NCBI GenBank assembly: GCA_009787405.1
Contig: WRGA01000124.1
Coordinates: 9,706 to 73,705, forward strand
Direction: 5' to 3'
Length of the DNA: 64,000 bases
Source: Candidatus Azobacteroides sp.
GTDB lineage: Bacteria; Bacteroidota; Bacteroidia; Bacteroidales; WRGA01
Shown here: in pieces, positions 1 to 64,000 of the stretch
Layout: the number at the start of each line of letters is the position of its first letter
Numbering within the stretch: the first letter of the stretch is position 1
Program-made: the position numbers and the translations under genes
Notes under the pieces: model-generated
The model's input: the letters and a program-made list of their open reading frames with translations, nothing else
Told to the model about the DNA's origin: nothing
The model's database searches: none

Positions 1-960
1 GAAAAATTTGATCTTATTTTTTGGCTGGTGGTCCTTGTTTTTGTCGGAGTTTTCATATTTTTTATGTTGGATAAATCTTTGACAAAAATTGAACGCGACC
101 GGATAATTGTGATTTTTGTACTTTCGTTTTTCGTGATTTTCTTTTGGAGCGCATTTGAGCAGGCAGGTGCATCGCTTACGATTTTTGCCGACCAAAACGT
201 AAACAGAAATGTGCCTTTCGCTATTAACAAATGGATCATTGTTGCAGTACTTTCCGCTTTGGTTTATTTTCTTTCAAAGTTTTTGGAATGGTTTTTTCTG
301 TGGAAAAAAAATATGCATCTGATTATTTCCACAGTCGGAATTGCAATAATTTTAGGATTGACAATTTCCGGAATAATTTCAACTTTAAGAATTGAGGAAG
401 TTCCTGCAAGTTGGTTTCAGTCTGTCAATCCGTTTGTAATTGTAACTTTTGCTCCCGTGATGATCGGGTTTTGGGGTAAATTGGGCAACAAGCAGCCGTC
501 AGGTTCAACTAAAATGGCATTTGGGTTGCTCTTTGTCTGCCTGGGTTATATTCTCATTGCTTTCGGAGTAAAGGGAGTGAACACCTCAACAAAAATCAGT
601 ATGCTGTGGTTAATCGGTTTATATTTTATTCATACTGTCGGTGAATTGTGTCTTTCGCCGATCGGACAATCAATGGTGGCAAAACTTTCACCGTTGCGTT
701 TTTCATCTCTTCTTATGGGAACATGGTTCATGGCAAACGCAAGCGCAAATAAATTGGCGGGCATGTTGAGCGGATTGCTGCCTGCGGGTGCAGGAGAAAA
801 GGCTGCGGAAACGGTAAGTGTTCCAAAATCAATTTTCGGATATCAAATTACGACCTTATACGATTTCTTCATTATTTTTGTTATTTACAGCGGGATCGCT
901 TCCATAATTTTATTCTTTTTGAGTAAAAAATTAATGAAAATGATGCATGGAATACGCTGA
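1..960 (+). CDS. POT/PTR-family peptide MFS transporter (5'-truncated by window edge)
   Basis: Motifs FFWSAFEQAGASL, PASWFQSVNP and GELCLSPIG, with many TM segments; the frame is open from the window start. Confidence 0.9.
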   Translation, partial: EKFDLIFWLVVLVFVGVFIFFMLDKSLTKIERDRIIVIFVLSFFVIFFWSAFEQAGASLTIFADQNVNRNVPFAINKWIIVAVLSALVYFLSKFLEWFFLWKKNMHLIISTVGIAIILGLTISGIISTLRIEEVPASWFQSVNPFVIVTFAPVMIGFWGKLGNKQPSGSTKMAFGLLFVCLGYILIAFGVKGVNTSTKISMLWLIGLYFIHTVGELCLSPIGQSMVAKLSPLRFSSLLMGTWFMANASANKLAGMLSGLLPAGAGEKAAETVSVPKSIFGYQITTLYDFFIIFVIYSGIASIILFFLSKKLMKMMHGIR

Positions 961-971
961 ATGTTTATTGT

Positions 972-1445
972 TCATTGCCTTTTTCGTCTAAATTCCTGCT
1001 TGCAATTAAAACAATAATATGTTTTTTGAAAAAATGGTGTAGGAAATGTAAACAAGAGTGAGGTGAGCAGAAAGAACCATCCTGCCTTTTTGGATTTGAC
1101 AACTTCTTCTGAACCGCAAATCGGGCAGATTGTTTTTATTCCTTTCATTGCGGTTTGCTGATTATCAGCATGTTTATTCAAACGGGGTGATTCTTTGGAT
1201 GGCTGTAAATCTTCTTCTTTAATATATCCTGTTTCTTTCAGGATTTCAATGGCTTGACTCAAATCACTGTCCTTGACCTGAAGTTTTACTCCGCCGATGG
1301 CGTTGGAATAAAAAGGGAGAACTTGAACTGTCAATTCATCCTGCACAAAACAAGTGATGCCTTCCGACTCCAACCTTCCGCGGATTATCGCGACTTCGTA
1401 TGCAAAAGTAAATGTTAAAACTGTAATGAATTTTTCAGTCTTCAT
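972..1445 (-). CDS. DUF2007 putative signal-transducing protein with C-terminal Zn ribbon
   Basis: IIRGRLESEGITCFVQDE...GGVKLQV motif; CPICGS...CFNC flanking a TM helix. Confidence 0.75.
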   Translation of the reverse strand: MKTEKFITVLTFTFAYEVAIIRGRLESEGITCFVQDELTVQVLPFYSNAIGGVKLQVKDSDLSQAIEILKETGYIKEEDLQPSKESPRLNKHADNQQTAMKGIKTICPICGSEEVVKSKKAGWFFLLTSLLFTFPTPFFQKTYYCFNCKQEFRRKRQ

Positions 1446-1694
1446 GAATTGTATTCGTAAGTATAACTGCCGTGATAACTTGCATTATCGTTCTCCTCCG
1501 TTTTTATAACATATATCATACAAATCACGTACTTATTATCCAAAACGGATTATCGATGTGTAATGTCTGCCAATGCTTCATTAAAAAGTCCAAATCTCCA
1601 TATTTTTTAAATAAAAATAAGCTTCCTGCATCCCTATTTTAAAATTCAAGAATAATAAAACCGATAAAACTTACCTTATCGCTAATCTCTTTAT

Positions 1695-2456
1695 CTAAAA
1701 AATGCTCGTGTTCCCACAGCTTTTTGTCATTCCGGAGTTGAATTGCACCAATTTTTCCCAATCGATCTCTCCGTTGTCATTACAATAAAGATTGGCAAAT
1801 TCTTTCGTGAATTTGTTAATCATTTGCGAGTATGATTTTTGAAACTCTTCGTTTTGTTCCCTCGCTTTGTGTCCTAATGGTTCAATGATGTCAATATAAA
1901 AATTCTCGTTCCCTGAAATGAATGACCAAAATTCTTGTCCGCAATATTTGAAATAATCCCCTTTGTCGGGATTATTATCAATTCCGTAACAGCAACCATT
2001 TACAGCTGTTATATTGAGTTGAGAGTTACTTGTTCTCAGTGTCTTTTTTGCGATTCTAAAGTCGGAAATCATTTTGGCGATTTGACTGCTGTTTCCCCAA
2101 TTCGGGCCCGACTTTATTGTAATGATGTATCTTACTTTGTCTTTGTCAAATTCAAGGTCAATGTTCGGAATCCCTGATTTTCGCCCGTTATATACTTTTT
2201 CATTGATGAAAATGGCTAATCCTTCCAACCAGTCGCCAAAAATTGTTTCTTCATTAGAAGAAATATGAGCATCAACAATACCTCTGATAATCTGCTCCGA
2301 AGTTATTGTATGCTTTGCTTTGAACAAATAAGGATTTTTGCGTTTTAAAACTTTGTCCAATTTCAAATTATCCAAACTCCTTATCCGTTTTTCATGAAAT
2401 ATGCCGATATGGGCTTCAACGTACTGCGCAACGTCTTTTGTGGTCAGCTGTTTCAT
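1695..2456 (-). CDS. Type II restriction endonuclease, PmeII/EcoO109I-like (PD-(D/E)xK)
   Basis: KRKNPYLF, EETIFGDWLE, IDLEF...IKSGPNWGNSSQ; overlaps the 3' end of the DNA methyltransferase. Confidence 0.75.
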   Translation of the reverse strand: MKQLTTKDVAQYVEAHIGIFHEKRIRSLDNLKLDKVLKRKNPYLFKAKHTITSEQIIRGIVDAHISSNEETIFGDWLEGLAIFINEKVYNGRKSGIPNIDLEFDKDKVRYIITIKSGPNWGNSSQIAKMISDFRIAKKTLRTSNSQLNITAVNGCCYGIDNNPDKGDYFKYCGQEFWSFISGNENFYIDIIEPLGHKAREQNEEFQKSYSQMINKFTKEFANLYCNDNGEIDWEKLVQFNSGMTKSCGNTSIF

Positions 2457-3294
2457 ATTCTGCTATGGGTTCCATTAAGTAATATTCTGTCGGGGAAAAT
2501 TGTTGTTTAACTTCTTCGTAATATCCGGAAACAATTTCTATTCCTATTGAATTTCTTCTCATTCGATTAGCGACTTCTATCGTTGTTCCTGAACCCATAA
2601 ACGGATCCAATACAGTATCATTTTCCCGTGTGAACAACTTGATAAACCATTCAGGTAATTCTCTCGGAAAAGCAGCACTGTGGTTTTTATTGTTACATTC
2701 TGTGGCTAAATGAATTACGTTTGTCGGATACACGGTTTCTTTTCCAACCCAATTGGAAACGTTTTTCCCGAATCCGCTGCCGTTTTTTGCATTATCCCGG
2801 ATTTTATCCGTTTTACTTAAATTTTTCAACCGGTCTTTTGCCCAATCTCCAATGGGGACTTTTACAGCGTCTTGGTACATGTTGAATTTTTTTTCTTTAT
2901 TGAACTGTAAAAGTCTTTCCCATGCATCGCGAAAGCGATTTGACCATTTACCGGGAAAACAGTTTTTTTTGTGCCAGATAAATTCTTCTGTCCAAAGCCA
3001 ACCTTGTTTTCTCATTTCGAGAATAAGTTCCATGACGTATGTACTCCGTTCCCCGCCAACAACTTTTTCTTTAATATTTAAAATAAATGTTCCTGTGGGT
3101 TTCAGAACCCGGAGAAGTTCTTTGGAAACAGGTAAAAACCACTCGACATACTCATCAACTTTTACGCCGCCGTATGTTGATTGTCGTTGGTCTGCGTATG
3201 GCGGTGAAGTTACAATCAAGTCAACCGAGCTGCCGGGAATTTTCTTTAATTCTTCCCGACAATCACCCAAGTATAAATCTGTTTTTAATTCCAT
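2416..3294 (-). CDS. Site-specific amino-DNA methyltransferase (beta class, probably N4-C)
   Basis: TSPPY (motif IV) precedes VLDPFMGSGTT (motif I); start moved to ATG 3294, downstream of a TACTTTTG -7 box. Confidence 0.9.
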   Translation of the reverse strand: MELKTDLYLGDCREELKKIPGSSVDLIVTSPPYADQRQSTYGGVKVDEYVEWFLPVSKELLRVLKPTGTFILNIKEKVVGGERSTYVMELILEMRKQGWLWTEEFIWHKKNCFPGKWSNRFRDAWERLLQFNKEKKFNMYQDAVKVPIGDWAKDRLKNLSKTDKIRDNAKNGSGFGKNVSNWVGKETVYPTNVIHLATECNNKNHSAAFPRELPEWFIKLFTRENDTVLDPFMGSGTTIEVANRMRRNSIGIEIVSGYYEEVKQQFSPTEYYLMEPIAEYETADHKRRCAVR

Positions 3295-3468
3295 TTTATT
3301 CAATCTTGCATCACAAAAGTACACTTTTTTTCGTATGGTTCATTGGTTTGGATCGGGAGCGTTACAAAATTGAAAAAGCTGACAAAATTGCAGGATTTTA
3401 AGTTTGGCAAACAAATTGTTGTATATTTTTAAATAATTTATTTAAAAAAGAAAAGAAAGGAGTCCTGC

Positions 3469-6060
3469 ATGAATTTTAATAACTTTACGGTTAAGTCACA
3501 AGAAGCTGTTCAAAAAGCGATAAATCTTACCGGAAACAACGGACAACAAGCCATTGAACCGGCTCATCTCCTGAAAGGAGTGATGGGAGAAGGGGAGGAT
3601 GTGGTCAATTTCCTGTTCCAAAAATTAGGCGTTAATACTCAAAATATATCTTTGGTACTTGATAAATTAATAAGTGGTTATCCCAAAGTTTCGGGAGGCG
3701 AGCCTTATTTGAGTCGCGAATCAAATGCCGTTTTGCAAAAAGCGATCGATTATTCTTCGAAAATGGGCGATTCATTTGTTTCACTGGAACATATTTTGTT
3801 GGCTTTGCTCACCGAGAAGAGCGATATTTCCGTTATGCTCAAAGATGCGGGAATGACCGAGAAAGAGCTGAGGACAGCCATTGATGAACTTCGTAAAGGA
3901 TCGAAAGTAAATTCGGCTTCGGCGGAAGAAACCTATAATGCATTGGCTAAATATGCCGTTAATTTGAATGAACGCGCCCGGTCGGGAAAATTGGATCCGG
4001 TAATCGGGAGAGACGACGAAATCCGGCGCGTACTGCAAATCCTCAGTCGGAGAACCAAAAATAATCCGATTCTGATCGGTGAACCCGGTGTCGGTAAAAC
4101 GGCCATTGCGGAAGGTTTGGCGCACCGGATCGTTCGCGGAGATGTGCCCGAAAATTTGAAGTCCAAACAAATTTATTCATTGGACATGGGAGCTTTGATT
4201 GCCGGCGCCAAATATAAGGGGGAATTTGAAGAACGGTTGAAATCTGTTGTCAATGAGGTGATCAGCGCGGAAGGGGAAATTATTCTTTTCATTGATGAAA
4301 TTCATACGTTGGTCGGCGCCGGAAAAGGGGAAGGAGCCATGGATGCCGCCAATATTCTGAAACCTGCCCTGGCGCGGGGAGAACTTCGTTCCATCGGCGC
4401 TACGACATTGGATGAATATCAAAAGTATTTTGAAAAGGACAAGGCGTTGGAACGTCGTTTCCAGATCGTCATGGTGGACGAACCGGACGAAATGAGCGCG
4501 ATTTCCATTCTTCGGGGATTGAAGGAACGGTATGAAAATCATCATAAAGTGAGGATTAAAGATGATGCCATCATTGCCGCCGTGCAATTGTCGCACCGGT
4601 ATATCACCGATCGTTTTTTGCCTGACAAAGCGATTGATCTGATCGATGAGGCGGCTGCCAAACTCCGGCTGGAAATTGATTCGGTTCCGCAGGAATTGGA
4701 CGATATCAGCCGTCGGATCAAACAATTGGAAATTGAACGCGAAGCCATCAAACGCGAAAATGATCAGTCGAAATTGACGTTGTTGAACAAACAGATTGCG
4801 GATCTGAAGGAAGAAGAAACCTCATATCATGCCAAATGGCAGGCGGAAAAGGAGATTGTGAATAAAATCCAACAAAATAAAATTGAATTGGAAAATCTCC
4901 GGTTTGAAGCCGACCGGGCCGAACGCGAAGGAAATTACGGGTTGGTGGCCGAAATCCGATACGGTAAAATCAAATCGAAAGAAGAAGAAAATAAAAAATA
5001 CGAACTGGAATTGCAGGAATTGCAATCATCGGGAAAGGCTTTGATTAAAGAAGAAGTGGATACGGAAGATATTGCCGATATTGTTTCCCGCTGGACCGGC
5101 ATTCCCGTCAATAAAATGCTTCAGACCGAAAAAGACAAGTTGTTGAATTTGGAGGCCGAATTGCATAAACGGGTCGTGGGGCAAGATGAAGCGATTGAAG
5201 CGGTTGCCAATGCCGTCAGAAGAAGTCGCAGCGGCTTGCAGGATCCGAAACGTCCGATCGGTTCGTTTATTTTTCTGGGAACCACCGGTGTCGGTAAAAC
5301 CGAATTGGCCAAGGCTTTGGCGGAAGTATTGTTTGATGACGATAATATGATGACGCGGATTGATATGAGCGAGTATCAGGAAAAATTCAGCGTCAGCCGG
5401 TTAATCGGCTCGCCTCCCGGATATGTGGGATATGAAGAAGGCGGACAATTGACGGAAGCTATCCGCCGTAAACCGTATTCCGTTGTGTTGTTCGACGAAA
5501 TTGAAAAGGCGCATCCGGACGTGTTCAATATTTTGCTTCAGGTTTTGGATGACGGACGATTGACGGATAACAAAGGGCGTGTGGTGAATTTTAAAAACAC
5601 GATTATCATCATGACTTCCAACATGGGATCGGCTCTCATTCGGGAAAGCTTCGAAAAAATCAATCCGTCGAACCGGGAAGAAGTGATTGAAAAAACCAAA
5701 AATCAGGTGCTTGATTTGTTGAAACAAACCATCCGTCCCGAATTTTTGAATCGGATCGATGAAATCATCATGTTTACCCCATTGGATGAAAAAGAAATTA
5801 AACAAATCGTTCAAATTCAACTTGACGGCGTGAAGAAAATTCTCGAAGGCAGCGGCTTGCAACTCGAATTTACAGACGATGCGTTGAATTTCATCTCCGA
5901 AGAAGGATATAATCCGGAGTTCGGGGCAAGACCGGTCAAACGGGTGATACAAAAATATGTGTTAAATGAATTATCCAAAGAAATCATCAGCGAAAAGGTG
6001 GATAAATCCCGGTCGATCATCGTGGATTATTTCGGCGAAGGATTGGTATTCAGAAACTGA
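3469..6060 (+). CDS. clpB: ATP-dependent chaperone ClpB
   Basis: Two AAA modules ([16 protein letters not shown]), long coiled-coil M domain, 863 aa. Confidence 0.97.
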
Positions 6061-6213
6061 ACGGAATATCGGGTATTACTCTGATTGTGCAAAAGTAAAT
6101 TTCAATAAAACCCTCCTAAAATAGTTTTTATTTTTTATTCGAAATACGTATAATGGAATGAAGGATTTATGTATTTTTGCCTTGTTTGATGTTCACGTTA
6201 TAAACAACACACT

Positions 6214-6789
6214 ATGAATGATGAAAAAAACATGATGGAAAAGATCAGGCAAATGAGAGAGTCGAAAAATATCAGTTTGGAAGAATTGGCCGAACGTTCG
6301 GGTTTGGCTCTCGATAAGTTGAAATGCATCGAAAAAACTACGAGGCTTCCCTCTTTATGGACAAGTTCCAAAATTGCGGCGGCTTTGGACATGAAATTGG
6401 AAGATTTCTTGAAAGAAATCGAAGGGGGCGGGCCTGTCATTTCACGGAAAAATGATCGTGGCGTCGGGGAAAATAACACAAACTATTCCAATCGTCCTAA
6501 AAAACACATGCACTATTATGCGCTCTCGGAATCCAAGGGCGGGCGGCACATGGAGCCTTTTATCATCGATGTCGACCGCTCGGCTGACGTGGATTTTGTA
6601 TTGTCCACTCATGAAGGCGAAGAATTTATTTATGTACTGGACGGTTCCGTGGATATTACTTACGGAAATAATCTGTATCATCTGGAGGAAGGCGATTGCA
6701 TCTATTACGATTCGGTTGTCGAACATCAGATGCGTGCGGGGAATAATCGAAAAGCGAAAATATTGGCGGTGGTTTATCTGCCGGTTTGA
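6214..6789 (+). CDS. XRE-family HTH regulator with cupin domain
   Basis: N-terminal HTH (SLEELAERSGL); C-terminal HEGEEFIYVLDG...YYDSVVEH cupin. Confidence 0.9.
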   Translation: MNDEKNMMEKIRQMRESKNISLEELAERSGLALDKLKCIEKTTRLPSLWTSSKIAAALDMKLEDFLKEIEGGGPVISRKNDRGVGENNTNYSNRPKKHMHYYALSESKGGRHMEPFIIDVDRSADVDFVLSTHEGEEFIYVLDGSVDITYGNNLYHLEEGDCIYYDSVVEHQMRAGNNRKAKILAVVYLPV

Positions 6790-6809
6790 ACTTCTGAAAT
6801 AAACAAAAA

Positions 6810-8666
6810 ATGAAATCTTTTACGAGTGGTCTGCTTTTATGGATGGTCTTTTTCCCCGCTTTTTCTCAAGAAGCGGGAAATTTCGACTTGAAATATCAGC
6901 GGTGCGAATGGACTGTTGATCCGAATGTCGCTGAATTATCCGGTAAAATCACGTATTATTTCACGGGTGTGCAAAATGACGTGCGGGAAGTCTCGTTCAA
7001 TTTATCTCCCGGCATGACGATCGATGCGGTTGAGCGGAACAATGCTTCTCTTTCTTATTCCCGTTCCGATAATGTGATCCGGATTGACCTGCCCGAAGCT
7101 GTTTCCACGGAGAGATCAGATTCTTTGTCGATTTCTTATCATGGAGTCCCTGATCCCACGGGATTCGGTTCTTATGTACGGAGTCAGCACAACGGCGTTC
7201 CGATTGTTTGGACGCTTTCCGAGCCTTACGGAGCCGAAGATTGGTTTCCGTGTAAAAATGATTTGACCGATAAGGTCGATTCGATTGATATTTTTGTCAC
7301 GGCTCCCGACGGGAATCGCGTTGCGTCAAACGGTGTGCTTGTTTCGGTGACGCCGACAACCGCTGACCGGAATATTCACCACTGGAAAATGCGTTATCCC
7401 GTCGCCGCTTACCTGATTGCCATTGCGGTTACTAATTATGCCGTTTACAGCGATTGGTATAACCGGAGTGATGCCGACAAGCTGGAAATATTGAATTACG
7501 TTTATCCGGAACGTCTCGAAACGAGGAAAACGGAAACTCCGGCGATTATTCCGATTTTGCAATTTTTTGAAGAGAAATTCGGACGATATCCGTTTTCCGA
7601 TGAAAAATACGGACACGCCGAATTTGGATGGGGCGGGGGAATGGAAAATCAAACCATGTCTTTTATGGTCAATTTCGGATATGAATTGATGGCGCACGAA
7701 TTGGCGCATCAATGGTTCGGAGATATGATCACATGCGGCTCGTGGCATGACATCTGGCTGAATGAAGGGTTTGCAACGTATGCGACGGCATTGTTTCAGG
7801 AAAAAACATATCCCGCCGATTGGGAAAATTGGAAAATTTCCCGGATCAATGATGTCACTTCCGTTCCCGACGGTTCGGTATACCGATATGATATTTCAAG
7901 CAACAGCGTGATTTTTCCCAATCGATATACTTACAGTAAAGGGGCTCTCGTGTTGCACATGTTGCGGTTTGTCTTGGGTGATGAACAATTTTTCGATGCC
8001 CTGTGGAATTATGCACACGATCCGACGTTGCAATTTAATTTTGCTTTTACCGCTGATTTGCGGAATCACTTTGAAGCTGTTTCGGGAAAAGATTTATCCG
8101 AATTTTTTGATACATGGATTTACAAAGAAGGATATCCGGTTTATGATATATCCGTGAATCAGACGAGTCTCGACAATGCTTCCGTAACGATTCGGCAAAC
8201 TCCGTCTCATGCTTCCGTCTCCTGTTTTAAAATGCCGCTTCCTTTTAAATTTTTCGGAACGGAAAATGAAAGCAGCGAATTTGTTTTTTATAATGACCTG
8301 CCGGAACAAAGTTTTACGTTCGATCCCGGATTTCAAATCTCAAATGTCGTATTCGATCCCGACAAGTGGATTTTGTGTAAATCTCAACTTGCGTTGACCA
8401 CCGGAATTGATGTTGTAGACAATGATTTGATTTTGAATGTGTTGCCAAATCCTGCGCAAGATTTTGTGACCGTGAATGTTAAACCCGGAATTTCCGCGAG
8501 CTGGGTGCTATCCGATGTTTCGGGCAAAACATTGAAAACGGGAGGCCCCGTACCGGAAAATGAATTTGTCATCGATCTTTCCGGGTTTTACCCGGGCGTT
8601 TACTTGATTACTTTCCTGACGGATGCCGGAAAAATCACAAAGAAATTGATGATCGCAAAGAAATAG
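6810..8666 (+). CDS. M1-family Zn aminopeptidase with T9SS C-terminal sorting domain
   Basis: Signal peptide; GGMEN and HELAHQWFG...WLNEGFA; C-terminal PNPAQD...GVYLI...KKLMI. Confidence 0.9.
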   Translation: MKSFTSGLLLWMVFFPAFSQEAGNFDLKYQRCEWTVDPNVAELSGKITYYFTGVQNDVREVSFNLSPGMTIDAVERNNASLSYSRSDNVIRIDLPEAVSTERSDSLSISYHGVPDPTGFGSYVRSQHNGVPIVWTLSEPYGAEDWFPCKNDLTDKVDSIDIFVTAPDGNRVASNGVLVSVTPTTADRNIHHWKMRYPVAAYLIAIAVTNYAVYSDWYNRSDADKLEILNYVYPERLETRKTETPAIIPILQFFEEKFGRYPFSDEKYGHAEFGWGGGMENQTMSFMVNFGYELMAHELAHQWFGDMITCGSWHDIWLNEGFATYATALFQEKTYPADWENWKISRINDVTSVPDGSVYRYDISSNSVIFPNRYTYSKGALVLHMLRFVLGDEQFFDALWNYAHDPTLQFNFAFTADLRNHFEAVSGKDLSEFFDTWIYKEGYPVYDISVNQTSLDNASVTIRQTPSHASVSCFKMPLPFKFFGTENESSEFVFYNDLPEQSFTFDPGFQISNVVFDPDKWILCKSQLALTTGIDVVDNDLILNVLPNPAQDFVTVNVKPGISASWVLSDVSGKTLKTGGPVPENEFVIDLSGFYPGVYLITFLTDAGKITKKLMIAKK

Positions 8667-8670
8667 CGGA

Positions 8671-8809
8671 TAAGTACCCGGCAGAATTTAATACCTACTA
8701 TTTTAAACGCAAAGATGCAAAGACACAAAATGACAAAGAATTTAAACTTCACGTCTTCATGTCTTTGTGACTTTGCGTTTAAAATATAAACGCTTTTACG
8801 ACATACTTA
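8671..8809. mobile_element. ~140 bp MITE-like palindromic repeat, copy 1
   Basis: Ends TAAGTA...TACTTA; internal hairpin TTTTAAACGCAAAG...CTTTGCGTTTAAAA; related copies elsewhere in the window. Confidence 0.7.
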
Positions 8810-10116
8810 TGATTTTAAATATTCTTTTTACCATCATTTTGGTTCTGTTTAACGGCTTTTTTGTGGCGGCGGAATTTGCCATTGTAAAAGTGCGTACCTC
8901 TCAGTTGGAATTGAAATCGAGGGAAGGGAATAATGCCGCAACTCTTTCCAAAAAAATTGTTTCTCATTTGGATGCTTATCTGGCGGCTACACAACTCGGT
9001 ATTACGCTGGCGAGTTTGGGACTCGGTTGGATCGGTGAACCGATGGTGTCTCGCATCATTCTGGGAATAATGAATTTTTTCGGAATAGAGTTGGATCCGA
9101 AGTTGGCGAAAAATATCGCTTTGCCGCTTGCTTTTGTCATTATCACGGTTTTGCATATCGTATTCGGAGAATTGGCCCCCAAGTCGCTGGCCATACAACG
9201 TCCGCAAAAAACAACGTTAGCCGTCAGTTATCCCTTGTATTTTTTTCATTTGCTGTTTAAACCGTTTATCTGGATTTTGAACGGAATCGCCAATTTTTTC
9301 ATTCAATTAATGGGGTTTTCTTCCCCTCTCAATGCGGAGGAACATTCCAGCGAAGAACTGAAATATCTGGTCGAACAGGAAAAAGACCGCGGAACCATTG
9401 AAGAAACGGATTATAATTTGATCAAAAACGCATTCGGTTTTTCCGATCATACGGCCCGGCAACTGATGGTGCCGCGGATGCAAATTGTTGCCGTGGATGT
9501 GGATCATTTTGATGATGCCGTGATCGAAAAACTGATCGACGAGGGATATTCCCGTATTCCTTGTTATAAGGATAATTTAGACAATATCGTGGGAATCATT
9601 CACTTAAAGGATATATTGTCTTTGGAGCATAAAAAAATGCCGATTCGGATTGATGATATTCTCCGGCCGGCTTATTTTGTTCCGGGAAACAAACGTGTCG
9701 GGCATTTGTTGCAGGATTTGCAGATCAACCGGCAGCAACTCGCCGTTGTTGTCGATGAATACGGCGGAACAAAGGGTATTATCACGATGGAGGATATCAT
9801 GGAAGAATTGGTGGGTGAAATTCAGGATGAATACGACGATGAAACTCCCGTCGTCGAAAAAACAGCCGGAAATGTTTATTTGGTCAAGGCTTCGGCTCCT
9901 CTCGACGATATTAACGAAATGCTCCCTCATCCCTTTGAAAAAAACGGGAATTATGAAACGTTGGCGGGATTGTTGAACTTCAAATTCGGGAAAATACCCG
10001 ACATGAACGAAAAAATTGAAACGGAAAAGTATGAAATTACGGTGGTTTCGAAAGATAAGAATTTTATAGAAACGGTTTCGCTTACGGATTTGGAGAAAGA
10101 ACGCCCGGATAAATAG
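8809..10116 (+). CDS. Hemolysin/CorC-HlyC (CNNM + CBS) family transporter
   Basis: NGFFVAAEFAIV, TQLGITLASLGLGW, GELAPKS, GYSRIP, VVDEYGG; start at ATG 8809 because the upstream frame lies in the repeat. Confidence 0.92.
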   Translation: MILNILFTIILVLFNGFFVAAEFAIVKVRTSQLELKSREGNNAATLSKKIVSHLDAYLAATQLGITLASLGLGWIGEPMVSRIILGIMNFFGIELDPKLAKNIALPLAFVIITVLHIVFGELAPKSLAIQRPQKTTLAVSYPLYFFHLLFKPFIWILNGIANFFIQLMGFSSPLNAEEHSSEELKYLVEQEKDRGTIEETDYNLIKNAFGFSDHTARQLMVPRMQIVAVDVDHFDDAVIEKLIDEGYSRIPCYKDNLDNIVGIIHLKDILSLEHKKMPIRIDDILRPAYFVPGNKRVGHLLQDLQINRQQLAVVVDEYGGTKGIITMEDIMEELVGEIQDEYDDETPVVEKTAGNVYLVKASAPLDDINEMLPHPFEKNGNYETLAGLLNFKFGKIPDMNEKIETEKYEITVVSKDKNFIETVSLTDLEKERPDK

Positions 10117-10209
10117 TTTTTTTCACTACGAACCGATTAAAATTCAGTCGTGTTTTTATTGATCCGGTATTCAGTTAATTATATTTCCAACCGATTATTT
10201 TTCAAAACG

Positions 10210-10236
10210 TACTTCCTCCGGCATGGCGGAGGAGTA
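10210..10236. terminator. Hairpin between convergent corC-like gene and leuS
   Basis: TACTTCCTCCG-GCATGG-CGGAGGAGTA imperfect stem. Confidence 0.45.
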
Positions 10237-10284
10237 TGCCTTGAAATATGTTTTAAAACTATCAACTTATTTGTTCCTCATGCC

Positions 10285-13200
10285 TTAAACAACGATGTTG
10301 ACGATTTTTTTAGGAACGATAATCACTTTTTTGGGTGTTTTTCCTTCCAGCCATTTTTGAGACTGTTCGTGTTCCAGAACCGCTTTCTCTATTTCTTCGT
10401 TGGCGGCTTCCGCGGGAAAATCGAGGTTGAATCGCGATTTTCCGTTAAACGAAATGGAATAGGTGAATGAATTTTCTTTCAAATATTCCTCGTCCCAAAC
10501 CGGCCATTTTTCATCACAAATCGTATTGTTGTTCCCGATCGAATGCCAAAGTTCTTCGGCAATATGAGGAGCAAACGGCGCAATCAAAATCAACAGGTTA
10601 CCCAGTATTTCCTTTTTATTACACTTCAACGCCGTCAATTCGTTTACACAAATCATAAAAGCGCTTACGGAGGTATTGAACGAGAAATGCTCGATATCCG
10701 AAGTCACTTTCCTGATCAGTTTATGCAACGATTTCAATTCTTCTTTGGTCGGAGCTTCATCGGATACCGACAATTGATTTTCCGTATAAAACAAGTTCCA
10801 TAATTTGCGCAAAAAACGATGCACGCCGTCGATACCGTTGGTGTCCCACGGTTTGGAAATTTCCAGCGGGCCGAGAAACATTTCGTACATCCGCAACGTG
10901 TCGGCGCCGTATTTTTTCACCACATCGTCGGGATTGACCACGTTAAACATCGATTTCGACATTTTTTCGATGGCGTAACCGCAGATATATTTTCCGTTTT
11001 CGAGAATGAATTCGGCATTTTTGTATTCGGGATTCCAAGCACGGAATTTTTCGATGTCGAGCACATCATTCTCCACGATGTTTACATCCACGTGAATAGG
11101 CGTAACATCGTATTGAGATTTCAAGTTATACGACACGAACAGGTTGTCTCCCTGTACCCGGTACACGAAATTGGAACGTCCCTGAATCATCCCTTGATTG
11201 ATCAATTTCTTGAATGGTTCGTCTTCACAAACAACACCCAAGTCGAACAAGAATTTATTCCAAAAACGGCTGTAAATCAAATGCCCCGTCGCATGTTCGG
11301 TACCGCCGATGTATAAATCGACATTCCTCCAATATTCATTTGCCTCCTTCCCTACCAACGCATTCTCGTTATGCGGATCCATATAACGCAAATAATAGGC
11401 GGAAGAACCGGCAAAACCGGGCATGGTGTTCAATTCCAAAGGATAACCGTTATACGTCCAATCTTTGGCTCGTCCCAACGGCGGTTCGCCTGTTTCGGTA
11501 GGCAGGAACTTATCAATTTCGGGCAATTTTATCGGCAAATCTTTTTCGTCTACCGTATAGGGCATGCCGTCTTTGTAATAAATCGGAAACGGTTCGCCCC
11601 AATAGCGTTGACGACTGAATATCGCATCGCGGAGACGATAATTTACCTTACGCTTTCCGAGCCGGCGTTCTTCGACTTCTTTGACTGCCGAACGGATCGC
11701 CTCTTTCACTGTCAATCCGTTCAAAAAACCGGAATTAATCATGATCCCGTCTTTGGCGTCAAAGCTTTCTTCCGATACATCGCATCCTTCGATCAATGGA
11801 ACGATCGGTAAATTAAAATGCTTCGCAAATGCGTAGTCTCTGCTGTCGTGAGCAGGAACTGCCATAATGGCACCCGTTCCGTAACCGGCTAACACATAGT
11901 CGGAAATCCAAACAGGAATTTTTTCGTTGTTGAACGGATTCACCGCATACGATCCCGAAAACACCCCCGTCACCTTTTTATCGGCGATACGTTCTCTTTC
12001 CGTTCTTTTCTTCGTAGCGTCCAAATATAATTTAACTTCTTCTTTTTGTTCCGGCGTAGTCAATTTTTCTGTCAATTCGCTTTCAGGAGCCAATACCATG
12101 AACGTCACCCCGAAAATAGTGTCGGCGCGTGTGGTGAACACCGTAAAAAAGTCATCTTCCGGTTCTTGACCGGCGGAGTCGACATTGCTTGGGGTGGAGA
12201 CGGTCTCATCGAATTGGACATCTTCCGACATCAATTCCGACATTTTTTCGAAAGGAGGAATGGAATCCAATCGCTGTTTTATTTTCCGGATCACAAAATC
12301 CAAATCGGAAAAAATCTCGTTTTCTTCAATCCGGAGCACTCTGAAATCATGATTCGACAAAACGACGGTCCGTTCTTTCATATACTGCATGTACTCGGTT
12401 GTATCGGACTCTTCCGAAACAATCTCCACGATCAGGCGTTTCCGGGGAAAAACGAAATCCGCCGTAAAAAAAGCGACCGGCGCTCTTCTTTTAGCGTCAT
12501 GCCCGATCTGATGTATCAAAAAAGCATCCCAAAGAATATCGTGCGCTTGAGAGGTTTTAACAGCCGGTCGTGCGGCTTTAACCGGTTTAAATTGTATTTC
12601 CACACCTTCCGACCGACCGATCCAATGCCGCTGCGTATCTTTTAACGACTCCGTCCAGTCGATCTGTTCCAATCCGTCCAATAAACGTTGAGCATACGCC
12701 GAAACGCGCAAACACCATTGTTTCATGATTTTCTGCTCGACCGGATATCCTCCGCGAATAGACAATCCTTCGCTGACTTCATCATTTGCCAAAACCGTAC
12801 CCAACTTGGGACACCAATTCACGGGGGTATCTCCCAGATAAGCAATCCGGTAATTCAGCAAAATCTGTTGTTTTTCTTTTTCGCTTTTTTCATTCCATTC
12901 TTTCGCCGTAAACGAAAGTTCCTCTCCACAAGCTGCATTTAAATTACCGGTTCCGTAAATTTCGAAATGTTTGATCAGTTTTTCGACCGGTTCCGCTTTT
13001 TGCCGGTTATTGTCGTAGAAATGATGAAACATTTGAATAAACGCCCATTGCGTCCATTTGTAATATCCGGGATCACAGGTTCGGATTTCCCGCCTCCGGT
13101 CGTAACTGAACCCGATCTGATCTAACTGCTCACGGTAACGGGCAATGTTATTTTGTGTGGTGACGGCGGGATGTTGCCCCGTCTGAATCGCATATTGTTC

Positions 13201-13455
13201 GGCGGGAAGCCCGTATGCGTCGTATCCCATCGGATGCAACACATCAAAGCCTTTCAATCGTTTGTAACGGGAATAAATATCCGAGGCAATGTACCCCAAC
13301 GGATGCCCGACATGCAATCCCGCCCCCGATGGATACGGAAACATATCGAGTACATAATATTTCGGTTTGTTATTGTTTTCGACAACTTTATAGGTTTCAT
13401 TCTTAGCCCAAAACTCCTGCCACTTTTTTTCGATGTCCCTAAAATTATATTCCAT
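10285..13455 (-). CDS. leuS: Leucine--tRNA ligase with ~140 aa DUF559/Vsr-like insertion
   Basis: [14 protein letters not shown] (HIGH), [24 protein letters not shown]; 1056 aa, longer than usual. Confidence 0.97.
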
Positions 13456-13563
13456 AAAAGCAATGGTATTGAATCATAACGGTATAAGTTCTTCCGTCCG
13501 ACGGATAAATAAGAGGCAAAGATAGTCAAAAGCCCATAAAGGTGATTCTTTTCTTTTTTCTTT

Positions 13564-13758
13564 TTGAATAAAGGAAGTACTTTCGGGAGTTCTTCGGGCT
13601 TTATAACCTGCGCTTCGTGCGATAGCAACGAATATGTGGAAACCATTAACAACAACTGTAAAACGATGCTCGAAGAGTTGAAATCGGCTTATGAGAAAAT
13701 GCCCGCCATAAAAGACGAAGAAATAACCTTTTTGCGAAGCCTTTTGGAAAAGAAATGA
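13564..13758 (+). pseudogene. Possible C-terminal remnant of an XRE-type regulator
   Basis: EELKSAYEKM..IKDEEITFLRSLL resembles the coiled tail of Bacteroidota HTH proteins; no HTH and no good start. Confidence 0.3.
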
Positions 13759-14054
13759 TTCATATTTCTCTCTAAGCGCTCGCGCAGTTTTATAAACCGT
13801 GCGTTATTAACGGCGCGCCAATTCCGATTTATCGGAAAACCACGCAAGTTTTGGATTCAAAAAACGGGGATTATCATCATGGAAAAAAATCTTTCTCCGG
13901 TAAGGGCTGTCATATTCGTAGAGTTTGTTGTCACAAATAATTAATAACAACTTGCTTTGTGCAACTATAGCCGTTGATGAGCAAAGCAAATTGTTATTAA
14001 CGAACTCGATTTGAACTTAAACAGACTTTTTGATTAGTCAGTAAGATCAAATAA

Positions 14055-14327
14055 TTACTCTTTGGAAAGATCTAAATCTGCACCCGGTTTGAATTTGGTA
14101 ACCTTTTTTGCAGGAATTTTAATCTTCTGTTTTGTAGTGGGATTTACACCTTCTCTTGCTGCCCTGTCGACTACAGAAAATGTACCGAACCCTACTAAAA
14201 TAACCTTGTCACCTGACTTCAAAGTGTCTGCCACGCAACCAACAAATGCATCTAATGCTCTTTTGGAATCAGCTTTGCTGAGACCTGATTTTTCAGCAAC
14301 TGCACTAATAAGCTCTGCCTTGTTCAT
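14055..14327 (-). CDS. hup: HU DNA-binding protein
   Basis: MNKAELI...LVGFGTF...REGVNP...IPAKKVTKFKPG. Confidence 0.96.
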   Translation of the reverse strand: MNKAELISAVAEKSGLSKADSKRALDAFVGCVADTLKSGDKVILVGFGTFSVVDRAAREGVNPTTKQKIKIPAKKVTKFKPGADLDLSKE

Positions 14328-14767
14328 AAATGTTTTTTTATATTGTTAGACAAAAGGGTTTTTGCAATCACGCAATTATCGGGGGCAAAGTTAAAGTTAA
14401 AATTGAGCTTGACAAATAGGCTGAAGCCCTGTTATCTCGTAATTTACAACAAATCACGCCGGATGCAAAGCGAAATGCTGTTAAATCTATTGATGAAAAT
14501 ATAAAAAAGCATCCGGATAATCGCGCGACACAATTTCAAAAAAAATCATCGATTATTGATAATGTGTTGATTTTTAAATTTATATCACTGTATTGATAAC
14601 AAGCTATTTAGAATAAAGTCGAATAGTAATAATAATGAATTTACAGATATTATTTATAAGCTCTTATCGCCTATTCATAAGGTCATTTTATATAATTAAG
14701 CATTTATTAATTATATTTCACATTAAAACACTTGTTTTTATCCTTATTATTTTAATAAGCGGATTTA

Positions 14768-15601
14768 TCAGAATAAATTCAACATCGCAAAGTAGATCAC
14801 ACAAGCCGGAGCAGCCAATAAAGCGCTGTCGAACCGGTCTAAGATACCGCCGTGCCCGGGCAGTATATTTCCCGAATCTTTTACATTGATCGTCCGTTTG
14901 AACAATGATTCCGTCAAATCTCCCCACGTTCCGAAAATCACCGTAACTAAAGCCATTCCGATCCATTCGGACAGATTCAGCATGGCCGGAAAATAATAAG
15001 AAAACATAAATGCCGTAATGATCGCAAGAATAACTCCGCCGGTGAATCCTTCCCATGATTTTTTCGGAGAAATGCGTTTAAACATTTTGTGTTTTCCGAA
15101 AGTGGAACCGACAATATAAGCGCCGGTATCATTAATCCAAAGAAAAAGAAAAAAGGAAAAGGGAAAAACTTGCCGGTAATTGATTGTATCCCCGACGTGT
15201 TCGAACGGAAGAAAGCATAATAATCCGAAAGGCAACGCGACATAGATCTGTCCCATCAATATATACGCCCAATTCTGAACCGGATCTTCTTCCTTCAGGT
15301 AAAGCCGGGAAATAAACAAATACAAAAAGTAAAAAACATACGGGAGGAACACCGATAATCCGAAATTGGTGGAAGCAAACATAAAAAATGCGATCAACAG
15401 TAAAAATCCGCCGAAACAATGGATTGCTTTATCAAAGCTTGCCTTTCCCGCATTTTCGATCAGCGAATAAAATTCCCATAATCCGGCAACCGTAATAATA
15501 GAAAAGATCACCAAAAATGAATAAGAACTGTATAAAATGCTCCCTCCCAGAATCACGACAAACAAAATACCGGTTAATGCCCGTTTAATCAGATTATTCA
15601 T
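14768..15601 (-). CDS. cdsA: Phosphatidate cytidylyltransferase
   Basis: ISPKKSWEG; ES.FKR...KDSGNILPGHGGILDRFDS. Confidence 0.95.
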   Translation of the reverse strand: MNNLIKRALTGILFVVILGGSILYSSYSFLVIFSIITVAGLWEFYSLIENAGKASFDKAIHCFGGFLLLIAFFMFASTNFGLSVFLPYVFYFLYLFISRLYLKEEDPVQNWAYILMGQIYVALPFGLLCFLPFEHVGDTINYRQVFPFSFFLFLWINDTGAYIVGSTFGKHKMFKRISPKKSWEGFTGGVILAIITAFMFSYYFPAMLNLSEWIGMALVTVIFGTWGDLTESLFKRTINVKDSGNILPGHGGILDRFDSALLAAPACVIYFAMLNLF

Positions 15602-15627
15602 TAATCAATCTTTTTACGCTGATTCGT

Positions 15628-17655
15628 TTATTTACACACGTCGGTCGGAACGGCTCCTTCCGGTATTGTCCGGTTATTTTCGGATTCCGGATCGTTCTCT
15701 GCTTCGTTTCCGGTTTTGGCGGAGGCAAAAATTTCTTCCGAGCGTGAAGTCCAAGGACGTTTGCCGAATATTTTTTCCAGATCTTCGGCATAAATGACTT
15801 CCCGTTCTATCAAAACATCCGCCAATCGTTGATGCCCTTCTTTATGTTCGTCTAAAATACGTTTGGCCCGTTCATATTGTTCGTTGATGATTCTGCTTAC
15901 TTCCGAATCGATGATTCTGGAGGTTTCTTCGCTGTAAGGTTTCGTAAATCCGTAATCTTGTCCGGAAGAATCGTAATAACAGATATTCGGCAGTTTTTCA
16001 CTCATCCCCAAATAGGCAACCATGTAAAATGCCTGTTTGGTCACACGCTCCAAATCGTTCATGGCTCCGCTCGAAATCCGGCCCAACACCAAATCCTCGG
16101 CGGCGCGTCCGCCCAAAGTCGCACACATTTCGTCGAACATTTGTTCTTTCGTCGTAATTTGCCGTTCTTCCGGCAAATACCACGCGGCTCCCAAAGCTTT
16201 CCCTCTGGGAACAATGGTTACTTTCACCAACGGATGCGCATGTTCCAGAAACCAGCTTAATGTCGCGTGTCCCGCTTCATGCAAGGCAATGGAGCGTTTT
16301 TCGGCGTCGGTGGTAATTTTATTCCGTTTTTCCAATCCGCCGACAATCCGGTCGACGGCATTCATAAAGTCTTGCTTGGCCACTACTTTTTTGCCGTTAC
16401 GCGCAGCGATCAATGCGGCTTCATTACAAACGTTGGCGATGTCGGCGCCGGAAAATCCGGGCGTTTGACGGGCCAACAATTCAGTATCGACGCTTTCATC
16501 GATTTTTATCGGACGAAGATGCACGGCAAAAATTTCTTTACGGTCATTCAAGTCGGGTAATTCCACATAAATCTGGCGATCGAATCGTCCGGCACGCAAT
16601 AATGCTTTATCCAAAATATCGGCGCGGTTTGTCGCCGCCAACACGATGATTCCGCTGTTGGTACCGAATCCGTCCATTTCGGTGAGCAATTGATTCAACG
16701 TACTTTCCCGTTCGTCGTTCGCCCCCATGTTGATGTTTTTTCCGCGAGCGCGTCCCACGGCATCGATTTCATCGATAAAAATAATACACGGGGATTTTTC
16801 TTTTGCCTGACGGAACAAATCCCTCACCCGGGAAGCGCCCACACCCACAAACATTTCGACAAAATCGGATCCCGACAAGGAGAAAAACGGCACATTGGCT
16901 TCGCCGGCCACCGCTTTTGCCAGTAATGTTTTTCCTGTTCCGGGAGGGCCTACCAACAAAGCTCCTTTCGGAATTTTCCCGCCTAATTCGGTGTATCGTC
17001 CGGGATTTTTTAAAAATTCGACGATTTCCTGAATTTCCTGTTTGGCTTCGGCCAAGCCGGCAACATCTTTGAATGTCACTTTAACCTTACTGTCTTTATC
17101 GAACAGTTGCGCTTTTGATTTTCCCACACTGAACATGCCTCCGGCTCCGCCGCCTCCGGCCATACGCCTCATCATATAGAACCAAAGGGCGACTAACAGC
17201 ACCGTCGGTCCGAAAAACCACAGAATACGGCTCAACGTGCCGTCGCCTTTTTCATAGATCACATCTATTCTGAGGTTTTTTTCGGTCTTGACTTTTTCGA
17301 TGTAGTCCGAGAATTTGGCTGCGGAAGGAATATTGACGGATATTTTGGGCATGTCGCCCATTTTTTCGGCATCTTCTTTCAATACCGCATTTGCCGAATC
17401 TTTTTTGATATAGGCGTCTAATTTATCGGCGTCGGTATAAACAACGATCTTATTGATGTTATTTCCCGACAAAATTTTTTCAAATTCGGTCCAGCTGACA
17501 TCTTTCGACGTTTGTATGTCGCGGGTGAAATATAATCCGATCAATGACAGTCCGATCAGCAGATAAAGCCAATCGAGACGAAATTTCGGGGGTTTGCCGC
17601 CGACCGGAAATTTATTCTTATTATCGGGACGATTTGAGGGTTCTTTATTTTCCAT
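15628..17655 (-). CDS. ftsH: ATP-dependent zinc metalloprotease FtsH
   Basis: Two TM helices, [13 protein letters not shown]; ATG at 17655 chosen as start. Confidence 0.97.
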
Positions 17656-17693
17656 AATAATCAATAATAATCTGTAAAATCATAAAACGACAT

Positions 17694-18062
17694 CTAAACT
17701 ATGTCGGGAATTTTTGTCAACTTGGCGTCATTCCAAAGACTTTCAAGTTGATAATATTCTCTGATTTCCGGTAAAAAAACATGCACAACCACATCGCCGT
17801 AATCCATCGCAACCCATTGGGCATTTTTTGATCCGTCGATTGAGAGAGGCCTTATATACGCCTTCTTTTTTACATAATCTTTTACGGATGAGGTTATTGC
17901 TGATACTTGGTTGGGCGAATTTCCCTCGCAAATGACGAGATAACGACAGATGCAATCTTCTATTGTGGTCAGATCGGCAATGACGATTCCTTTTCCCTTT
18001 TTTTCTTGAATTCCTTCGATAACTTTTTCCAGTAGTAAATTAGTGCTTTGAGTTGTCTGCAT
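17694..18062 (-). CDS. rsfS: Ribosome silencing factor RsfS
   Basis: EKKG..I, WVAMDYGDVVVHVF...REYYQLESLW. Confidence 0.95.
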   Translation of the reverse strand: MQTTQSTNLLLEKVIEGIQEKKGKGIVIADLTTIEDCICRYLVICEGNSPNQVSAITSSVKDYVKKKAYIRPLSIDGSKNAQWVAMDYGDVVVHVFLPEIREYYQLESLWNDAKLTKIPDIV

Positions 18063-18345
18063 TCGTTAAAATTAAATTAGTGTGCAAATATAGCTTGAAA
18101 ATTACAAAATTAGAGCATTCGGGCGGGAGCAATATATTTTATTTTTTCTACCTTTGCCGCTTTGTTTCAAGTCGTGTTTGAATATGATTTTTAAATACCG
18201 GAGTCATAATATAATCCGATGGCGCAAATATCGTACAGCGCAAATATCGTGCCGGCATTATGAATTTCCAACTACCGGCCGACTTTTCACGACGGACAAA
18301 ATCCTCTACATTCAAAACAAATTTTAGTGTAAAATATCATAACAG

Positions 18346-21300
18346 ATGAAAAAGTACAATTTGACGAACAATACCATCGGGTGGCTTACTTTTATTATTT
18401 CTGCGATTGTTTACCTCCTGACGATTGAACCGACGGCCAGTTTCTGGGACTGCCCCGAATTTATCATCACGGCTTATAAGTTGGAAGTCGGACATCCGCC
18501 CGGAAGTCCTATTTTTATGTTGACGGCTAATTTTTTCACTCATTTTGCTTCGGATCCGTCTCATGTCGCAAAAATGGTCAATACCATGTCGGCATTGTGC
18601 AGCGCTTTTACCATTTTATTTTTGTTTTGGAGCATCACTCATTTGACCCGTAAGCTTGTCGTAGCAAAAGACGGAGAACCGACCCTCGGTCAAACCATCA
18701 TCATTATGGGTTCGGGACTTGTGGGAGCGCTGGCTTATACGTTTTCGGATACCTTCTGGTTTTCGGCGGTCGAAGGTGAAGTATATGCTTATTCTTCCTT
18801 GTGTACCGCCGTCGTTTTTTGGATGATCTTAAAATGGGAAAACGTGGCGGATAAGCCTCATTCCGACCGGTGGATCGTCGCAATTGCTTACGTCATGGGA
18901 TTATCCATCGGCGTGCATTTGCTTAATTTATTGACTATTCCTGCGCTGGTGTTGGTCTATTATTACAAAAAATATCCGGATGCCGATGCCAAAGGATCTT
19001 TAAAAGCATTGCTTTTGTCTTTCGGATTACTGGTTGTATTGATGTACGGGTTAATTCCCGGATTTTTCACGGTGGCGGGCTGGTTTGAATTATTGTTTGT
19101 CAACGTCCTGAAAATGCCGTTTAACACCGGCGCCATCTTCTATTTTATTTTGGTGGTCGGCGTTTTGATTTGGAGTATTCTCGAAACATTGGCCGAAAAT
19201 GTTAATATGAAACGTGCCCGGATCTCTTTCGCCGCTTGCGTCATTTTAATGGGGATTCCTCTATTCGGCGGACCGGTGTTGGGCTTCTTGGTAAGCGTCG
19301 GACTGGTGATTTTCTTGTTTTACAAAAAGAATCTCAGCATCCGGGTATTGAATACGTGCCTGCTTTGTTTGATGGTGATTCTGATCGGATATTCATCGTA
19401 TGCGTTGATCGTGATTCGTTCGTCGGCCAATCCGCCGATGGATCAAAATTCTCCGGAAGATGTGTTTGCGCTGACGTATTATCTGAATCGTGAACAATAC
19501 GGAGATCGCCCGTTGTTTTACGGACAAACCTATGCTTCGGATCCGAAATACGATGAGAGCGGTAAAGCCGTTACCAAAGAAGGAAAAGCGAATTGGATCA
19601 GAAAAGAGAAGGATTCTCCCGGTGAAAAAGACTCTTATGTTAACGCCGGATATAGGTTTACTTACGAATACGAAAATCAAATGCTGTTTCCGCGGATGTA
19701 CAGCAGTACCGAAAAAAGTCATATTGCGGGATATAAATATTGGGCCGGAATCGACGATAAAATCATCGGCGGGAAAAGAACTACGCCGCCTCCCACTTTC
19801 ATGCAAAATCTCCGCTTCTTTTTCTCGTATCAATTGAATTTCATGTATTGGAGATATTTCATGTGGAATTTTTCGGGTCGCCAGAACGACATTCAGGGAA
19901 ATGGTGAAATAACGCACGGAAACTGGATCACGGGAATCAATTTTATCGATAATTACTTCCTGGGATTGGGAGACCAGAGCAATCTTCCGCCTGAAATGGC
20001 CTCCAATAAAGGACATAATGCATATTTTATGCTGCCGTTGATTTTGGGTATCATCGGCTTGTTTTATCAGGCTTTTTCGGGACAAAAAGGTATTCAAGGG
20101 TTTTGGATTACGTTCTTTTTGTTTTTCATGACGGGAATCGCCATCGTCCTTTACCTCAATCAAACGCCTTATCAACCTCGTGAACGGGATTATGCGTATG
20201 CCGGTTCGTTTTACGCTTTTTGTATTTGGATCGGGATGGGTGTTGCCGCATTGGCCCGCTTTTTCGAAAAATATATGTCGAGAACTCCGGCGGGAATTTT
20301 GGCGACCGTGATCACGATACTCATCCCGATCAGAATGGGCGCTCAAAATTGGAACGACCATGATCGTTCGAACCGCTATACTACCCGTGATTTCGGATTC
20401 AATTATTTGGATTCCTGCGAACCGGATGCCGTGATTTTTACAAACGGAGACAATGATACCTTTCCGTTGTGGTATGCTCAGGAAGTGGAAGGATACCGTA
20501 CCGATGTTCGTGTTTGTAATTTAAGCTATTTGCAAACAGATTGGTATATCGATCAGATGAAACGTCAAAGCTATGAGTCCGATCCTTTGCCGATTTATTG
20601 GGAGAGGAAAGATTATGTGGGAGAAACACATGATGTAGCTTTTCTGGCGGATGTGACGGACGGGCAGCCGATCGATATTTCCTGGGCGGTGGATTCTATC
20701 CGTTCCGACAGCAAAAGAATGCAAAACATCCGCAGGCTATACGAAGGCAGGGATATTATTCCGTCTCTAAAATTTATCATGAAAGTCGATTCCGCAGATG
20801 TGGCGAAAGCCGGGTTGATGCCCAAAGACAGCAGCGCCCGTCTCAACCCCGAAATGATGATCGATTTGGGCGGAAAGCGTTATTTGACCAAAAGCGAAAT
20901 GATGATTCTGGAAATGTTGAAACAAAATAAATGGCAACGTCCGATATATTACGCGACAACCGTCAGCTCTGACATGTATGTGGGATTATCAAGATTTTTT
21001 GCTTCAGAAGGATTGACTTACCGTATCATGCCTTACGAAAAAGGCAGTTCCGTAAATACCGATGTCATGTACAATAACATGGTGAACAAGTTCAAATGGG
21101 GAAATGCCGCCGACCCGAATGTATATTTGGATGAAAACGTTTTGCGGATGTGCAGGACATTGAGGTATATGTTTGCCCGTTTGTCGGCGACATTGATCAC
21201 GGAAGGCAAAAACGACAAAGCGTTGACCGCCATGGATAAATGTCTGAAGGTACTGCCGATTGAAACGGTCGGTTATGATTTTTCTCTGGCTTTCTTGGGC

Positions 21301-21570
21301 GAAAATTATTATAAGATAGGACAAAAAGAAAAAGCTCAGGCTTTATTGGAGGCATTTGCCAAAAATGCAAAAGATAATCTGATCTGGTATAACGGATTGC
21401 CGGACAGATTGTATTCGGGAATTTTGGAAGAGATTAAAGATGATCTCGGAACATTGCAAACCGTTGTGGAAATTTACCGGACGTATAATCCCGAATTGGC
21501 GAAAGTGTATGAAGCAGAATTAAATATGTATGCCGCCAGATGGATGAGTTATCAACAACAAAGAAGATAA
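18346..21570 (+). CDS. DUF2723 membrane protein (GT-C glycosyltransferase-like)
   Basis: SFWDCPEFI, EVGHPPG, AVEGEVY, QPRERDY, NGDNDTFPLWY. Confidence 0.88.
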   Translation: MKKYNLTNNTIGWLTFIISAIVYLLTIEPTASFWDCPEFIITAYKLEVGHPPGSPIFMLTANFFTHFASDPSHVAKMVNTMSALCSAFTILFLFWSITHLTRKLVVAKDGEPTLGQTIIIMGSGLVGALAYTFSDTFWFSAVEGEVYAYSSLCTAVVFWMILKWENVADKPHSDRWIVAIAYVMGLSIGVHLLNLLTIPALVLVYYYKKYPDADAKGSLKALLLSFGLLVVLMYGLIPGFFTVAGWFELLFVNVLKMPFNTGAIFYFILVVGVLIWSILETLAENVNMKRARISFAACVILMGIPLFGGPVLGFLVSVGLVIFLFYKKNLSIRVLNTCLLCLMVILIGYSSYALIVIRSSANPPMDQNSPEDVFALTYYLNREQYGDRPLFYGQTYASDPKYDESGKAVTKEGKANWIRKEKDSPGEKDSYVNAGYRFTYEYENQMLFPRMYSSTEKSHIAGYKYWAGIDDKIIGGKRTTPPPTFMQNLRFFFSYQLNFMYWRYFMWNFSGRQNDIQGNGEITHGNWITGINFIDNYFLGLGDQSNLPPEMASNKGHNAYFMLPLILGIIGLFYQAFSGQKGIQGFWITFFLFFMTGIAIVLYLNQTPYQPRERDYAYAGSFYAFCIWIGMGVAALARFFEKYMSRTPAGILATVITILIPIRMGAQNWNDHDRSNRYTTRDFGFNYLDSCEPDAVIFTNGDNDTFPLWYAQEVEGYRTDVRVCNLSYLQTDWYIDQMKRQSYESDPLPIYWERKDYVGETHDVAFLADVTDGQPIDISWAVDSIRSDSKRMQNIRRLYEGRDIIPSLKFIMKVDSADVAKAGLMPKDSSARLNPEMMIDLGGKRYLTKSEMMILEMLKQNKWQRPIYYATTVSSDMYVGLSRFFASEGLTYRIMPYEKGSSVNTDVMYNNMVNKFKWGNAADPNVYLDENVLRMCRTLRYMFARLSATLITEGKNDKALTAMDKCLKVLPIETVGYDFSLAFLGENYYKIGQKEKAQALLEAFAKNAKDNLIWYNGLPDRLYSGILEEIKDDLGTLQTVVEIYRTYNPELAKVYEAELNMYAARWMSYQQQRR

Positions 21571-21581
21571 ATCGCGTAGGC

Positions 21582-21619
21582 ACAAATTATGGAAATGCTT
21601 CTGCATTTCCATAATTTGT
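21582..21619. repeat. Perfect 17 bp inverted repeat after the DUF2723 gene (terminator or REP-like)
   Basis: ACAAATTATGGAAATGC-TTCT-GCATTTCCATAATTTGT. Confidence 0.6.
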
Positions 21620-21720
21620 ATAATCATTTTTTACCGAACCGGATTTTCCGGAAGGCGTCATTTTGTCCGATCGTCATTTGTAAAACCGGTAAATCGTAAA
21701 TCGTGAATTTGTAAATTTTT

Positions 21721-22338
21721 ATGTGGATAGAGCAACCTCCGTTTTTGTATAGAGCTCTTTTTCCCGGTGCCGTCTGGAGAATTTCTTCCCGGGATGAGAA
21801 GCAGGTTTTCCTGACTTTTGACGACGGCCCGATTCCTGAAATAACACCGTGGGTGTTGGATGTATTGGATCAATATGAAGTTAAAGCCTCATTTTTTTGT
21901 GTCGGGGAAAATGTATCAAAATATCCCGATATTTTCCGGAATATCGTGAATCGCAACCATTCGGTCGGAAACCATACGTTCAATCATTTGCAGGGATGGA
22001 AAACATGGACGAAAACATACGTTCAAAATGTCAATAAAGCGGATCAACTCATCGGATCCGCTTTGTTTCGCCCCCCGCACGGGCATATCCGTTTTTTGCA
22101 GTCGGCCGTGCTGATGCACAAATATAATTTTATTATGTGGGATGTCGTGACACGCGATTACAGCAGATTTCTCTCCGGAGAACAGGTTTTGAACAATGTG
22201 AAAAAATACACCCGCAATGGTTCCATCATTGTTTTTCATGATTCTCTGAAAGCTCAAAAGAATTTACGGTATGCGTTGCCTCTTGCCATCGAGCATTTGC
22301 TGAAAGAAGGATATGTGTTTAAAAAGTTAATGACTTGA
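21721..22338 (+). CDS. Polysaccharide deacetylase (CE4/NodB)
   Basis: LTFDDGP, GNHTFNH, FRPPHG, GSIIVFHD. Confidence 0.93.
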   Translation: MWIEQPPFLYRALFPGAVWRISSRDEKQVFLTFDDGPIPEITPWVLDVLDQYEVKASFFCVGENVSKYPDIFRNIVNRNHSVGNHTFNHLQGWKTWTKTYVQNVNKADQLIGSALFRPPHGHIRFLQSAVLMHKYNFIMWDVVTRDYSRFLSGEQVLNNVKKYTRNGSIIVFHDSLKAQKNLRYALPLAIEHLLKEGYVFKKLMT

Positions 22339-22360
22339 TCCCGGCAATTTGATCGAAATC

Positions 22361-23269
22361 ATGAATCGTTCGTCGCTCATAAAAGCGGAAGCTCTCCGTT
22401 TGGGGTTTGACGCCTGCGGAATTGCTCAAGCCGGATTTGTCGGACAACATGCCGCATTTCTCGATGACCGGTTGAAAAAGGGATACGGGGCAGGAATGAA
22501 ATACATGAGTAATCATGTCGAAAAACGATGCGATCCGAGGCTTTTGGTGGAAAATGCCAAGTCTGTCATTGTCGTCGCGTTGAATTATTATCCCGAAAAA
22601 AAACAACCCGGACATCTTCCCCAAATTGCTTATTATGCCTACGGAAATGATTACCACGTCGTTATCCGGAATAAATTGCATCAATTGTCGGAGTATGTCA
22701 ACCGGGAAATCACTTCGGCTTCAGGCAGATGTTTCACCGACAGCGCTCCGGTTTTGGAAAGGTATTGGGCAATGAGGGCCGGCATCGGTTTTATCGGGAA
22801 AAACACCAATCTGATCATTCCGCGGAAAGGGTCTTATTTCTTCTTGGGAGAATTGATTGTCGATATTCCGCTTGAATATGATTCTCCTGTCAAAAAAAAT
22901 TATTGCGGAAAATGTCTGAAATGTTTAGACGCTTGTCCGACCAAAGCATTGGAAAAGCCGTTTTGTTTAGATGCGGGAAAATGTATTTCTTATCTGACCA
23001 TCGAACATAAAGGACAGCCGGATGAAAAATATCACCTTCTGCCGGAAAACAGGTTTTTCGGTTGCGACATTTGCCAGCAAGTTTGTCCGTGGAACCGTTT
23101 CTCACAACCGCACACGCATCCCGAATTAATCTCCGGCAACGAATTGGTATCCAAAAGCACTGAAGAGTGGTTGCGCATGAATGAAGAAGAATTTTCAAAT
23201 CTGGCAAAAAATTCTCCTCTTTTCCGCACCGGATTGAAAAATCTTCAACGAAATCTGCAAAAAAAGTAA
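22361..23269 (+). CDS. queG: Epoxyqueuosine reductase QueG
   Basis: DYH, DSAPVLER, GSYFFLGE, CGKCLKCLDACPT, GCDICQQVCPWN. Confidence 0.93.
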   Translation: MNRSSLIKAEALRLGFDACGIAQAGFVGQHAAFLDDRLKKGYGAGMKYMSNHVEKRCDPRLLVENAKSVIVVALNYYPEKKQPGHLPQIAYYAYGNDYHVVIRNKLHQLSEYVNREITSASGRCFTDSAPVLERYWAMRAGIGFIGKNTNLIIPRKGSYFFLGELIVDIPLEYDSPVKKNYCGKCLKCLDACPTKALEKPFCLDAGKCISYLTIEHKGQPDEKYHLLPENRFFGCDICQQVCPWNRFSQPHTHPELISGNELVSKSTEEWLRMNEEEFSNLAKNSPLFRTGLKNLQRNLQKK

Positions 23270-23296
23270 AAAGGATAAATGCCGGATCCGTATTTT

Positions 23297-23491
23297 TTAT
23301 TTTTTACCTTCATTCGTTTCATTGTCATCGTCGTTGATTTCTTTCATTCCCTCTTTAAAGCTTTTGACGCCTTTTCCGAGTCCTTTCATCAATTCGGGAA
23401 TTTTTTTCCCTCCGAAAAGAAGTAAAATCGCGACGATGATAATGATTAATTCGGGGGTTCCCAAGGGGCCTATCAGCAGAAATGTTTCCAT
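23297..23491 (-). CDS. tatA: Twin-arginine translocase TatA/E
   Basis: [25 protein letters not shown]. Confidence 0.95.
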
Positions 23492-23519
23492 ACGTTACTG
23501 TTTTATTTTTTCAACAAAA

Positions 23520-23945
23520 TTACATGGGGTTGACGGAATAGGGCATCGGGTCTTTGACCGAGATGATGCTGTCGACGATATACCGGCTGTATCCGCGCCA
23601 AGGAATGGCTTTCCGGTATTCTTTGTAATGCAGCTGCAGATCTTTTCCGCTCAATAGTTCCAGACGTTCGGCCAATTTTTTATCTTCCACCGAAAACGGA
23701 AAATCATTGGATTGAATGCCTTGTCCCGTAATTCCCGGACGAATGCCCACCTGAATCAGCCGGCCTTCATACGTTTTGAAAACATATCCTTTGTAAACCA
23801 AGTTATTCAGTTGTCCGTTTTTCACCCCGTCTCCGAATACAAAATAATACTGGAAGTAGAAAAATCCGCCTCCTCCCACGATCAAAATAAGGAGAAGAAT
23901 GAACAGGATTTTTCTTCGTTTAGGTTTATGTTCAGGAGTATCCAT
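23520..23945 (-). CDS. Conserved membrane-anchored hypothetical protein
   Basis: Single TM, then KGYVFKTYEG and LHYKEY...PWRG motifs typical of a Bacteroidota family. Confidence 0.7.
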   Translation of the reverse strand: MDTPEHKPKRRKILFILLLILIVGGGGFFYFQYYFVFGDGVKNGQLNNLVYKGYVFKTYEGRLIQVGIRPGITGQGIQSNDFPFSVEDKKLAERLELLSGKDLQLHYKEYRKAIPWRGYSRYIVDSIISVKDPMPYSVNPM

Positions 23946-24102
23946 ATTTTACTTGTTGTTATTGGTTACGCATTTGCGAGATACAAAATTCCGCATAAAT
24001 GTTAAAATCGCTGTGGTTTGTTCGACAAAAATAAGAATTTGTTTTATGCCGGACATCAAAATCGTCTTATATTTGCATTTAATTCGGAATAATGAAGATT
24101 AT

Positions 24103-26112
24103 ATGAAAAAATTAACAATTATAGGGTTGGTATTGTCGAGCTCATGGTGTATTTCGGCACAAATTCTTAAGCCCGTCAAATGGTCGTATGCCATAAAAGA
24201 TTCAAAAACACCTGAAACTGAGATTATCATTACCGCCAAAATCGATAAGGGCTGGCATTTATACGACATGAATCTGCCCGAAGGCGGCCCGATTTCCACG
24301 TCGTTCACCTTCGACGAAATAAAAGGAGCCAAACTGAAAGGGAAGGTAACCGCACAAAACGCTTCCTTAAAAAGTTTCGACCCAAACTTTGAAATGGATT
24401 TGCGCCGGTTCGAAAATACGGCTGTTTTTGTCCAAAAAATTGTCATTACCGACAAAAAAACGTTTTCGATAAAAGGAACGACCGAGTTTATGGCCTGCAA
24501 TGACAGTCAGTGTCTGCAACCGACAAAAGATGAATTCGGGTTCGATGCGGAAAGCATCGCCGGGATGAATGTCGAGGCATTATCCGATGTCAAAAAACAA
24601 TCTTTGCCCGATTCGGCGGTTTTATCTGTCGATTCGGCGAAAACAGCCGTCGGGACATCCATACCTGTACCTTTACCTTCTGACTCGGTCTGGTGGAAAC
24701 CGGTGATCGCGGAGTTGCAAAATTACGGCGAACACGATTTGGCCGATAAAGCATGGTACCTCATTTTCTTTTTGGGTTTTGCGGGCGGATTGCTGGCATT
24801 GCTCACACCGTGTGTCTGGCCGATTATTCCCATGACCGTCAGCTTTTTCCTGAAACGCAACGACAACCGGAAAAAAGCCGTCCGACAAAGTTTTATCTAC
24901 GGTATCTCCATCATTGTCATTTATTTGGCGTTGGGGTTGATCATCACGGCGATATTCGGCGCAAGCGCTTTAAATGATTTATCGACTAATGCCGTTTTCA
25001 ATTTGTTGTTTTTTGCCCTGCTGATTGTATTTGCCGTTTCGTTTTTCGGAGCGTTTGAGATCACGTTACCGTCGTCATGGACCAATAAAATGAATGATAA
25101 GGCCGATAGTTCAATGGGTTTGTTGAGCATTTTTTTCATGGCATTTACGCTTGTCTTGGTGTCGTTTTCGTGTACAGGCCCCATCATCGGCACATTACTG
25201 GTGCAGGCGGCATCCATGGGAGCAACCCTCGGGCCGGCAATCGGGATGTTTGGCTTTGCATTGGCTTTGGCCATTCCGTTCACGCTGTTTGCAATCTTCC
25301 CGTCGTGGCTGAAAGAATTGCCCAAATCGGGAGGTTGGTTGAATTCGGTGAAAGTCGTTCTCGGATTTTTGGAACTGGCTCTTGCCCTGAAATTTCTCTC
25401 GGTCGCCGATTTGGCTTATCATTGGAATATCCTCGACCGGGAAGTGTTTTTGTCTTTATGGATTGCTGTTTTTGCTTTGCTCGGATTTTATCTGCTGGGG
25501 AAAATCAAATTCCCGCACGACGGTGAAGTCAAACACGTTTCCATTCCGCGTGTTTTTTTGGCATGGATCACTTTTGCATTTACGATCTATCTTATTCCCG
25601 GGTTATGGGGAGCGCCGCTGAAATCGATCAGCGCTTTTTCGCCTCCGTTGTTTACGCAAGATTTTAATTTATACACCGGTCAGGTGCATGCGAAATTCAA
25701 TGATTATGAAACGGGAATGGAATATGCGCGAAAAAACGGAAAGCCGGTGATCATCGATTTTTCGGGATATGGGTGTGTCAATTGCCGGAAAATGGAAGCC
25801 GCTGTTTGGACTGATTCGAAAGTGAAGGATTTGCTGGAAAAAGATTATGTGTTGATCACTCTTTTTGTCGACGACAAAGCGTTGTTACCGGCTCCGATAT
25901 CGGTTGACGACGACGGAAAGAACCGCACGCTCAAAACCGTCGGAGACAAATGGGGGTACCTGCAACGCCATAAATTCGGAGCCAATGCGCAACCTTTTTA
26001 TGTTTTGCTGAATAACGAAGGCAACCCGATCGCCAAATCGTACAGCTACGATGAAAATATCGAGAAATTTGTCACATATTTACAACACGGCTTGAAAGAA
26101 TACAAAAACTGA
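24103..26112 (+). CDS. dsbD: Protein-disulfide reductase DsbD family
   Basis: CNDSQC, LTPCVWP, SCTGP, SGGWL, GCVNC; start ATG 24103 after a TATATTTG box at 24068. Confidence 0.9.
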   Translation: MKKLTIIGLVLSSSWCISAQILKPVKWSYAIKDSKTPETEIIITAKIDKGWHLYDMNLPEGGPISTSFTFDEIKGAKLKGKVTAQNASLKSFDPNFEMDLRRFENTAVFVQKIVITDKKTFSIKGTTEFMACNDSQCLQPTKDEFGFDAESIAGMNVEALSDVKKQSLPDSAVLSVDSAKTAVGTSIPVPLPSDSVWWKPVIAELQNYGEHDLADKAWYLIFFLGFAGGLLALLTPCVWPIIPMTVSFFLKRNDNRKKAVRQSFIYGISIIVIYLALGLIITAIFGASALNDLSTNAVFNLLFFALLIVFAVSFFGAFEITLPSSWTNKMNDKADSSMGLLSIFFMAFTLVLVSFSCTGPIIGTLLVQAASMGATLGPAIGMFGFALALAIPFTLFAIFPSWLKELPKSGGWLNSVKVVLGFLELALALKFLSVADLAYHWNILDREVFLSLWIAVFALLGFYLLGKIKFPHDGEVKHVSIPRVFLAWITFAFTIYLIPGLWGAPLKSISAFSPPLFTQDFNLYTGQVHAKFNDYETGMEYARKNGKPVIIDFSGYGCVNCRKMEAAVWTDSKVKDLLEKDYVLITLFVDDKALLPAPISVDDDGKNRTLKTVGDKWGYLQRHKFGANAQPFYVLLNNEGNPIAKSYSYDENIEKFVTYLQHGLKEYKN

Positions 26113-26551
26113 TAAATACGTTGTTTCGGGATGATTAACAGACATTATATTGATTAAATGATAACTATACTGATTATCAATTTGTTTAATATCTAAAAAT
26201 TGCTTATTCTATATAAACTCTAATATCTGCAATAAGCCCGCATTTAATGCCGAAACCACTGTATTTTATTGATTTTCAATACTCTTCCGATGACTCTGAC
26301 ACCGCCTGCTGTCAAGCGTCAGCTCTATTATTTTCTCTTTAATTACTTGAGTATATGCATTATAGCGATATTCCCGTTGCAATGAGAGCATAATATTTCG
26401 GGGATATGTATCATTTGGTTTTTTTGAAAAAATAACACCTTTCAGTCAATTTAAGCACTACCTCGGAATCGATGCAAACTACAACCGGTTTTTAAAATAA
26501 TATTTTTTACGCCGATTCTTCTCCTTTTTAACAATTCTTAAACAAATTTAT

Positions 26552-26659
26552 TTTGATAAACCAAGGAGTTCTCACTACTTTTGCCTCGTAATTTTTTCAT
26601 AGTATTAGATTTAAGGTTAATAACTAAAGATTGGTTGTCGGGATGACAACCTTTTTTTT
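26552..26659 (+). ncRNA. Candidate sRNA paralogue 1 (promoter plus ~70 nt RNA with intrinsic terminator)
   Basis: TTTG(26552)-N20-TACTTTTG(26576); core TTTTCATAGTATTAGATTTAAGGTTAA; GGTTGTC-GGGAT-GACAACC-T8. Confidence 0.75.
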
Positions 26660-26755
26660 GCCCGTTTTTCATACAATCTGACTCCTATCCTTATTCTCTT
26701 CTTTTTCAGACTGTACCTTATTGATAAAACCTTTGTACAAAATAAGAGAATATGG

Positions 26756-26833
26756 ATGTCGTAAAACCGTTTTATATTTTAAACGCCAAGGCACAAAGAC
26801 GGAAAGACGCGAAGTTTAAATTCTTTGTGGCTT
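26756..26833. mobile_element. MITE-like repeat family, partial copy 2 (opposite orientation to copy 1)
   Basis: ATGTCGTAAAACCGTTTTATATTTTAAACGCCAAGGCACAAAGACGGAAAGACGCGAAGTTTAAATTCTTTG matches 47780-47860. Confidence 0.65.
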
Positions 26834-27116
26834 TCTATCGGACAACATGTCCTTTCGAATGAATAGTGACGGACAACATGTCCGCCACGGCGGGGAAAAT
26901 AGGAGTTGTCTATATCCGTTTAACGATGCATTTTCATCAAATACAGCATGAAAGTGCCGGCAAAAGAATAAACTATCTGCCAATATTTTTACATAAAAAA
27001 AGGAAAAATACGTCATAATCGCCCTATTTGAGGCAAAATCAATAAACTTCCCATTAATAGTCAAACAGTATTTAACTTAAAGTACTATATTCATTAACAA
27101 TTTTTAAGGCAATTTT

Positions 27117-27222
27117 TTTGGAAATACATTCAAATCATGCATACATTTGCACTGTGTTTTTCATGGTATTAGATTTAAGGTTAACAAAAGAAGATTGGTT
27201 GTCGGGATGACAACCTTTTTTT
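27117..27222 (+). ncRNA. Candidate sRNA paralogue 2
   Basis: TTTG(27117)-N21-TACATTTG(27142); same core and identical terminator. Confidence 0.75.
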
Positions 27223-27275
27223 ATTTATACCGGTTCCGTCATGCTTACTTATTAACAATTATTAGAGTAAAAAAT

Positions 27276-27486
27276 TTTGAAATTCAGACCATCCGGACTT
27301 ACCTTTACAGCGTGATTTTTCATGGTATTAGATTTAAGGAATTATCACAAAATAAATAGAACACCTAAAACAGCTAATTACCTGTAAATGTGTAATTTAA
27401 TTTATATAAGTGTTACATTTATTTATTGACAATTCTTAAGGTTAACAAAAAGAAAGATTGGTTGTCGGGATGACAACCTTTTTTTT
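27276..27486 (+). ncRNA. Candidate sRNA paralogue 3, interrupted by a 97 bp insertion
   Basis: TTTG(27276)-N20-TACCTTTA(27300); core is split at TTAAG; identical terminator at 27460-27486. Confidence 0.65.
27339..27435. mobile_element. 97 bp MITE with terminal inverted repeats and 5 bp target duplication
   Basis: Left end GAATTATCACAAAATAAAT vs revcomp of right end GAATTGTCAATAAATAAAT; TTAAG at 27334-27338 and 27436-27440. Confidence 0.75.
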
Positions 27487-27646
27487 GCCCCTACCCTACT
27501 CGATCCGGTTAATTCAACCGTTAATATTTATAGAGAAATCACAAATTATCCTATCTTTGTATTTTAATTTCAGGCGGATAAATTACCAAACCACATTCAC
27601 AAAATCATTAACCCGGGATCAACAAACACGAACATCATATTGTATT

Positions 27647-29719
27647 ATGGCTAAAATAATGATAAATGATCAATTGATCAACCCCCAAAGCATAGTGGTG
27701 GTCGGAGCTTCAAATGATATTCACAAACCGGGCGGAAAAATCGTGAAAAATCTGCTCGACGGAAAATACGAAGGCCGGTTATATGCCGTCAATTATAAAG
27801 AAACCGAAATCCAAGGCATCCGATCCTACCCGAACATCCATGATATTCCCGACACAGATCTGGCAATTTTAGCTATTCCGGCAGCATCCTGCCCGGAAGT
27901 GACCGCCGTTTTGGTCAACCGGAAAAACGTCAAAGCCCTTATCATCATATCTGCCGGATTCGGGGAAGAAACTCCCGAAGGCGCCAAACTGGAAGAACAA
28001 ATCCTGAATACCGTCAACCATGCCGGCGCGGCGTTAATCGGCCCCAATTGCATCGGATTGATTACGCCATACCATCACAGTGTATTTTCCCGTCCGATTC
28101 CCGATTTGCACCCTCAAGGCGTGGATTTGATTTCCAGTTCGGGGGGGACGGCTCTTTTCATCATGGAATCGGCCATGAACAAAGGACTTCGCTTCGCATC
28201 GGTATGGTCGGTCGGTAACGCGAAACAAATCGGTGTGGAAGAAGTGCTGGAATATATGGATATTCATTTCGACATCGAAAAGGATTCCAAACTGAAAATG
28301 CTTTACATCGAAAGCATCAAAAATCCCGACAAACTTTTAAAACACGCCTCTTCTCTCATCAAAAAAGGATGTAAAATAGCCGGAATCAAAGCCGGATCAA
28401 CCACATCGGGACAACGAGCGGCGACATCGCATACAGGAGCAATCGCCAATTCCGACTCGGCAGTGGAAGCTTTATTCAGAAAAGCCGGAATCGTTCGTTG
28501 TTACAGTCGCGAAGAATTAACCACGATCGCTTGTGTTTTCACATTGAAAAAATTGACGGGAAAAAACATCGGAATCGTCACCCATGCCGGAGGACCTGCG
28601 GTATTGCTCGCCGACGCCTTGTCGAAAGGAGGATTGAATGTTCCCTTTCTCTCCGGCCTGGTCGCCGACGAACTGAAAAGCAAACTTTTTCCCGGAGCAG
28701 CCGTCGGCAATCCCATCGATATTATCGGAACAGGCACCCCGGAGCATTTGGGAATTGCCATCGATTATTGCGAAAAACGATTCGATAACATTGATGAAAT
28801 CATCGTTATTTTCGGAACACCGGGATTGGTAAAAGTATATGAGGCTTACCGTGTGTTAGACGAAAAAATGAATACTTCGACCAAGCCGATCTTTCCGGTT
28901 CTGCCCTCTGTCACCACAGCAGAAGGAGAAGTAAAAGATTTCATTAAAAAGGGGCATGTCAATTTTTCCGATGAAGTACTTTTGGGAACGGCCATAACGA
29001 GAATTATGCAAACCGCCGGGCCTACGGTCGGAGAAATCGAACTGGACGGTGTGAATATTCCCGAAATCAGACGCATCATCGACTCCATCAATCAACCGGG
29101 TTATATTCCTCCGGCACTCACTCAACAATTGTTAAAATCGGCGGGCATCCCGCTTGTCAAAGAATTTGTCTCTTCCGACAAAAAAGAAATCATTGATTTC
29201 TCCAAAGAAATCGGATTTCCGGTAGTGATCAAAGCCGTAGGCCCCGTTCACAAATCGGATGTCGGGGGCGTTGTTTTGGACATCAAATCGAGCCGCCATT
29301 TAGAATTTGAGTTCGAACGAATAATGAATATTCCCGAAGCGACGGCCGTACTGATCCAACCGATGTTATCGGGAAGAGAACTTTTCATCGGGGCAAAATA
29401 TGAAAATAAATTCGGTCATATCGTACTTTGCGGATTAGGCGGAATTTTCGTCGAAGTGCTGAAAGACATTGCCTACGGATTGGCGCCGTTGAGCTATTCT
29501 GAAGCTTTTTCGATGATCCGGTCGTTGAAATCATACAAAATCATCAAAGGAACCCGCGGACAAAAAGGAATCGACGAAAACGAGTTTGCCGAAATCATTG
29601 TCCGACTATCGACATTGCTGCGTTTCGCAACCGAAATCAAAGAAATCGACATCAATCCGCTTTTGGCAACTCCGACCGGGATTATTGCCGTAGACGCACG
29701 AATAAGAATAGAAGAATAA
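27647..29719 (+). CDS. Acetate/acyl-CoA ligase (ADP-forming), fused alpha-beta
   Basis: SIVVVGAS, IGPNCIG, SHTGA phospho-His, HKSDVGGV, EIDINPL; start ATG 27647. Confidence 0.9.
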   Translation: MAKIMINDQLINPQSIVVVGASNDIHKPGGKIVKNLLDGKYEGRLYAVNYKETEIQGIRSYPNIHDIPDTDLAILAIPAASCPEVTAVLVNRKNVKALIIISAGFGEETPEGAKLEEQILNTVNHAGAALIGPNCIGLITPYHHSVFSRPIPDLHPQGVDLISSSGGTALFIMESAMNKGLRFASVWSVGNAKQIGVEEVLEYMDIHFDIEKDSKLKMLYIESIKNPDKLLKHASSLIKKGCKIAGIKAGSTTSGQRAATSHTGAIANSDSAVEALFRKAGIVRCYSREELTTIACVFTLKKLTGKNIGIVTHAGGPAVLLADALSKGGLNVPFLSGLVADELKSKLFPGAAVGNPIDIIGTGTPEHLGIAIDYCEKRFDNIDEIIVIFGTPGLVKVYEAYRVLDEKMNTSTKPIFPVLPSVTTAEGEVKDFIKKGHVNFSDEVLLGTAITRIMQTAGPTVGEIELDGVNIPEIRRIIDSINQPGYIPPALTQQLLKSAGIPLVKEFVSSDKKEIIDFSKEIGFPVVIKAVGPVHKSDVGGVVLDIKSSRHLEFEFERIMNIPEATAVLIQPMLSGRELFIGAKYENKFGHIVLCGLGGIFVEVLKDIAYGLAPLSYSEAFSMIRSLKSYKIIKGTRGQKGIDENEFAEIIVRLSTLLRFATEIKEIDINPLLATPTGIIAVDARIRIEE

Positions 29720-29725
29720 AAACGA

Positions 29726-31018
29726 ATGAAAAGAACTTTTGCACTGCTTTTATCGATCACCGGTTTTACCGGTTTACATGCTCAACAAAAATTGTCGCAG
29801 CCGGTTAATCCCGACAGCCTGTTCTTCGACAAAAAAGAATACTATCTCCGGTTTTATTATGATACATTAAAATACAACCCGTTGTTCATGCCGTTGGTTT
29901 TTGACGGAAAATGGCTTCCGGATACGCTTTCTTTGGCCCAAAAACCGAAAGCCGCAGCAATACTGCCTGTTCCGGAAACTTCTTTCCGTTCGCTATATAC
30001 CGACAGCTCCGACCGAAAATCACAAGACTTCCGGAATTTTATACATCAATCCGCCAAAAATTATATGTATGCCAAATATCCGCAATCTGTCAAATACAAC
30101 CGGTCGATGTTGCCGGAAAAAGTTCCGGAACAAAAGAAAATAAAACCGAATACGCTGAAAGATCTTTTCACGCCCGAACCGGATGTCAGACTCAGTGTCG
30201 ATAATATACAAAGAGCCGTTCCCAAAGAAGTATTTTGGTGGAAAACCATCAACAGTACCCTCAATTTCACTCAAAATTATATTTCACCGAATTGGTACAA
30301 AGGAGGAGAAAGCAACAACTCGCTGCTGAATATTCAAAACATAAAATTCGGGTATAATGACAAGAAAAAGATTCAATTTGAAACCGAAATCGAATGCAAA
30401 TTCAGTTTTTACAGTTCTCCGAACGACACCATCCGGTCACTCCGGGTAAGCGATGATGCGACTTTCCTGAAAAGCAAGCTCGGATATAAAGCCGTCGAAA
30501 ACTTCTATTATACTTTCTCGACGGAGTTCAGAACCCAATTATTCAACAACTACAAAGCAAACAGTAGAGAAAGAATCTCGTCCATATTATCGCCCGCAAA
30601 CTTGTATGTCAGCCTCGGAATGGATTATAAGGTAAAAAGCAAAAAAGTAACCCTGTCAGTCATTTTGTCTCCCATATCCTATCGCCTGATACATGTAAAA
30701 GACCCGGAGGTAAATCCCGTTAATTTCGGAGTAGATGCGGGAAAAACCACAAAAAGCACATTCGGTTCGATGTTGACTTCCGACATGACATGGAGTTTCA
30801 ACAAACAGATTAATTGGGTATCCCGATTGTATTATTATACGACCTATAACAAGGTGGAGGCTGAATGGGAAAACACATTCAATTTTATTTTGAACCGGTA
30901 TCTGGCCACCAAATTCATTGTTCACAGCCGATTCGACGACAGTGTTTCCCGGAATAACGATTTAGGCTATTATCAATTAAGAGAATTGTTAAGCTTCGGA
31001 CTTTCATACAAATGGTAA
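29726..31018 (+). CDS. DUF3078 outer-membrane beta-barrel protein
   Basis: Signal peptide; QNYISPNWYKGGE; C-terminal LSFGLSYKW. Confidence 0.8.
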   Translation: MKRTFALLLSITGFTGLHAQQKLSQPVNPDSLFFDKKEYYLRFYYDTLKYNPLFMPLVFDGKWLPDTLSLAQKPKAAAILPVPETSFRSLYTDSSDRKSQDFRNFIHQSAKNYMYAKYPQSVKYNRSMLPEKVPEQKKIKPNTLKDLFTPEPDVRLSVDNIQRAVPKEVFWWKTINSTLNFTQNYISPNWYKGGESNNSLLNIQNIKFGYNDKKKIQFETEIECKFSFYSSPNDTIRSLRVSDDATFLKSKLGYKAVENFYYTFSTEFRTQLFNNYKANSRERISSILSPANLYVSLGMDYKVKSKKVTLSVILSPISYRLIHVKDPEVNPVNFGVDAGKTTKSTFGSMLTSDMTWSFNKQINWVSRLYYYTTYNKVEAEWENTFNFILNRYLATKFIVHSRFDDSVSRNNDLGYYQLRELLSFGLSYKW

Positions 31019-31058
31019 TTATGCATCACTTGATTTCACACTAAAAATCTTACATAAA

Positions 31059-32246
31059 ATGAATGCTGAAAATAAAATCAAACAAGAAGTCGAAACGATT
31101 TATCCTGAAATAATAGAAATCTACCGGCATCTTCATCAATATCCGGAACTATCTTATCACGAAAAAAAAACATCCGGGTTCATCCGTGACTTTTTAGACA
31201 ATGAAAACATTCCTTATCGTTCTGATATAGGAGGTTACGGTATTCTGGCACGAATCGAAGGGAAAAACCCTTCTTCCGGAACAATCGCATTGCGGGCGGA
31301 TATGGATGCTTTACCCATTGGGGAAGAAAACGACATCCCGTACAAATCACAAAATGAGGGCATCATGCATGCCTGCGGACACGACACGCATATAGCATCT
31401 TTACTGGGAACGGCAAAGATTCTCAAGAATATGCGGGATGAATTTTCGGGAACGATCCTGTTGATTTTCCAACCGGGAGAAGAACAACATCCGGGTGGAG
31501 CCCTCCTGATGCTTGAAGACCATATTTTTGAAGGATGCGAACCGGAATTGATCATTGCACAACATTCGTTTATGGACTTGCCTTGCGGAACGGTCGGATT
31601 TAGATCGGGAACGGTTATGGCTTCGGCAGACGAAGTTCATCTGGTCATGAAAGGAAAAGGAGGACATGCCGCCATGCCTCATCTACTGAACGACACCGTG
31701 TTGGCAGCGTCGCAATTGATCGTATCCATGCAACAAGTTGTCAGCCGGAGATCCAATCCGTTTAAACCCATGGTGCTTTCTTTCGGAAAATTCATTGCTG
31801 CCGGAGCCACCAACATCATCCCGAACGAGGTATATATTTCCGGCACGCTCCGATGCATGGATGAAGAAGAAAGGGCGAAAGCCAAAGAAAGCATTTTAGA
31901 AACGGCAGCCGGTACGGCAAAAGCATACGGTTGTGTTTGCGATATCGAAATAAAACACGGCTATCCTACAGTTGTCAACCATCCGGAAATAACGGAAAAA
32001 GCCGCCCGATTTGCAGAAGAATTTTTGGGAAAAGAAAAAGTTGTCGAATATCCGGTAAGGATGACCAGTGAAGATTTCGGATTTTTCTCGCAAAAATATC
32101 CGTCTGTTTTTTATCGTTTCGGAGTAAGGGGAAAAAACAATCTTTCCAACGGAAGCTTACACACCCCGACCTTTTTAATTGACGAAGAAGCTTTAAAAAC
32201 AAGCGTAGGAACATTAGCTTACATCGCCGTACAATTTTCGGCTTAA
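31059..32246 (+). CDS. M20D amidohydrolase
   Basis: HQYPELS, LRADMDALP, MHACGHD, FQPGEE, GGHAA, SEDF. Confidence 0.93.
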   Translation: MNAENKIKQEVETIYPEIIEIYRHLHQYPELSYHEKKTSGFIRDFLDNENIPYRSDIGGYGILARIEGKNPSSGTIALRADMDALPIGEENDIPYKSQNEGIMHACGHDTHIASLLGTAKILKNMRDEFSGTILLIFQPGEEQHPGGALLMLEDHIFEGCEPELIIAQHSFMDLPCGTVGFRSGTVMASADEVHLVMKGKGGHAAMPHLLNDTVLAASQLIVSMQQVVSRRSNPFKPMVLSFGKFIAAGATNIIPNEVYISGTLRCMDEEERAKAKESILETAAGTAKAYGCVCDIEIKHGYPTVVNHPEITEKAARFAEEFLGKEKVVEYPVRMTSEDFGFFSQKYPSVFYRFGVRGKNNLSNGSLHTPTFLIDEEALKTSVGTLAYIAVQFSA

Positions 32247-32282
32247 ACCGCTCAAAATAAACCGGCGTTCAACAAATGTGAA

Positions 32283-32343
32283 AGTTAAAAATTAAAAGTC
32301 GGGAATCGGTATGAGCATATTCCTTGACTTTTAATTTTTAACT
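32283..32343. terminator. Bidirectional hairpin between convergent genes
   Basis: AGTTAAAATTAAAAGTCGGGAAT...ATTCCTTGACTTTTAATTTTTAACT. Confidence 0.55.
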
Positions 32344-32357
32344 CTTCCTCCTATCGA

Positions 32358-32579
32358 TTAATATTCTTCCTCGTTGAAAAAGAAATCTTCTTTACTGGGA
32401 TAATCCGGCCAAATATCTTCCATGCATTCATAAACCTCTCCCTCATCTTCCATTTCCTGCAAATTTTCTATCACTTCAAGTGGAGCTCCCGAACGAATAG
32501 CATAATCAATTAACTCATCTTTTGTTGCAGGCCAAGGAGCATCTTCCAATTTAGACGCCAATTCCAATGTCCAATACAT
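32358..32579 (-). CDS. DUF2795 protein
   Basis: MYWTLELASKLEDAPWPATKDELIDYA, the highly conserved Bacteroidota 73-mer. Confidence 0.92.
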   Translation of the reverse strand: MYWTLELASKLEDAPWPATKDELIDYAIRSGAPLEVIENLQEMEDEGEVYECMEDIWPDYPSKEDFFFNEEEY

Positions 32580-32656
32580 AATAAGTTCCTCAAATTTTAA
32601 ATGGTTGTTTTACAGTATGTTTTTCAAAAAGGAGTGCAAAAATAAAATAAAAATAT

Positions 32657-33214
32657 TTACTTACAAACCTTCTGCCAAAATATTTCATCTACCGAATGAT
32701 CTTGGTTCTCTTTTCTTGCCAAAATATAAAAATAATCCGACAGTCGGTTAATAAAAACAAAAGGATTTTCATCCTGCAATGAAAAATGCTCCGACAATGA
32801 GGTCATGCAACGTTCGGCCCTGCGACAAACCGACCGGCAAACATGAGACAATGCGGCTGACTTAGTTCCGCCCGGAAGAATAAAATCATTCACCGGGGGT
32901 AATTCTTCATCCATCCGATCAATTTGCTGCTCGATTAAAGCAATGTCATTTCCCCAAATACGACTTTCGGGAAGCACATCCGTCCTTTCGGTATCTGTAG
33001 CCAAATAAGAACCGATTACAAACAGTTTTTGCTGGATAAAATCCAAAAAACCGGAGGTTTCTTTTTCTTCAATTTCGGTTTTCAACAATCCGATGAATCC
33101 GCTCAATTCATCAATTGTGCCGTAAGCATCCAATCGGATATGATTTTTTGCGACCCGGGTACCTCCGATCAAACCGGTTGTTCCTTTATCCCCTGTTTTG
33201 GTGTAGATTTTCAT
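32657..33214 (-). CDS. Cob(I)alamin adenosyltransferase, PduO type
   Basis: KIYTKTGDKGTT, YGTIDEL, FILPGG, CRRAER, NRLSDY. Confidence 0.93.
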   Translation of the reverse strand: MKIYTKTGDKGTTGLIGGTRVAKNHIRLDAYGTIDELSGFIGLLKTEIEEKETSGFLDFIQQKLFVIGSYLATDTERTDVLPESRIWGNDIALIEQQIDRMDEELPPVNDFILPGGTKSAALSHVCRSVCRRAERCMTSLSEHFSLQDENPFVFINRLSDYFYILARKENQDHSVDEIFWQKVCK

Positions 33215-33231
33215 AGAATAATATTTTAAAA

Positions 33232-33954
33232 TTAAAAATAAAGCCGATAATTTTCCTTATTCAATTTTGAAGAAAAAAAAGCAATACCGAATTGTTTCAA
33301 ATCCAACGTTACTGAAACTCCGGGATAATCACATATTTTCTTCCAGTATAAATTCAATGCCCGGGACGAAGAAATATCTTCGACAATAAGCAATGAGTCA
33401 TTGTGTAATTTTGGCGAGACCATAGAAAAAAAATCATCAACGGACATATCCCCATTCCCTGAAAGATATAAAATATCAACAGATGCAATACCGGATAAGA
33501 ATTGTTCTGCGTCAACAACAGAATCAACAGTTTTTAATCCGGATAATTTAACGGAAAGAATTTCCGCTGTACTTTCAACCGCAGGAATAAGATCGAAAGA
33601 TAAATTTATAATATAAACCGATGCGTTAGCATTTGGAGTGGTCAAATAAATGGACGGCAAAGCGGAAGAATTTCCGATTTCAAGAATAACAGATGATTTG
33701 ACATAATTTGCAATTCTAAACAGTAGCCGGTAATATTTCCGAGACTTTATTCGAAGTGGATAATGCTGTCTTTTTAAAGTCCGTCTTATGTTGTCTAATT
33801 TTTGAAAAGAATAATATGCAGAATTACAATTCAAAACTTTTGTGATAAAATTAAACACAAAAGGAGAATGAACCCCAAATCCTTTTTTTGTTTTCAATCG
33901 AAAAAGGGGGTCTAAAAAAATGAAGGGCTTTTTTTTCTGCATAACAGAAATCAT
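33232..33954 (-). CDS. Class I SAM-methyltransferase-like protein (divergent)
   Basis: GFGVHSPFVF N-terminal motif; ILEIGNSS motif I variant. Confidence 0.65.
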   Translation of the reverse strand: MISVMQKKKPFIFLDPLFRLKTKKGFGVHSPFVFNFITKVLNCNSAYYSFQKLDNIRRTLKRQHYPLRIKSRKYYRLLFRIANYVKSSVILEIGNSSALPSIYLTTPNANASVYIINLSFDLIPAVESTAEILSVKLSGLKTVDSVVDAEQFLSGIASVDILYLSGNGDMSVDDFFSMVSPKLHNDSLLIVEDISSSRALNLYWKKICDYPGVSVTLDLKQFGIAFFSSKLNKENYRLYF

Positions 33955-33961
33955 AAAAGCA

Positions 33962-34219
33962 TTAATTCTGTATTTCTTTTGTTTTGAGGGTTCCTATCTT
34001 TTGAATCAAATTTTTCTTTTTGTCAAAGATTCCGATTTCTTTTCCTCTCAAATATTGGATACAACTAAAAAGAAGATACGCAACCAAGCCTTCGTCAATA
34101 TTTCCGATAAAGGGAATATTGTCCGGAATAATTTCAAAAAGACCGGCAGCAGGATTCAACAAATACAAGAAACAAATTATCCCCAATAAAATCACCATTA
34201 ATTTTTTTATATTTTTCAC
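33962..34219 (-). CDS. DUF1232/YkvA small membrane protein
   Basis: YLLNP...IIPDNIPFIGNIDE; start uncertain (GTG 34219 or ATG 34198/34237). Confidence 0.75.
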   Translation of the reverse strand: MKNIKKLMVILLGIICFLYLLNPAAGLFEIIPDNIPFIGNIDEGLVAYLLFSCIQYLRGKEIGIFDKKKNLIQKIGTLKTKEIQN

Positions 34220-34406
34220 GCCTCTAAAATTAAACATTAGAATTCTCTTTTGAACTTTACAGAGCATTAGAGCCCATAAAGTTATATAAAAATATCGGAT
34301 AAATCAATTAAAAATCAACCTCAAAACAAAGTTTTATTTTTCTCAAATCCTCATCTAACCCTGTCATAAAGGGGCTTGAAACAACAAAGACTCTCAATCC
34401 ACGAGC

Positions 34407-34420
34407 GTTCCACGTGGAAC
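34407..34420. promoter_or_regulatory. parS site 1
   Basis: Perfect palindrome GTTCCACGTGGAAC matching the bacterial parS consensus. Confidence 0.85.
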
Positions 34421-34655
34421 TCATTCGGAAACAACAGCTCATGAATGCAAGATAATATTTCGATTTATAAAGTGTTTGAATTCATAGAATGCAAGCCATA
34501 CAATAAATATCCGCTTTTAATTCCTTACTGACAACATCAGCATAGCGTGATCTCATCCGATGTTTCCTTCCGAAGAACTTAAACAAGAAGTATTATTGTC
34601 ATTTGAAAACTATATTGATTCTTTTGCCTGTAAATCTACATACATATAATTGAAA

Positions 34656-34793
34656 TAAGCACATGACAGCATTTAATGTCTATTATTTCGAACGCAAAGA
34701 AGCAAAACACAAAGTCAAAGAATCTAAACATCGTGTTTTTCTGTTTTTGTCACATGAAATTTAAAATACAAACCGTTTTTTGCGACATACTTA
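34656..34793. mobile_element. MITE-like repeat family, copy 3 (degenerate, full length)
   Basis: TAAGCACATGACAGCATTTAAT...AACGCAAAGAAGCAAA...GCGACATACTTA. Confidence 0.6.
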
Positions 34794-35486
34794 TAAATAT
34801 CAAACAAAAACAATGCATTTATACCAACAAATTTATTAAAAAAAGTACAGAATAGATATAAAATGAACTTGAAAATATCATAAATCTTCTAAAGAATATT
34901 GTCCTTCCCTTCCCCGAGAATTTCACATCTCTATCGGATTATTTTACTTAGATTTACGAAATTCGTACAATTTTATCACACGATTATACCCGATTATCAT
35001 TTATGCAAACCAAGAGTCGGAAACAAGTCAGTTTGAAAAACAGAATTTCAACTGTTGCTGATTTTCAATTCATAATCATAGGTCAGCGCTCTATAAACAA
35101 ACAAAGATATCGAAAATCGCCTGAATCAACAGTCTTCAACTAAGGGAAAAAGGCCAAAACAAAAGCCGGAAACGACAACAAGATAGAACAACCTCACGCC
35201 TTTCGGACAGAAGAAAGACCAAGATTTGCATGCCACAGGTCAATATAACCTGCGGTTATAAAAATTCAGTTCTTTCGGGCTGAAACCGGTAATATTCTAA
35301 CTCTTGATTTGTATAAATAAGTATTTTTAAAAATATAATATTCGCTTATAAAAAATTTGATTTATAAGCGAATTTAAGTGTCATAGATTTAGGCAATTTT
35401 ACAAAAATCAGATTTTACTTTTTGCATAGTGATAATATAATATGGATTGAGGTATAAAAACAAACAACTTTATAATTATTTTTAAA

Positions 35487-35609
35487 TAAGTAGATGACAG
35501 AATTTATTGTACTTTATTTTGAACGAAAAGATGCAAAGGCATAACATAGAGTCGTAAAGAATTTACACTTCACATCTTTCCGTCTCTGCGACATAGTGTT
35601 TAAAATATA
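35487..35609. mobile_element. MITE-like repeat family, copy 4 (degenerate)
   Basis: TAAGTAGATGACAGAATTTA...GATGCAAAG...CTTCACATCTTTCCGTCTCTGCGAC...GTTTAAAATATA. Confidence 0.55.
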
Positions 35610-35716
35610 GGTCGAGCATTCATTAAATAAGGGACTAAAATAGATAAAATACAGCATTAAAAATACACGTAATAAATTGATTTACAGATATTTAATCCCA
35701 TAAGACAGCTTAAAAC

Positions 35717-35730
35717 GTTCCACGTGGAAC
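35717..35730. promoter_or_regulatory. parS site 2
   Basis: GTTCCACGTGGAAC. Confidence 0.85.
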
Positions 35731-35826
35731 TTAAGTAAACGATTAACAATTATTTTTTAACCATATAAATCGACTGTTATATATAGAAGAATATCAGGGC
35801 CTTAAATATCTGGAATTAAACAATTG

Positions 35827-35960
35827 TAAGTAATTGAAAATAACAGATTTTAATCTATCCTATTTCAATCGCAAAGAGGCAAAGGCACAAAGTCTCAAAG
35901 AATCTAAATTCCGCATTTTCCGACTTTGCGTTTAAAATATAAAGTGCTTTTATGAGACAT
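35827..35960. mobile_element. MITE-like repeat family, copy 5 (degenerate)
   Basis: CGCAAAGAGGCAAAGGCACAAAG...GACTTTGCGTTTAAAATATAAA. Confidence 0.55.
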
Positions 35961-37181
35961 AATATTAGTAGAAAAAGTATGAAAATATTATGAGATGATT
36001 TATAAATATTTTAAAATCGGTAACATAGCATAAACGAAATATATGGATAAATCAATATGAGGTTTATCTCAATTTATCAGAGCAAAACTTGAATAATAAC
36101 AATACATTATTTCAATTTAAACCATTACATAATTCAAATCATCATAACAGTGAAGTTAATAAAGCAAAATCATTAGTTATTAACCTATCTCTTTCTTATT
36201 CGATTAAGGTCGAGAATAACATTGTTCCGTTAGAAACAAGGTCAAAGCCCCTCTTACAAACAATAACACAAGGTAACATCTTGTCATGTTCAAAAATTTA
36301 TAAAAAGTTGATAGTAAGATAAAAACTCTACTCTAAAAAAGCAAGCTTAGCAGCTAAACAATCATATATCTAACCAGCCAGCCTTTACTTTTTATTAAAT
36401 TATTGTCAATAAGGGAATAAGAAAGAGTTAGAAGGTAATACCGGAACTACTGAGGGCGCTTCCAGAAAATAAAGTTTTACGAAGTAATTAAAATCTTCCG
36501 AACATGGCCGGGTGATACTCTATGCTATTAATTTAGAAAACTTTCAGACTTAACGACAACTATGATTCAACTCATTATGAAAGCGAGAGATGCAACTTTT
36601 TCCCACTCTTGAGTTATGATTCATTGACTTAAGGTATAATACATTATTCCGAGATAATTAACATTTGCAATAAACACGCAGACAATACAGATGAAACAAG
36701 CAGGTGATAACAAAAGAAATAAATACAAAAATCTACATCCATCCGAATTATCGGTGTTATCTGTATGCTAAAAGGTTTTTTGAACAGTTTCGATTGTAAA
36801 TATTATCATTACAAAAGAAGAAGTAACTATCTATAAATGAGGATAATAAAAATCATGGACTAAAAGTATAACTTTTTAAGAATATACGATAAAAAAGTCT
36901 CATCCTCTCAACATGAATATTAAAATCTCAGAAAGATAAAAGTAGTATAAAATAAAAAACTCAATTCATAATAATATATCACCAACAATTCAAGAAAAAA
37001 TAAAATAATCTGAAATAATCTGAATCAAAATACCCCTTTTCATTATTCAATCAAAAGATAATACTTTGGTAGTGGACGTAAAAAGTATGCCTATTACAAA
37101 AGACATATAATCAATCAGTTAGTATTGAATTAACTACTACTTACAATTATCTTAATAGTCCGGATTAGTCACATCTACAAG

Positions 37182-37224
37182 CCCTTATTCCCTTATTATC
37201 AATCATTTAATAAGGGAATAAGGG
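37182..37224. repeat. Perfect 17 bp inverted repeat built of AATAAGGG octamers
   Basis: CCCTTATTCCCTTATTA...TAATAAGGGAATAAGGG; half copy at 36408-36421. Confidence 0.6.
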
Positions 37225-37429
37225 AAAAAATAGAACGCTGTTTCTTTGCTGCTAAGGGTGATAAGGCAAGTTAAATCATTGTTCGCCGACAAATCAAGCA
37301 CACTTTTTACATCACCACCAATACTTTTAAAATTCAGCCTTTAAATTTAATATGCAAAACTAAGAATAAAAACATTGTAATAACTTAAAATTCAACTATT
37401 TACACTAAATTTGCCATAAAAAATGATCT

Positions 37430-37535
37430 TACTTCAAACGCCGGTTGTAAAGATGAAAAGACGCAAAGTTTAAATTCTTTGTGATTTCGTGTCTCCACAT
37501 CCTATCTTCATAGTTAAAATAACAGATATTAAATT
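37430..37535. mobile_element. MITE-like repeat family, copy 6 (degenerate, reverse)
   Basis: AAAGATGAAAAGACGCAAAGTTTAAATTCTTTGTGA matches 26796-26829 and 47825-47860. Confidence 0.5.
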
Positions 37536-37631
37536 TAGAACATCATCTTAGTCTTGATAACATACACTGCAGGCTTGATACTATATCTTCCACATATAAT
37601 ATCTTTATCTAAACGCAGTATATTTTAATAG

Positions 37632-38039
37632 ATACGAAATATTGAGGGAATAATTCCGGGAGAACTGTTTTCAGAAAGTGGTGCACAAAACATATTCTTT
37701 GGTACAAATTTATCTGTTATGAGATACTTGTCGATTAAGGAAGAATTTGATTGGTTTGAAAATCTCAAACTTAAAATAGAGAATATCATATACAGCATAA
37801 GAGAAATATTTTACAATCCAAATGTAGCCATATCATTAATAGCAAATTGGGCAGCACTGTCAAACATATAATCTAAAACTGCCGGTCTTCGTTTAATTAT
37901 TTTCGATACCGGTTTGTTTACCGATGCAGATAAAAAATATTTTTCGAACTCTCTTGAAGCATGATACAAACAAGTAGGATATTTTCCTGAAGAAATACAC
38001 ACGCAATTAGAGTGCAGGAGAAAGTCATTGCATCCATAA
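37632..38039 (+). pseudogene. Possible decayed gene remnant
   Basis: One frame reads protein-like (IEGIIPGELFSESG...NWAALSNI*SKTAGLRLIIFDTGLFTDADKKYF...) across two in-frame stops; family not recognised. Confidence 0.25.
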
Positions 38040-38690
38040 ATGGCACGAAGCACCTATCTGAATTTGAAGTGTAATACGCTTTATCTGTAAGGATGACATG
38101 ATCAAGATCATCAGGTCAAACACAAGCAACTATTGGAAGGTCTATTTATCAACCTGAAAACGAACATAAGAAATCAACCCGGATTTTTTCAAGAACGAAG
38201 AAAAAATTCACCGGCAAGTTGTCTTAAAGCGTGAGCAAGAAGATAGTCGAAAGTATTCACTTTTGAGAATTGAATAGTTGAAATCAAATCCGGATAAGCA
38301 TCCAAATAAAAGAGTATTGAAAAATACTTTTGACGCACTTCTCTATGTTCAGTTTTGTATATTAAGTTCTTTCATCCGATCAATTTAGAACGAAAAAGAA
38401 GAAAAATTTGAAAAAATCAATGATTTTGCCGTTAGCGAATGGAATGAAATGAAAAATCAGTGATATGCATTCGCAAACAGCAAAAATCCACAAAAAGTAA
38501 AAAATCTACCGAAAATCATAAAAAAGATAAGGATAAAAAATCGTCCGGTTATTATAGCCATCAAATCAACGCCCATAAAAATATATACCTACATTCTTTC
38601 AAATTCATCGAAACGGCTCCAATAAACTAATTCTGCGTCCAAATTCATATCTTTGCAAAATAAAAAGAAATTATTTTAAAGAAAATAAGC

Positions 38691-40565
38691 ATGAAATTCA
38701 AGTATGATGTAATTGTTGTCGGAGCAGGACACGCCGGATGCGAAGCGGCTCATGCCTCGGCAAAGTTGGGGTCTCAAACATTATTGATAACAATGGACAT
38801 GCACAAGATCGCTCAAATGAGTTGCAACCCGGCCATGGGAGGTATCGCCAAAGGACAAATAGTACGTGAAATTGATGCACTGGGTGGTCAATCCGGAATT
38901 ATTACGGATAAAACAGCCATTCAATTCCGGATGTTGAATCGTTCAAAAGGCCCTGCCATGTGGAGTCCGAGGTCTCAAAGCGACCGGCAGAAATTCAGCG
39001 AGTTGTGGAGAAATACATTGGAAAACACCGACAATTTATTTATATGGCAAGATGTTGTCAACGAGCTGATCATAAAGGAGAATAAAATAGAAGGAGTAAA
39101 AACCGGCATGGGCGTAACATTCGAAGCGCGGTCTGTAATATTAACTACCGGAACTTTTATGAACGGACTCATTCATATCGGAAAAACACAAATCAAAGGA
39201 GGACGAATCTCAGAACCTATGTCTACCGGTATTACCGAACAATTGGTCAATTTAGGGTTTACTGCCGGAAGAATGAAAACCGGCACACCGGTCAGAATCG
39301 ACGGAAGAACTATAGACTTCAGTCTTACCGACGAACAAAAGGGAGAAAATGATTTTCACAAGTTTTCCTATCTGGATTATCCTCATCGAGCATTAAAACA
39401 ACTCAGTTGTCGGATTCTTTATACAAATGAAGAGGTGCACGAATGCCTTCGCTCAGGATTAAAAGAATCCCCCTTATACAACGGTCAAATTCAAAGTGTC
39501 GGGCCAAGATATTGCCCGAGTATCGAAACAAAAATTGTAACTTTTGCCGACAAAACACAACATCAACTGTTTTTGGAACCTGAAGGAGAAACAACACAAG
39601 AATATTATCTGAACGGTTTTTCGTCATCTCTCCCACTCGATATTCAATTAAAAGCATTACAAAAAATTCCGGCATTCAAGAATATTCAAATCTATCGCCC
39701 GGGATACGCCATAGAATACGACTACTTTGATCCGACACAACTTTATCACAATCTCGAAACCAAACAAATAAAAAATTTATTTTTCGCGGGACAAATCAAC
39801 GGCACGACCGGATATGAAGAAGCAGCAGGGCAAGGAATCATTGCCGGAATAAACGCACACCTCAAAAGTCACGGAGAAGGAGAGTTCACATTAAAAAGAA
39901 ACGAAGCGTATATCGGAGTGCTTATTGACGATTTGGTAACAAAAGGAGTCGACGAACCTTATCGAATGTTTACATCAAGAGCCGAGTTCAGAATGTTATT
40001 ACGACAGGATGATGCTGACATGAGATTAACAGAAAAATCATATAAAATAGGGTTAGTCGAAAAAAATAGATATGAGTTGTTGCTCGAAAAAAAAGAAGAA
40101 ATAAACAAAATTATAAACACAACAAAAAACATTATCCTAAAACCGGAAAAAATAAACGCCGCATTAGAAGTATTAAAAACAACTCCGATTAAACAACCCA
40201 CAAAATTAATTTCCTTATTAACGAGACCACAAATCACAATCGAAAACATAAAAAATCACATCCCTGATTTAGCCCAACAAATTGAAAAAATTCCAAATCG
40301 AAAGGAAGAAATTACAGAAGCAAGTGAAATTATCATCAAATATTCAGGGTACATTGAACGCGAAAAATTGATTGCGGAAAAAGCCTCAAGATTAGAAAAT
40401 ATCAAAATAAAAGGAAAATTTGAATACAATAATATCCAATCTTTATCCACCGAAGCTCGTCAAAAATTAAATAAAATTCAACCGGAAACCATTGCTCAAG
40501 CAAGCAGAATACCGGGAGTATCTCCGAATGACATCAACGTTTTGTTAGTTTTATTAGGAAGATAA
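38691..40565 (+). CDS. mnmG: tRNA U34 carboxymethylaminomethyl modification enzyme MnmG (GidA)
   Basis: VVGAGHAGCEAA, MSCNPAMGG, GPRYCPSIE, AGQINGTTGYEEAA, EPYRMFTSRAE. Confidence 0.97.
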   Translation: MKFKYDVIVVGAGHAGCEAAHASAKLGSQTLLITMDMHKIAQMSCNPAMGGIAKGQIVREIDALGGQSGIITDKTAIQFRMLNRSKGPAMWSPRSQSDRQKFSELWRNTLENTDNLFIWQDVVNELIIKENKIEGVKTGMGVTFEARSVILTTGTFMNGLIHIGKTQIKGGRISEPMSTGITEQLVNLGFTAGRMKTGTPVRIDGRTIDFSLTDEQKGENDFHKFSYLDYPHRALKQLSCRILYTNEEVHECLRSGLKESPLYNGQIQSVGPRYCPSIETKIVTFADKTQHQLFLEPEGETTQEYYLNGFSSSLPLDIQLKALQKIPAFKNIQIYRPGYAIEYDYFDPTQLYHNLETKQIKNLFFAGQINGTTGYEEAAGQGIIAGINAHLKSHGEGEFTLKRNEAYIGVLIDDLVTKGVDEPYRMFTSRAEFRMLLRQDDADMRLTEKSYKIGLVEKNRYELLLEKKEEINKIINTTKNIILKPEKINAALEVLKTTPIKQPTKLISLLTRPQITIENIKNHIPDLAQQIEKIPNRKEEITEASEIIIKYSGYIEREKLIAEKASRLENIKIKGKFEYNNIQSLSTEARQKLNKIQPETIAQASRIPGVSPNDINVLLVLLGR

Positions 40566-40570
40566 ATCGT

Positions 40571-40588
40571 TCGTTCCACGTGGAACGA
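40571..40588. promoter_or_regulatory. parS site 3
   Basis: 18 bp palindrome TCGTTCCACGTGGAACGA just after the mnmG stop. Confidence 0.85.
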
Positions 40589-40701
40589 GTAAAATTATCT
40601 CTCAAAAAAGACTGAAAAATCAATAAAAAAGAATACTTTTGTCAAAATTTCAAAAAAAAATTCGCGAAATCTGACGAAACATCATTAGTAAAAACATCAT
40701 C

Positions 40702-40717
40702 AGTTCCACGTGGAACT
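40702..40717. promoter_or_regulatory. parS site 4
   Basis: AGTTCCACGTGGAACT, ending 10 bp before the apt ATG. Confidence 0.85.
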
Positions 40718-40726
40718 TCAAAAAAA

Positions 40727-41257
40727 ATGAACACAGACACAATCAAAAAGACAGTCCGAAACGTTCCGGATTACCCTCAAAAAGGCATTATGTTCAGGGA
40801 TTTAACAACTGTATTTAAGGATGCGGAATGCTTACATTTCTTATCAGAATGGATGTATAAAGAATACAAAGACAAAGGAATCACGAAAATTATCGGAATA
40901 GAATCAAGAGGGTTTATTATGGGCCCTATTTTAGCTACGAAGCTAAATGCGGGATTTGTTCCCATTCGAAAAAACGGAAAACTCCCGGCTGAGACCATCA
41001 AAGAGTTTTACAACAAAGAATACGGAACCGATACAATGGAAATTCATAAAGATGCCCTAAACGAAAATGACATCGTGCTAATACATGACGATTTGTTGGC
41101 AACAGGAGGAACAATGCAAGCGGCATACAATCTCGTAAAAAAATTTAACATAAAAGAGATTTACATGAACTTCATCCTTGAACTGACAGCCCTAAAAGGA
41201 CGTGAAACTTTAAACAGTGAAATCAACGATAAAATAACAAGTTTGATTCAATACTAA
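40727..41257 (+). CDS. apt: Adenine phosphoribosyltransferase
   Basis: PDYPQKGIMFRD, IESRGF, RKNGKLP, DDLLATGGT. Confidence 0.95.
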   Translation: MNTDTIKKTVRNVPDYPQKGIMFRDLTTVFKDAECLHFLSEWMYKEYKDKGITKIIGIESRGFIMGPILATKLNAGFVPIRKNGKLPAETIKEFYNKEYGTDTMEIHKDALNENDIVLIHDDLLATGGTMQAAYNLVKKFNIKEIYMNFILELTALKGRETLNSEINDKITSLIQY

Positions 41258-41270
41258 ACCGAATTATCCC

Positions 41271-43067
41271 GTGGATACAAATTCCCACATAAAAACCATT
41301 TTGTCAGGACTTCCCGAAAAGCCGGGAATATATCAATTTCTTGACACTAATAATACGATCATTTATGTGGGAAAAGCAAAAAGTCTGAAAAAACGAGTTT
41401 CATCTTATTTCAACAAGCAACACGAATACAGAAAGACACGTGTTCTTGTCAAGAAAATAGCAGATATCGACTACATCATCGTAGAAAATGAAAACGATGC
41501 ATTACTGTTGGAAAACAGCTTGATAAAAAAACACAAGCCGAGATACAACGTCATGCTGAAAGATGATAAAACCTATCCGTCGATTTGCATCACCAACGAA
41601 CATTTTCCACGTATTTTCAAAACCCGAAAGATCATCCGAAACGGATCACAATATTTCGGGCCATACAGTTCCGTGATAACCATCCACATATTATTGGATT
41701 TAATCAAACAACTTTATCCGATCCGGACATGCAAGTTAGATCTTTCTCCGGAAAAAATACAACAAAGAAAATACAAAGTATGCCTGCAATATCATATAAA
41801 AAAATGCCTCGGGCCTTGTGAATCATTCCAAAAAGAAGAAGATTACAATCGGGATATTTCGAATATTAAAGAGATCCTGAAAGGAAATTCCCAAAAAATT
41901 TCTCAATATCTTTTTAAAGAAATGGAAGAGGCAGCCTCAAAATTAAAATTCGAAGAGGCACAATTCATCAAAGAAAAATACGAAATCATCGAACAATACA
42001 GAAGCAAATCCGTCATTGTAAGCCCGACGATCATTAACGCCGATATTTTTTCCTGTGAAGTCACGGAACAATCCGGATACGTCAACTACCTGCATGTCGT
42101 AAACGGAACCATTGTACAAGCTCATACTTTTGAATACAAAAAGAAGCTGGATGAAAATAAAGAAGAAATTTTAGGATTCGGAATAGCGGAAATTCAAGAA
42201 AAGTTCGAAAGAAAATTCGGAGAAATAATCGTGCCTTTTTTACCGGAAGACCCGGAACTATACCATGCAACGTTCGTCATCCCTCAAAAAGGAGATAAAA
42301 AAAAATTGCTTGATCTTTCCATCCAAAATGTAAAACAATATAAATTTGATATTCTCAAACAGCAGGAAAAATTAAATCCGGAGCAACGTACAATCAGAAT
42401 ATTAACCACGCTGCAAAAAGATTTGCATTTAAAAGAACTGCCATGGCACATCGAATGCTTCGACAATTCAAATACACAAGGAACAAACCCTGTCGCCGCC
42501 TGCGTCGTCTTTAAAAAAGCCAAACCGGCAAAAAAAGATTACCGTCATTTCAATATAAAAACCGTTGAAGGCCCCAATGATTTCGCATCCATGAAAGAAG
42601 TTGTTTTCAGGCGTTATAAGCGACTTTCGGACGAAAAACAAGACCTTCCTCAACTCATCATCGTAGACGGCGGAAAAGGGCAATTGAGCAGTGCAAAAGA
42701 AGCGATAAGTGACTTGGGACTTTACGGAAAAATCGGCTTGATAGGAATCGCCAAGCGATTAGAAGAAATCTATTTTCCTGAAGATTCGATTCCCCTCTAT
42801 TTAGATAAAAATTCGGAAAGCTTGAAACTCATCCAAAACATGAGGGATGAAGCACATCGATTCGGAATTACTCACCACAGAAACCAACGCACCAAAAAGC
42901 AAGTCGAATCCGAATTAGATCATATCACAGGAGTCGGGCAAAAAACCAAAGAAGCATTACTGAAATATTTTAAAAGTGTAAAAAGAATCAAAGAAGCATC
43001 AAAAGAAGAACTGATCGATTTATTGGGAAAATCGAAAGCAGAGAAAATAATTGACGGGTTACAATAG
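41271..43067 (+). CDS. uvrC: Excinuclease ABC subunit C
   Basis: GIY-YVG domain, IECFDNS, VDGGKGQ, RDEAHRF, HhH. Confidence 0.96.
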   Translation: MDTNSHIKTILSGLPEKPGIYQFLDTNNTIIYVGKAKSLKKRVSSYFNKQHEYRKTRVLVKKIADIDYIIVENENDALLLENSLIKKHKPRYNVMLKDDKTYPSICITNEHFPRIFKTRKIIRNGSQYFGPYSSVITIHILLDLIKQLYPIRTCKLDLSPEKIQQRKYKVCLQYHIKKCLGPCESFQKEEDYNRDISNIKEILKGNSQKISQYLFKEMEEAASKLKFEEAQFIKEKYEIIEQYRSKSVIVSPTIINADIFSCEVTEQSGYVNYLHVVNGTIVQAHTFEYKKKLDENKEEILGFGIAEIQEKFERKFGEIIVPFLPEDPELYHATFVIPQKGDKKKLLDLSIQNVKQYKFDILKQQEKLNPEQRTIRILTTLQKDLHLKELPWHIECFDNSNTQGTNPVAACVVFKKAKPAKKDYRHFNIKTVEGPNDFASMKEVVFRRYKRLSDEKQDLPQLIIVDGGKGQLSSAKEAISDLGLYGKIGLIGIAKRLEEIYFPEDSIPLYLDKNSESLKLIQNMRDEAHRFGITHHRNQRTKKQVESELDHITGVGQKTKEALLKYFKSVKRIKEASKEELIDLLGKSKAEKIIDGLQ

Positions 43068-43130
43068 CAGAAAAAATGTTATGAGTCAAAAATTCAAACA
43101 CAAATCCAGCTTCTAATTCATCATTAAAAA

Positions 43131-43583
43131 ATGAGAGTATTGATTCAACGGGTATCAGAAGCATCGGTAGCAATACACGAAACCATAAAATCCTCCATTC
43201 GTTCAGGACTGCTGGTTTTTGTCGGAATAGAAGACAGTGACAACCCGGAAGATATAACATGGTTATGCAAAAAAATCGTCAATCTGAGAATTTTCGACGA
43301 TGAAAACAGAATCATGAACAAATCCGTCATTGATATAAACGGCGAAATATTAGTTGTCAGTCAATTTACGTTACATGCCTCCACACAAAAAGGGAATCGT
43401 CCTTCCTATATCAGAGCATCCAAACCTGAAAAAGCAATTCCCATGTATGAAATGTTCTGCGTGGAACTTTCCGAAGTGCTCGGCAAAGCAATTCAAACAG
43501 GTGTCTTCGGAGCAGAGATGAAAGTATCATTAATCAATGACGGCCCGGTAAGTATTTGGATTGATTCGAAGCAAAAAGAATAA
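43131..43583 (+). CDS. dtd: D-aminoacyl-tRNA deacylase
   Basis: IQRV, SQFTL, KGNRPS, NDGPV. Confidence 0.96.
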   Translation: MRVLIQRVSEASVAIHETIKSSIRSGLLVFVGIEDSDNPEDITWLCKKIVNLRIFDDENRIMNKSVIDINGEILVVSQFTLHASTQKGNRPSYIRASKPEKAIPMYEMFCVELSEVLGKAIQTGVFGAEMKVSLINDGPVSIWIDSKQKE

Positions 43584-43625
43584 AAGAGATTTGCATAGTA
43601 TTCAATCATTCAAAATCCCTCAATA

Positions 43626-43641
43626 TGTTCCACACGAAACA
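43626..43641. promoter_or_regulatory. Degenerate parS site
   Basis: TGTTCCACACGAAACA; a further weak match TGTTCTGCGTGGAACT lies at 43453 inside dtd. Confidence 0.45.
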
Positions 43642-43799
43642 TAGGAAAAAAATATCACCCTCATTTTCAATATTTTTATAGATTTTTATTCCGGGAAATA
43701 ATTTTTTTGAAAAAAATCTGCAAAAAAATATCCATATATAAAAAATTATATATATTTGATGCCAAAATAACAACATGTTTAACTTATTTTTAAACAATC

Positions 43800-45824
43800 A
43801 TGAAAAAGCATTTTTTCATAAAAAGTCTGTATACATTTTTAACATTATTTTTCTTAATAAATCAAAATATACAAGCGCAAAATCCGGTTTCAAAATTCGG
43901 AGAAGTCAATGATTATGAAATCAATATGACAAGTTATCCCGAAGACACGACAGCCACAGCCGTAGTCTTATCGGAAAAAGGAGAAACCCGATTTATTTAT
44001 GATGAGCAATCCGGATTTCGTTACAAATACGACTATCAGGTAAAAATAAAAATCTTAAAACCTGAAGGAATAGAAGAAGCGAATGAAACGATCGAATATA
44101 CAAACATAAATTCCAAGTCACGGGAAGAAATTTCGGGACTTTCCGGCACTACTTACAATCTTGAAGATGGAAAAATTGTTAAAGCCAAACTGTCCAAAGA
44201 ATTTATAAACGACGAGAAATATGACGAAAAGTTTTTCCGCAAAAAATTCACCCTGCCGGCCGTAAAAGTCGGTTCAGTCATTGAATATAAATACACCATC
44301 TACTCCGATTTTTTTTATGATTTAAGGGATTTCCGGTTTCAACACCATATTCCCGTCGTGAAAACTACTTATGATATAATCATTCCGGAATATTACCATT
44401 ATAATATTGAAATGCGCGGTTATGAATCTATCATCTCCAAGCAGGAAGCCGTATCAGAAAAGTTCACCATCCGATACAGCCATATCGAAGAAAACGGACG
44501 TACCTACCATGAAAGTTACGATATAAACAGCAACAGCAAAAGATACTATTTTGAAGGAAAAAATATTCCGGCACTCAAAGACGAACCGTTTGTCTGGTGT
44601 TTGGATGATTATATTTCAAAAGTAAGCTTCGAACTGCAAAGCATACACTACCCGCAAAGTACCGTCAAAAATTTCAGCAGCGATTGGGCAACTGTAGACA
44701 AAGAATTGCTGGATGCAAGTTCGTTCGGAGGGAATTTGAAAAAAAACGACATGGTTAAAGATCTGGTCAAAGAATTTGACACGATAAGCAATCCGGTATC
44801 CAAAGTCATTCAAATTCAAAACATGATTAAAAGTACGGTCAAATGGAATGAAAAAAACCGGCTTACATCCGATGACATAAAAAATGCACTCAAAACCGGA
44901 CTGGGAAGTAGTGCAGACATGAACTTTTTATTGATTAACGCACTGAATGCCGCCGGAATAGAAGCTTTTCCTGTGGTCATGAGCACCCGCAGCAACGGTA
45001 CACTTCCTTTCTCTCACCCGTCCATTTCAGCACTCAATTATTTCATCACGGGAATAAAAATCGACACGGTGACTTATTTCACCGACGTATCCGCAAAATC
45101 AGGATCTTTGAACATTTTACCCCAAACGTGTTTAGTAAACAGAGCAAGAAGCATTAAAGAAAACGGACGTTCCCAATGGGTGAATCTAACCAAAGTATCG
45201 TCGGGAAACATTACCAAAAATATCTCATGCAAATTTGAAGACGGTGTTTATACCGCAACAATCAACACTTGGTACAAAGATGAATCTGCGTATGATTTTC
45301 GGTTAAATCAAAACAATTACAAAGACGAAGACGAGTATAGGGAAATTTTAGAGTCAAAATTCGCAGGAGCGATCGACAATTATTCCACAACCGGAATTGA
45401 AAATACATCTGCTCCCATCAATGAAAAATTCAAAGTAAAAACCAATATCGGCACAGGCGGCGAATACATCTACCTGACGGCACTGTTTGAACCGCAATTT
45501 ACAGAAAACAGATTCAAATCGGAAGAACGGAAATTACCGATCGAATTCAATTATCCCATCACCTTCAGAGAAAATATATCGATTGAAATTCCGGAAGGTT
45601 ACACCGTGGAAGACTTACCCAAATCCGAAAAGTACACATTTGACGATGGAAGCAAAATAAGCTGTTTGTATCAAATCATACATCAAGACAACACTATTTT
45701 TTTAAAATACAATTTTACGCAAAAAGAAATCATGTTCATAAATACAGATTACGAACATTTGAAAAATTTCTTTGCCAAAATAGTAAGTAAAAGCGGGGAA
45801 AAAATCATTTTAAAAAAGATGTGA
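43800..45824 (+). CDS. DUF3857/transglutaminase-like/DUF3858 exported protein (catalytic Cys absent)
   Basis: Signal peptide; KVGSVIEYKY; GLGSSADMNFLL in place of GxC; IPEGY.VE.LP. Confidence 0.75.
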   Translation: MKKHFFIKSLYTFLTLFFLINQNIQAQNPVSKFGEVNDYEINMTSYPEDTTATAVVLSEKGETRFIYDEQSGFRYKYDYQVKIKILKPEGIEEANETIEYTNINSKSREEISGLSGTTYNLEDGKIVKAKLSKEFINDEKYDEKFFRKKFTLPAVKVGSVIEYKYTIYSDFFYDLRDFRFQHHIPVVKTTYDIIIPEYYHYNIEMRGYESIISKQEAVSEKFTIRYSHIEENGRTYHESYDINSNSKRYYFEGKNIPALKDEPFVWCLDDYISKVSFELQSIHYPQSTVKNFSSDWATVDKELLDASSFGGNLKKNDMVKDLVKEFDTISNPVSKVIQIQNMIKSTVKWNEKNRLTSDDIKNALKTGLGSSADMNFLLINALNAAGIEAFPVVMSTRSNGTLPFSHPSISALNYFITGIKIDTVTYFTDVSAKSGSLNILPQTCLVNRARSIKENGRSQWVNLTKVSSGNITKNISCKFEDGVYTATINTWYKDESAYDFRLNQNNYKDEDEYREILESKFAGAIDNYSTTGIENTSAPINEKFKVKTNIGTGGEYIYLTALFEPQFTENRFKSEERKLPIEFNYPITFRENISIEIPEGYTVEDLPKSEKYTFDDGSKISCLYQIIHQDNTIFLKYNFTQKEIMFINTDYEHLKNFFAKIVSKSGEKIILKKM

Positions 45825-45852
45825 TCTACTAAAATCCGAGAAAAACAACCAC

Positions 45853-47754
45853 ATGAAAAAATATCTTTTTATTGCCTTATTGGGAATATTTACCGGCCGG
45901 CTTGTAGTTGCCCAAGATTATCCTGTTTTACTCATTCCCGACAGTCTTACAAAAAATGCAAACACTGTTATCAGAAATTATAACATTAATTTTATACAAA
46001 ACGACGTAAACGACGGGATTTCAAAAATATCCAAAACCATAACCATCCTGAACAGTAAAGGCAAAAATGATGCGATGATATACATTCTGCAAGATAAATT
46101 TCATGAATTAACTGATTTTTCCTGTACCATACGAAATTCGGAAGGAATGATATTAAAAAAAGTAAAAAAAGGAGATTTGACCACATCATCATTTTCCGAA
46201 TCATTTGCATCAGATGACAAATATTCTTTCTATGAATGCCAAGCTCCCTCCTACCCGTTCACGATAGAATACAATTATCAAATAAAATATAAAAACGGAA
46301 TCATCGGTTACCCGGTTTTCGATCCGATAAATAACTATGCCCGGTCAGTTGAAACGGCAAATTATCAAATCGAAATTCCGTCAAATATGACCATTCGTTA
46401 TAAAGTTTCAAATTATGACAATCCGATTGACAGCCTCGTCACAAACAACAAAAAAATATATACATGCAATATAGCCGGTCTTAAAGCCCAAAACGAAGAA
46501 CCGCTGTCTCCCCCCATAACCGAATACGTTCCTTATGTAATATTCGGGCCGACAAATTTTTGTTATGACGGATTTTGCGGAAACATGTCCGACTGGAACT
46601 CTTACGGAAAATGGATTTTTCAATTATTAGCGGAAAGAGATCAATTATCCCCCGATTTCAAAGAAAAAATCCGATCATTAACCGAAAATGCAAAATCAGA
46701 TAAAGAAAAGGCGAAAATCTTGTATGAATATTTACAAGCAAACATGCGCTATGTAAGCATACAATTAGGTATCGGCGGATTTCGTCCCGCCTCGGCATCC
46801 GATGTCCAAAGAACGGGGTTCGGAGACTGTAAGGGTCTCTCAAATATGATGAAAGCCATGTTGAACGCTGTTAATATTCCGTCAATTTATACTGTAATAA
46901 GAATGGATGAAAAAGAAAAACGGATATACACCGATTTCCCGAACTTTATACAATTTAACCATGTCATCCTTTGTGTCCCGTTCAAAAATGATTCCCTTTG
47001 GTTGGAATGCACATCAAAAACAACGCCTTTCGGATATATACACAATGGCATATCAGGACATGATGCACTTCTCATTACCGAAAACGGAGGAAAATTATGC
47101 CGGTTACCCTCTTATCCTGACAGCCTGAACAAGTCCGTCTCCAATCTGAATATCATTTTAACCGAAGATGGTACGGCAACCGGAAAAGTAAGTTATAACT
47201 ATTATTTGGATCAATATGAATCGTCTGTACATACATTCGAAACAAACGATCCCCAAAAACAAAATGATTATCTGACAAAAAGTATGAAATCGGGAAAGGT
47301 AAAAATCCTGAACATCCATTCAAATATCAATAAATCAGCTGATCCTGAAATAAAAATCGATTACGATTTCATTGCCGAAGATTTCGCAAACAGATCTTCA
47401 AACAGACTATTTTTTCCAATATGCCCGATAAAAAAAATCGATTACAACATATTTTCAAGTTCAAAAAGAGAACATGATATCAAAATAAACAACGGATACA
47501 ATGATTCGGATTCCATCAACATTCAGATACCGGAAGGTTATTCTCCCGAATCATTACCGAACGACATAACAGTAACAACTCCATACGGCATATATATCTC
47601 AAAAATTAAATACGAAGACGGAAAGTTAAAACATTTTCAGAACATTCAAATTTTCCGGAAAAGACATTCTAAAGATGACTATAAAAACATCAAAACCTTT
47701 TTTGAAAAGATAAACGAATCAATAAACCGGAGTGTCGTAATTAAAAAAATATGA
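45853..47754 (+). CDS. DUF3857/transglutaminase-like exported protein (triad intact)
   Basis: RYVSIQLGIGG, GDCKGLS, FNHVIL, WLECTS. Confidence 0.8.
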   Translation: MKKYLFIALLGIFTGRLVVAQDYPVLLIPDSLTKNANTVIRNYNINFIQNDVNDGISKISKTITILNSKGKNDAMIYILQDKFHELTDFSCTIRNSEGMILKKVKKGDLTTSSFSESFASDDKYSFYECQAPSYPFTIEYNYQIKYKNGIIGYPVFDPINNYARSVETANYQIEIPSNMTIRYKVSNYDNPIDSLVTNNKKIYTCNIAGLKAQNEEPLSPPITEYVPYVIFGPTNFCYDGFCGNMSDWNSYGKWIFQLLAERDQLSPDFKEKIRSLTENAKSDKEKAKILYEYLQANMRYVSIQLGIGGFRPASASDVQRTGFGDCKGLSNMMKAMLNAVNIPSIYTVIRMDEKEKRIYTDFPNFIQFNHVILCVPFKNDSLWLECTSKTTPFGYIHNGISGHDALLITENGGKLCRLPSYPDSLNKSVSNLNIILTEDGTATGKVSYNYYLDQYESSVHTFETNDPQKQNDYLTKSMKSGKVKILNIHSNINKSADPEIKIDYDFIAEDFANRSSNRLFFPICPIKKIDYNIFSSSKREHDIKINNGYNDSDSINIQIPEGYSPESLPNDITVTTPYGIYISKIKYEDGKLKHFQNIQIFRKRHSKDDYKNIKTFFEKINESINRSVVIKKI

Positions 47755-47779
47755 TTATCTATATACAGATAACATCAAC

Positions 47780-47920
47780 TAAGCATGTCATAAAAAATAA
47801 TTTATATTTTAAACACCAAGTCACAAAGACGGAAAGGCGCGAAGTTTAGAATCTTTGTGACGTGGCGTCTTTGCATCTTCGCGTTTAAAATATTAGACAT
47901 TAAATTCTGCCATGTACTTA
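47780..47920. mobile_element. MITE-like repeat family, copy 7 (full length, reverse of copy 1)
   Basis: TAAGCATGTCATAAAA...TTTTAAACACCAAG...CTTCGCGTTTAAAA...ATTAAATTCTGCCATGTACTTA. Confidence 0.7.
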
Positions 47921-48134
47921 AACCGGAATTATTATAAATTAAGTATTTTTAAAAGAAAAATCCGATACCGAAATTGAAAAAAAGCCCTATATTTGCAGGG
48001 AATGTTCACTTTTACATTGGCATAAAAACCATGAAACATACAATTTGTACATTTACATTTTTGCATTGTTTGTGTATACTCACTTTTTCCGTGTACGCAA
48101 ACGGAATAAAGAATAAAACATAAATCAATCTAAT

Positions 48135-48695
48135 ATGTCATATCGTCCTAACAACTCCCTCTCCGAAGAAGTTCTCGAACACACCAAGGTTAACAGCGCC
48201 GGATGCTACCAGTGCGGCAAATGTTCAGCGGGGTGTCCTTTGGCCGAAGAAATGGACTATACTTCAAGCATGGTCATGCGAATGCTGCAAACGGAAGATA
48301 AAGCAATTGAAAAAGAACTGTTGAAATCGCAAAGCATTTGGTTGTGCTCTTCTTGCGAAATGTGCATTTCCCGTTGCCCGATGTCAATCGATATTCCGAA
48401 AGTCATGGATTACCTGCGGCAAAAATCCGTGAAAGAAGGGCTACAAAACAAAACGGCGGACAAAAACATTGTCGCTTTTCACCGTTCATTTCTGGATATG
48501 ATTCAATTAACAGGCCGTTCGTATGAACCGGGAATGATCATGGACTACAAATTGAGAAGTAAAGATTTCTTCCAAGATTTAACCATGGCACCGAAAATGT
48601 TCAGTCGAGGCAAGTTACCGATTTTTCCCGAATCGGTGAAAAACCGCAAGAATATTCAAGATATTTTCAAAAAAAGTAAAAAAGAAAGTATTTAA
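48135..48695 (+). CDS. hdrC: Heterodisulfide reductase-like subunit C
   Basis: CYQCGKCSAGCP and WLCSSCEMCISRCP; operon context. Confidence 0.88.
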   Translation: MSYRPNNSLSEEVLEHTKVNSAGCYQCGKCSAGCPLAEEMDYTSSMVMRMLQTEDKAIEKELLKSQSIWLCSSCEMCISRCPMSIDIPKVMDYLRQKSVKEGLQNKTADKNIVAFHRSFLDMIQLTGRSYEPGMIMDYKLRSKDFFQDLTMAPKMFSRGKLPIFPESVKNRKNIQDIFKKSKKESI

Positions 48696-48696
48696 C

Positions 48697-49548
48697 ATGA
48701 AAAAGAAATTAGGATTTTACCCCGGTTGTTCCTTGGAAGGAACCTCAAGAGAATACAGTGAATCCGTGATTTCTCTTGCCAAACGATTTGACATCGAATT
48801 GGAGGCTGTCCCCGATTGGAACTGCTGCGGAGCATCCTCCGCTCATAATTTAAACAAAATACTTTCGTTGGCGCTTCCCGCAAGAATATTGGCACAAGCC
48901 GAAAAAGCGGGAATAAAAGAAATTCTGGTTCCCTGCGCGGCTTGTTCGAATCGGTTGATCACCACGCAACACGAATTATTCGAAGAACCCGAATTGAAAA
49001 AAGAAGTGGAAGAAACAACGGGAATGTCCCTCTCTGCTCCGATTCGGATCTTAAATGTGATTCAATTCATTCAGGAATATATCGTTCCCGAATTGCCGAA
49101 TAAAAAAGTCAATGCTTTCGACAAAAAAGTGGCTTGTTATTACGGCTGTCTGCTGGTTCGTCCGCACGATATTTTGCAATTCGACCGTTTGGAAGACCCG
49201 CAAAGCATGGACGAAATCATGAAAACATCGGGAGCCGAACCGATTGACTGGCCGTTCAAAACCGAATGCTGCGGAGCAGGTTTATCGTTAAGCCGAAGCG
49301 ACTTAATCGGAAAATTATCGGGAAAAATCGTTAACGAAGCCACCGAAAGAGGCGCCGAAGCTATTATCGTTGCCTGTCCGATGTGTCATGCCAATCTGGA
49401 TATGAGACGTCCCGTCATTAATAAATATATGGGTAAAAAACTGAATATCCCTGTTCTTTATATCACACAAGTCATCGGAATGGTTTGCGGATTAAGCCCG
49501 AAAGACACGGGAATCAAACGTCATTTGGTAAAAGTAAATATAAATTAA
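48697..49548 (+). CDS. hdrB: Heterodisulfide reductase-like subunit B
   Basis: Two CCG domains (YPGC..WNCCG..CAAC; YYGC..ECCG..ACPMC). Confidence 0.92.
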   Translation: MKKKLGFYPGCSLEGTSREYSESVISLAKRFDIELEAVPDWNCCGASSAHNLNKILSLALPARILAQAEKAGIKEILVPCAACSNRLITTQHELFEEPELKKEVEETTGMSLSAPIRILNVIQFIQEYIVPELPNKKVNAFDKKVACYYGCLLVRPHDILQFDRLEDPQSMDEIMKTSGAEPIDWPFKTECCGAGLSLSRSDLIGKLSGKIVNEATERGAEAIIVACPMCHANLDMRRPVINKYMGKKLNIPVLYITQVIGMVCGLSPKDTGIKRHLVKVNIN

Positions 49549-49608
49549 ATAAGTAAACGAAATTCAAGTCCGAAAACTTGTTCATCCGTTTACTCGTCAA
49601 CTGAAATT

Positions 49609-51609
49609 ATGGCACGAATAGGAGTTTTTGTATGTCATTGCGGCGAAAACATTTCGGCGACGGTAGATTGTGAAAATGTATCGGAACGCGCCGCAAAACT
49701 GCCCGGAGTGGTTTACAGCACCGATTACAAATACATGTGTTCCGATCCCGGACAATCGAAAATCAAAGAAGCGATTATCGAACATAAGCTTACAGGAGTC
49801 GTTGTTTCGGCCTGTTCTCCGCGAATGCACGAACCGACTTTCAGAAAAGCCTGCGCCGAAGCCGGTTTAAATCCGTATCTCTGCGAAATGGCCAACATTC
49901 GCGAACAATGTTCATGGGTTCACGAAAAAAGCGAAACAACCACGAATAAAGCCTTTGATTTGGTGCGTATGTTGGTTGAAAAAGTAAAAAATAATCATCC
50001 GCTCGAATCCATTAAAGTACCCGTAAACAAAACGGCAGTCGTTGTCGGCGGAGGCGTTGCGGGAATCCAAACGTCGCTGGACATCGCCAATGCAGGACAT
50101 AAAGTCATTTTGGTGGAAAGAGAACCTTCCATCGGCGGACACATGTCGCAGCTTTCGGAAACATTTCCCACGCTGGACTGTTCCCAATGCATTCTTACCC
50201 CGCGAATGGTGGAAGTGGCACAGCATCCGAACATTACACTTTATACATATTCCGAATTAGAACATACGGACGGATTTATCGGAAATTTCAACGTCCGCAT
50301 CCGTCGGAAAGCAAGAAGCATAAACGAAAAATTATGTACGGGTTGCGGATTATGCTGTACCAAATGTCCGGCCAAAAAAATAGAAAGCGAATTTGAACAA
50401 GGATTAGCGTACAGAACGGCCATTTATGTTCCGTTTCCTCAAGCCGTTCCGAACAAACCCGTCATCGACAGAGTAAATTGCCGGTATTTCCAAACAGGAA
50501 AATGTAAAGTCTGCCAAAAACTTTGTCCCACAGGAGCCGTCGATTTCGAACAAAAAGACGAAATCATCGAAGTCAAAGCGGGAGCCATCGTACTTGCAAC
50601 CGGGTTTGAAGTCAAAAACACCGATTTCTTCCCTGAATACGGTTTCGGAAAATATAAAGATGTCATCAACGGACTGCAATTCGAACGATTGGCATCGGCA
50701 TCAGGACCGACACAAGGAGAAATCCGACGTCCGTCCGACGGAAAAATCCCCGAAAAAATTGTTTTCGTAGCCTGTGCCGGTTCGCGCGATGTCGCCAAAG
50801 GCATTCCTTACTGTTCGAAAATTTGTTGCATGTACACGGCTAAACACGCCATGTTGTACAAACATAAAGTTCACGAAGGAACACCGTATGTTTTTTACAT
50901 GGACATTCGCGCAGCAGGTAAAAACTACGACGAGTTCACACGACGGGCCATTGAAGAAGACGGGGCAAAATACATTCGCGGACGTGTGGCGAACATCTAC
51001 GAAAAAAACGGAAAACTGATTGTCAAAGGAGCAGATACTCTAATGAACGGAAGACCCGTCGAAATAGACGCGGATATGGTGGTATTGGCAACCGCCGCTG
51101 TATCGTGCGAAGGTTCCGAATCATTGGCACAAAAACTACACGTTTCGTACGATTCATATAAATTCTTTGCCGAAGCACATCCCAAATTGAAACCTGTAGA
51201 AACCAACACAGCAGGAATCTATCTGGCGGGAGCATGTCAAGCGCCGAAAGACATCCCCGAATCCGTTGCCGCAGCATCGGGAGCAGCCGCAAAAGTTATT
51301 TGTCTGTTTGCCGGCAGCGAATTAACGCGCGAACCCATCGTGGCCAAAGTGAACCGCATGCCGCCTCCTATTTTCTCGACTTGCATGGGATGCGGAATGT
51401 GTAAAGAGGTTTGTCCGTATCAAGCCATCGATAAAGAAGAAATCAAAAACAGAAACGGAGAAACCATTAAAACGATTGCCAAAATCAATCCCGGATTATG
51501 TCAAGGTTGCGGAATTTGTGTTTCTTTCTGCAAATCCAAATCCATCGACTTGGAAGGATATTCAAATAAACAGGTGTATGAAGAAGTGTTGGCATTATTA
51601 AATAGTTAG
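49609..51609 (+). CDS. hdrA: Heterodisulfide reductase-like subunit A (bifurcating FAD/FeS)
   Basis: GVFVCHCG, ACSPRMHE, NIREQCSW, GGGVAG, TFPTLDC, YCSKICC, four ferredoxin motifs. Confidence 0.95.
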   Translation: MARIGVFVCHCGENISATVDCENVSERAAKLPGVVYSTDYKYMCSDPGQSKIKEAIIEHKLTGVVVSACSPRMHEPTFRKACAEAGLNPYLCEMANIREQCSWVHEKSETTTNKAFDLVRMLVEKVKNNHPLESIKVPVNKTAVVVGGGVAGIQTSLDIANAGHKVILVEREPSIGGHMSQLSETFPTLDCSQCILTPRMVEVAQHPNITLYTYSELEHTDGFIGNFNVRIRRKARSINEKLCTGCGLCCTKCPAKKIESEFEQGLAYRTAIYVPFPQAVPNKPVIDRVNCRYFQTGKCKVCQKLCPTGAVDFEQKDEIIEVKAGAIVLATGFEVKNTDFFPEYGFGKYKDVINGLQFERLASASGPTQGEIRRPSDGKIPEKIVFVACAGSRDVAKGIPYCSKICCMYTAKHAMLYKHKVHEGTPYVFYMDIRAAGKNYDEFTRRAIEEDGAKYIRGRVANIYEKNGKLIVKGADTLMNGRPVEIDADMVVLATAAVSCEGSESLAQKLHVSYDSYKFFAEAHPKLKPVETNTAGIYLAGACQAPKDIPESVAAASGAAAKVICLFAGSELTREPIVAKVNRMPPPIFSTCMGCGMCKEVCPYQAIDKEEIKNRNGETIKTIAKINPGLCQGCGICVSFCKSKSIDLEGYSNKQVYEEVLALLNS

Positions 51610-51997
51610 TAGACAAGTAAACAAGTTGACGAGTTGGGGTAAGTCAGGGAAAATAGAAAAATAAGTAAAAATAGCATTAGGTTCAGCTTCCGAATTAGAA
51701 ACTCAACTTATCATTTCTGTAGAGCTTCAATTTATGAATAAAGAAAATTTTGAATTATTAAACAATATGAATAACCAAATAATCAAGATGTTATCATCAT
51801 TAATAAAAGCAGTAAGCAAATAGACGAGTAAACGAGTTGACAAGTTAGTGGTAAGTCACATTAACCAATTAAAAATACTGAATTCAGTACTTGTCAATTC
51901 GTTTACGCGCCAACTCGTTTACTAAAAAATATTAATTAACCCGTAAACTTTAAATGAGTCCGAGTTGTCAACTCATTTACTTGTTTACTCGTCAACT
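51610..51997. repeat. Arrays of (A/G)AC(A/G)AGT-type octamers in direct and inverted orientation
   Basis: 51610-51646 resembles 51821-51858 (direct); inverted arrays at 51889-51923 and 51966-51997; same units at 49551-49602. Confidence 0.75.
51668..51823 (+). pseudogene. C-terminal half of a four-helix-bundle (23S rRNA IVP-like) protein
   Basis: Translates KIALGSASELETQLIISVELQFMNKENFELLNNMNNQIIKMLSSLIKAVSK*; N-terminus missing. Confidence 0.75.
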
Positions 51998-52002
51998 AAA
52001 AT

Positions 52003-52434
52003 ATGTTTGAACCGAAAATAGTCGCATTTGTGTGCAACTGGTGCACATACGCAGGGGCTGACCTGACGGGAACCAACCGGATCAAGTATTCACCCGACGT
52101 AAAAATTATTCGTTTTCCGTGTACGGGACGCATTGATTTTATGTTGCTGATAAAAGCATTTTCCAACGGAGCCGACGGAATCATCGTATCGGGATGCCAT
52201 CCGAACGATTGTCATTATACGTCGGGAAATTTCCATGCACGCCGCCGCTGGACGATTTTCCGCAGTTTGTTGGATTTTATGGGAATCGATGTCAACCGCA
52301 TTACATTCACGTGGGTATCCGCAGCCGAAGGAGCCAAATGGGCCGAAGTGGTTGATTCAACCGTCGAAAAAATAAAAAAATTAGGCCCGTATAAAGAATA
52401 CCGGCCCATTGCTAACGAAATAGTGGAGGAGTAA
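52003..52434 (+). CDS. flxD: MvhD/FlxD-like [2Fe-2S] subunit
   Basis: FVCNWCTYAGAD, PCTGRID, GCHPNDCHY, WVSAAEG. Confidence 0.9.
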   Translation: MFEPKIVAFVCNWCTYAGADLTGTNRIKYSPDVKIIRFPCTGRIDFMLLIKAFSNGADGIIVSGCHPNDCHYTSGNFHARRRWTIFRSLLDFMGIDVNRITFTWVSAAEGAKWAEVVDSTVEKIKKLGPYKEYRPIANEIVEE

Positions 52435-52435
52435 T

Positions 52436-53239
52436 ATGTCGACAATGATCGAAACGGCAAAAAAATTATTGAAAAACGGAGATGTAAACATCGTCATCGG
52501 ATACAGCGAAGGAAGCCAAGGGCGCGTTCGACCGTTTTTCGCGCGCAACGAAGAAGAAGCGGAAAACCTTGTTTACGATAATCGCTGCACGCAAAACCTC
52601 GCCATGTATGTATCCAAGAAAGAAATCTCAAAATACGGGAAACCTGCTATTGTCGCTAATATTCACACGCTTCGCGGAATCATTCGTCTGGCGGTGGAAA
52701 ACCAAATAAAAGACGGTGATTTAATTGCTTTGCATATAAATGACAAAGATGAAATGACAGTTTGCTCCACGTTGGAGGAAATCGAAACACATTTGGCGAC
52801 TGTCACGCCTCAAATCAGCGACGAAGATAAAGTCATGATTGAAAAACTCGATGCAATGTCCCTCACGGAACGCCGGAATTTCTGGGAAAAAGAAATGGAA
52901 AATTGCATCAAGTGCTATGCCTGCCGTCAAGCATGTCCGTTGTGTTATTGCACTCAATGTACGGTGGAAGTGAATCAACCGCAATGGATCCCCGTCGAAG
53001 CAAGCATCGACGGAAATCTGGAATGGCATATTATGCGCGCCATGCACTTGTCGGGACGTTGCATTTCGTGCGGACAATGCGGCGATGCCTGCCCCGTCGG
53101 CATTCCCATTCATCTGCTGCCCATGAAACTGTCCCAAGAAGTGAAAAACATTTACGGAAGCATTTCAGGAATGAATCGCAGTGAAGGCTGTGCAATGGCA
53201 ACTTATCAACCCGGCGACAAAGAGAATTTTATCGGATAA
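52436..53239 (+). CDS. flxC: FlxC-like 4Fe-4S protein
   Basis: CIKCYACRQACPLCYC..C; RAMHLSGRCISCGQCGDACP. Confidence 0.8.
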   Translation: MSTMIETAKKLLKNGDVNIVIGYSEGSQGRVRPFFARNEEEAENLVYDNRCTQNLAMYVSKKEISKYGKPAIVANIHTLRGIIRLAVENQIKDGDLIALHINDKDEMTVCSTLEEIETHLATVTPQISDEDKVMIEKLDAMSLTERRNFWEKEMENCIKCYACRQACPLCYCTQCTVEVNQPQWIPVEASIDGNLEWHIMRAMHLSGRCISCGQCGDACPVGIPIHLLPMKLSQEVKNIYGSISGMNRSEGCAMATYQPGDKENFIG

Positions 53240-53259
53240 CCCGACTCAAACGAAATAAA

Positions 53260-54285
53260 ATGAATACTCAGATAAAAATCCTTAAATCAGCAAACTACAT
53301 TAAGCTGCTGCAAAAACTGTTTGATCATAAAAAAAACATATACGGTCCCGTCCGGCAAGGCAAACGGATCGGTTACCAAAAAATCAATTCGGCAAATGAG
53401 TTGGCGACCGATTTCATCATTCCCGATATGTCGGCCAAGTCGTTTGTTTTTCCGTGTATCGAAAAGCTTTTTTCTTTTACGAAAGATAAAGAAAACGTTG
53501 AAATTCAAAATTTAAACTTAGACAATATTCCCGAAAAAATAATTGTCGGCATTCGTCCATGCGATGCATTAGGAATGAAAAGCCTGAAAGCAATTTTCGG
53601 CCGGGACCCTGCCGATTCGATATTCCAAACCCGGCTGGAGCGCACCACTTTCATCGGATACGCTTGCAACCAAGCGGATGATTACTGCTTTTGCACCTCC
53701 ATCAACGGCGGGCCGGGCAACACCGAAGGAAGCGACATTTTATTGACCAAAACAGATTCAGGCGATTACATTGCCGAAATCATCACGCCGAAAGGAGAAT
53801 CAATCGTTGCATCAGCACCTGAATTATTCGAAGACGGAAGCGGTTTGGACAAACAAAAATATTTGGCGGATGTTCCCAAACGTTTCGACGATTCAAATCT
53901 GGAAAATAAAATGAAGGCGGCTTTTGATACCAATGTATTCGACGAATACGCCATTCGCTGTATCGGATGCGCCGCATGTGCTTATGTATGCCCGACCTGT
54001 GCCTGTTTCGATATTCAAGACAGAACCAAAGGCAGTAAAGGAGAACGCATCCGCACATGGGACAGTTGTGGTTTAAAGCTTTTCACCTTACACACTTCGG
54101 GACACAATCCGCGCGAAACACAAGGAGTACGCTGGAGACAACGTTTAATGCACAAATTCTCTTATATGCCCGAACGCTTGGAAGTGAGAGGTTGCGTAGG
54201 ATGCGGACGCTGCTCCCGCCGTTGTCCCGTCGACATGAACATTGCCGAAAGTATCAATATAATAACCGATGAAAATATTATCTGA
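53260..54285 (+). CDS. flxB: FlxB (AsrA-like) 4Fe-4S protein
   Basis: GIRPCD, CFCTS, CIGCAACAYVCPTCACF, HKF, CVGCGRCSRRCP. Confidence 0.82.
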   Translation: MNTQIKILKSANYIKLLQKLFDHKKNIYGPVRQGKRIGYQKINSANELATDFIIPDMSAKSFVFPCIEKLFSFTKDKENVEIQNLNLDNIPEKIIVGIRPCDALGMKSLKAIFGRDPADSIFQTRLERTTFIGYACNQADDYCFCTSINGGPGNTEGSDILLTKTDSGDYIAEIITPKGESIVASAPELFEDGSGLDKQKYLADVPKRFDDSNLENKMKAAFDTNVFDEYAIRCIGCAACAYVCPTCACFDIQDRTKGSKGERIRTWDSCGLKLFTLHTSGHNPRETQGVRWRQRLMHKFSYMPERLEVRGCVGCGRCSRRCPVDMNIAESINIITDENII

Positions 54286-54329
54286 TCAGCAACATTGACA
54301 GATCAGTAAATGAACACATTAACGAGAAT

Positions 54330-55166
54330 ATGGAACAAAATATATATTTACCGTATCGCATGAAGATTGTGAAAATCACGGAAGAAGCGCCTTTCGTTCG
54401 AACTTTCCGGTTGGAATTTATAAATCCCGAAGAAGGTGAAAAATTTACGTTTAAAACAGGACAATTTGCCGAATATTCCGTTTTCGGCGAAGGAGAATCC
54501 ACGTTTTGCATTGCTTCGCCGCATACGAGAAAAGGTTACGTTGAATGCACGTTTCGTCAGGCAGGACGAGTAACCACTGCTTTATCTAATTTGGAAGAAG
54601 GAGACCTCATTGGTTTTCGCGGACCCTACGGAAATATTTTTCCCATTGATCAATGGAAGGATAAAAATCTGGTATTCATTGCGGGAGGAATTGCGCTTCC
54701 GCCGATGCGCAGCGTAATCTGGTCGTGTTTGGATAACCGCGGAAATTACAAAGAGATCACCGTATTTTACGGGGCTAAAACCGCAAACGATTTAGTGTAT
54801 AAACACGAATTAAAAGAATGGGAAGAACGTCCCGACATAAAACTTTACACCACCGTTGACCCGGGTGGTGAAACTCCCGACTGGAAAGGAGAAGTAGGAT
54901 TTGTTCCGGCTATTGTCGATAAATTCGCACCTACTGCGGAAAATACCATTGCCATTGTTTGCGGCCCTCCGGTGATGATTAAAAATACATTTCCCGTATT
55001 GAAAAAATTAGGCTTCGCCGACGAAAACATTTATACCACGCTCGAAAACAGAATGAAGTGCGGTTTCGGAAAATGCGGCCGTTGCAATGTGGGGAAAACC
55101 TACGTCTGTAAAGACGGACCTGTATTTACGGCAGCTCAATTGGCCGAATTACCGAACGAGTATTAA
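54330..55166 (+). CDS. flxA: FlxA (AsrB/PyrK-like) FAD/NAD(P)H oxidoreductase
   Basis: RGPYGN, IAGGI, CGPPVM, MKCGFGKCGRC...CKDGPVF. Confidence 0.85.
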   Translation: MEQNIYLPYRMKIVKITEEAPFVRTFRLEFINPEEGEKFTFKTGQFAEYSVFGEGESTFCIASPHTRKGYVECTFRQAGRVTTALSNLEEGDLIGFRGPYGNIFPIDQWKDKNLVFIAGGIALPPMRSVIWSCLDNRGNYKEITVFYGAKTANDLVYKHELKEWEERPDIKLYTTVDPGGETPDWKGEVGFVPAIVDKFAPTAENTIAIVCGPPVMIKNTFPVLKKLGFADENIYTTLENRMKCGFGKCGRCNVGKTYVCKDGPVFTAAQLAELPNEY

Positions 55167-55292
55167 GGCATCTAAAACTTTTTAACGTTAAAATCGTTAT
55201 AAATAATAGCAGTCTCAATAAATTTTAATCTTATTAATCAAACTCCGATGCTTCTCTTTGGAAGGAGGAGGGAGCTTTAAAACTAATCGCTC

Positions 55293-55628
55293 ATGGGAAA
55301 ATTTGTTGTAAGTACCCGTAAAAACGGAGAATTTCAATTTGTTTTAAAAGCAGGAAACGGACAAATTATTTTGGTAAGCGAAGGTTATACCACAAAAACC
55401 GCTTGCTTAAAAGGAGTGGAAGCGGTAAAGAAAAATGCTCCGATTGATGAACGATATGAACGTAAAACATCCAAAAACGACAAACATTTTTTCAATTTAA
55501 AAGCAAGCAACGGACAAATCATCGGAACAAGTGAAATGTATGAAAGTAAAGCCGCCTGCGAAAACGGTATCGAATCGGTAAAAAAGAATGCACCCGATGC
55601 AGATGTTGAAGATGAAACCGTAAAATAA
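55293..55628 (+). CDS. YegP/DUF1508 protein
   Basis: Two repeats of F.LKA.NGQII..SE.Y..K.AC..G.E.VKKNAP. Confidence 0.92.
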   Translation: MGKFVVSTRKNGEFQFVLKAGNGQIILVSEGYTTKTACLKGVEAVKKNAPIDERYERKTSKNDKHFFNLKASNGQIIGTSEMYESKAACENGIESVKKNAPDADVEDETVK

Positions 55629-55653
55629 CGGAAAACAAATAATCATTACCGTT

Positions 55654-55983
55654 ATGACCCTCGAAGAACTCCAACGACAAATCGACGACTGGATAAAAGT
55701 ATATGGCGTCCGTTATTTCAGCGAACTGACAAACATGGCTGTTTTAACCGAAGAAGTCGGGGAATTGGCACGAATCATGGCACGTACTTACGGAGATCAA
55801 TCATTTAAAAAAAGCGACGAAAAACACTCGCTGAGCGATGAAATCGCCGATGTGCTTTGGGTATTGGTTTGCATCGCCAATCAAACGGGAGTGAATTTGA
55901 CCGAAGCCATGACAAAAAACATGGAAAAGAAAACGGACAGAGATAAAGACAGACATTTAAATAATAACAAATTACAATCATAA
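55654..55983 (+). CDS. MazG-like nucleotide pyrophosphohydrolase
   Basis: LTEEVGELAR...DEIADVL. Confidence 0.92.
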   Translation: MTLEELQRQIDDWIKVYGVRYFSELTNMAVLTEEVGELARIMARTYGDQSFKKSDEKHSLSDEIADVLWVLVCIANQTGVNLTEAMTKNMEKKTDRDKDRHLNNNKLQS

Positions 55984-55985
55984 AA

Positions 55986-56849
55986 ATGGGAAAATACACC
56001 GACATCTTAAAAGAATATAAATTCAATCTTTCTGACGAAGAAATCAAGAATGAAATTCAAAAATTACAACCGAAAGTCAATAAAGAAACACTCAAACTAT
56101 TGTTCGGGTGTATGGATTTTACCTTCCTGAATACCACCGACAATGCAAGCCATGTCAAAAAAATCACCGAAAAATTAAATGCTTTCGAAAACGAATTTAA
56201 TGAAATGCCCAATGTAGCGGCAGTATGCGCTTATCCTTCATTAATTCAACCTTTGCGGAAATATCTTACGGTAAACGATATTGCAATTGCTTCGGTTGCG
56301 GGTGGTTTTCCGAGCGCTCAAACATTTATCGAAGTAAAAATAGCCGAAACCGCTTTGGCTGTTGCCGAAGGTGCTCAAGAAATAGATGTGGTGATGTCGA
56401 TCGGTAAATTTTTGGAAGGAAAATACGATGAAGTCGGCGAAGAACTGGAAGAAATTAAACATTCCTGCAGAGAAGCCAAATTGAAAGTCATTTTGGAAAC
56501 AGAAGTTTTAACATCAGCCGATATTTATAAAGCCTCACTGATCGCCATGTATGCCGGTGCAAACTTCATCAAAACATCTACAGGAAAACTCTCCGTCGGC
56601 GCCACACCCGAAGCGGCATACATTATGTGCAGAAGCATTGCCGATTTTTACAAAAAAACAAATCTGGAAGTAGGATTTAAAGCGTCGGGAGGAGTTGCAA
56701 CAACATCCGATGCGGTTATTTATTATGCCATTGCGGAAAATATTTTAGGAAAAGAACGGGTGAACCGTAACTTGTTCAGAATCGGTGCAAGCCGATTAGC
56801 CAATAATTTATTAAGCAACATTTATGAAAAAACGATCGTTTTCTTTTAA
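55986..56849 (+). CDS. deoC: Deoxyribose-phosphate aldolase
   Basis: GAQEIDVV, LKVILET, FIKTSTGK, GFKASGG, FRIGAS. Confidence 0.94.
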   Translation: MGKYTDILKEYKFNLSDEEIKNEIQKLQPKVNKETLKLLFGCMDFTFLNTTDNASHVKKITEKLNAFENEFNEMPNVAAVCAYPSLIQPLRKYLTVNDIAIASVAGGFPSAQTFIEVKIAETALAVAEGAQEIDVVMSIGKFLEGKYDEVGEELEEIKHSCREAKLKVILETEVLTSADIYKASLIAMYAGANFIKTSTGKLSVGATPEAAYIMCRSIADFYKKTNLEVGFKASGGVATTSDAVIYYAIAENILGKERVNRNLFRIGASRLANNLLSNIYEKTIVFF

Positions 56850-56861
56850 AAGAAACACGAA

Positions 56862-57839
56862 CTATTTATCTCTTTTAACCAAATATTCCAATAAGTAAAC
56901 AAATGAATTTTTAATTTCCCCTTCGGGCATATCCGAAAGTAAATCAAATGTTTTGCGGCGGTAGTCTTCCATGACCTTTTCGGCATAATCGACACCGCCG
57001 TTTTCTTTTGCAAAATTCACGATTTTCCGAATATTTTCTTCCGAAAAATCTTTATGACTAATGATAGTTATAATTTCCTTATTATCAGACTCTTTACTAT
57101 TGCGAACAGCATATATGAGAGGTAATGTAACCTTCCCTTCTCTAATATCATTTCCGGTAGGTTTCCCGATATTTTTGTCATCAAAATAATCAAAAATATC
57201 ATCTTTTATCTGGAATATGATCCCTATATTTTCACCCGTTTTCCGCATCAACTCCATCTTTTCATCCGAAGCATTTACAGAAGCCGCACCGGCAGTAGCA
57301 CAAGCCGCAAACAAAGCAGCGGTCTTTTGTCTGATTACATCAAAATAAATATTTTCATCTATAATATTCTGTTTAGATACATTTAATTGATTAATTTCGC
57401 CATTTGATAAGTCTCTGCCCAAATAAGAAATAATGCGAAGAATCTGCAAATTATCGGTTTCGGTTGCCAAAGTCAACGAAGAAGCCAAAAAGAAATCACC
57501 GGCAAGCACAGCCACTTTATTATCGAAAACCGCATTGATCGAAGATTGTCCGCGACGTTTCATACTGTCGTCCACAACATCATCATGCAAAAGACTCGCC
57601 GTGTGAAGCAATTCCAAAGAAACAGCCACCTCTGTGGTTTTTTTATTCGGTTCGCCACAAAATTTAGCTGAAAGATAAGTCAACATCGGACGAATTCTTT
57701 TTCCGTTTTTATTAAAAACAAAATCAATAACATCGTTCAACAACACATTATTGCTTTTCAACGTTTCGGAAATAATTTCGTCAAAATTTTTCAGTTCGTT
57801 TTCTATCGGCTTTTTAATTAATAAAAGAAATTCGTCCAT
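56862..57839 (-). CDS. Polyprenyl diphosphate synthase (IspB-like)
   Basis: GKRIRP, LHDDVVD, FQIKDDIFD, GKPTGNDIREGKVTLP; ATG 57839 chosen as start. Confidence 0.92.
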   Translation of the reverse strand: MDEFLLLIKKPIENELKNFDEIISETLKSNNVLLNDVIDFVFNKNGKRIRPMLTYLSAKFCGEPNKKTTEVAVSLELLHTASLLHDDVVDDSMKRRGQSSINAVFDNKVAVLAGDFFLASSLTLATETDNLQILRIISYLGRDLSNGEINQLNVSKQNIIDENIYFDVIRQKTAALFAACATAGAASVNASDEKMELMRKTGENIGIIFQIKDDIFDYFDDKNIGKPTGNDIREGKVTLPLIYAVRNSKESDNKEIITIISHKDFSEENIRKIVNFAKENGGVDYAEKVMEDYRRKTFDLLSDMPEGEIKNSFVYLLEYLVKRDK

Positions 57840-58105
57840 CGGGCATGCAAAATTGAAGCGCAAAATTAGTAATAAAAAGCAGATAAATGCCTTAAATCAC
57901 TATAAATTAAGTTATGAGTTACAAGTCGGTCAAAAAGTATCACACAAACCATTTATGAAAATATATTTGAAAAATTTAACTGAATTTGATGAACGGATTT
58001 TCCCGAACTGTTTCATCAAGAGAAAATAATTCGTAATTTTGTTTTTTACAAATGATGACCATTCGTACGCTTTGTACTTGTTAATCTGTAATGAATAATT
58101 GAAAA

Positions 58106-60895
58106 ATGAATCCTAAAAAACTATTCTTACTTGATGCTTATGCACTGATTTACAGAGCTTATTATGCATTCATTAAAAATCCGCGCGTCAATTCCAAAGG
58201 TGAAAACACTTCTGCCATATTCGGATTTGTAAATACGTTGGAAGATGTTCTGAAAAAAGAAAACCCTTCCCATATCGCGGTTGTGTTCGACCCTGCCGGA
58301 CCCACTTTCCGCCATGAAATATATGAACAATATAAAGCTCAACGCCAAGAAACACCGGAGGATATTCGGAAGGCCGTGCCGGTCATCAAAGAAATTTTAC
58401 ACGCATATAATATTCCCGTCATCGAAGTACCGAAATACGAAGCAGACGATGTTATCGGAACATTATCCATATCAGCCGACAAAGCGGGATACACCGTTTA
58501 CATGATGACTCCAGACAAAGATTACGGACAATTGGTATCTGAAAACAGATTGATTTACAAGCCGAAACATAACAGTTCCGAATTTCAAATCATGGGAGTG
58601 GAAGAAGTAAAAAAACGATTCGAAATCGAAAATACATCACAAGTAATTGATATATTGGGACTTATGGGAGATAAAAGCGATAATATTCCCGGATGTCCGA
58701 TGGTCGGAGAAAAAACTGCCGTCAAATTAATCGAAGAATTTGAAAATATTGATAATCTGCTTGCCAATACGAACAAACTGAAAGGTGCTCTTAAAAAGAA
58801 TATTGAAGAAAACAAAGACATCATTCTTTTCAGTAAATTTTTGGCGACCATAAAAACAGATGTCCCGATCGAATTTCATGAAGAAGATTTTTCCCGAAAG
58901 GATATAAACGAACAAAAATTGAATGACATTTTCGAAGAACTCGAATTTAGAACCTTCATCAACCGAATCATTAACAAAAATAAAATACCTGTTTCTTCTC
59001 CCACGGTAAAAAATATTCCCGTTCAAGGCTCCCTTTTTGATATATTTGAAGGTAACCCGACGGAAGAAAAAAAATATTCAAATCTCAGCGACTTAAGTTC
59101 CATTCCTCACCAATATTATCTAATTGATAATGAAGAGAAAAGAAGCAATTTAATTACTGAATTATCATGTCAAAAATCGGTGGCATTTGACACAGAAACC
59201 ACCGGAATTTCTCCCATCGAATCGGAAATGGTGGGAATGTCGTTTTGTTTTAAAGAAAATGAAGCCTATTATGTTCCGGTTCCGAAAGAAAAATCGGGAG
59301 TACAAAAAATTGTTAATGAATTTAAAGATTTTTTTGCCGATGAAACTATTGAAAAAATAGGACAGAACATTAAATATGACATTCTGATTTTAAAAAATTA
59401 TGAGATCGAAGTAAAAGGTAAATTTTTCGATACCATGATCGCTCATTATTTGATTCAGCCCGAATTAAATCACGGTATGGATTATTTGGCAGAAATATAT
59501 TTGAAATATAAAACCATTCATATCGAAGAATTAATCGGCCCGAGAGGAAAAAATCAGTTAAATATGCGAAACATTCCCGTCGAAAAGGTGGCGGAATATG
59601 CTGCAGAAGATGCCGATGTGACTTTTAAATTGAAAAATATTTTCAAAAAAGAACTTCAAACAAATAATTTGGAATCGCTGTTTTATGACATAGAAATGCC
59701 TCTTTCAAAGGTTCTTGCGGATATTGAATGGACCGGAGTAAAAATCGACACAGATGCGTTGCACAAATCGTCGAAAACACTGACGAAACAAATGACGGAA
59801 ATCGAAAACGAAATTTATGAAATTGCCGAAACAAAATTCAATGTAAATTCGGCGCGTCAAATCGGTGAAATACTTTTCGACAAGCTCAAGATACAGGAAA
59901 AAGCAAAAAAGACGAAAACAGGGCAATATTCCACCTCTGAAGAAGTATTGGAAAACCTGAAAGGAAAACATCCTATCATCGATAAAATACTGGAATACAG
60001 GATGCTCAAAAAATTACTGAGTACCTATATTGATGCGCTTCCGTTATTGATCAACAAAAAAACGGGAAAAATCCATACTTCATTTAACCAAACAGTGACC
60101 GCAACCGGAAGATTAAGTTCCACCAACCCGAACCTGCAAAACATTCCCGTCAGAGACGAAATCGGAAAAAAAATCAGAAGAGCTTTCATCGCCGAAGAAG
60201 AATGCGTTTTTTTCTCTGCCGATTATTCACAAATAGAATTACGGATCATGGCCCATTTAAGCGGAGACGAAAATATGATTTCCGATTTTCTTTCCGATCT
60301 TGACATTCATGCAGCCACAGCCGCAAAAATCTACAAAGTACCGATGAATGAAGTAACACCGGAAATGCGCAGAAATGCCAAAACAGCCAATTTCGGCATT
60401 ATTTACGGTATTTCGGTATTCGGATTGGGAGAACGATTGTCCATCAGCCGGAAAGAAGCACAAGAATTGATCACGGGATATTTCACCGCCTATCCGAAAG
60501 TACGGGAATATATGGACAAAAGCATCGAAATTGCCCGTGAAAAACATTATGTAGAAACGATTCTTCATCGAAAACGATTTCTATCCGATATTGATTCACG
60601 CAACGCAATCGTTCGCGGATATGCCGAACGAAATGCGATCAATGCGCCCATTCAGGGAAGTGCGGCCGATATTATCAAAATAGCAATGGTCAATATATTC
60701 AATCGATTCGAAAAAGAAAAATTCCGGTCAAAAATGATCATGCAGGTACATGACGAATTAAATTTTAATATTATAAAATATGAACTTTCAGCAGCAAAAA
60801 AAATCATCATCGAAGAAATGGAAAACGCCTATCCGCTGAATGCTCCTTTAAAAGTTGAATGCGGAGAAGGAAACAATTGGCTGGAAGCACATTAG
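58106..60895 (+). CDS. polA: DNA polymerase I
   Basis: 5'-3' exonuclease (EADD, DKD), FDTET, TGRLSS, ADYSQIELR, QVHDEL. Confidence 0.97.
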   Translation: MNPKKLFLLDAYALIYRAYYAFIKNPRVNSKGENTSAIFGFVNTLEDVLKKENPSHIAVVFDPAGPTFRHEIYEQYKAQRQETPEDIRKAVPVIKEILHAYNIPVIEVPKYEADDVIGTLSISADKAGYTVYMMTPDKDYGQLVSENRLIYKPKHNSSEFQIMGVEEVKKRFEIENTSQVIDILGLMGDKSDNIPGCPMVGEKTAVKLIEEFENIDNLLANTNKLKGALKKNIEENKDIILFSKFLATIKTDVPIEFHEEDFSRKDINEQKLNDIFEELEFRTFINRIINKNKIPVSSPTVKNIPVQGSLFDIFEGNPTEEKKYSNLSDLSSIPHQYYLIDNEEKRSNLITELSCQKSVAFDTETTGISPIESEMVGMSFCFKENEAYYVPVPKEKSGVQKIVNEFKDFFADETIEKIGQNIKYDILILKNYEIEVKGKFFDTMIAHYLIQPELNHGMDYLAEIYLKYKTIHIEELIGPRGKNQLNMRNIPVEKVAEYAAEDADVTFKLKNIFKKELQTNNLESLFYDIEMPLSKVLADIEWTGVKIDTDALHKSSKTLTKQMTEIENEIYEIAETKFNVNSARQIGEILFDKLKIQEKAKKTKTGQYSTSEEVLENLKGKHPIIDKILEYRMLKKLLSTYIDALPLLINKKTGKIHTSFNQTVTATGRLSSTNPNLQNIPVRDEIGKKIRRAFIAEEECVFFSADYSQIELRIMAHLSGDENMISDFLSDLDIHAATAAKIYKVPMNEVTPEMRRNAKTANFGIIYGISVFGLGERLSISRKEAQELITGYFTAYPKVREYMDKSIEIAREKHYVETILHRKRFLSDIDSRNAIVRGYAERNAINAPIQGSAADIIKIAMVNIFNRFEKEKFRSKMIMQVHDELNFNIIKYELSAAKKIIIEEMENAYPLNAPLKVECGEGNNWLEAH

Positions 60896-60936
60896 AATTA
60901 AAAATTAAGTATTTATTTGAAAGTAAGTATTTTTTA

Positions 60937-61536
60937 ATGAAGGCAAGGTTTTTGATGACAAGTATTTTTTTCTTTTTCTTTGTTTTTTACGAAAAAGCGC
61001 AAAACAAAGAAGGGGAAAATCCGTATATCCATTATTTGGATAGTATTTATATTCATGATACAATTCCGTTAATTTATTTACCGGATTTATATGTTTTCCC
61101 GAAAGTAACTTTCAGGGATAAAGAAGAAGAATTAAAATTTCTTAAGCTTGTAAGGGACGTTAAAAAAACACTTCCTTATGCCAAATTAATATACGGAACA
61201 TTGATGGAAACCTACGAATACATTGAGACATTACCCACACAAAAAGCACGCGAAGCACATTTGAAAAGAATGGAAGCCGATTTATTCGCAGATTATAAAC
61301 CGGTACTTAAAAAAATGTCTTATTCTCAAGGAAGGTTATTAATAAAATTAATCAACAGAGAATGTAACCAAAATTCCTACGATTTGATAAAAGCCTTCAT
61401 GGGAAACGGCAGAGCCGCTTTTTGGCAAAGCATGGGTCTTGTATTCAATATGAATCTAAAAAGCGAATACGACCCGAAAGAAAAGGACAGAGCGATAGAA
61501 GAAGTAGTGCAAATGGTGGAAGCGGGAGTGTTGTAA
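60937..61536 (+). CDS. DUF4294 protein
   Basis: LVRDVKKTLPYAK, SQGRLLIKLI.RE, FWQ; start ATG 60937. Confidence 0.8.
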   Translation: MKARFLMTSIFFFFFVFYEKAQNKEGENPYIHYLDSIYIHDTIPLIYLPDLYVFPKVTFRDKEEELKFLKLVRDVKKTLPYAKLIYGTLMETYEYIETLPTQKAREAHLKRMEADLFADYKPVLKKMSYSQGRLLIKLINRECNQNSYDLIKAFMGNGRAAFWQSMGLVFNMNLKSEYDPKEKDRAIEEVVQMVEAGVL

Positions 61537-61593
61537 ATGTTTCGCAAAAACCGTTTTTTTGACGTATATCCTGTTAAAATTACCAAGTTATTT

Positions 61594-62127
61594 TTACATA
61601 TTATTTAATTTATAAAAAAACTCCCAAATAACAATCCCTCCGGCGATGGAAACATTCAGCGAATGTTTTGTTCCGAATTGTGGAATTTCGACGCACCCAT
61701 GGCAAATATCGATAACCGATTGTTGAACACCTTTCACCTCATTTCCCAAAACAACAGCATATTTTTTGCCGGCAGACAATTGTAAATCATTCAACATGAT
61801 CGATTTTTCAGCCTGTTCCAAAGAAAAAACCGTGTAATCGTTTTCTTTCAAATTATTTACGGCATCTACAGTATCTTCAAAATATCTCCAATTTACGGAA
61901 TACTCGGCTCCTAAAGCTGTTTTGTGAATTTCGGGATGAGGAGGTATCGAACTGATTCCGCATAAATAAACGGCATCAACCAAAAAAGCATCGGAAGTAC
62001 GAAACACAGAACCTATATTATTCAAACTTCGTACATTATCTAAAACAACAACCAACGGTATTTTACCGGTCTGTTTGAATTCATCGATCGAAATCCTGTT
62101 TAATTCGGTAACGTTGAGTTTTCTCAT
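61594..62127 (-). CDS. TrmH/SpoU RNA methyltransferase
   Basis: LDNVRSLNNIGSVFRT, LGNEVKG, IPQFGTKHSLNVS. Confidence 0.92.
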   Translation of the reverse strand: MRKLNVTELNRISIDEFKQTGKIPLVVVLDNVRSLNNIGSVFRTSDAFLVDAVYLCGISSIPPHPEIHKTALGAEYSVNWRYFEDTVDAVNNLKENDYTVFSLEQAEKSIMLNDLQLSAGKKYAVVLGNEVKGVQQSVIDICHGCVEIPQFGTKHSLNVSIAGGIVIWEFFYKLNNM

Positions 62128-62631
62128 TTAAAGTGAATTTTCGACAAAAGTAAACAATTAACAATATCGTAAAAAAGGATGTTGATAATTCCTTGAAAAA
62201 CAACTGACATTATCCCGCATTTATTTTTGCGATTTGAAAACATACCTTATTTTGAAAAAAATCAATTCCATCCAAATTTCGACCTCAAATTTCGAGGTGA
62301 TTTTATAAACACCGGATTTCGCTTTTTTCAAAACAACAAGGCGAAAGAATTATCAATACCAAGAGTTATCACAAGGATGTTAATAAAATCTGTATAGTAT
62401 AGAATATCAAAACTTAATCGTATTTTTGCATGTCAATAAAATACCGGTAAAACGGATTCAAATGCTGATAAGTAAAAAAGCAAGTATTCGGATGGCTTTT
62501 TATTAACTGTTTCAACAATCTATTATCATATTCATACTTTATATTAAAACTCTTTACTTATAATATAAATATTATTCCGGGTTAAAATCCCGGTTGTTCG
62601 GATTATAGATGTACCGTAAAATCACATTAAA
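62128..62631. other. Probable replication origin (oriC)
   Basis: Cluster of TTATCAACA-like boxes (62180 rev, 62350, 62366, 62378 rev, 62463 rev, 62500, 62509), then a CTA-TTA-TCA trio-like tract and an AT-rich segment 62520-62576. Confidence 0.6.
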
Positions 62632-63621
62632 ATGAAAACCATTGATTTATCCGAAGGTTATGTCAAAGAGCCGATAGATAAGGCGATAGATTTGGAAGAA
62701 GAAATCAACCGCATGCGGAAAGAAAAAAATGCGGTGATTATGGCTCATTATTATCAAACAGGGGACATACAAGATATTGCCGATTTCGTGGGAGACAGCT
62801 TGGCGTTAGCACAACAAGCGGCAAAAACGGATGCAGACATTATTGTGCTTTGCGGCGTTCATTTTATGGGAGAAACGGCCAAAATCCTTTGCCCCGATAA
62901 AAAAGTAATCATCCCCGATTTAAATGCGGGATGTTCGTTGGCCGACAGTTGTCCGGCCGATGAATTTGAAAAATTCGTGAAAGCCCGGCCCGATCATACG
63001 GTCATTTCATACGTCAATACTTCCGCTGCGGTGAAAGCATTGACAGACGTAGTGGTTACTTCTTCAAATGCACGTCAGATTGTGGATAGTTTTCCCGAAA
63101 ATGAAAAGATCATCTTCGGTCCCGACCGAAACCTCGGGAATTATATAAACAGCATTACAGGCCGCAAAATGTTGCTGTGGGATGGCGCGTGTCATGTACA
63201 TGAGCAGTTCTCTCCGGAAAAAATATTGGAGTTGAAAAAACAATACCCCGACGCATTGGTATTGGCACATCCCGAATGTAAAAAAGTTGTTCTTATCCTT
63301 GCCGATTACATTGGTTCCACTGCTGCTTTGTTGAAATTTGCGGGGAAATCTTCTTGCAACCGCTTCATTGTGGCAACCGAATCAGGTATTATTCATGAAA
63401 TGAAAAAGCAAAATCTGGAAAAAGAATTTATCCCCGCACCGCCGAATGACAGCACTTGCGCATGCAATGATTGCAGTTTCATGCGTTTGAATACCATGAA
63501 AAAACTCTACAATTGTTTAAAATACGAACAACCCGAAATTACGGTTGACGAAGAAATACGAAAAAAAGCCGTAAATTCTATAAAGAGAATGTTGGAAATA
63601 TCGCAAAAGTCAGGATTGTAG
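62632..63621 (+). CDS. nadA: Quinolinate synthase
   Basis: AHYYQ, GDSL, CGVHFMGE, AGCSLA, YVNT, CHVH, AHPEC. Confidence 0.96.
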   Translation: MKTIDLSEGYVKEPIDKAIDLEEEINRMRKEKNAVIMAHYYQTGDIQDIADFVGDSLALAQQAAKTDADIIVLCGVHFMGETAKILCPDKKVIIPDLNAGCSLADSCPADEFEKFVKARPDHTVISYVNTSAAVKALTDVVVTSSNARQIVDSFPENEKIIFGPDRNLGNYINSITGRKMLLWDGACHVHEQFSPEKILELKKQYPDALVLAHPECKKVVLILADYIGSTAALLKFAGKSSCNRFIVATESGIIHEMKKQNLEKEFIPAPPNDSTCACNDCSFMRLNTMKKLYNCLKYEQPEITVDEEIRKKAVNSIKRMLEISQKSGL

Positions 63622-63823
63622 GTTTATAATAGTAATTTATCGTAATTAAATTATACTATACAAGTTACGATAAATAAAAAATAACGTTTGAATGCAAATT
63701 TATTTATAATAAACATTTTAATTTTAAGATAGTCATTAAAAGAGATACTTTGATATATGGACTGGGTAAATGGTATTTGACAACGGTTAAAATAAATGAA
63801 ACTGTTGATATAAACAATTGAAA

Positions 63824-64000
63824 ATGAAAATGAATATTTTAAAAAATAACTATTTATATTTATCCCTTGTCATTATTATTTACTTGGCGATAACCATAGT
63901 GAGTTTGAATCATTGTTATTTTTGGGATAATATACAACAGACTTCCAAAGAAGCACATTGGTATTATAATACTAATTTTTCCCATATTTTACTCCCCTCT
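63824..64000 (+). CDS. Membrane protein, possibly GT-C/ArnT-like (3'-truncated)
   Basis: Open frame MKMNILKNNYLYLSLVIIIYLAITIV...YFWDNIQQTSKEAHWYY to the window end. Confidence 0.5.
   Translation, partial: MKMNILKNNYLYLSLVIIIYLAITIVSLNHCYFWDNIQQTSKEAHWYYNTNFSHILLPS

Follow-up and report, generated by a model that had tools for sequence, protein, structure and literature searches.

Arginine codons at conserved tryptophan positions of a termite-gut Bacteroidales genome: probable substitution under a context-specific T-to-C bias

In a 64,000-nucleotide stretch of DNA (the window) from an uncultured termite-gut Bacteroidales, designated G000, seven CGG codons were proposed to lie where homologous proteins have Trp or another aromatic residue. 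This raises the question of whether CGG is sometimes decoded as Trp, whether the transcripts are edited, whether the DNA sequence is in error, or whether Trp has been replaced by Arg. The window and the rest of the genome were compared with the closest relative (G001), a further relative (G002) and other genomes.

CGG codons in the window and their columns in relatives

All seven CGG codons of the sequence-only reading are present, with the positions, strands and peptide contexts given for them, and every one is a single T-to-C step from TGG. The codon in G001 is TGG (Trp) at 7 of the 7. An eighth site was found within LeuS (Table 1), where G001 has HVVWKIKQ (with TGG) and G000 has FVIRKIKQ; it can be compared only among relatives that carry the DUF559-like insert. 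Pfam agrees with the names LeuS, QueG, DsbD, MnmG and DeoC and identifies the products called FlxB and FlxC as 4Fe-4S proteins, for which these names are putative.

Table 1. CGG codons considered here, with window coordinates and residue counts in relatives (n, number of relatives)
Site	Position	Strand	Relatives or remark
LeuS, CGG (Arg) at the Trp column of GFSYD-W-xRE	13096..13098	-	G001 TGG
LeuS, second CGG-for-TGG site, in DUF559-like insert	12286..12288	-	Absent from the earlier list of seven
QueG	22469..22471	+	W 20, Y 1, F 1, R 1; n = 23
DsbD N-terminal domain, variable column	24406..24408	+	Y 8, W 6, L 3, nine others; n = 26
MnmG, aromatic column	39411..39413	+	Y 14, F 7, W 6, H 1; n = 28
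FlxC (4Fe-4S protein)	52874..52876	+	W 3, A 1; n = 4
FlxB (4Fe-4S protein)	53602..53604	+	W 2, T 1, G 1; n = 4
DeoC-family aldolase	56757..56759	+	W 19, Y 1, R 1; n = 21

Homologues for the columns were gathered by single-gene searches of the relatives, and the sequence of G000 itself was left out of the counts. The LeuS-region DNA of six relatives showed little synteny with the window. LeuS, QueG, DeoC and FlxC have strongly conserved Trp columns, whereas the DsbD and FlxB columns are variable or weak, the latter because only half of the relatives have Trp. In the case of DsbD, 5 of the 6 closest relatives have Trp, and the codon in G002 is TGG. The MnmG column is aromatic in nearly all relatives but not predominantly Trp; the five closest relatives have Trp there, and the codon in G001 is TGG.

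The LeuS site at 13096..13098 lies in an otherwise almost invariant column. Trp is found in 28 of 28 LeuRS rows from relatives and in 27 of 27 in a MAFFT alignment. Of 120 database homologues 119 have Trp, the one exception being Leu in the nearest LeuRS. Arg at this position is surprising for a working enzyme, since Trp is invariant in 27–28 relatives and in 119 of the 120 homologues. Among solved structures, the residue is Trp in the Thermus enzyme and Tyr in Mycoplasma mobile LeuRS. For QueG, the two solved homologues align with Arg (5d08) and Ser (5d6s), the Arg being that of Bacillus QueG. The DeoC position is Arg, encoded by AGA, in one other genome. Judging from the Leu of the nearest LeuRS, the Arg of Bacillus QueG and the AGA-encoded Arg of DeoC, these sites tolerate residues other than Trp.

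Extent and context of the T-to-C change

G000 was compared with G001 over 75,793 aligned codons, using stop-to-stop ORFs instead of called genes; the comparisons drew on 785 kb of DNA from G001 and 363 kb from G002. The pattern extends across the genome and runs in one direction: TGG in G001 corresponds to CGG in G000 at 19 of 845 positions, and the reverse occurs at 1 of 810 (binomial p = 4e-5). Against G002, 6 of 343 such positions are CGG in G000, with 1 case in reverse. The statement that most Trp codons remain TGG is correct, as 760 of the 845 G001 Trp positions are TGG in G000. CGG is also favored over other changes at these positions, with 19 CGG compared to no AGG, GGG or TCG, 3 TTG and 3 TGT. 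At 151 positions that are Trp in both G001 and G002, G000 has TGG at 147, CGG at 3 and TAT at 1. In this small three-way sample Trp loss is not more frequent in G000 (4 of 151) than in G001 (3 of 150), so the bias is visible in the choice of the replacing codon more than in total Trp loss. In four families chosen in the sequence-only reading, CGG occupies 3 of 24 conserved-Trp columns, a fraction from families that were picked through the feature itself.

The same change was observed where it does not alter a protein. At synonymous NNY codons followed by GG, G000 differs from G001 by T to C 801 times and by C to T 25 times, with T kept at 61 positions and C at 660; synonymous sites are saturated at this distance, and an outgroup polarises only a minority of the silent changes. 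The corresponding counts before AG are 151 and 2, while before GA, GC and GT the ratio of T-to-C to C-to-T changes is merely 3.5 to 4.9. The effect before GG was replicated against G002 (186 vs 12). In four genes, C makes up 96% of the NNY|GG positions of G000, 44% of those of G001 and 52% of those of G002. Another genome of the order, G009, has C at 89% of NNY|GG positions and shares the bias to a lesser degree. In non-coding DNA, CGG/(CGG+TGG) is 0.68 in G000 compared to 0.39 in G001, and the observed/expected CpG ratio is 1.39 compared to 0.97. CCA to CCG changes outnumber the reverse by 92 to 4, which places the bias on both strands. These are the marks of directional, context-dependent substitution: synonymous sites are dominated by one and the same nucleotide change, and the bias extends to non-coding DNA and to both strands.

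Other residues are affected in parallel. CpG-creating replacements exceed their reverse in G000 for Gln to Arg (184 vs 40), His to Arg (61 vs 29) and Cys to Arg (22 vs 9). Replacements of Tyr by His, Phe by Leu, Asn by Ser, Met by Val, Met by Thr and Thr by Ala show no excess in G000. The bias therefore depends on context, and a plain genome-wide AT-to-GC transition bias is rejected as the whole story. Relative to G001, G000 uses more Arg (+16%), Pro (+7%) and Gly (+6%), and less Ile, Asn and Gln (-7% each). Filtering by selection can also be seen. The sequence around replaced Trp has a local identity of 0.65 and that around retained Trp one of 0.79 (Mann-Whitney p = 0.002), and the values for Cys replaced by Arg and for retained Cys are 0.655 and 0.804. 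The replaced Trp sites are the less constrained ones, the LeuS site excepted.

CGG decoding and alternative explanations

CGG is the commonest Arg codon of G000 (128 per 10,000 codons, 29% of Arg codons) in a genome of GC 0.41, and is not rare in a low-GC background. At 973 aligned positions the residue facing a G000 CGG in G001 is Arg at 589, Gln at 94, Lys at 87 and Trp at 19; at 419 positions aligned with G002 it is Arg at 256 and Trp at 6. CGG does not align mainly to conserved Trp in either comparison. The sequence-only reading had noted that CGG is still used at invariant Arg, and 6 conserved-Arg columns of the same four families do have it. One tRNA(CCG) was found among the 37 tRNA genes detected in this genome, which is 91% complete. 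Its discriminator base is A, and it shares the acceptor and T arms of the tRNA-Arg(ACG) in the same genome. Its identity to tRNA-Arg(CCG) is 96% for G002, 89% for G001 and 79% for G004, and the anticodon loop is the same. Inspection of this tRNA, which had been suggested as a check, thus shows an ordinary tRNA-Arg(CCG); none of the 37 genes is a tRNA(CCG) without Arg identity or with Trp identity. On the evidence of the alignments and the tRNA, CGG is read as Arg in G000.

The results are best explained by true Trp-to-Arg substitutions, with CGG meaning Arg, under a DNA-level, strand-symmetric and context-specific replacement of T by C, a reading to which we assign a probability of roughly 0.8. 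It draws on the direction and context of the change, its presence in non-coding DNA, the parallel excess of Cys-, Gln- and His-to-Arg replacements and the normal tRNA. Tolerated TG-to-CG pressure had been among the proposed causes and is upheld: the same change predominates at silent sites and in non-coding DNA, extends to codons for Cys, Gln and His, and passes over the Trp sites under the strongest constraint. In the G000 lineage (41% GC), T has been strongly replaced by C ahead of GG and AG on both strands, converting TGG/CCA to CGG/CCG and TAG/CTA to CAG/CTG. Through this replacement CpG has increased and CGG has become the leading Arg codon. The replacement is nearly complete at unconstrained sites; in TGG codons, where the same change is non-synonymous, it is mostly purged by selection, and some 2% of Trp positions, chiefly less constrained ones, have been fixed as CGG regardless. 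The driver is probably a bias of mutation or repair instead of selection on the DNA, and the Arg variants are presumably tolerated or slightly harmful.

The three other readings, namely recoding, editing and artefact, are all unlikely. Ambiguous decoding, in which CGG is read as Arg and sometimes as Trp in an early stage of CGG-to-Trp reassignment, would agree with CGG on the strongly conserved Trp columns of LeuS, QueG and DeoC and with CGG being the sole single-step neighbor of TGG in excess at Trp positions, and the incomplete genome could hide a further tRNA. It is nevertheless very improbable and is not supported by the codon and tRNA data: because CGG is the commonest Arg codon, facing Arg at 589 of 973 aligned positions, its misreading would harm thousands of Arg sites, and the sole tRNA(CCG) found is the orthologue of the relatives' tRNA-Arg(CCG). 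The bias of replaced sites to less conserved surroundings is unexpected under silent recoding, and the nearest LeuRS carries Leu instead of Trp at the LeuS site. If the transcripts underwent site-specific C-to-U editing, UGG would be restored at the CGG codons, each of which is one such step from it. The selection filter, the Leu of the nearest LeuRS and the parallel Cys, Gln and His to Arg excess all fit plain substitution, and editing has hardly any probability. A search for the DYW deaminase family gave no match in the G000 genome but none in the control genomes either, and carries little weight. Sequencing, assembly or consensus error had to be weighed given that the source is a metagenome bin of 125 contigs and that contigs from the source run show ten differing places, about seven of them among those listed. 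Yet contigs of the likely source run, at a depth of ~160, have 0 differences from the window over 38500-47821, 47819-50856 and 50829-58000, and run X3, which belongs to a different study, has a contig with 0 differences over 52701-52924, a stretch that spans the FlxC site. A contig of run X2 over the DeoC site has 7 differences from the window, at positions outside those listed. Random error is further disfavored because the bias is coherent over synonymous, non-coding and tRNA-stem positions. In view of the ~160x depth and of the identical contig from a separate study, a consensus artefact is very improbable.

The cause of the T-to-C drive was considered separately. It could be the footprint of very-short-patch repair, in which a Vsr endonuclease paired with a cytosine-5 methyltransferase would turn T:G mismatches into C:G at CTGG/CCGG. 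G000 encodes a Vsr domain and a C-5 methylase domain fused in one 529-aa frame, G001 and G002 have no Vsr match, and only 86 CTAG copies remain in 2.79 Mb. An early hint that new CGG codons follow C (9 of 12, later 14 of 19, compared to 17% of retained TGG) pointed the same way. However, CGG codons of G000 in general tend to follow C (47-64%), and the flux is independent of the preceding base, with forward and reverse counts of 366 vs 12 at ATGG, 59 vs 2 at CTGG, 160 vs 15 at GTGG and 353 vs 3 at TTGG. CTGG depletion by a Markov measure is the same in G001 and G000 (0.59 in both). G009 shows the bias without a Vsr match, and in G020 and G026 Vsr is present but the bias is absent. The flux is neither confined to the methylase motif nor does it track Vsr, and Vsr repair at CCGG was rejected as the cause; we consider such a footprint improbable. 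Loss of mismatch repair was also rejected, as MutS (three matches) and MutL are present in G000.

Significance and comparison with known systems

These results carry a caution for genetic-code screens: a strong context-specific bias can set an Arg codon on conserved Trp columns of many genes and so mimic incipient reassignment. They also offer a natural example of a DNA-level bias that beats purifying selection at a few Trp sites, including an almost invariant one in LeuRS. The T-to-C drive before GG and AG merits a study of repair or of the mutation spectrum. At least one other genome of the order (G009) is affected, less strongly.

Directional mutation pressure and dinucleotide bias are known to shape amino-acid composition. 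G000 is alike in that its shift in composition lifts residues with GC-rich codons and in that the same change appears at silent and non-coding sites. It differs in that the pressure is sharply specific to context (T before GG or AG), acts against Trp, whose own codon is GC-rich, and reaches an otherwise invariant LeuRS column. Vsr repair leaves footprints such as the depletion of CTAG in Escherichia coli. G000 resembles E. coli in the T-to-C direction, the extreme CTAG depletion and the presence of a Vsr gene, but its flux ignores the base before the T, and the presence of Vsr is unmatched to the bias among relatives.

Reassignment of CGG to Trp is described for Anaerococcus, the RFN20 Bacilli clade and Absconditabacteria (Shulgina and Eddy 2021, PMC8629427). 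In the cases set out there, GC is 0.26-0.38, CGG falls below about 6-7 per 10,000 and the inferred meaning is Trp; for other reassigned CGG cases, a 2026 preprint describes tRNA(CCG) genes without the A20 Arg identity element. G000 could be pictured as an intermediate toward CGG as Trp, through partial Trp reading or mRNA editing, that arose at a time when CGG was common instead of rare, a view we hold to be very unlikely. Like those clades (PMC8629427), G000 carries CGG codons, a single T-to-C change away from TGG, at positions that are Trp in homologues. Unlike them, it has CGG at 128 per 10,000 codons with GC 0.41, 589 of 973 aligned CGG facing Arg, and a tRNA(CCG) that matches the tRNA-Arg of its relatives. 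Since the reassignments set out in that source occurred in low-GC genomes with rare CGG, the setting in G000 is the reverse of theirs.

CGG codons at Trp positions

The seven codons that the sequence-only reading had placed at Trp positions were read from the sequence as CGG, with coordinates and peptide contexts as quoted there. Pfam upheld the identities of LeuS, QueG, DsbD, MnmG and DeoC, and identified the pair named 'FlxB' and 'FlxC' as 4Fe-4S proteins. Homologues of each gene were sought in 30 relatives within the order, and the residue at the column of the site was read. The claim that these Trp are conserved applied to LeuS (W in 28 of 28 relatives, and in 27 of 27 in the MAFFT column), QueG (n = 23; W 20, Y 1, F 1, R 1) and DeoC (n = 21; W 19, Y 1, R 1). 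However, it did not apply to MnmG, where Y and F predominate (n = 28; Y 14, F 7, W 6, H 1, with W in the five closest), to DsbD, which is mixed (n = 26; Y 8, W 6, twelve others), or to 'FlxB' (W in 2 of 4 relatives); the 'FlxC' column has W in 3 of 4. The closest relative, G001, of the same genus, has Trp at all seven sites, and comparison with it added an eighth case, also in LeuS. Conservation must be tempered even at the stronger columns because wider sampling shows other residues: the best 120 database LeuRS have W in 119 and Leu in the closest (P0001), the solved Mycoplasma mobile LeuRS has Tyr, and the solved structures of QueG proteins show Arg and Ser at the corresponding position.

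Coordinates of features (window positions unless a contig of the genome under study, G000, is named)
Feature	Location	Strand
Eighth CGG-for-Trp codon, LeuS	12286-12288	(-)
Extra segment of LeuS	12268-12552	(-)
Stretch covered by source-run contigs	38500-58000	
Short repeat	47794-47920	
Intergenic segment with two forms	51635-51965	
Vsr/C-5 methylase frame, outside the window	G000:C24:2665-4254	(-)
tRNA-Arg(CCG), outside the window	G000:C102:22273-22346	(-)

LeuS is 1056 aa long compared to about 920 in most relatives. Its extra segment (residues about 291-433) is common to four relatives (G001, G002, G004 and G028) and the three closest database proteins, and residues 302-396 match the restriction-endonuclease-like Pfam domain DUF559 (PF04480). 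These residues are also matched by short ORFs that stand alone at other places in relatives. By these matches, the insert looks like a mobile endonuclease domain carried in-frame in an essential gene.

Contigs built independently from the source run, the metagenome run likely behind the assembly, equal the window over the covered stretch, which includes the MnmG, 'FlxC', 'FlxB' and DeoC sites, with 0 differences at a depth of ~160, and a 224-base contig that spans the 'FlxC' site in another study shows no difference from it. Among the 40 differing letters listed, none falls at a CGG site; the source run has ten differing places in all, about seven of them among those listed. The short repeat, at which many contigs end and several variant letters occur, has a source-run word depth of ~3000 vs ~160 in its flanks and probably represents either the boundary of a repeat or an element in multiple copies. 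In the intergenic segment an alternative form coexists with that of the window: contigs of two runs from different studies join its two ends, with 329 bases replaced by the same 20 letters, and this form has a source-run depth of ~154, close to the main depth.

G000 comprises 2.79 Mb in 125 contigs (GC 41.2%, completeness 91%), and the window lies at G000:C124:9706-73705. Homologues carry Bacteroidales names, and the stretch is found in termite-gut metagenome runs. CTAG occurs in 86 copies in the 2.79 Mb (Markov observed/expected 0.11 vs 0.31 in G001), and CCWGG is depleted too (0.38 vs 0.58).

Codons at Trp positions were tabulated genome-wide, pairwise rather than against family profiles as had been proposed. 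All stop-to-stop ORFs of at least 60 aa in G000 (15,598, not gene calls) were compared by tblastn to 785 kb of G001 (four contigs) and 363 kb of a second relative, G002. Matches were kept if they did not overlap and had an identity of at least 50%; those containing stops were dropped (22 of 235 for G001, 10 of 102 for G002). Within 75,793 aligned codons, the 845 TGG codons of G001 correspond in G000 to TGG in 760 instances and CGG in 19, followed by TTT (7), CTG (6) and TTC (6); AGG, GGG and TCG were not found at these positions. The reverse case was seen once (19 vs 1, binomial p = 4e-5), and the G002 count was 6 vs 1. Three of the G002 sites are common to the G001 set; since Trp is present in both relatives, the change at these three occurred on the G000 branch. 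The two comparisons give 22 distinct sites, plus QueG. In a small three-way sample, G000 lost 4 of 151 Trp and G001 lost 3 of 150. The CGG codons at Trp positions are real and non-random, and the earlier remark that most Trp remain TGG was borne out.

Context-dependent T-to-C bias

G000 has a GC content of 41% vs 37% in G001, a 1.53-fold higher frequency of the CG dinucleotide, and CGG/CCG as its most enriched trinucleotide (1.73-fold). A general excess of AT-to-GC transitions was rejected as the full account of the amino-acid changes, given the balance of Y>H, F>L, N>S, M>V, M>T and T>A between the two genomes. Replacements that create CpG are skewed toward G000: W>R 19 vs 1, Q>R 184 vs 40, H>R 61 vs 29 and C>R 22 vs 9.

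The same change is seen at silent sites, as counted from G001 to G000 in pairwise comparisons in which silent sites are saturated and part of the sites can be set against an outgroup. Before GG, synonymous third positions show 801 T>C and 25 C>T, with T kept at 61 and C at 660; before AG the counts are 151 vs 2. The ratio of T>C to C>T is 3.5-4.9 before GA, GC and GT and ~1 before TT and CC, and comparison to G002 reproduces this context dependence. The complementary change, CCA to CCG, occurred 92 times vs 4 in reverse. In DNA outside ORFs of at least 70 codons, CGG/(CGG+TGG) is 0.68 in G000 vs 0.39 in G001, and the same measure is 0.32-0.37 in the TGA, TGC and TGT contexts. Since the bias is shared by silent, complementary and non-coding sites, it operates at the level of DNA, on either strand and both inside and outside genes. 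Within tRNA-Arg(CCG), one pair of the anticodon stem has changed from A-U to G-C with compensation, compared to G001, G002 and G004; against G001 and G002 this is a change of CAG/CTG to CGG/CCG, in the genome-wide direction.

Across four shared genes, the CpG ratio of G000 is the highest of 31 genomes, and 96% of its pyrimidine third positions before GG are C. G009, a 2.2-Mb genome of the same order with otherwise similar codon usage, has C at 89% of such codon junctions before GG and 90% before AG, and the fewest TGG codons in shared genes (23). More than one origin of the bias is possible.

G000 encodes MutS and MutL, as well as a single 529-aa frame in which a Vsr mismatch endonuclease domain (residues 25-97) precedes a C-5 cytosine methylase domain (273-452). 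The methylase part covers the first 182 of 324 profile positions; the frame represents a fusion, or else its methylase is truncated. Vsr repair acting with this methylase could in principle drive the bias: the two domains are joined in G000, neither G001 nor G002 yielded a Vsr match, and a preceding C is commoner at new CGG codons than at retained TGG. However, the flux is similar whatever the preceding base, and the presence of Vsr among relatives does not track the bias, with no Vsr match in G009. Such a cause is therefore improbable.

Selection and the reading of CGG

Ambiguous decoding, intermediate toward CGG as Trp, had been offered as one explanation, and the evidence argues against it. 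CGG is the commonest Arg codon in G000 (128 per 10,000 codons vs 56 in G001), and the G001 partners of 973 aligned CGG codons are mostly R (R 589, Q 94, K 87, N 27, H 27, E 24, W 19). As the sequence-only reading had remarked, CGG is retained at conserved Arg, here in six columns from four families. Among 37 tRNA genes found by ARAGORN in this 91% complete genome are one tRNA(CCG) and one tRNA-Trp(CCA). The tRNA(CCG) carries A as its discriminator base, acceptor and T arms as in the genome's own tRNA-Arg(ACG), and the same anticodon loop as the tRNA-Arg(CCG) of G002, G001 and G004, to which it is 96%, 89% and 79% identical.

Local identity bears on both recoding and C-to-U mRNA editing, as either would affect Trp regardless of constraint. 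Sites changed from Trp to CGG lie in less conserved neighbourhoods than retained Trp (mean local identity 0.65 vs 0.79, p = 0.002), which counts against both. Trp sites replaced by other residues have a similar value (0.57), and Cys>Arg sites follow the same low-identity pattern. The change reached about 93% of silent T before GG and 2.2% of Trp codons, so selection removes most such changes. Tolerated TG-to-CG mutation pressure, which had also been proposed, agrees with the same change at silent and non-coding sites and with the lower constraint on the replaced Trp. From these sequence comparisons, the best explanation is ordinary substitution under unusually strong, context-specific T-to-C pressure rather than changed decoding.

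According to PMC8629427, known CGG reassignments have a GC content of 0.26-0.38 and CGG below about 7 per 10,000 codons; further reassigned cases, described in a 2026 preprint (10.64898/2026.04.02.715157), have tRNA(CCG) genes without the A20 Arg element. Low GC, rare CGG and a tRNA(CCG) without A20 are features of these reassigned cases and not of G000.

Follow-up and report, generated by a model that had tools for sequence, protein, structure and literature searches.

A tandem array of three FopS-family small RNA genes, one of them split by a MITE-like insertion, in a termite-gut Bacteroidales genome

Introduction

The DNA analysed here (64,000 nt of contig WRGA01000124.1, the window) contains an intergenic gap of 1.5 kb, flanked by a DsbD-like gene and an ADP-forming acetyl-CoA synthetase-like gene, in which three similar short units follow each other in tandem. 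The question raised by this locus is what these units are, to which family they belong and how they may be controlled. A first-pass annotation made from the letters alone had described them as paralogous small RNA (sRNA) genes of about 70 nt with their own promoters, identical terminators and a shared upstream motif, and had left the family unnamed.

Relevant to the answer is FopS, a family of paralogous sRNAs of Bacteroides thetaiotaomicron which silences sugar-import proteins. In the original report (PMC11697453), FopS is described as comprising 14 copies, RNAs of about 65-70 nt induced by bile salts, whose 5' seed pairs with susC mRNAs and which are bound by the RRM protein RbpB. Relevant to control is Cur (BT4338), the Crp-like master regulator of carbohydrate utilisation, which recognises the box wwwTATGTTnTAnAACATAwww (PMC3878776, PMC6989115).

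Results

Anatomy of the three units

The 5' motif TTTTCAT(A/G)GTATTAGATTTAAGG occurs exactly three times in the 64-kb window (26594, 27158, 27317), and the 3' motif GATTGGTTGTCGGGATGACAACC likewise exactly three times, in identical form (26629, 27193, 27456); neither was found in 100 shuffles. A terminator scan returned the same stem-loop followed by a T-run in all three copies, and the promoters have the geometry originally claimed for them (Table 1). The -7 boxes end 4 nt before a G (26588, 27154, 27312), that of copy 3 having a terminal A and not a G, and the shared upstream motif TTAACAATT lies 14-15 nt before each -33 TTTG. The statement that the RNA bodies are conserved and the promoter spacers diverged was also borne out: the bodies are 88-95% identical (63/72, 66/73 and 69/73), the -33/-7 spacers 55-60%, and the 66 nt upstream of the bodies 67-68%. 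The length of about 70 nt holds for copies 1 and 2 and fails for copy 3, which is split by 102 extra nt. Judged by these sequence signals, each copy would be an independent transcription unit with its own Bacteroidota -33/-7 promoter and intrinsic terminator; in this phylum a scan for sigma-70 promoters is not informative. We infer that transcription would begin at each promoter at the G located 4 nt after the -7 box and end at the terminator of the same copy.

Table 1. Features of the FopS array, in positions of the window
Feature	Position	Strand	Remark
TTAAC box, copy 1	26528-26541	+	TTAACAATTCTTAA; near-palindromic TTAA-N6-TTAA; motif position
Promoter, copy 1	26552-26583	+	-33 TTTG 26552-26555, 20-nt spacer, -7 TACTTTTG 26576-26583
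FopS copy 1, intact	26588-26661	+	terminator 26633-26651, then T8; RF04319 69.0 bits
Distal TTAAC box, copy 2	27072-27076	+	22 nt upstream of proximal box
TTAAC box, copy 2	27094-27107	+	TTAACAATTTTTAA; motif position
Promoter, copy 2	27117-27149	+	-33 TTTG, 21-nt spacer, -7 TACATTTG
FopS copy 2, intact	27154-27225	+	terminator 27197-27215, then T7; RF04319 82.5 bits
TTAAC box, copy 3	27252-27265	+	TTAACAATTATTAG; motif position
Promoter, copy 3	27276-27307	+	-33 TTTG, 20-nt spacer, -7 TACCTTTA
FopS copy 3, 5' part	27312-27339	+	seed nt 1-28; partial RF04319, 32.2 bits
First TTAAGG of target duplication	27334-27339		last 6 nt of copy 3 5' part
MITE-like insertion	27340-27435	.	96 nt, imperfect terminal inverted repeats
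Second TTAAGG	27436-27441		directly after insertion
FopS copy 3, 3' part	27442-27488	+	terminator 27460-27478, then T8; RF04319, 37.4 bits

A search for sequencing runs matching the stretch listed no RNA run and three DNA runs, all with the label termite gut metagenome. Among 30 genomes compared, no relative has the complete array of three copies, and the matches are to single copies.

Family identity

The Rfam check, which had been left to be done, gave the family a name. Copies 1 and 2 match RF04319 (FopS; 71 model positions, gathering score 56 bits) over model positions 1-71 and are the only Rfam matches above the gathering score in the 64-kb window, in agreement with the idea of a multicopy sRNA family with a shared seed as known from Bacteroides. 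Copy 3 stays below the cut-off, its two halves being scored apart, and the partial match of the second half spans 27410-27488. The first 35 nt of copy 2 are identical at 34 of 35 positions to the 35-nt R1' consensus printed in PMC11697453. In the predicted folds most of the first 20 nt or so are weakly paired or unpaired; in copy 3 the contiguous seed comprises nt 1-28 only. The assembly holds five FopS matches, four of them above the cut-off, and three other genomes of the genus hold five, five and one. The three genes are new members of the known FopS family, and a standard Rfam scan would annotate them.

With FopS of B. thetaiotaomicron they share the full-length model match, the R1' seed, the hairpin and U-tract terminator, the canonical -33/-7 promoter and the multicopy state, and RRM proteins and SusC-like genes are encoded in this genome too. 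Tandem arrays of FopS occur in other genomes as well. Unlike the B. thetaiotaomicron family, that of the present host, an uncultured member of the Bacteroidales from termite gut whose assembly amounts to 2.8 Mb, has five copies versus 14 and just nine SusC-like genes beside it; the copies in the window carry a TTAAC box in place of a Cur-type box, and one of them is split by a MITE.

Two other sRNAs were considered as relatives. The GibS model (RF04182) aligns with the first 40 nt or so of copies 1 and 2, which have the 5' R1 seed in common with it, but the scores of 41.2 and 33.1 bits are far from its cut-off of 115, only the shared 5' part aligns and there is no R2 region; moreover, GibS differs in being driven by another promoter motif, PM2, according to PMC11697453. 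SrcF of Segatella copri was rejected as an unrelated sRNA of 272 nt.

Records with the labels Paludibacter, Dysgonomonas, Muribaculaceae, Prevotellaceae and others contain the exact FopS seed, and in a sample of 151 genomes from across the order 26 exceed the Rfam cut-off for FopS. The original paper names Bacteroidaceae for FopS (PMC11697453); the range of the family extends well beyond the Bacteroidaceae.

The insertion in copy 3

The 102 extra nt of copy 3 (27312-27488) are composed of a 96-nt element and a second TTAAGG. The terminal inverted repeats of the element match at 16 positions over its 20-nt ends, a value reached by one of 2000 shuffles. By blastn the element is single-copy in the assembly, where it found itself alone, and a search of 300 other genomes of the order gave only short weak matches (best E = 6e-5 over 27 nt). 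The 21-mer of its right end is present in 12 metagenome contigs, in which it ends where the flanks diverge, and in all four contigs translated it follows closely on the 3' end of a frame for an ISAzo13-like transposase; the two transposase frames scanned match PF07592 at 1e-39 and 4e-40. The 22-mer of the left end had no exact match in the metagenome contigs, and the assembly, which is 91% complete, yielded no ISAzo13 transposase.

An independent contig of metagenome run X1 spans 27209-27482 with no differences from the locus. No contig joint skipping the insert was found at the locus; the matches in runs X2 and X3 cover parts other than copy 3. The element resembles MITEs of the ISAzo13 family in that its inverted repeats begin at the junctions, the target is directly duplicated and its right end is the sequence downstream of ISAzo13-like transposase frames. 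It differs from them in being single-copy, in the lack of an exact match for its left end and in the transposase missing from the assembly. The best reading is that a 96-nt non-autonomous derivative of an ISAzo13-family IS landed at TTAAGG inside the seed of copy 3. Promoter, seed nt 1-28 and terminator are retained, and the product would be an RNA of about 175 nt with seed nt 19-28 locked in the predicted hairpin of the element. Impairment or decay is the most likely state of copy 3.

The TTAAC box

In 12 of 16 FopS promoters from four species of the genus, TTAAC occupies the same column amid neighbouring sequence that has diverged, and a distal TTAAC is found 20-23 nt further upstream in eight of the 12; in copy 2 of the window this second box lies two helical turns further upstream. 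Counted from the seed, the first nucleotide of the box is at -66 to -64. Since it is conserved at a fixed position in these promoters, it is probably a regulatory site, and this box, about 60 nt upstream of the predicted starts, is most likely the site of a transcription factor that would co-regulate promoters of this class. The family in other species points the same way: GTTAA is found 36 times in the -80 to -61 bin of 70 FopS loci of other species, compared with 0-3 times in bins away from promoter and RNA body. A related TTAA-N6-TTAW motif of other families is located at -90 to -71, versus -66 to -64 for the TTAAC box, so that the two are not necessarily equivalent.

Within the genome, TTAAC precedes the -33 box by 22-26 nt in six of 142 strict promoter-like sites, and three of the six are FopS promoters. 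The composite of TTAACAAT with -33 and -7 boxes occurs four times, three of them at the FopS genes of the window. A search of the genome for a TTAAC regulon gave none beyond FopS: a single composite site outside FopS (C109) and three looser sites came up, and they share no theme.

Cur-type boxes in FopS promoters

A palindrome present in 33 of 70 FopS promoters is the published Cur consensus. A box of this type was found in seven of the 12 FopS promoters of a genome labelled B. thetaiotaomicron. This fits published Cur ChIP-seq data from B. thetaiotaomicron, in which the FopS seed is part of seven peak sequences. In the genome studied here, another FopS copy (C76) has a perfect Cur box over its -33 region (14 of 14 specified positions). 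The copies in the window match the Cur consensus TATGTTnTAnAACATA at 9, 9 and 8 of 14 positions and are not of this type; with only 8-9 of 14 matching, the TTAAC box therefore differs from the Cur box. The genome has three Cur sites with at least 13 of 14 positions versus 1.9 expected from base composition, so that, apart from the C76 FopS copy, it shows no clear Cur regulon.

We found no paper that states a link between Cur and FopS. In PMC11697453, FopS levels on glucose exceed those on high-mannose N-glycan about 3-fold, a difference which suggests repression of FopS by Cur rather than activation. It is a tentative proposal, drawn from promoter sequences and to which we give somewhat less than even odds, that FopS genes fall into at least two promoter classes, one with a Cur box and one, including the three genes of the window, with phased (G)TTAAC at about -60 and -82, and that these classes would place the same seed under different signals. 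The FopS authors also invoke an as-yet unnamed transcriptional regulator for bile or membrane stress (PMC11697453), and the factor acting at the (G)TTAAC boxes could possibly be this regulator.

Putative partner and targets

The genome has two open frames with an RRM_1 domain, of 111 and 112 amino acids (82.9 and 79.1 bits), and nine SusC/RagA genes above the TIGR04056 cut-off. In the start region of one SusC gene, 11 nt (ATCTAATACCA) are exactly complementary to the seed. The mean predicted energy of the seed duplex over the nine SusC start regions is -14.2 kcal/mol, to be read with the general preference of AU-rich seeds for AT-rich leaders, versus a mean of -10.2 kcal/mol for 1076 starts used as controls (p = 9e-4 by the Mann-Whitney test) and -10.1 kcal/mol for the starts of nine other TonB-dependent receptors (p = 0.014), and none of 300 shuffled seeds reached the SusC mean; the start codons were our own choice, and the enrichment holds at the level of the set only. 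In an unfiltered scan of 14,706 in-frame ATG contexts of long ORFs, no SusC start was among the 45 best, and the top sites were mostly internal ATGs. By analogy with FopS of B. thetaiotaomicron, the mostly unpaired 5' end would serve as the R1' seed and act in the same way, and a small RRM-1 protein (RbpB-like) may bind the 5' part of the sRNA and relieve repression.

Discussion

Taken as a whole, the locus is best explained as a tandem array of FopS genes in which copy 3 is split by a MITE and the TTAAC box is a probable factor site, and we put the probability of this reading at nearly nine in ten. That the units are something other than trans-acting sRNAs, i.e. a mobile or REP-like repeat, a cis leader of the acetyl-CoA synthetase-like gene or tiny coding genes, appears highly improbable. 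The same intergenic region is crowded with highly repeated short elements, but all units here end in a strong terminator and are preceded by a promoter at constant spacing, and members of the FopS family are found in unrelated contexts across many genomes. The first-pass annotation had named a dispersed repeat devoid of promoter linkage as what would speak against it; in other genomes the -7 box keeps the same offset in 97 of 124 FopS loci. Against a cis leader, three terminators separate the first promoter from the gene downstream. A frame of 15 codons which opens with ATG and ends in the terminator loop is present in copy 2, but copy 1 and roughly half of the family have ATA in place of this ATG, and the FopS authors state that sORFs were excluded (PMC11697453). 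Unlikely without being negligible is the view that copy 3 is a working GibS-like sRNA of about 175 nt in which the inserted hairpin adds stability or a second interaction surface. Its promoter, first 28 seed nt and terminator are all intact, seed positions 1-21 are largely unpaired in the predicted fold, and the published target search used positions 1-21 only (PMC11697453). At -38 kcal/mol the fold is also more stable than that of shuffled sequences (z = -3.3), and GibS, which shares the FopS 5' seed and has extra sequence before the terminator, shows that a longer RNA with this seed can work (PMC11697453). However, the extra DNA bears the hallmarks of transposition (terminal inverted repeats, an IS-like end and a duplicated target), and nothing like it was found in the 10 other copies of the genus examined or in the 300 genomes of the order. 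In the predicted fold it sequesters seed nt 19-28, which belong to the extended R1' seed, and the GibS model has no match to copy 3.

The TTAAC box also has an alternative reading. It may be an AT-rich UP-like element, or sequence inherited with the duplicated unit, and not a factor site, an alternative which we consider the lesser one and still a substantial one. The box is AT-rich and located just upstream of the T-rich tract which precedes the -33 element, FopS paralogues have a common ancestry, GGTTAACAA is present in the RNA body too, and with only four composite sites in the genome there is no regulon to back a dedicated factor. Against this, the box is kept while the flanking promoter sequence is down to 55-68% identity, its column is fixed across the four species, the second box recurs at about two helical turns, and 136 of the 142 promoter-like sites of the genome do without a TTAAC box.

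The finding itself is an ordinary one, a characterised Bacteroides sRNA family being now placed in a termite-gut lineage. The MITE-split copy represents a natural experiment on how much change in seed and spacing the RNA tolerates. The fresh lead lies in the promoter boxes, the comparison of which gives testable candidates for the transcriptional control of FopS, the Cur box, carried by roughly half of the family, and the TTAAC box here. If the division into promoter classes is true, the FopS genes with a Cur box would be a post-transcriptional arm of Cur-dependent sugar prioritisation.

Identity and anatomy of the FopS genes

The first-pass annotation had proposed a multicopy sRNA family; this was essentially right, and an Rfam 15 scan of 25500-28500 provides the name, since copies 1 and 2 of the three tandem units are full-length matches to RF04319 (BTncRNA_FopS, 'Bacteroidetes FopS, family of paralogous sRNAs'; gathering score 56 bits); nothing else in the window passes an Rfam gathering score. 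FopS has a published description and a curated Rfam entry, and the window copies are new members of this known family. FopS was described in B. thetaiotaomicron, with 14 copies, and its 5' seed R1', the mostly unpaired 5' end which pairs with susC mRNAs in that species, is partly common to the sRNA GibS (PMC11697453). The start of copy 2 differs from the printed 35-nt R1' consensus by one mismatch (PMC11697453). Of the window copies, the GibS model (RF04182) covers no more than the shared 5' part, scoring 41.2 and 33.1 bits against a cut-off of 115. In the assembly (2.79 Mb, 125 contigs, 91% complete) there are five FopS matches, three in the window and two elsewhere.

Positions of the FopS units, their flanking genes and related frames (C-numbers denote other contigs of the same assembly)
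Feature	Position	Strand	Remark
DsbD-like thiol:disulfide interchange gene	23899-26112		one side of the FopS array
TTAACAATT	14-15 nt 5' of the TTTG of each copy	+	shared upstream motif
-33 TTTG, then -7 box TACTTTTG, TACATTTG or TACCTTTA	copies 1-3	+	spacers of 20/21/20 nt
Start G	26588, 27154, 27312	+	4 nt past the end of the -7 box
FopS copy 1	26588-26661	+	69.0 bits
FopS copy 2	27154-27225	+	82.5 bits
Copy 3, 5' part ending GATTTAAGG	to 27339	+
AT-rich 96-nt element	27340-27435
Second TTAAGG	27436-27441
Copy 3, body resuming with TTAAC	from 27442	+
CoA-binding/ATP-grasp protein typical of ADP-forming acetyl-CoA synthetases	27647-29719		other side of the array
FopS, fourth copy	C76:6011-6080	-	81 bits
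FopS, fifth copy	C99:24474-24546		69.4 bits
RRM_1 single-domain frame	C123:24522-24734		82.9 bits
RRM_1 single-domain frame	C94:23200-23409		79.1 bits

The three repeat copies are real: the 64-kb window has exactly three occurrences each of the 5' motif TTTTCAT(A/G)GTATTAGATTTAAGG and of the 3' motif GATTGGTTGTCGGGATGACAACC, always on the plus strand, and 100 dinucleotide-preserving shuffles gave none. The repeat finder returned the bodies (groups D1 and D3) and the upstream TTAACAATT stretch (D2) as three-copy families, and the terminator scan found the same 8-pair stem and T-run three times. Promoter elements, shared upstream motif and identical terminators all lie where they had been reported; what had been overlooked is that the third unit is interrupted. 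Identity among the copies is 88-95% for the bodies, 67-68% for the 66 nt upstream and 55-60% for the -33/-7 spacers, so that the earlier claim of a conserved RNA body with drifting spacers holds. The predicted folds of the two intact copies contain the terminator hairpin and weak 5' pairing only.

It is unlikely that the units are a mobile repeat without RNA function, the leader of the downstream gene or, in copy 2, a 15-codon gene. Short repeats found hundreds of times in the assembly also lie in the intergenic gap. Each unit has its promoter elements at a constant distance and its own strong terminator, other FopS genes lie in unrelated surroundings in many genomes, and three terminators separate the first promoter from the downstream gene. 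As for coding, the FopS authors report that they excluded sORFs (PMC11697453). An ATG frame of 15 codons lies inside copy 2 (27164-27211) with its stop TGA in the terminator loop, but it is probably non-coding, because copy 1 and many other members of the family have ATA in place of the ATG.

Other features of the window were noted. Two adjoining short dispersed repeats between copies 1 and 2 (26750-26840 and 26831-26896) gave more than 150 blastn matches across contigs, and their summed contig depth was ~25,000 versus ~165 for the flanks in a run labelled termite gut metagenome, the only run with 95% of the sampled words, which may come from the source sample. A ~90-nt repeat at 26136-26226 has about eight copies of 93-98% identity (C111, C90, C116, C82, C80, C117, C115). 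The 1056 aa leucyl-tRNA synthetase frame (10285-13455, minus strand) has a match to DUF559 (PF04480, Vsr-like endonuclease fold; residues 302-396, E = 1.2e-8) between its catalytic and editing domains, an unusual insertion.

A probable miniature element in the third copy

The ends of the 96-nt element splitting copy 3 are inverted repeats which begin at the junctions and match at 16 positions over 20 nt, a terminal inverted-repeat score reached by one of 2000 shuffles of the element. It is single-copy in the assembly, and a search of 300 other genomes from the order did not find it (best match 27 nt, E = 6e-5). In the metagenome collection its left-end 22-mer had no exact match and its right-end 21-mer had twelve; in 12/12 of these contigs the sequence 5' of the 21-mer is conserved and divergence sets in directly after ...GACAATTC, the point where TTAAGG starts in the window. 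A transposase-like frame stops just 5' of the 21-mer in all four contigs translated, and the two frames scanned match the C-terminal third of Pfam PF07592 (DDE_Tnp_ISAZ013; 1e-39 and 4e-40). The window's own assembly, 91% complete, yielded no ISAzo13 transposase. Given the inverted repeats and the right end shared with ISAzo13-like contigs, the best reading of the insert is a miniature, non-autonomous element derived from an insertion sequence of the ISAzo13 family.

The insert is no assembly artefact, because a 274-nt contig of the DNA sequencing run X1 covers 27209-27482 with zero differences and at the depth of its neighbours (~163), and none of the run contigs at the locus was reported to join the two sides of the insert directly. 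In the predicted ~175-nt transcript of copy 3 the element would form a long hairpin, also pairing seed nt 19-28 (-38 kcal/mol, z = -3.3).

Distribution of FopS in the order

In the species-representative genome collection, at least 126 stretches contain the exact seed pattern; the records listed bear the titles Paludibacter, Dysgonomonas, Dysgonamonadaceae, Muribaculaceae, Phocaeicola, Mediterranea, Bacteroides, Alloprevotella, Prevotellaceae (including Segatella copri and Leyella stercorea) and Porphyromonadaceae-labelled MAGs. With an even sampling of the order, FopS exceeded the Rfam cut-off in 26 of 151 genomes (33 at E <= 0.001), several of which hold tandem pairs or triplets. Clustering is a trait of the family and not peculiar to the window, because tandem arrays recur in unrelated Bacteroidales. 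Arrays of 2-4 or more copies within 0.2-2 kb were seen in Dysgonomonas sp. 521 (loci L083-L085), at L046-L047, and on G146:C7 and G163:C69 of two other genomes.

Two types of upstream box

Among the matches listed, 124 distinct upstream regions were combined in a gapless profile, which recovered the -7 and -33 elements, a T-tract and an extra conserved patch at -78..-64. At 70 loci flanked by 300 nt on either side, again among the matches listed, TTAA-N6-TTA(A/T) starts between -100 and -50 in 27 (five control windows: 0, 0, 4, 0, 0), and GTTAA has a count of 36 in the -80..-61 bin, of 12 and 10 in the two bins immediately 5' of it, and of 0-3 in bins far from promoter and RNA body.

Within the genus we aligned on the seed all 16 FopS copies of this and three other genomes. 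The shared upstream motif, or TTAAC box, starts 63-67 nt before the seed in 12 of them, ~60 nt before the start site, and eight of these twelve have a second TTAAC 20-23 nt further 5' (in the window copy 2, at 27072). Three of the four boxless copies are the C76 copy and its orthologues, in which the palindrome TATGTTTTATAACATA covers the -33 region. Among 142 strict promoter-like sites of the genome (TTTG-N19-21-TAnnTTTG, a pattern that copy 3 misses through the final A of its -7 box), six carry TTAAC at 22-26 nt before TTTG, three of them FopS promoters; the composite TTAACAAT-N12-18-TTTG-N19-21-TAnnTTT(G/A) has four matches in the 2.79 Mb, of which three are at the window's FopS genes. Its fixed position in the genus and its rarity at other promoters indicate that the TTAAC box is kept by selection and nearly FopS-specific, and no wider regulon emerged from the genome-wide site search. 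Two non-FopS promoter-like sites have TTAAC at the same offset, on C116 near 29681 (plus strand) and on C109 at 21946-22000 (minus strand); the predicted C116 transcript would start shortly before a TTGTTTTTCATC stretch similar to the FopS seed start.

Many FopS promoters contain ATGTTnTAnAACAT, which equals the consensus proposed for BT4338/Cur, the Crp-like carbohydrate master regulator: wwwTATGTTnTAnAACATAwww (PMC3878776). The consensus is repeated in PMC6989115, where deletion of such a site upstream of fusA2 is reported to have abolished Cur binding. When the 14 specified positions were scored in the region -120..-1, 33 of 70 FopS promoters reached at least 12, versus 0/70 in each of two control windows, with sites clustering ~60 nt and ~29 nt before the start; so did 7/12 promoters of a B. 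thetaiotaomicron-labelled genome (G302, L173-L188). In the window's genus only C76-type copies did (14, 14 and 13). Judged by sequence, the upstream box of the window copies is not a Cur box, because they score only 9, 9 and 8 of 14. The C76 copy (C76:6011-6116, minus strand) has a perfect TATGTTTTATAACATA palindrome between the -7 box and the -33 position, the sole perfect match of the assembly, and its orthologues in two sister species keep the palindrome (13 and 14 of 14).

At least seven of the Cur ChIP-seq peak sequences obtained after 10 min of carbon limitation (Table S3A of PMC6989115) contain the FopS seed (47, 48, 63, 64, 109, 229 and 230; -log10 p 71-383, fold enrichment 1.5-2.2), and several of these also hold the Cur-box palindrome. 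Peak 47 (704155-704786) covers BTnc025, which is FopS-01 (704399-704508). In the paper texts searched there was no statement of a FopS-Cur link: the FopS paper (PMC11697453) has 'Cur' once, in another context, and both words were found only in the FopS preprint and in one preprint naming them separately. Some carbon-limitation-induced sRNAs are located near BT4338 sites (PMC10294740), and MasB has been placed in the Cur regulon (PMC10994844).

Partners and predicted targets

FopS-10 blocks translation in vitro, which is relieved by the RRM-1 protein RbpB (PMC11697453). This genome encodes two RRM_1 single-domain frames (table) and three Crp-type HTH proteins. SusC/RagA (TIGR04056) gave 28 matches, with nine genes over cut-off. 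Duplex energies were predicted for the 27-nt seed versus -40..+30 of starts, taking the first ATG of each frame. The nine SusC starts averaged -14.2 kcal/mol (best -20.8, -17.8 and -16.9), AT-rich leaders favouring the AU-rich seed, versus -10.1 kcal/mol for nine other TonB-dependent receptor starts (p = 0.014) and -10.2 kcal/mol for the 1076 first-ATG starts belonging to ORFs of 300 aa or longer (p = 9e-4). With 300 shuffled seeds the SusC mean was never reached; in an unfiltered target scan the SusC starts were not at the top.

What this locus adds to the family is a wider taxonomic range of FopS, a copy split by a putative MITE, and two promoter classes, with Cur box or TTAAC box, which lead to concrete experiments on the control of FopS transcription.
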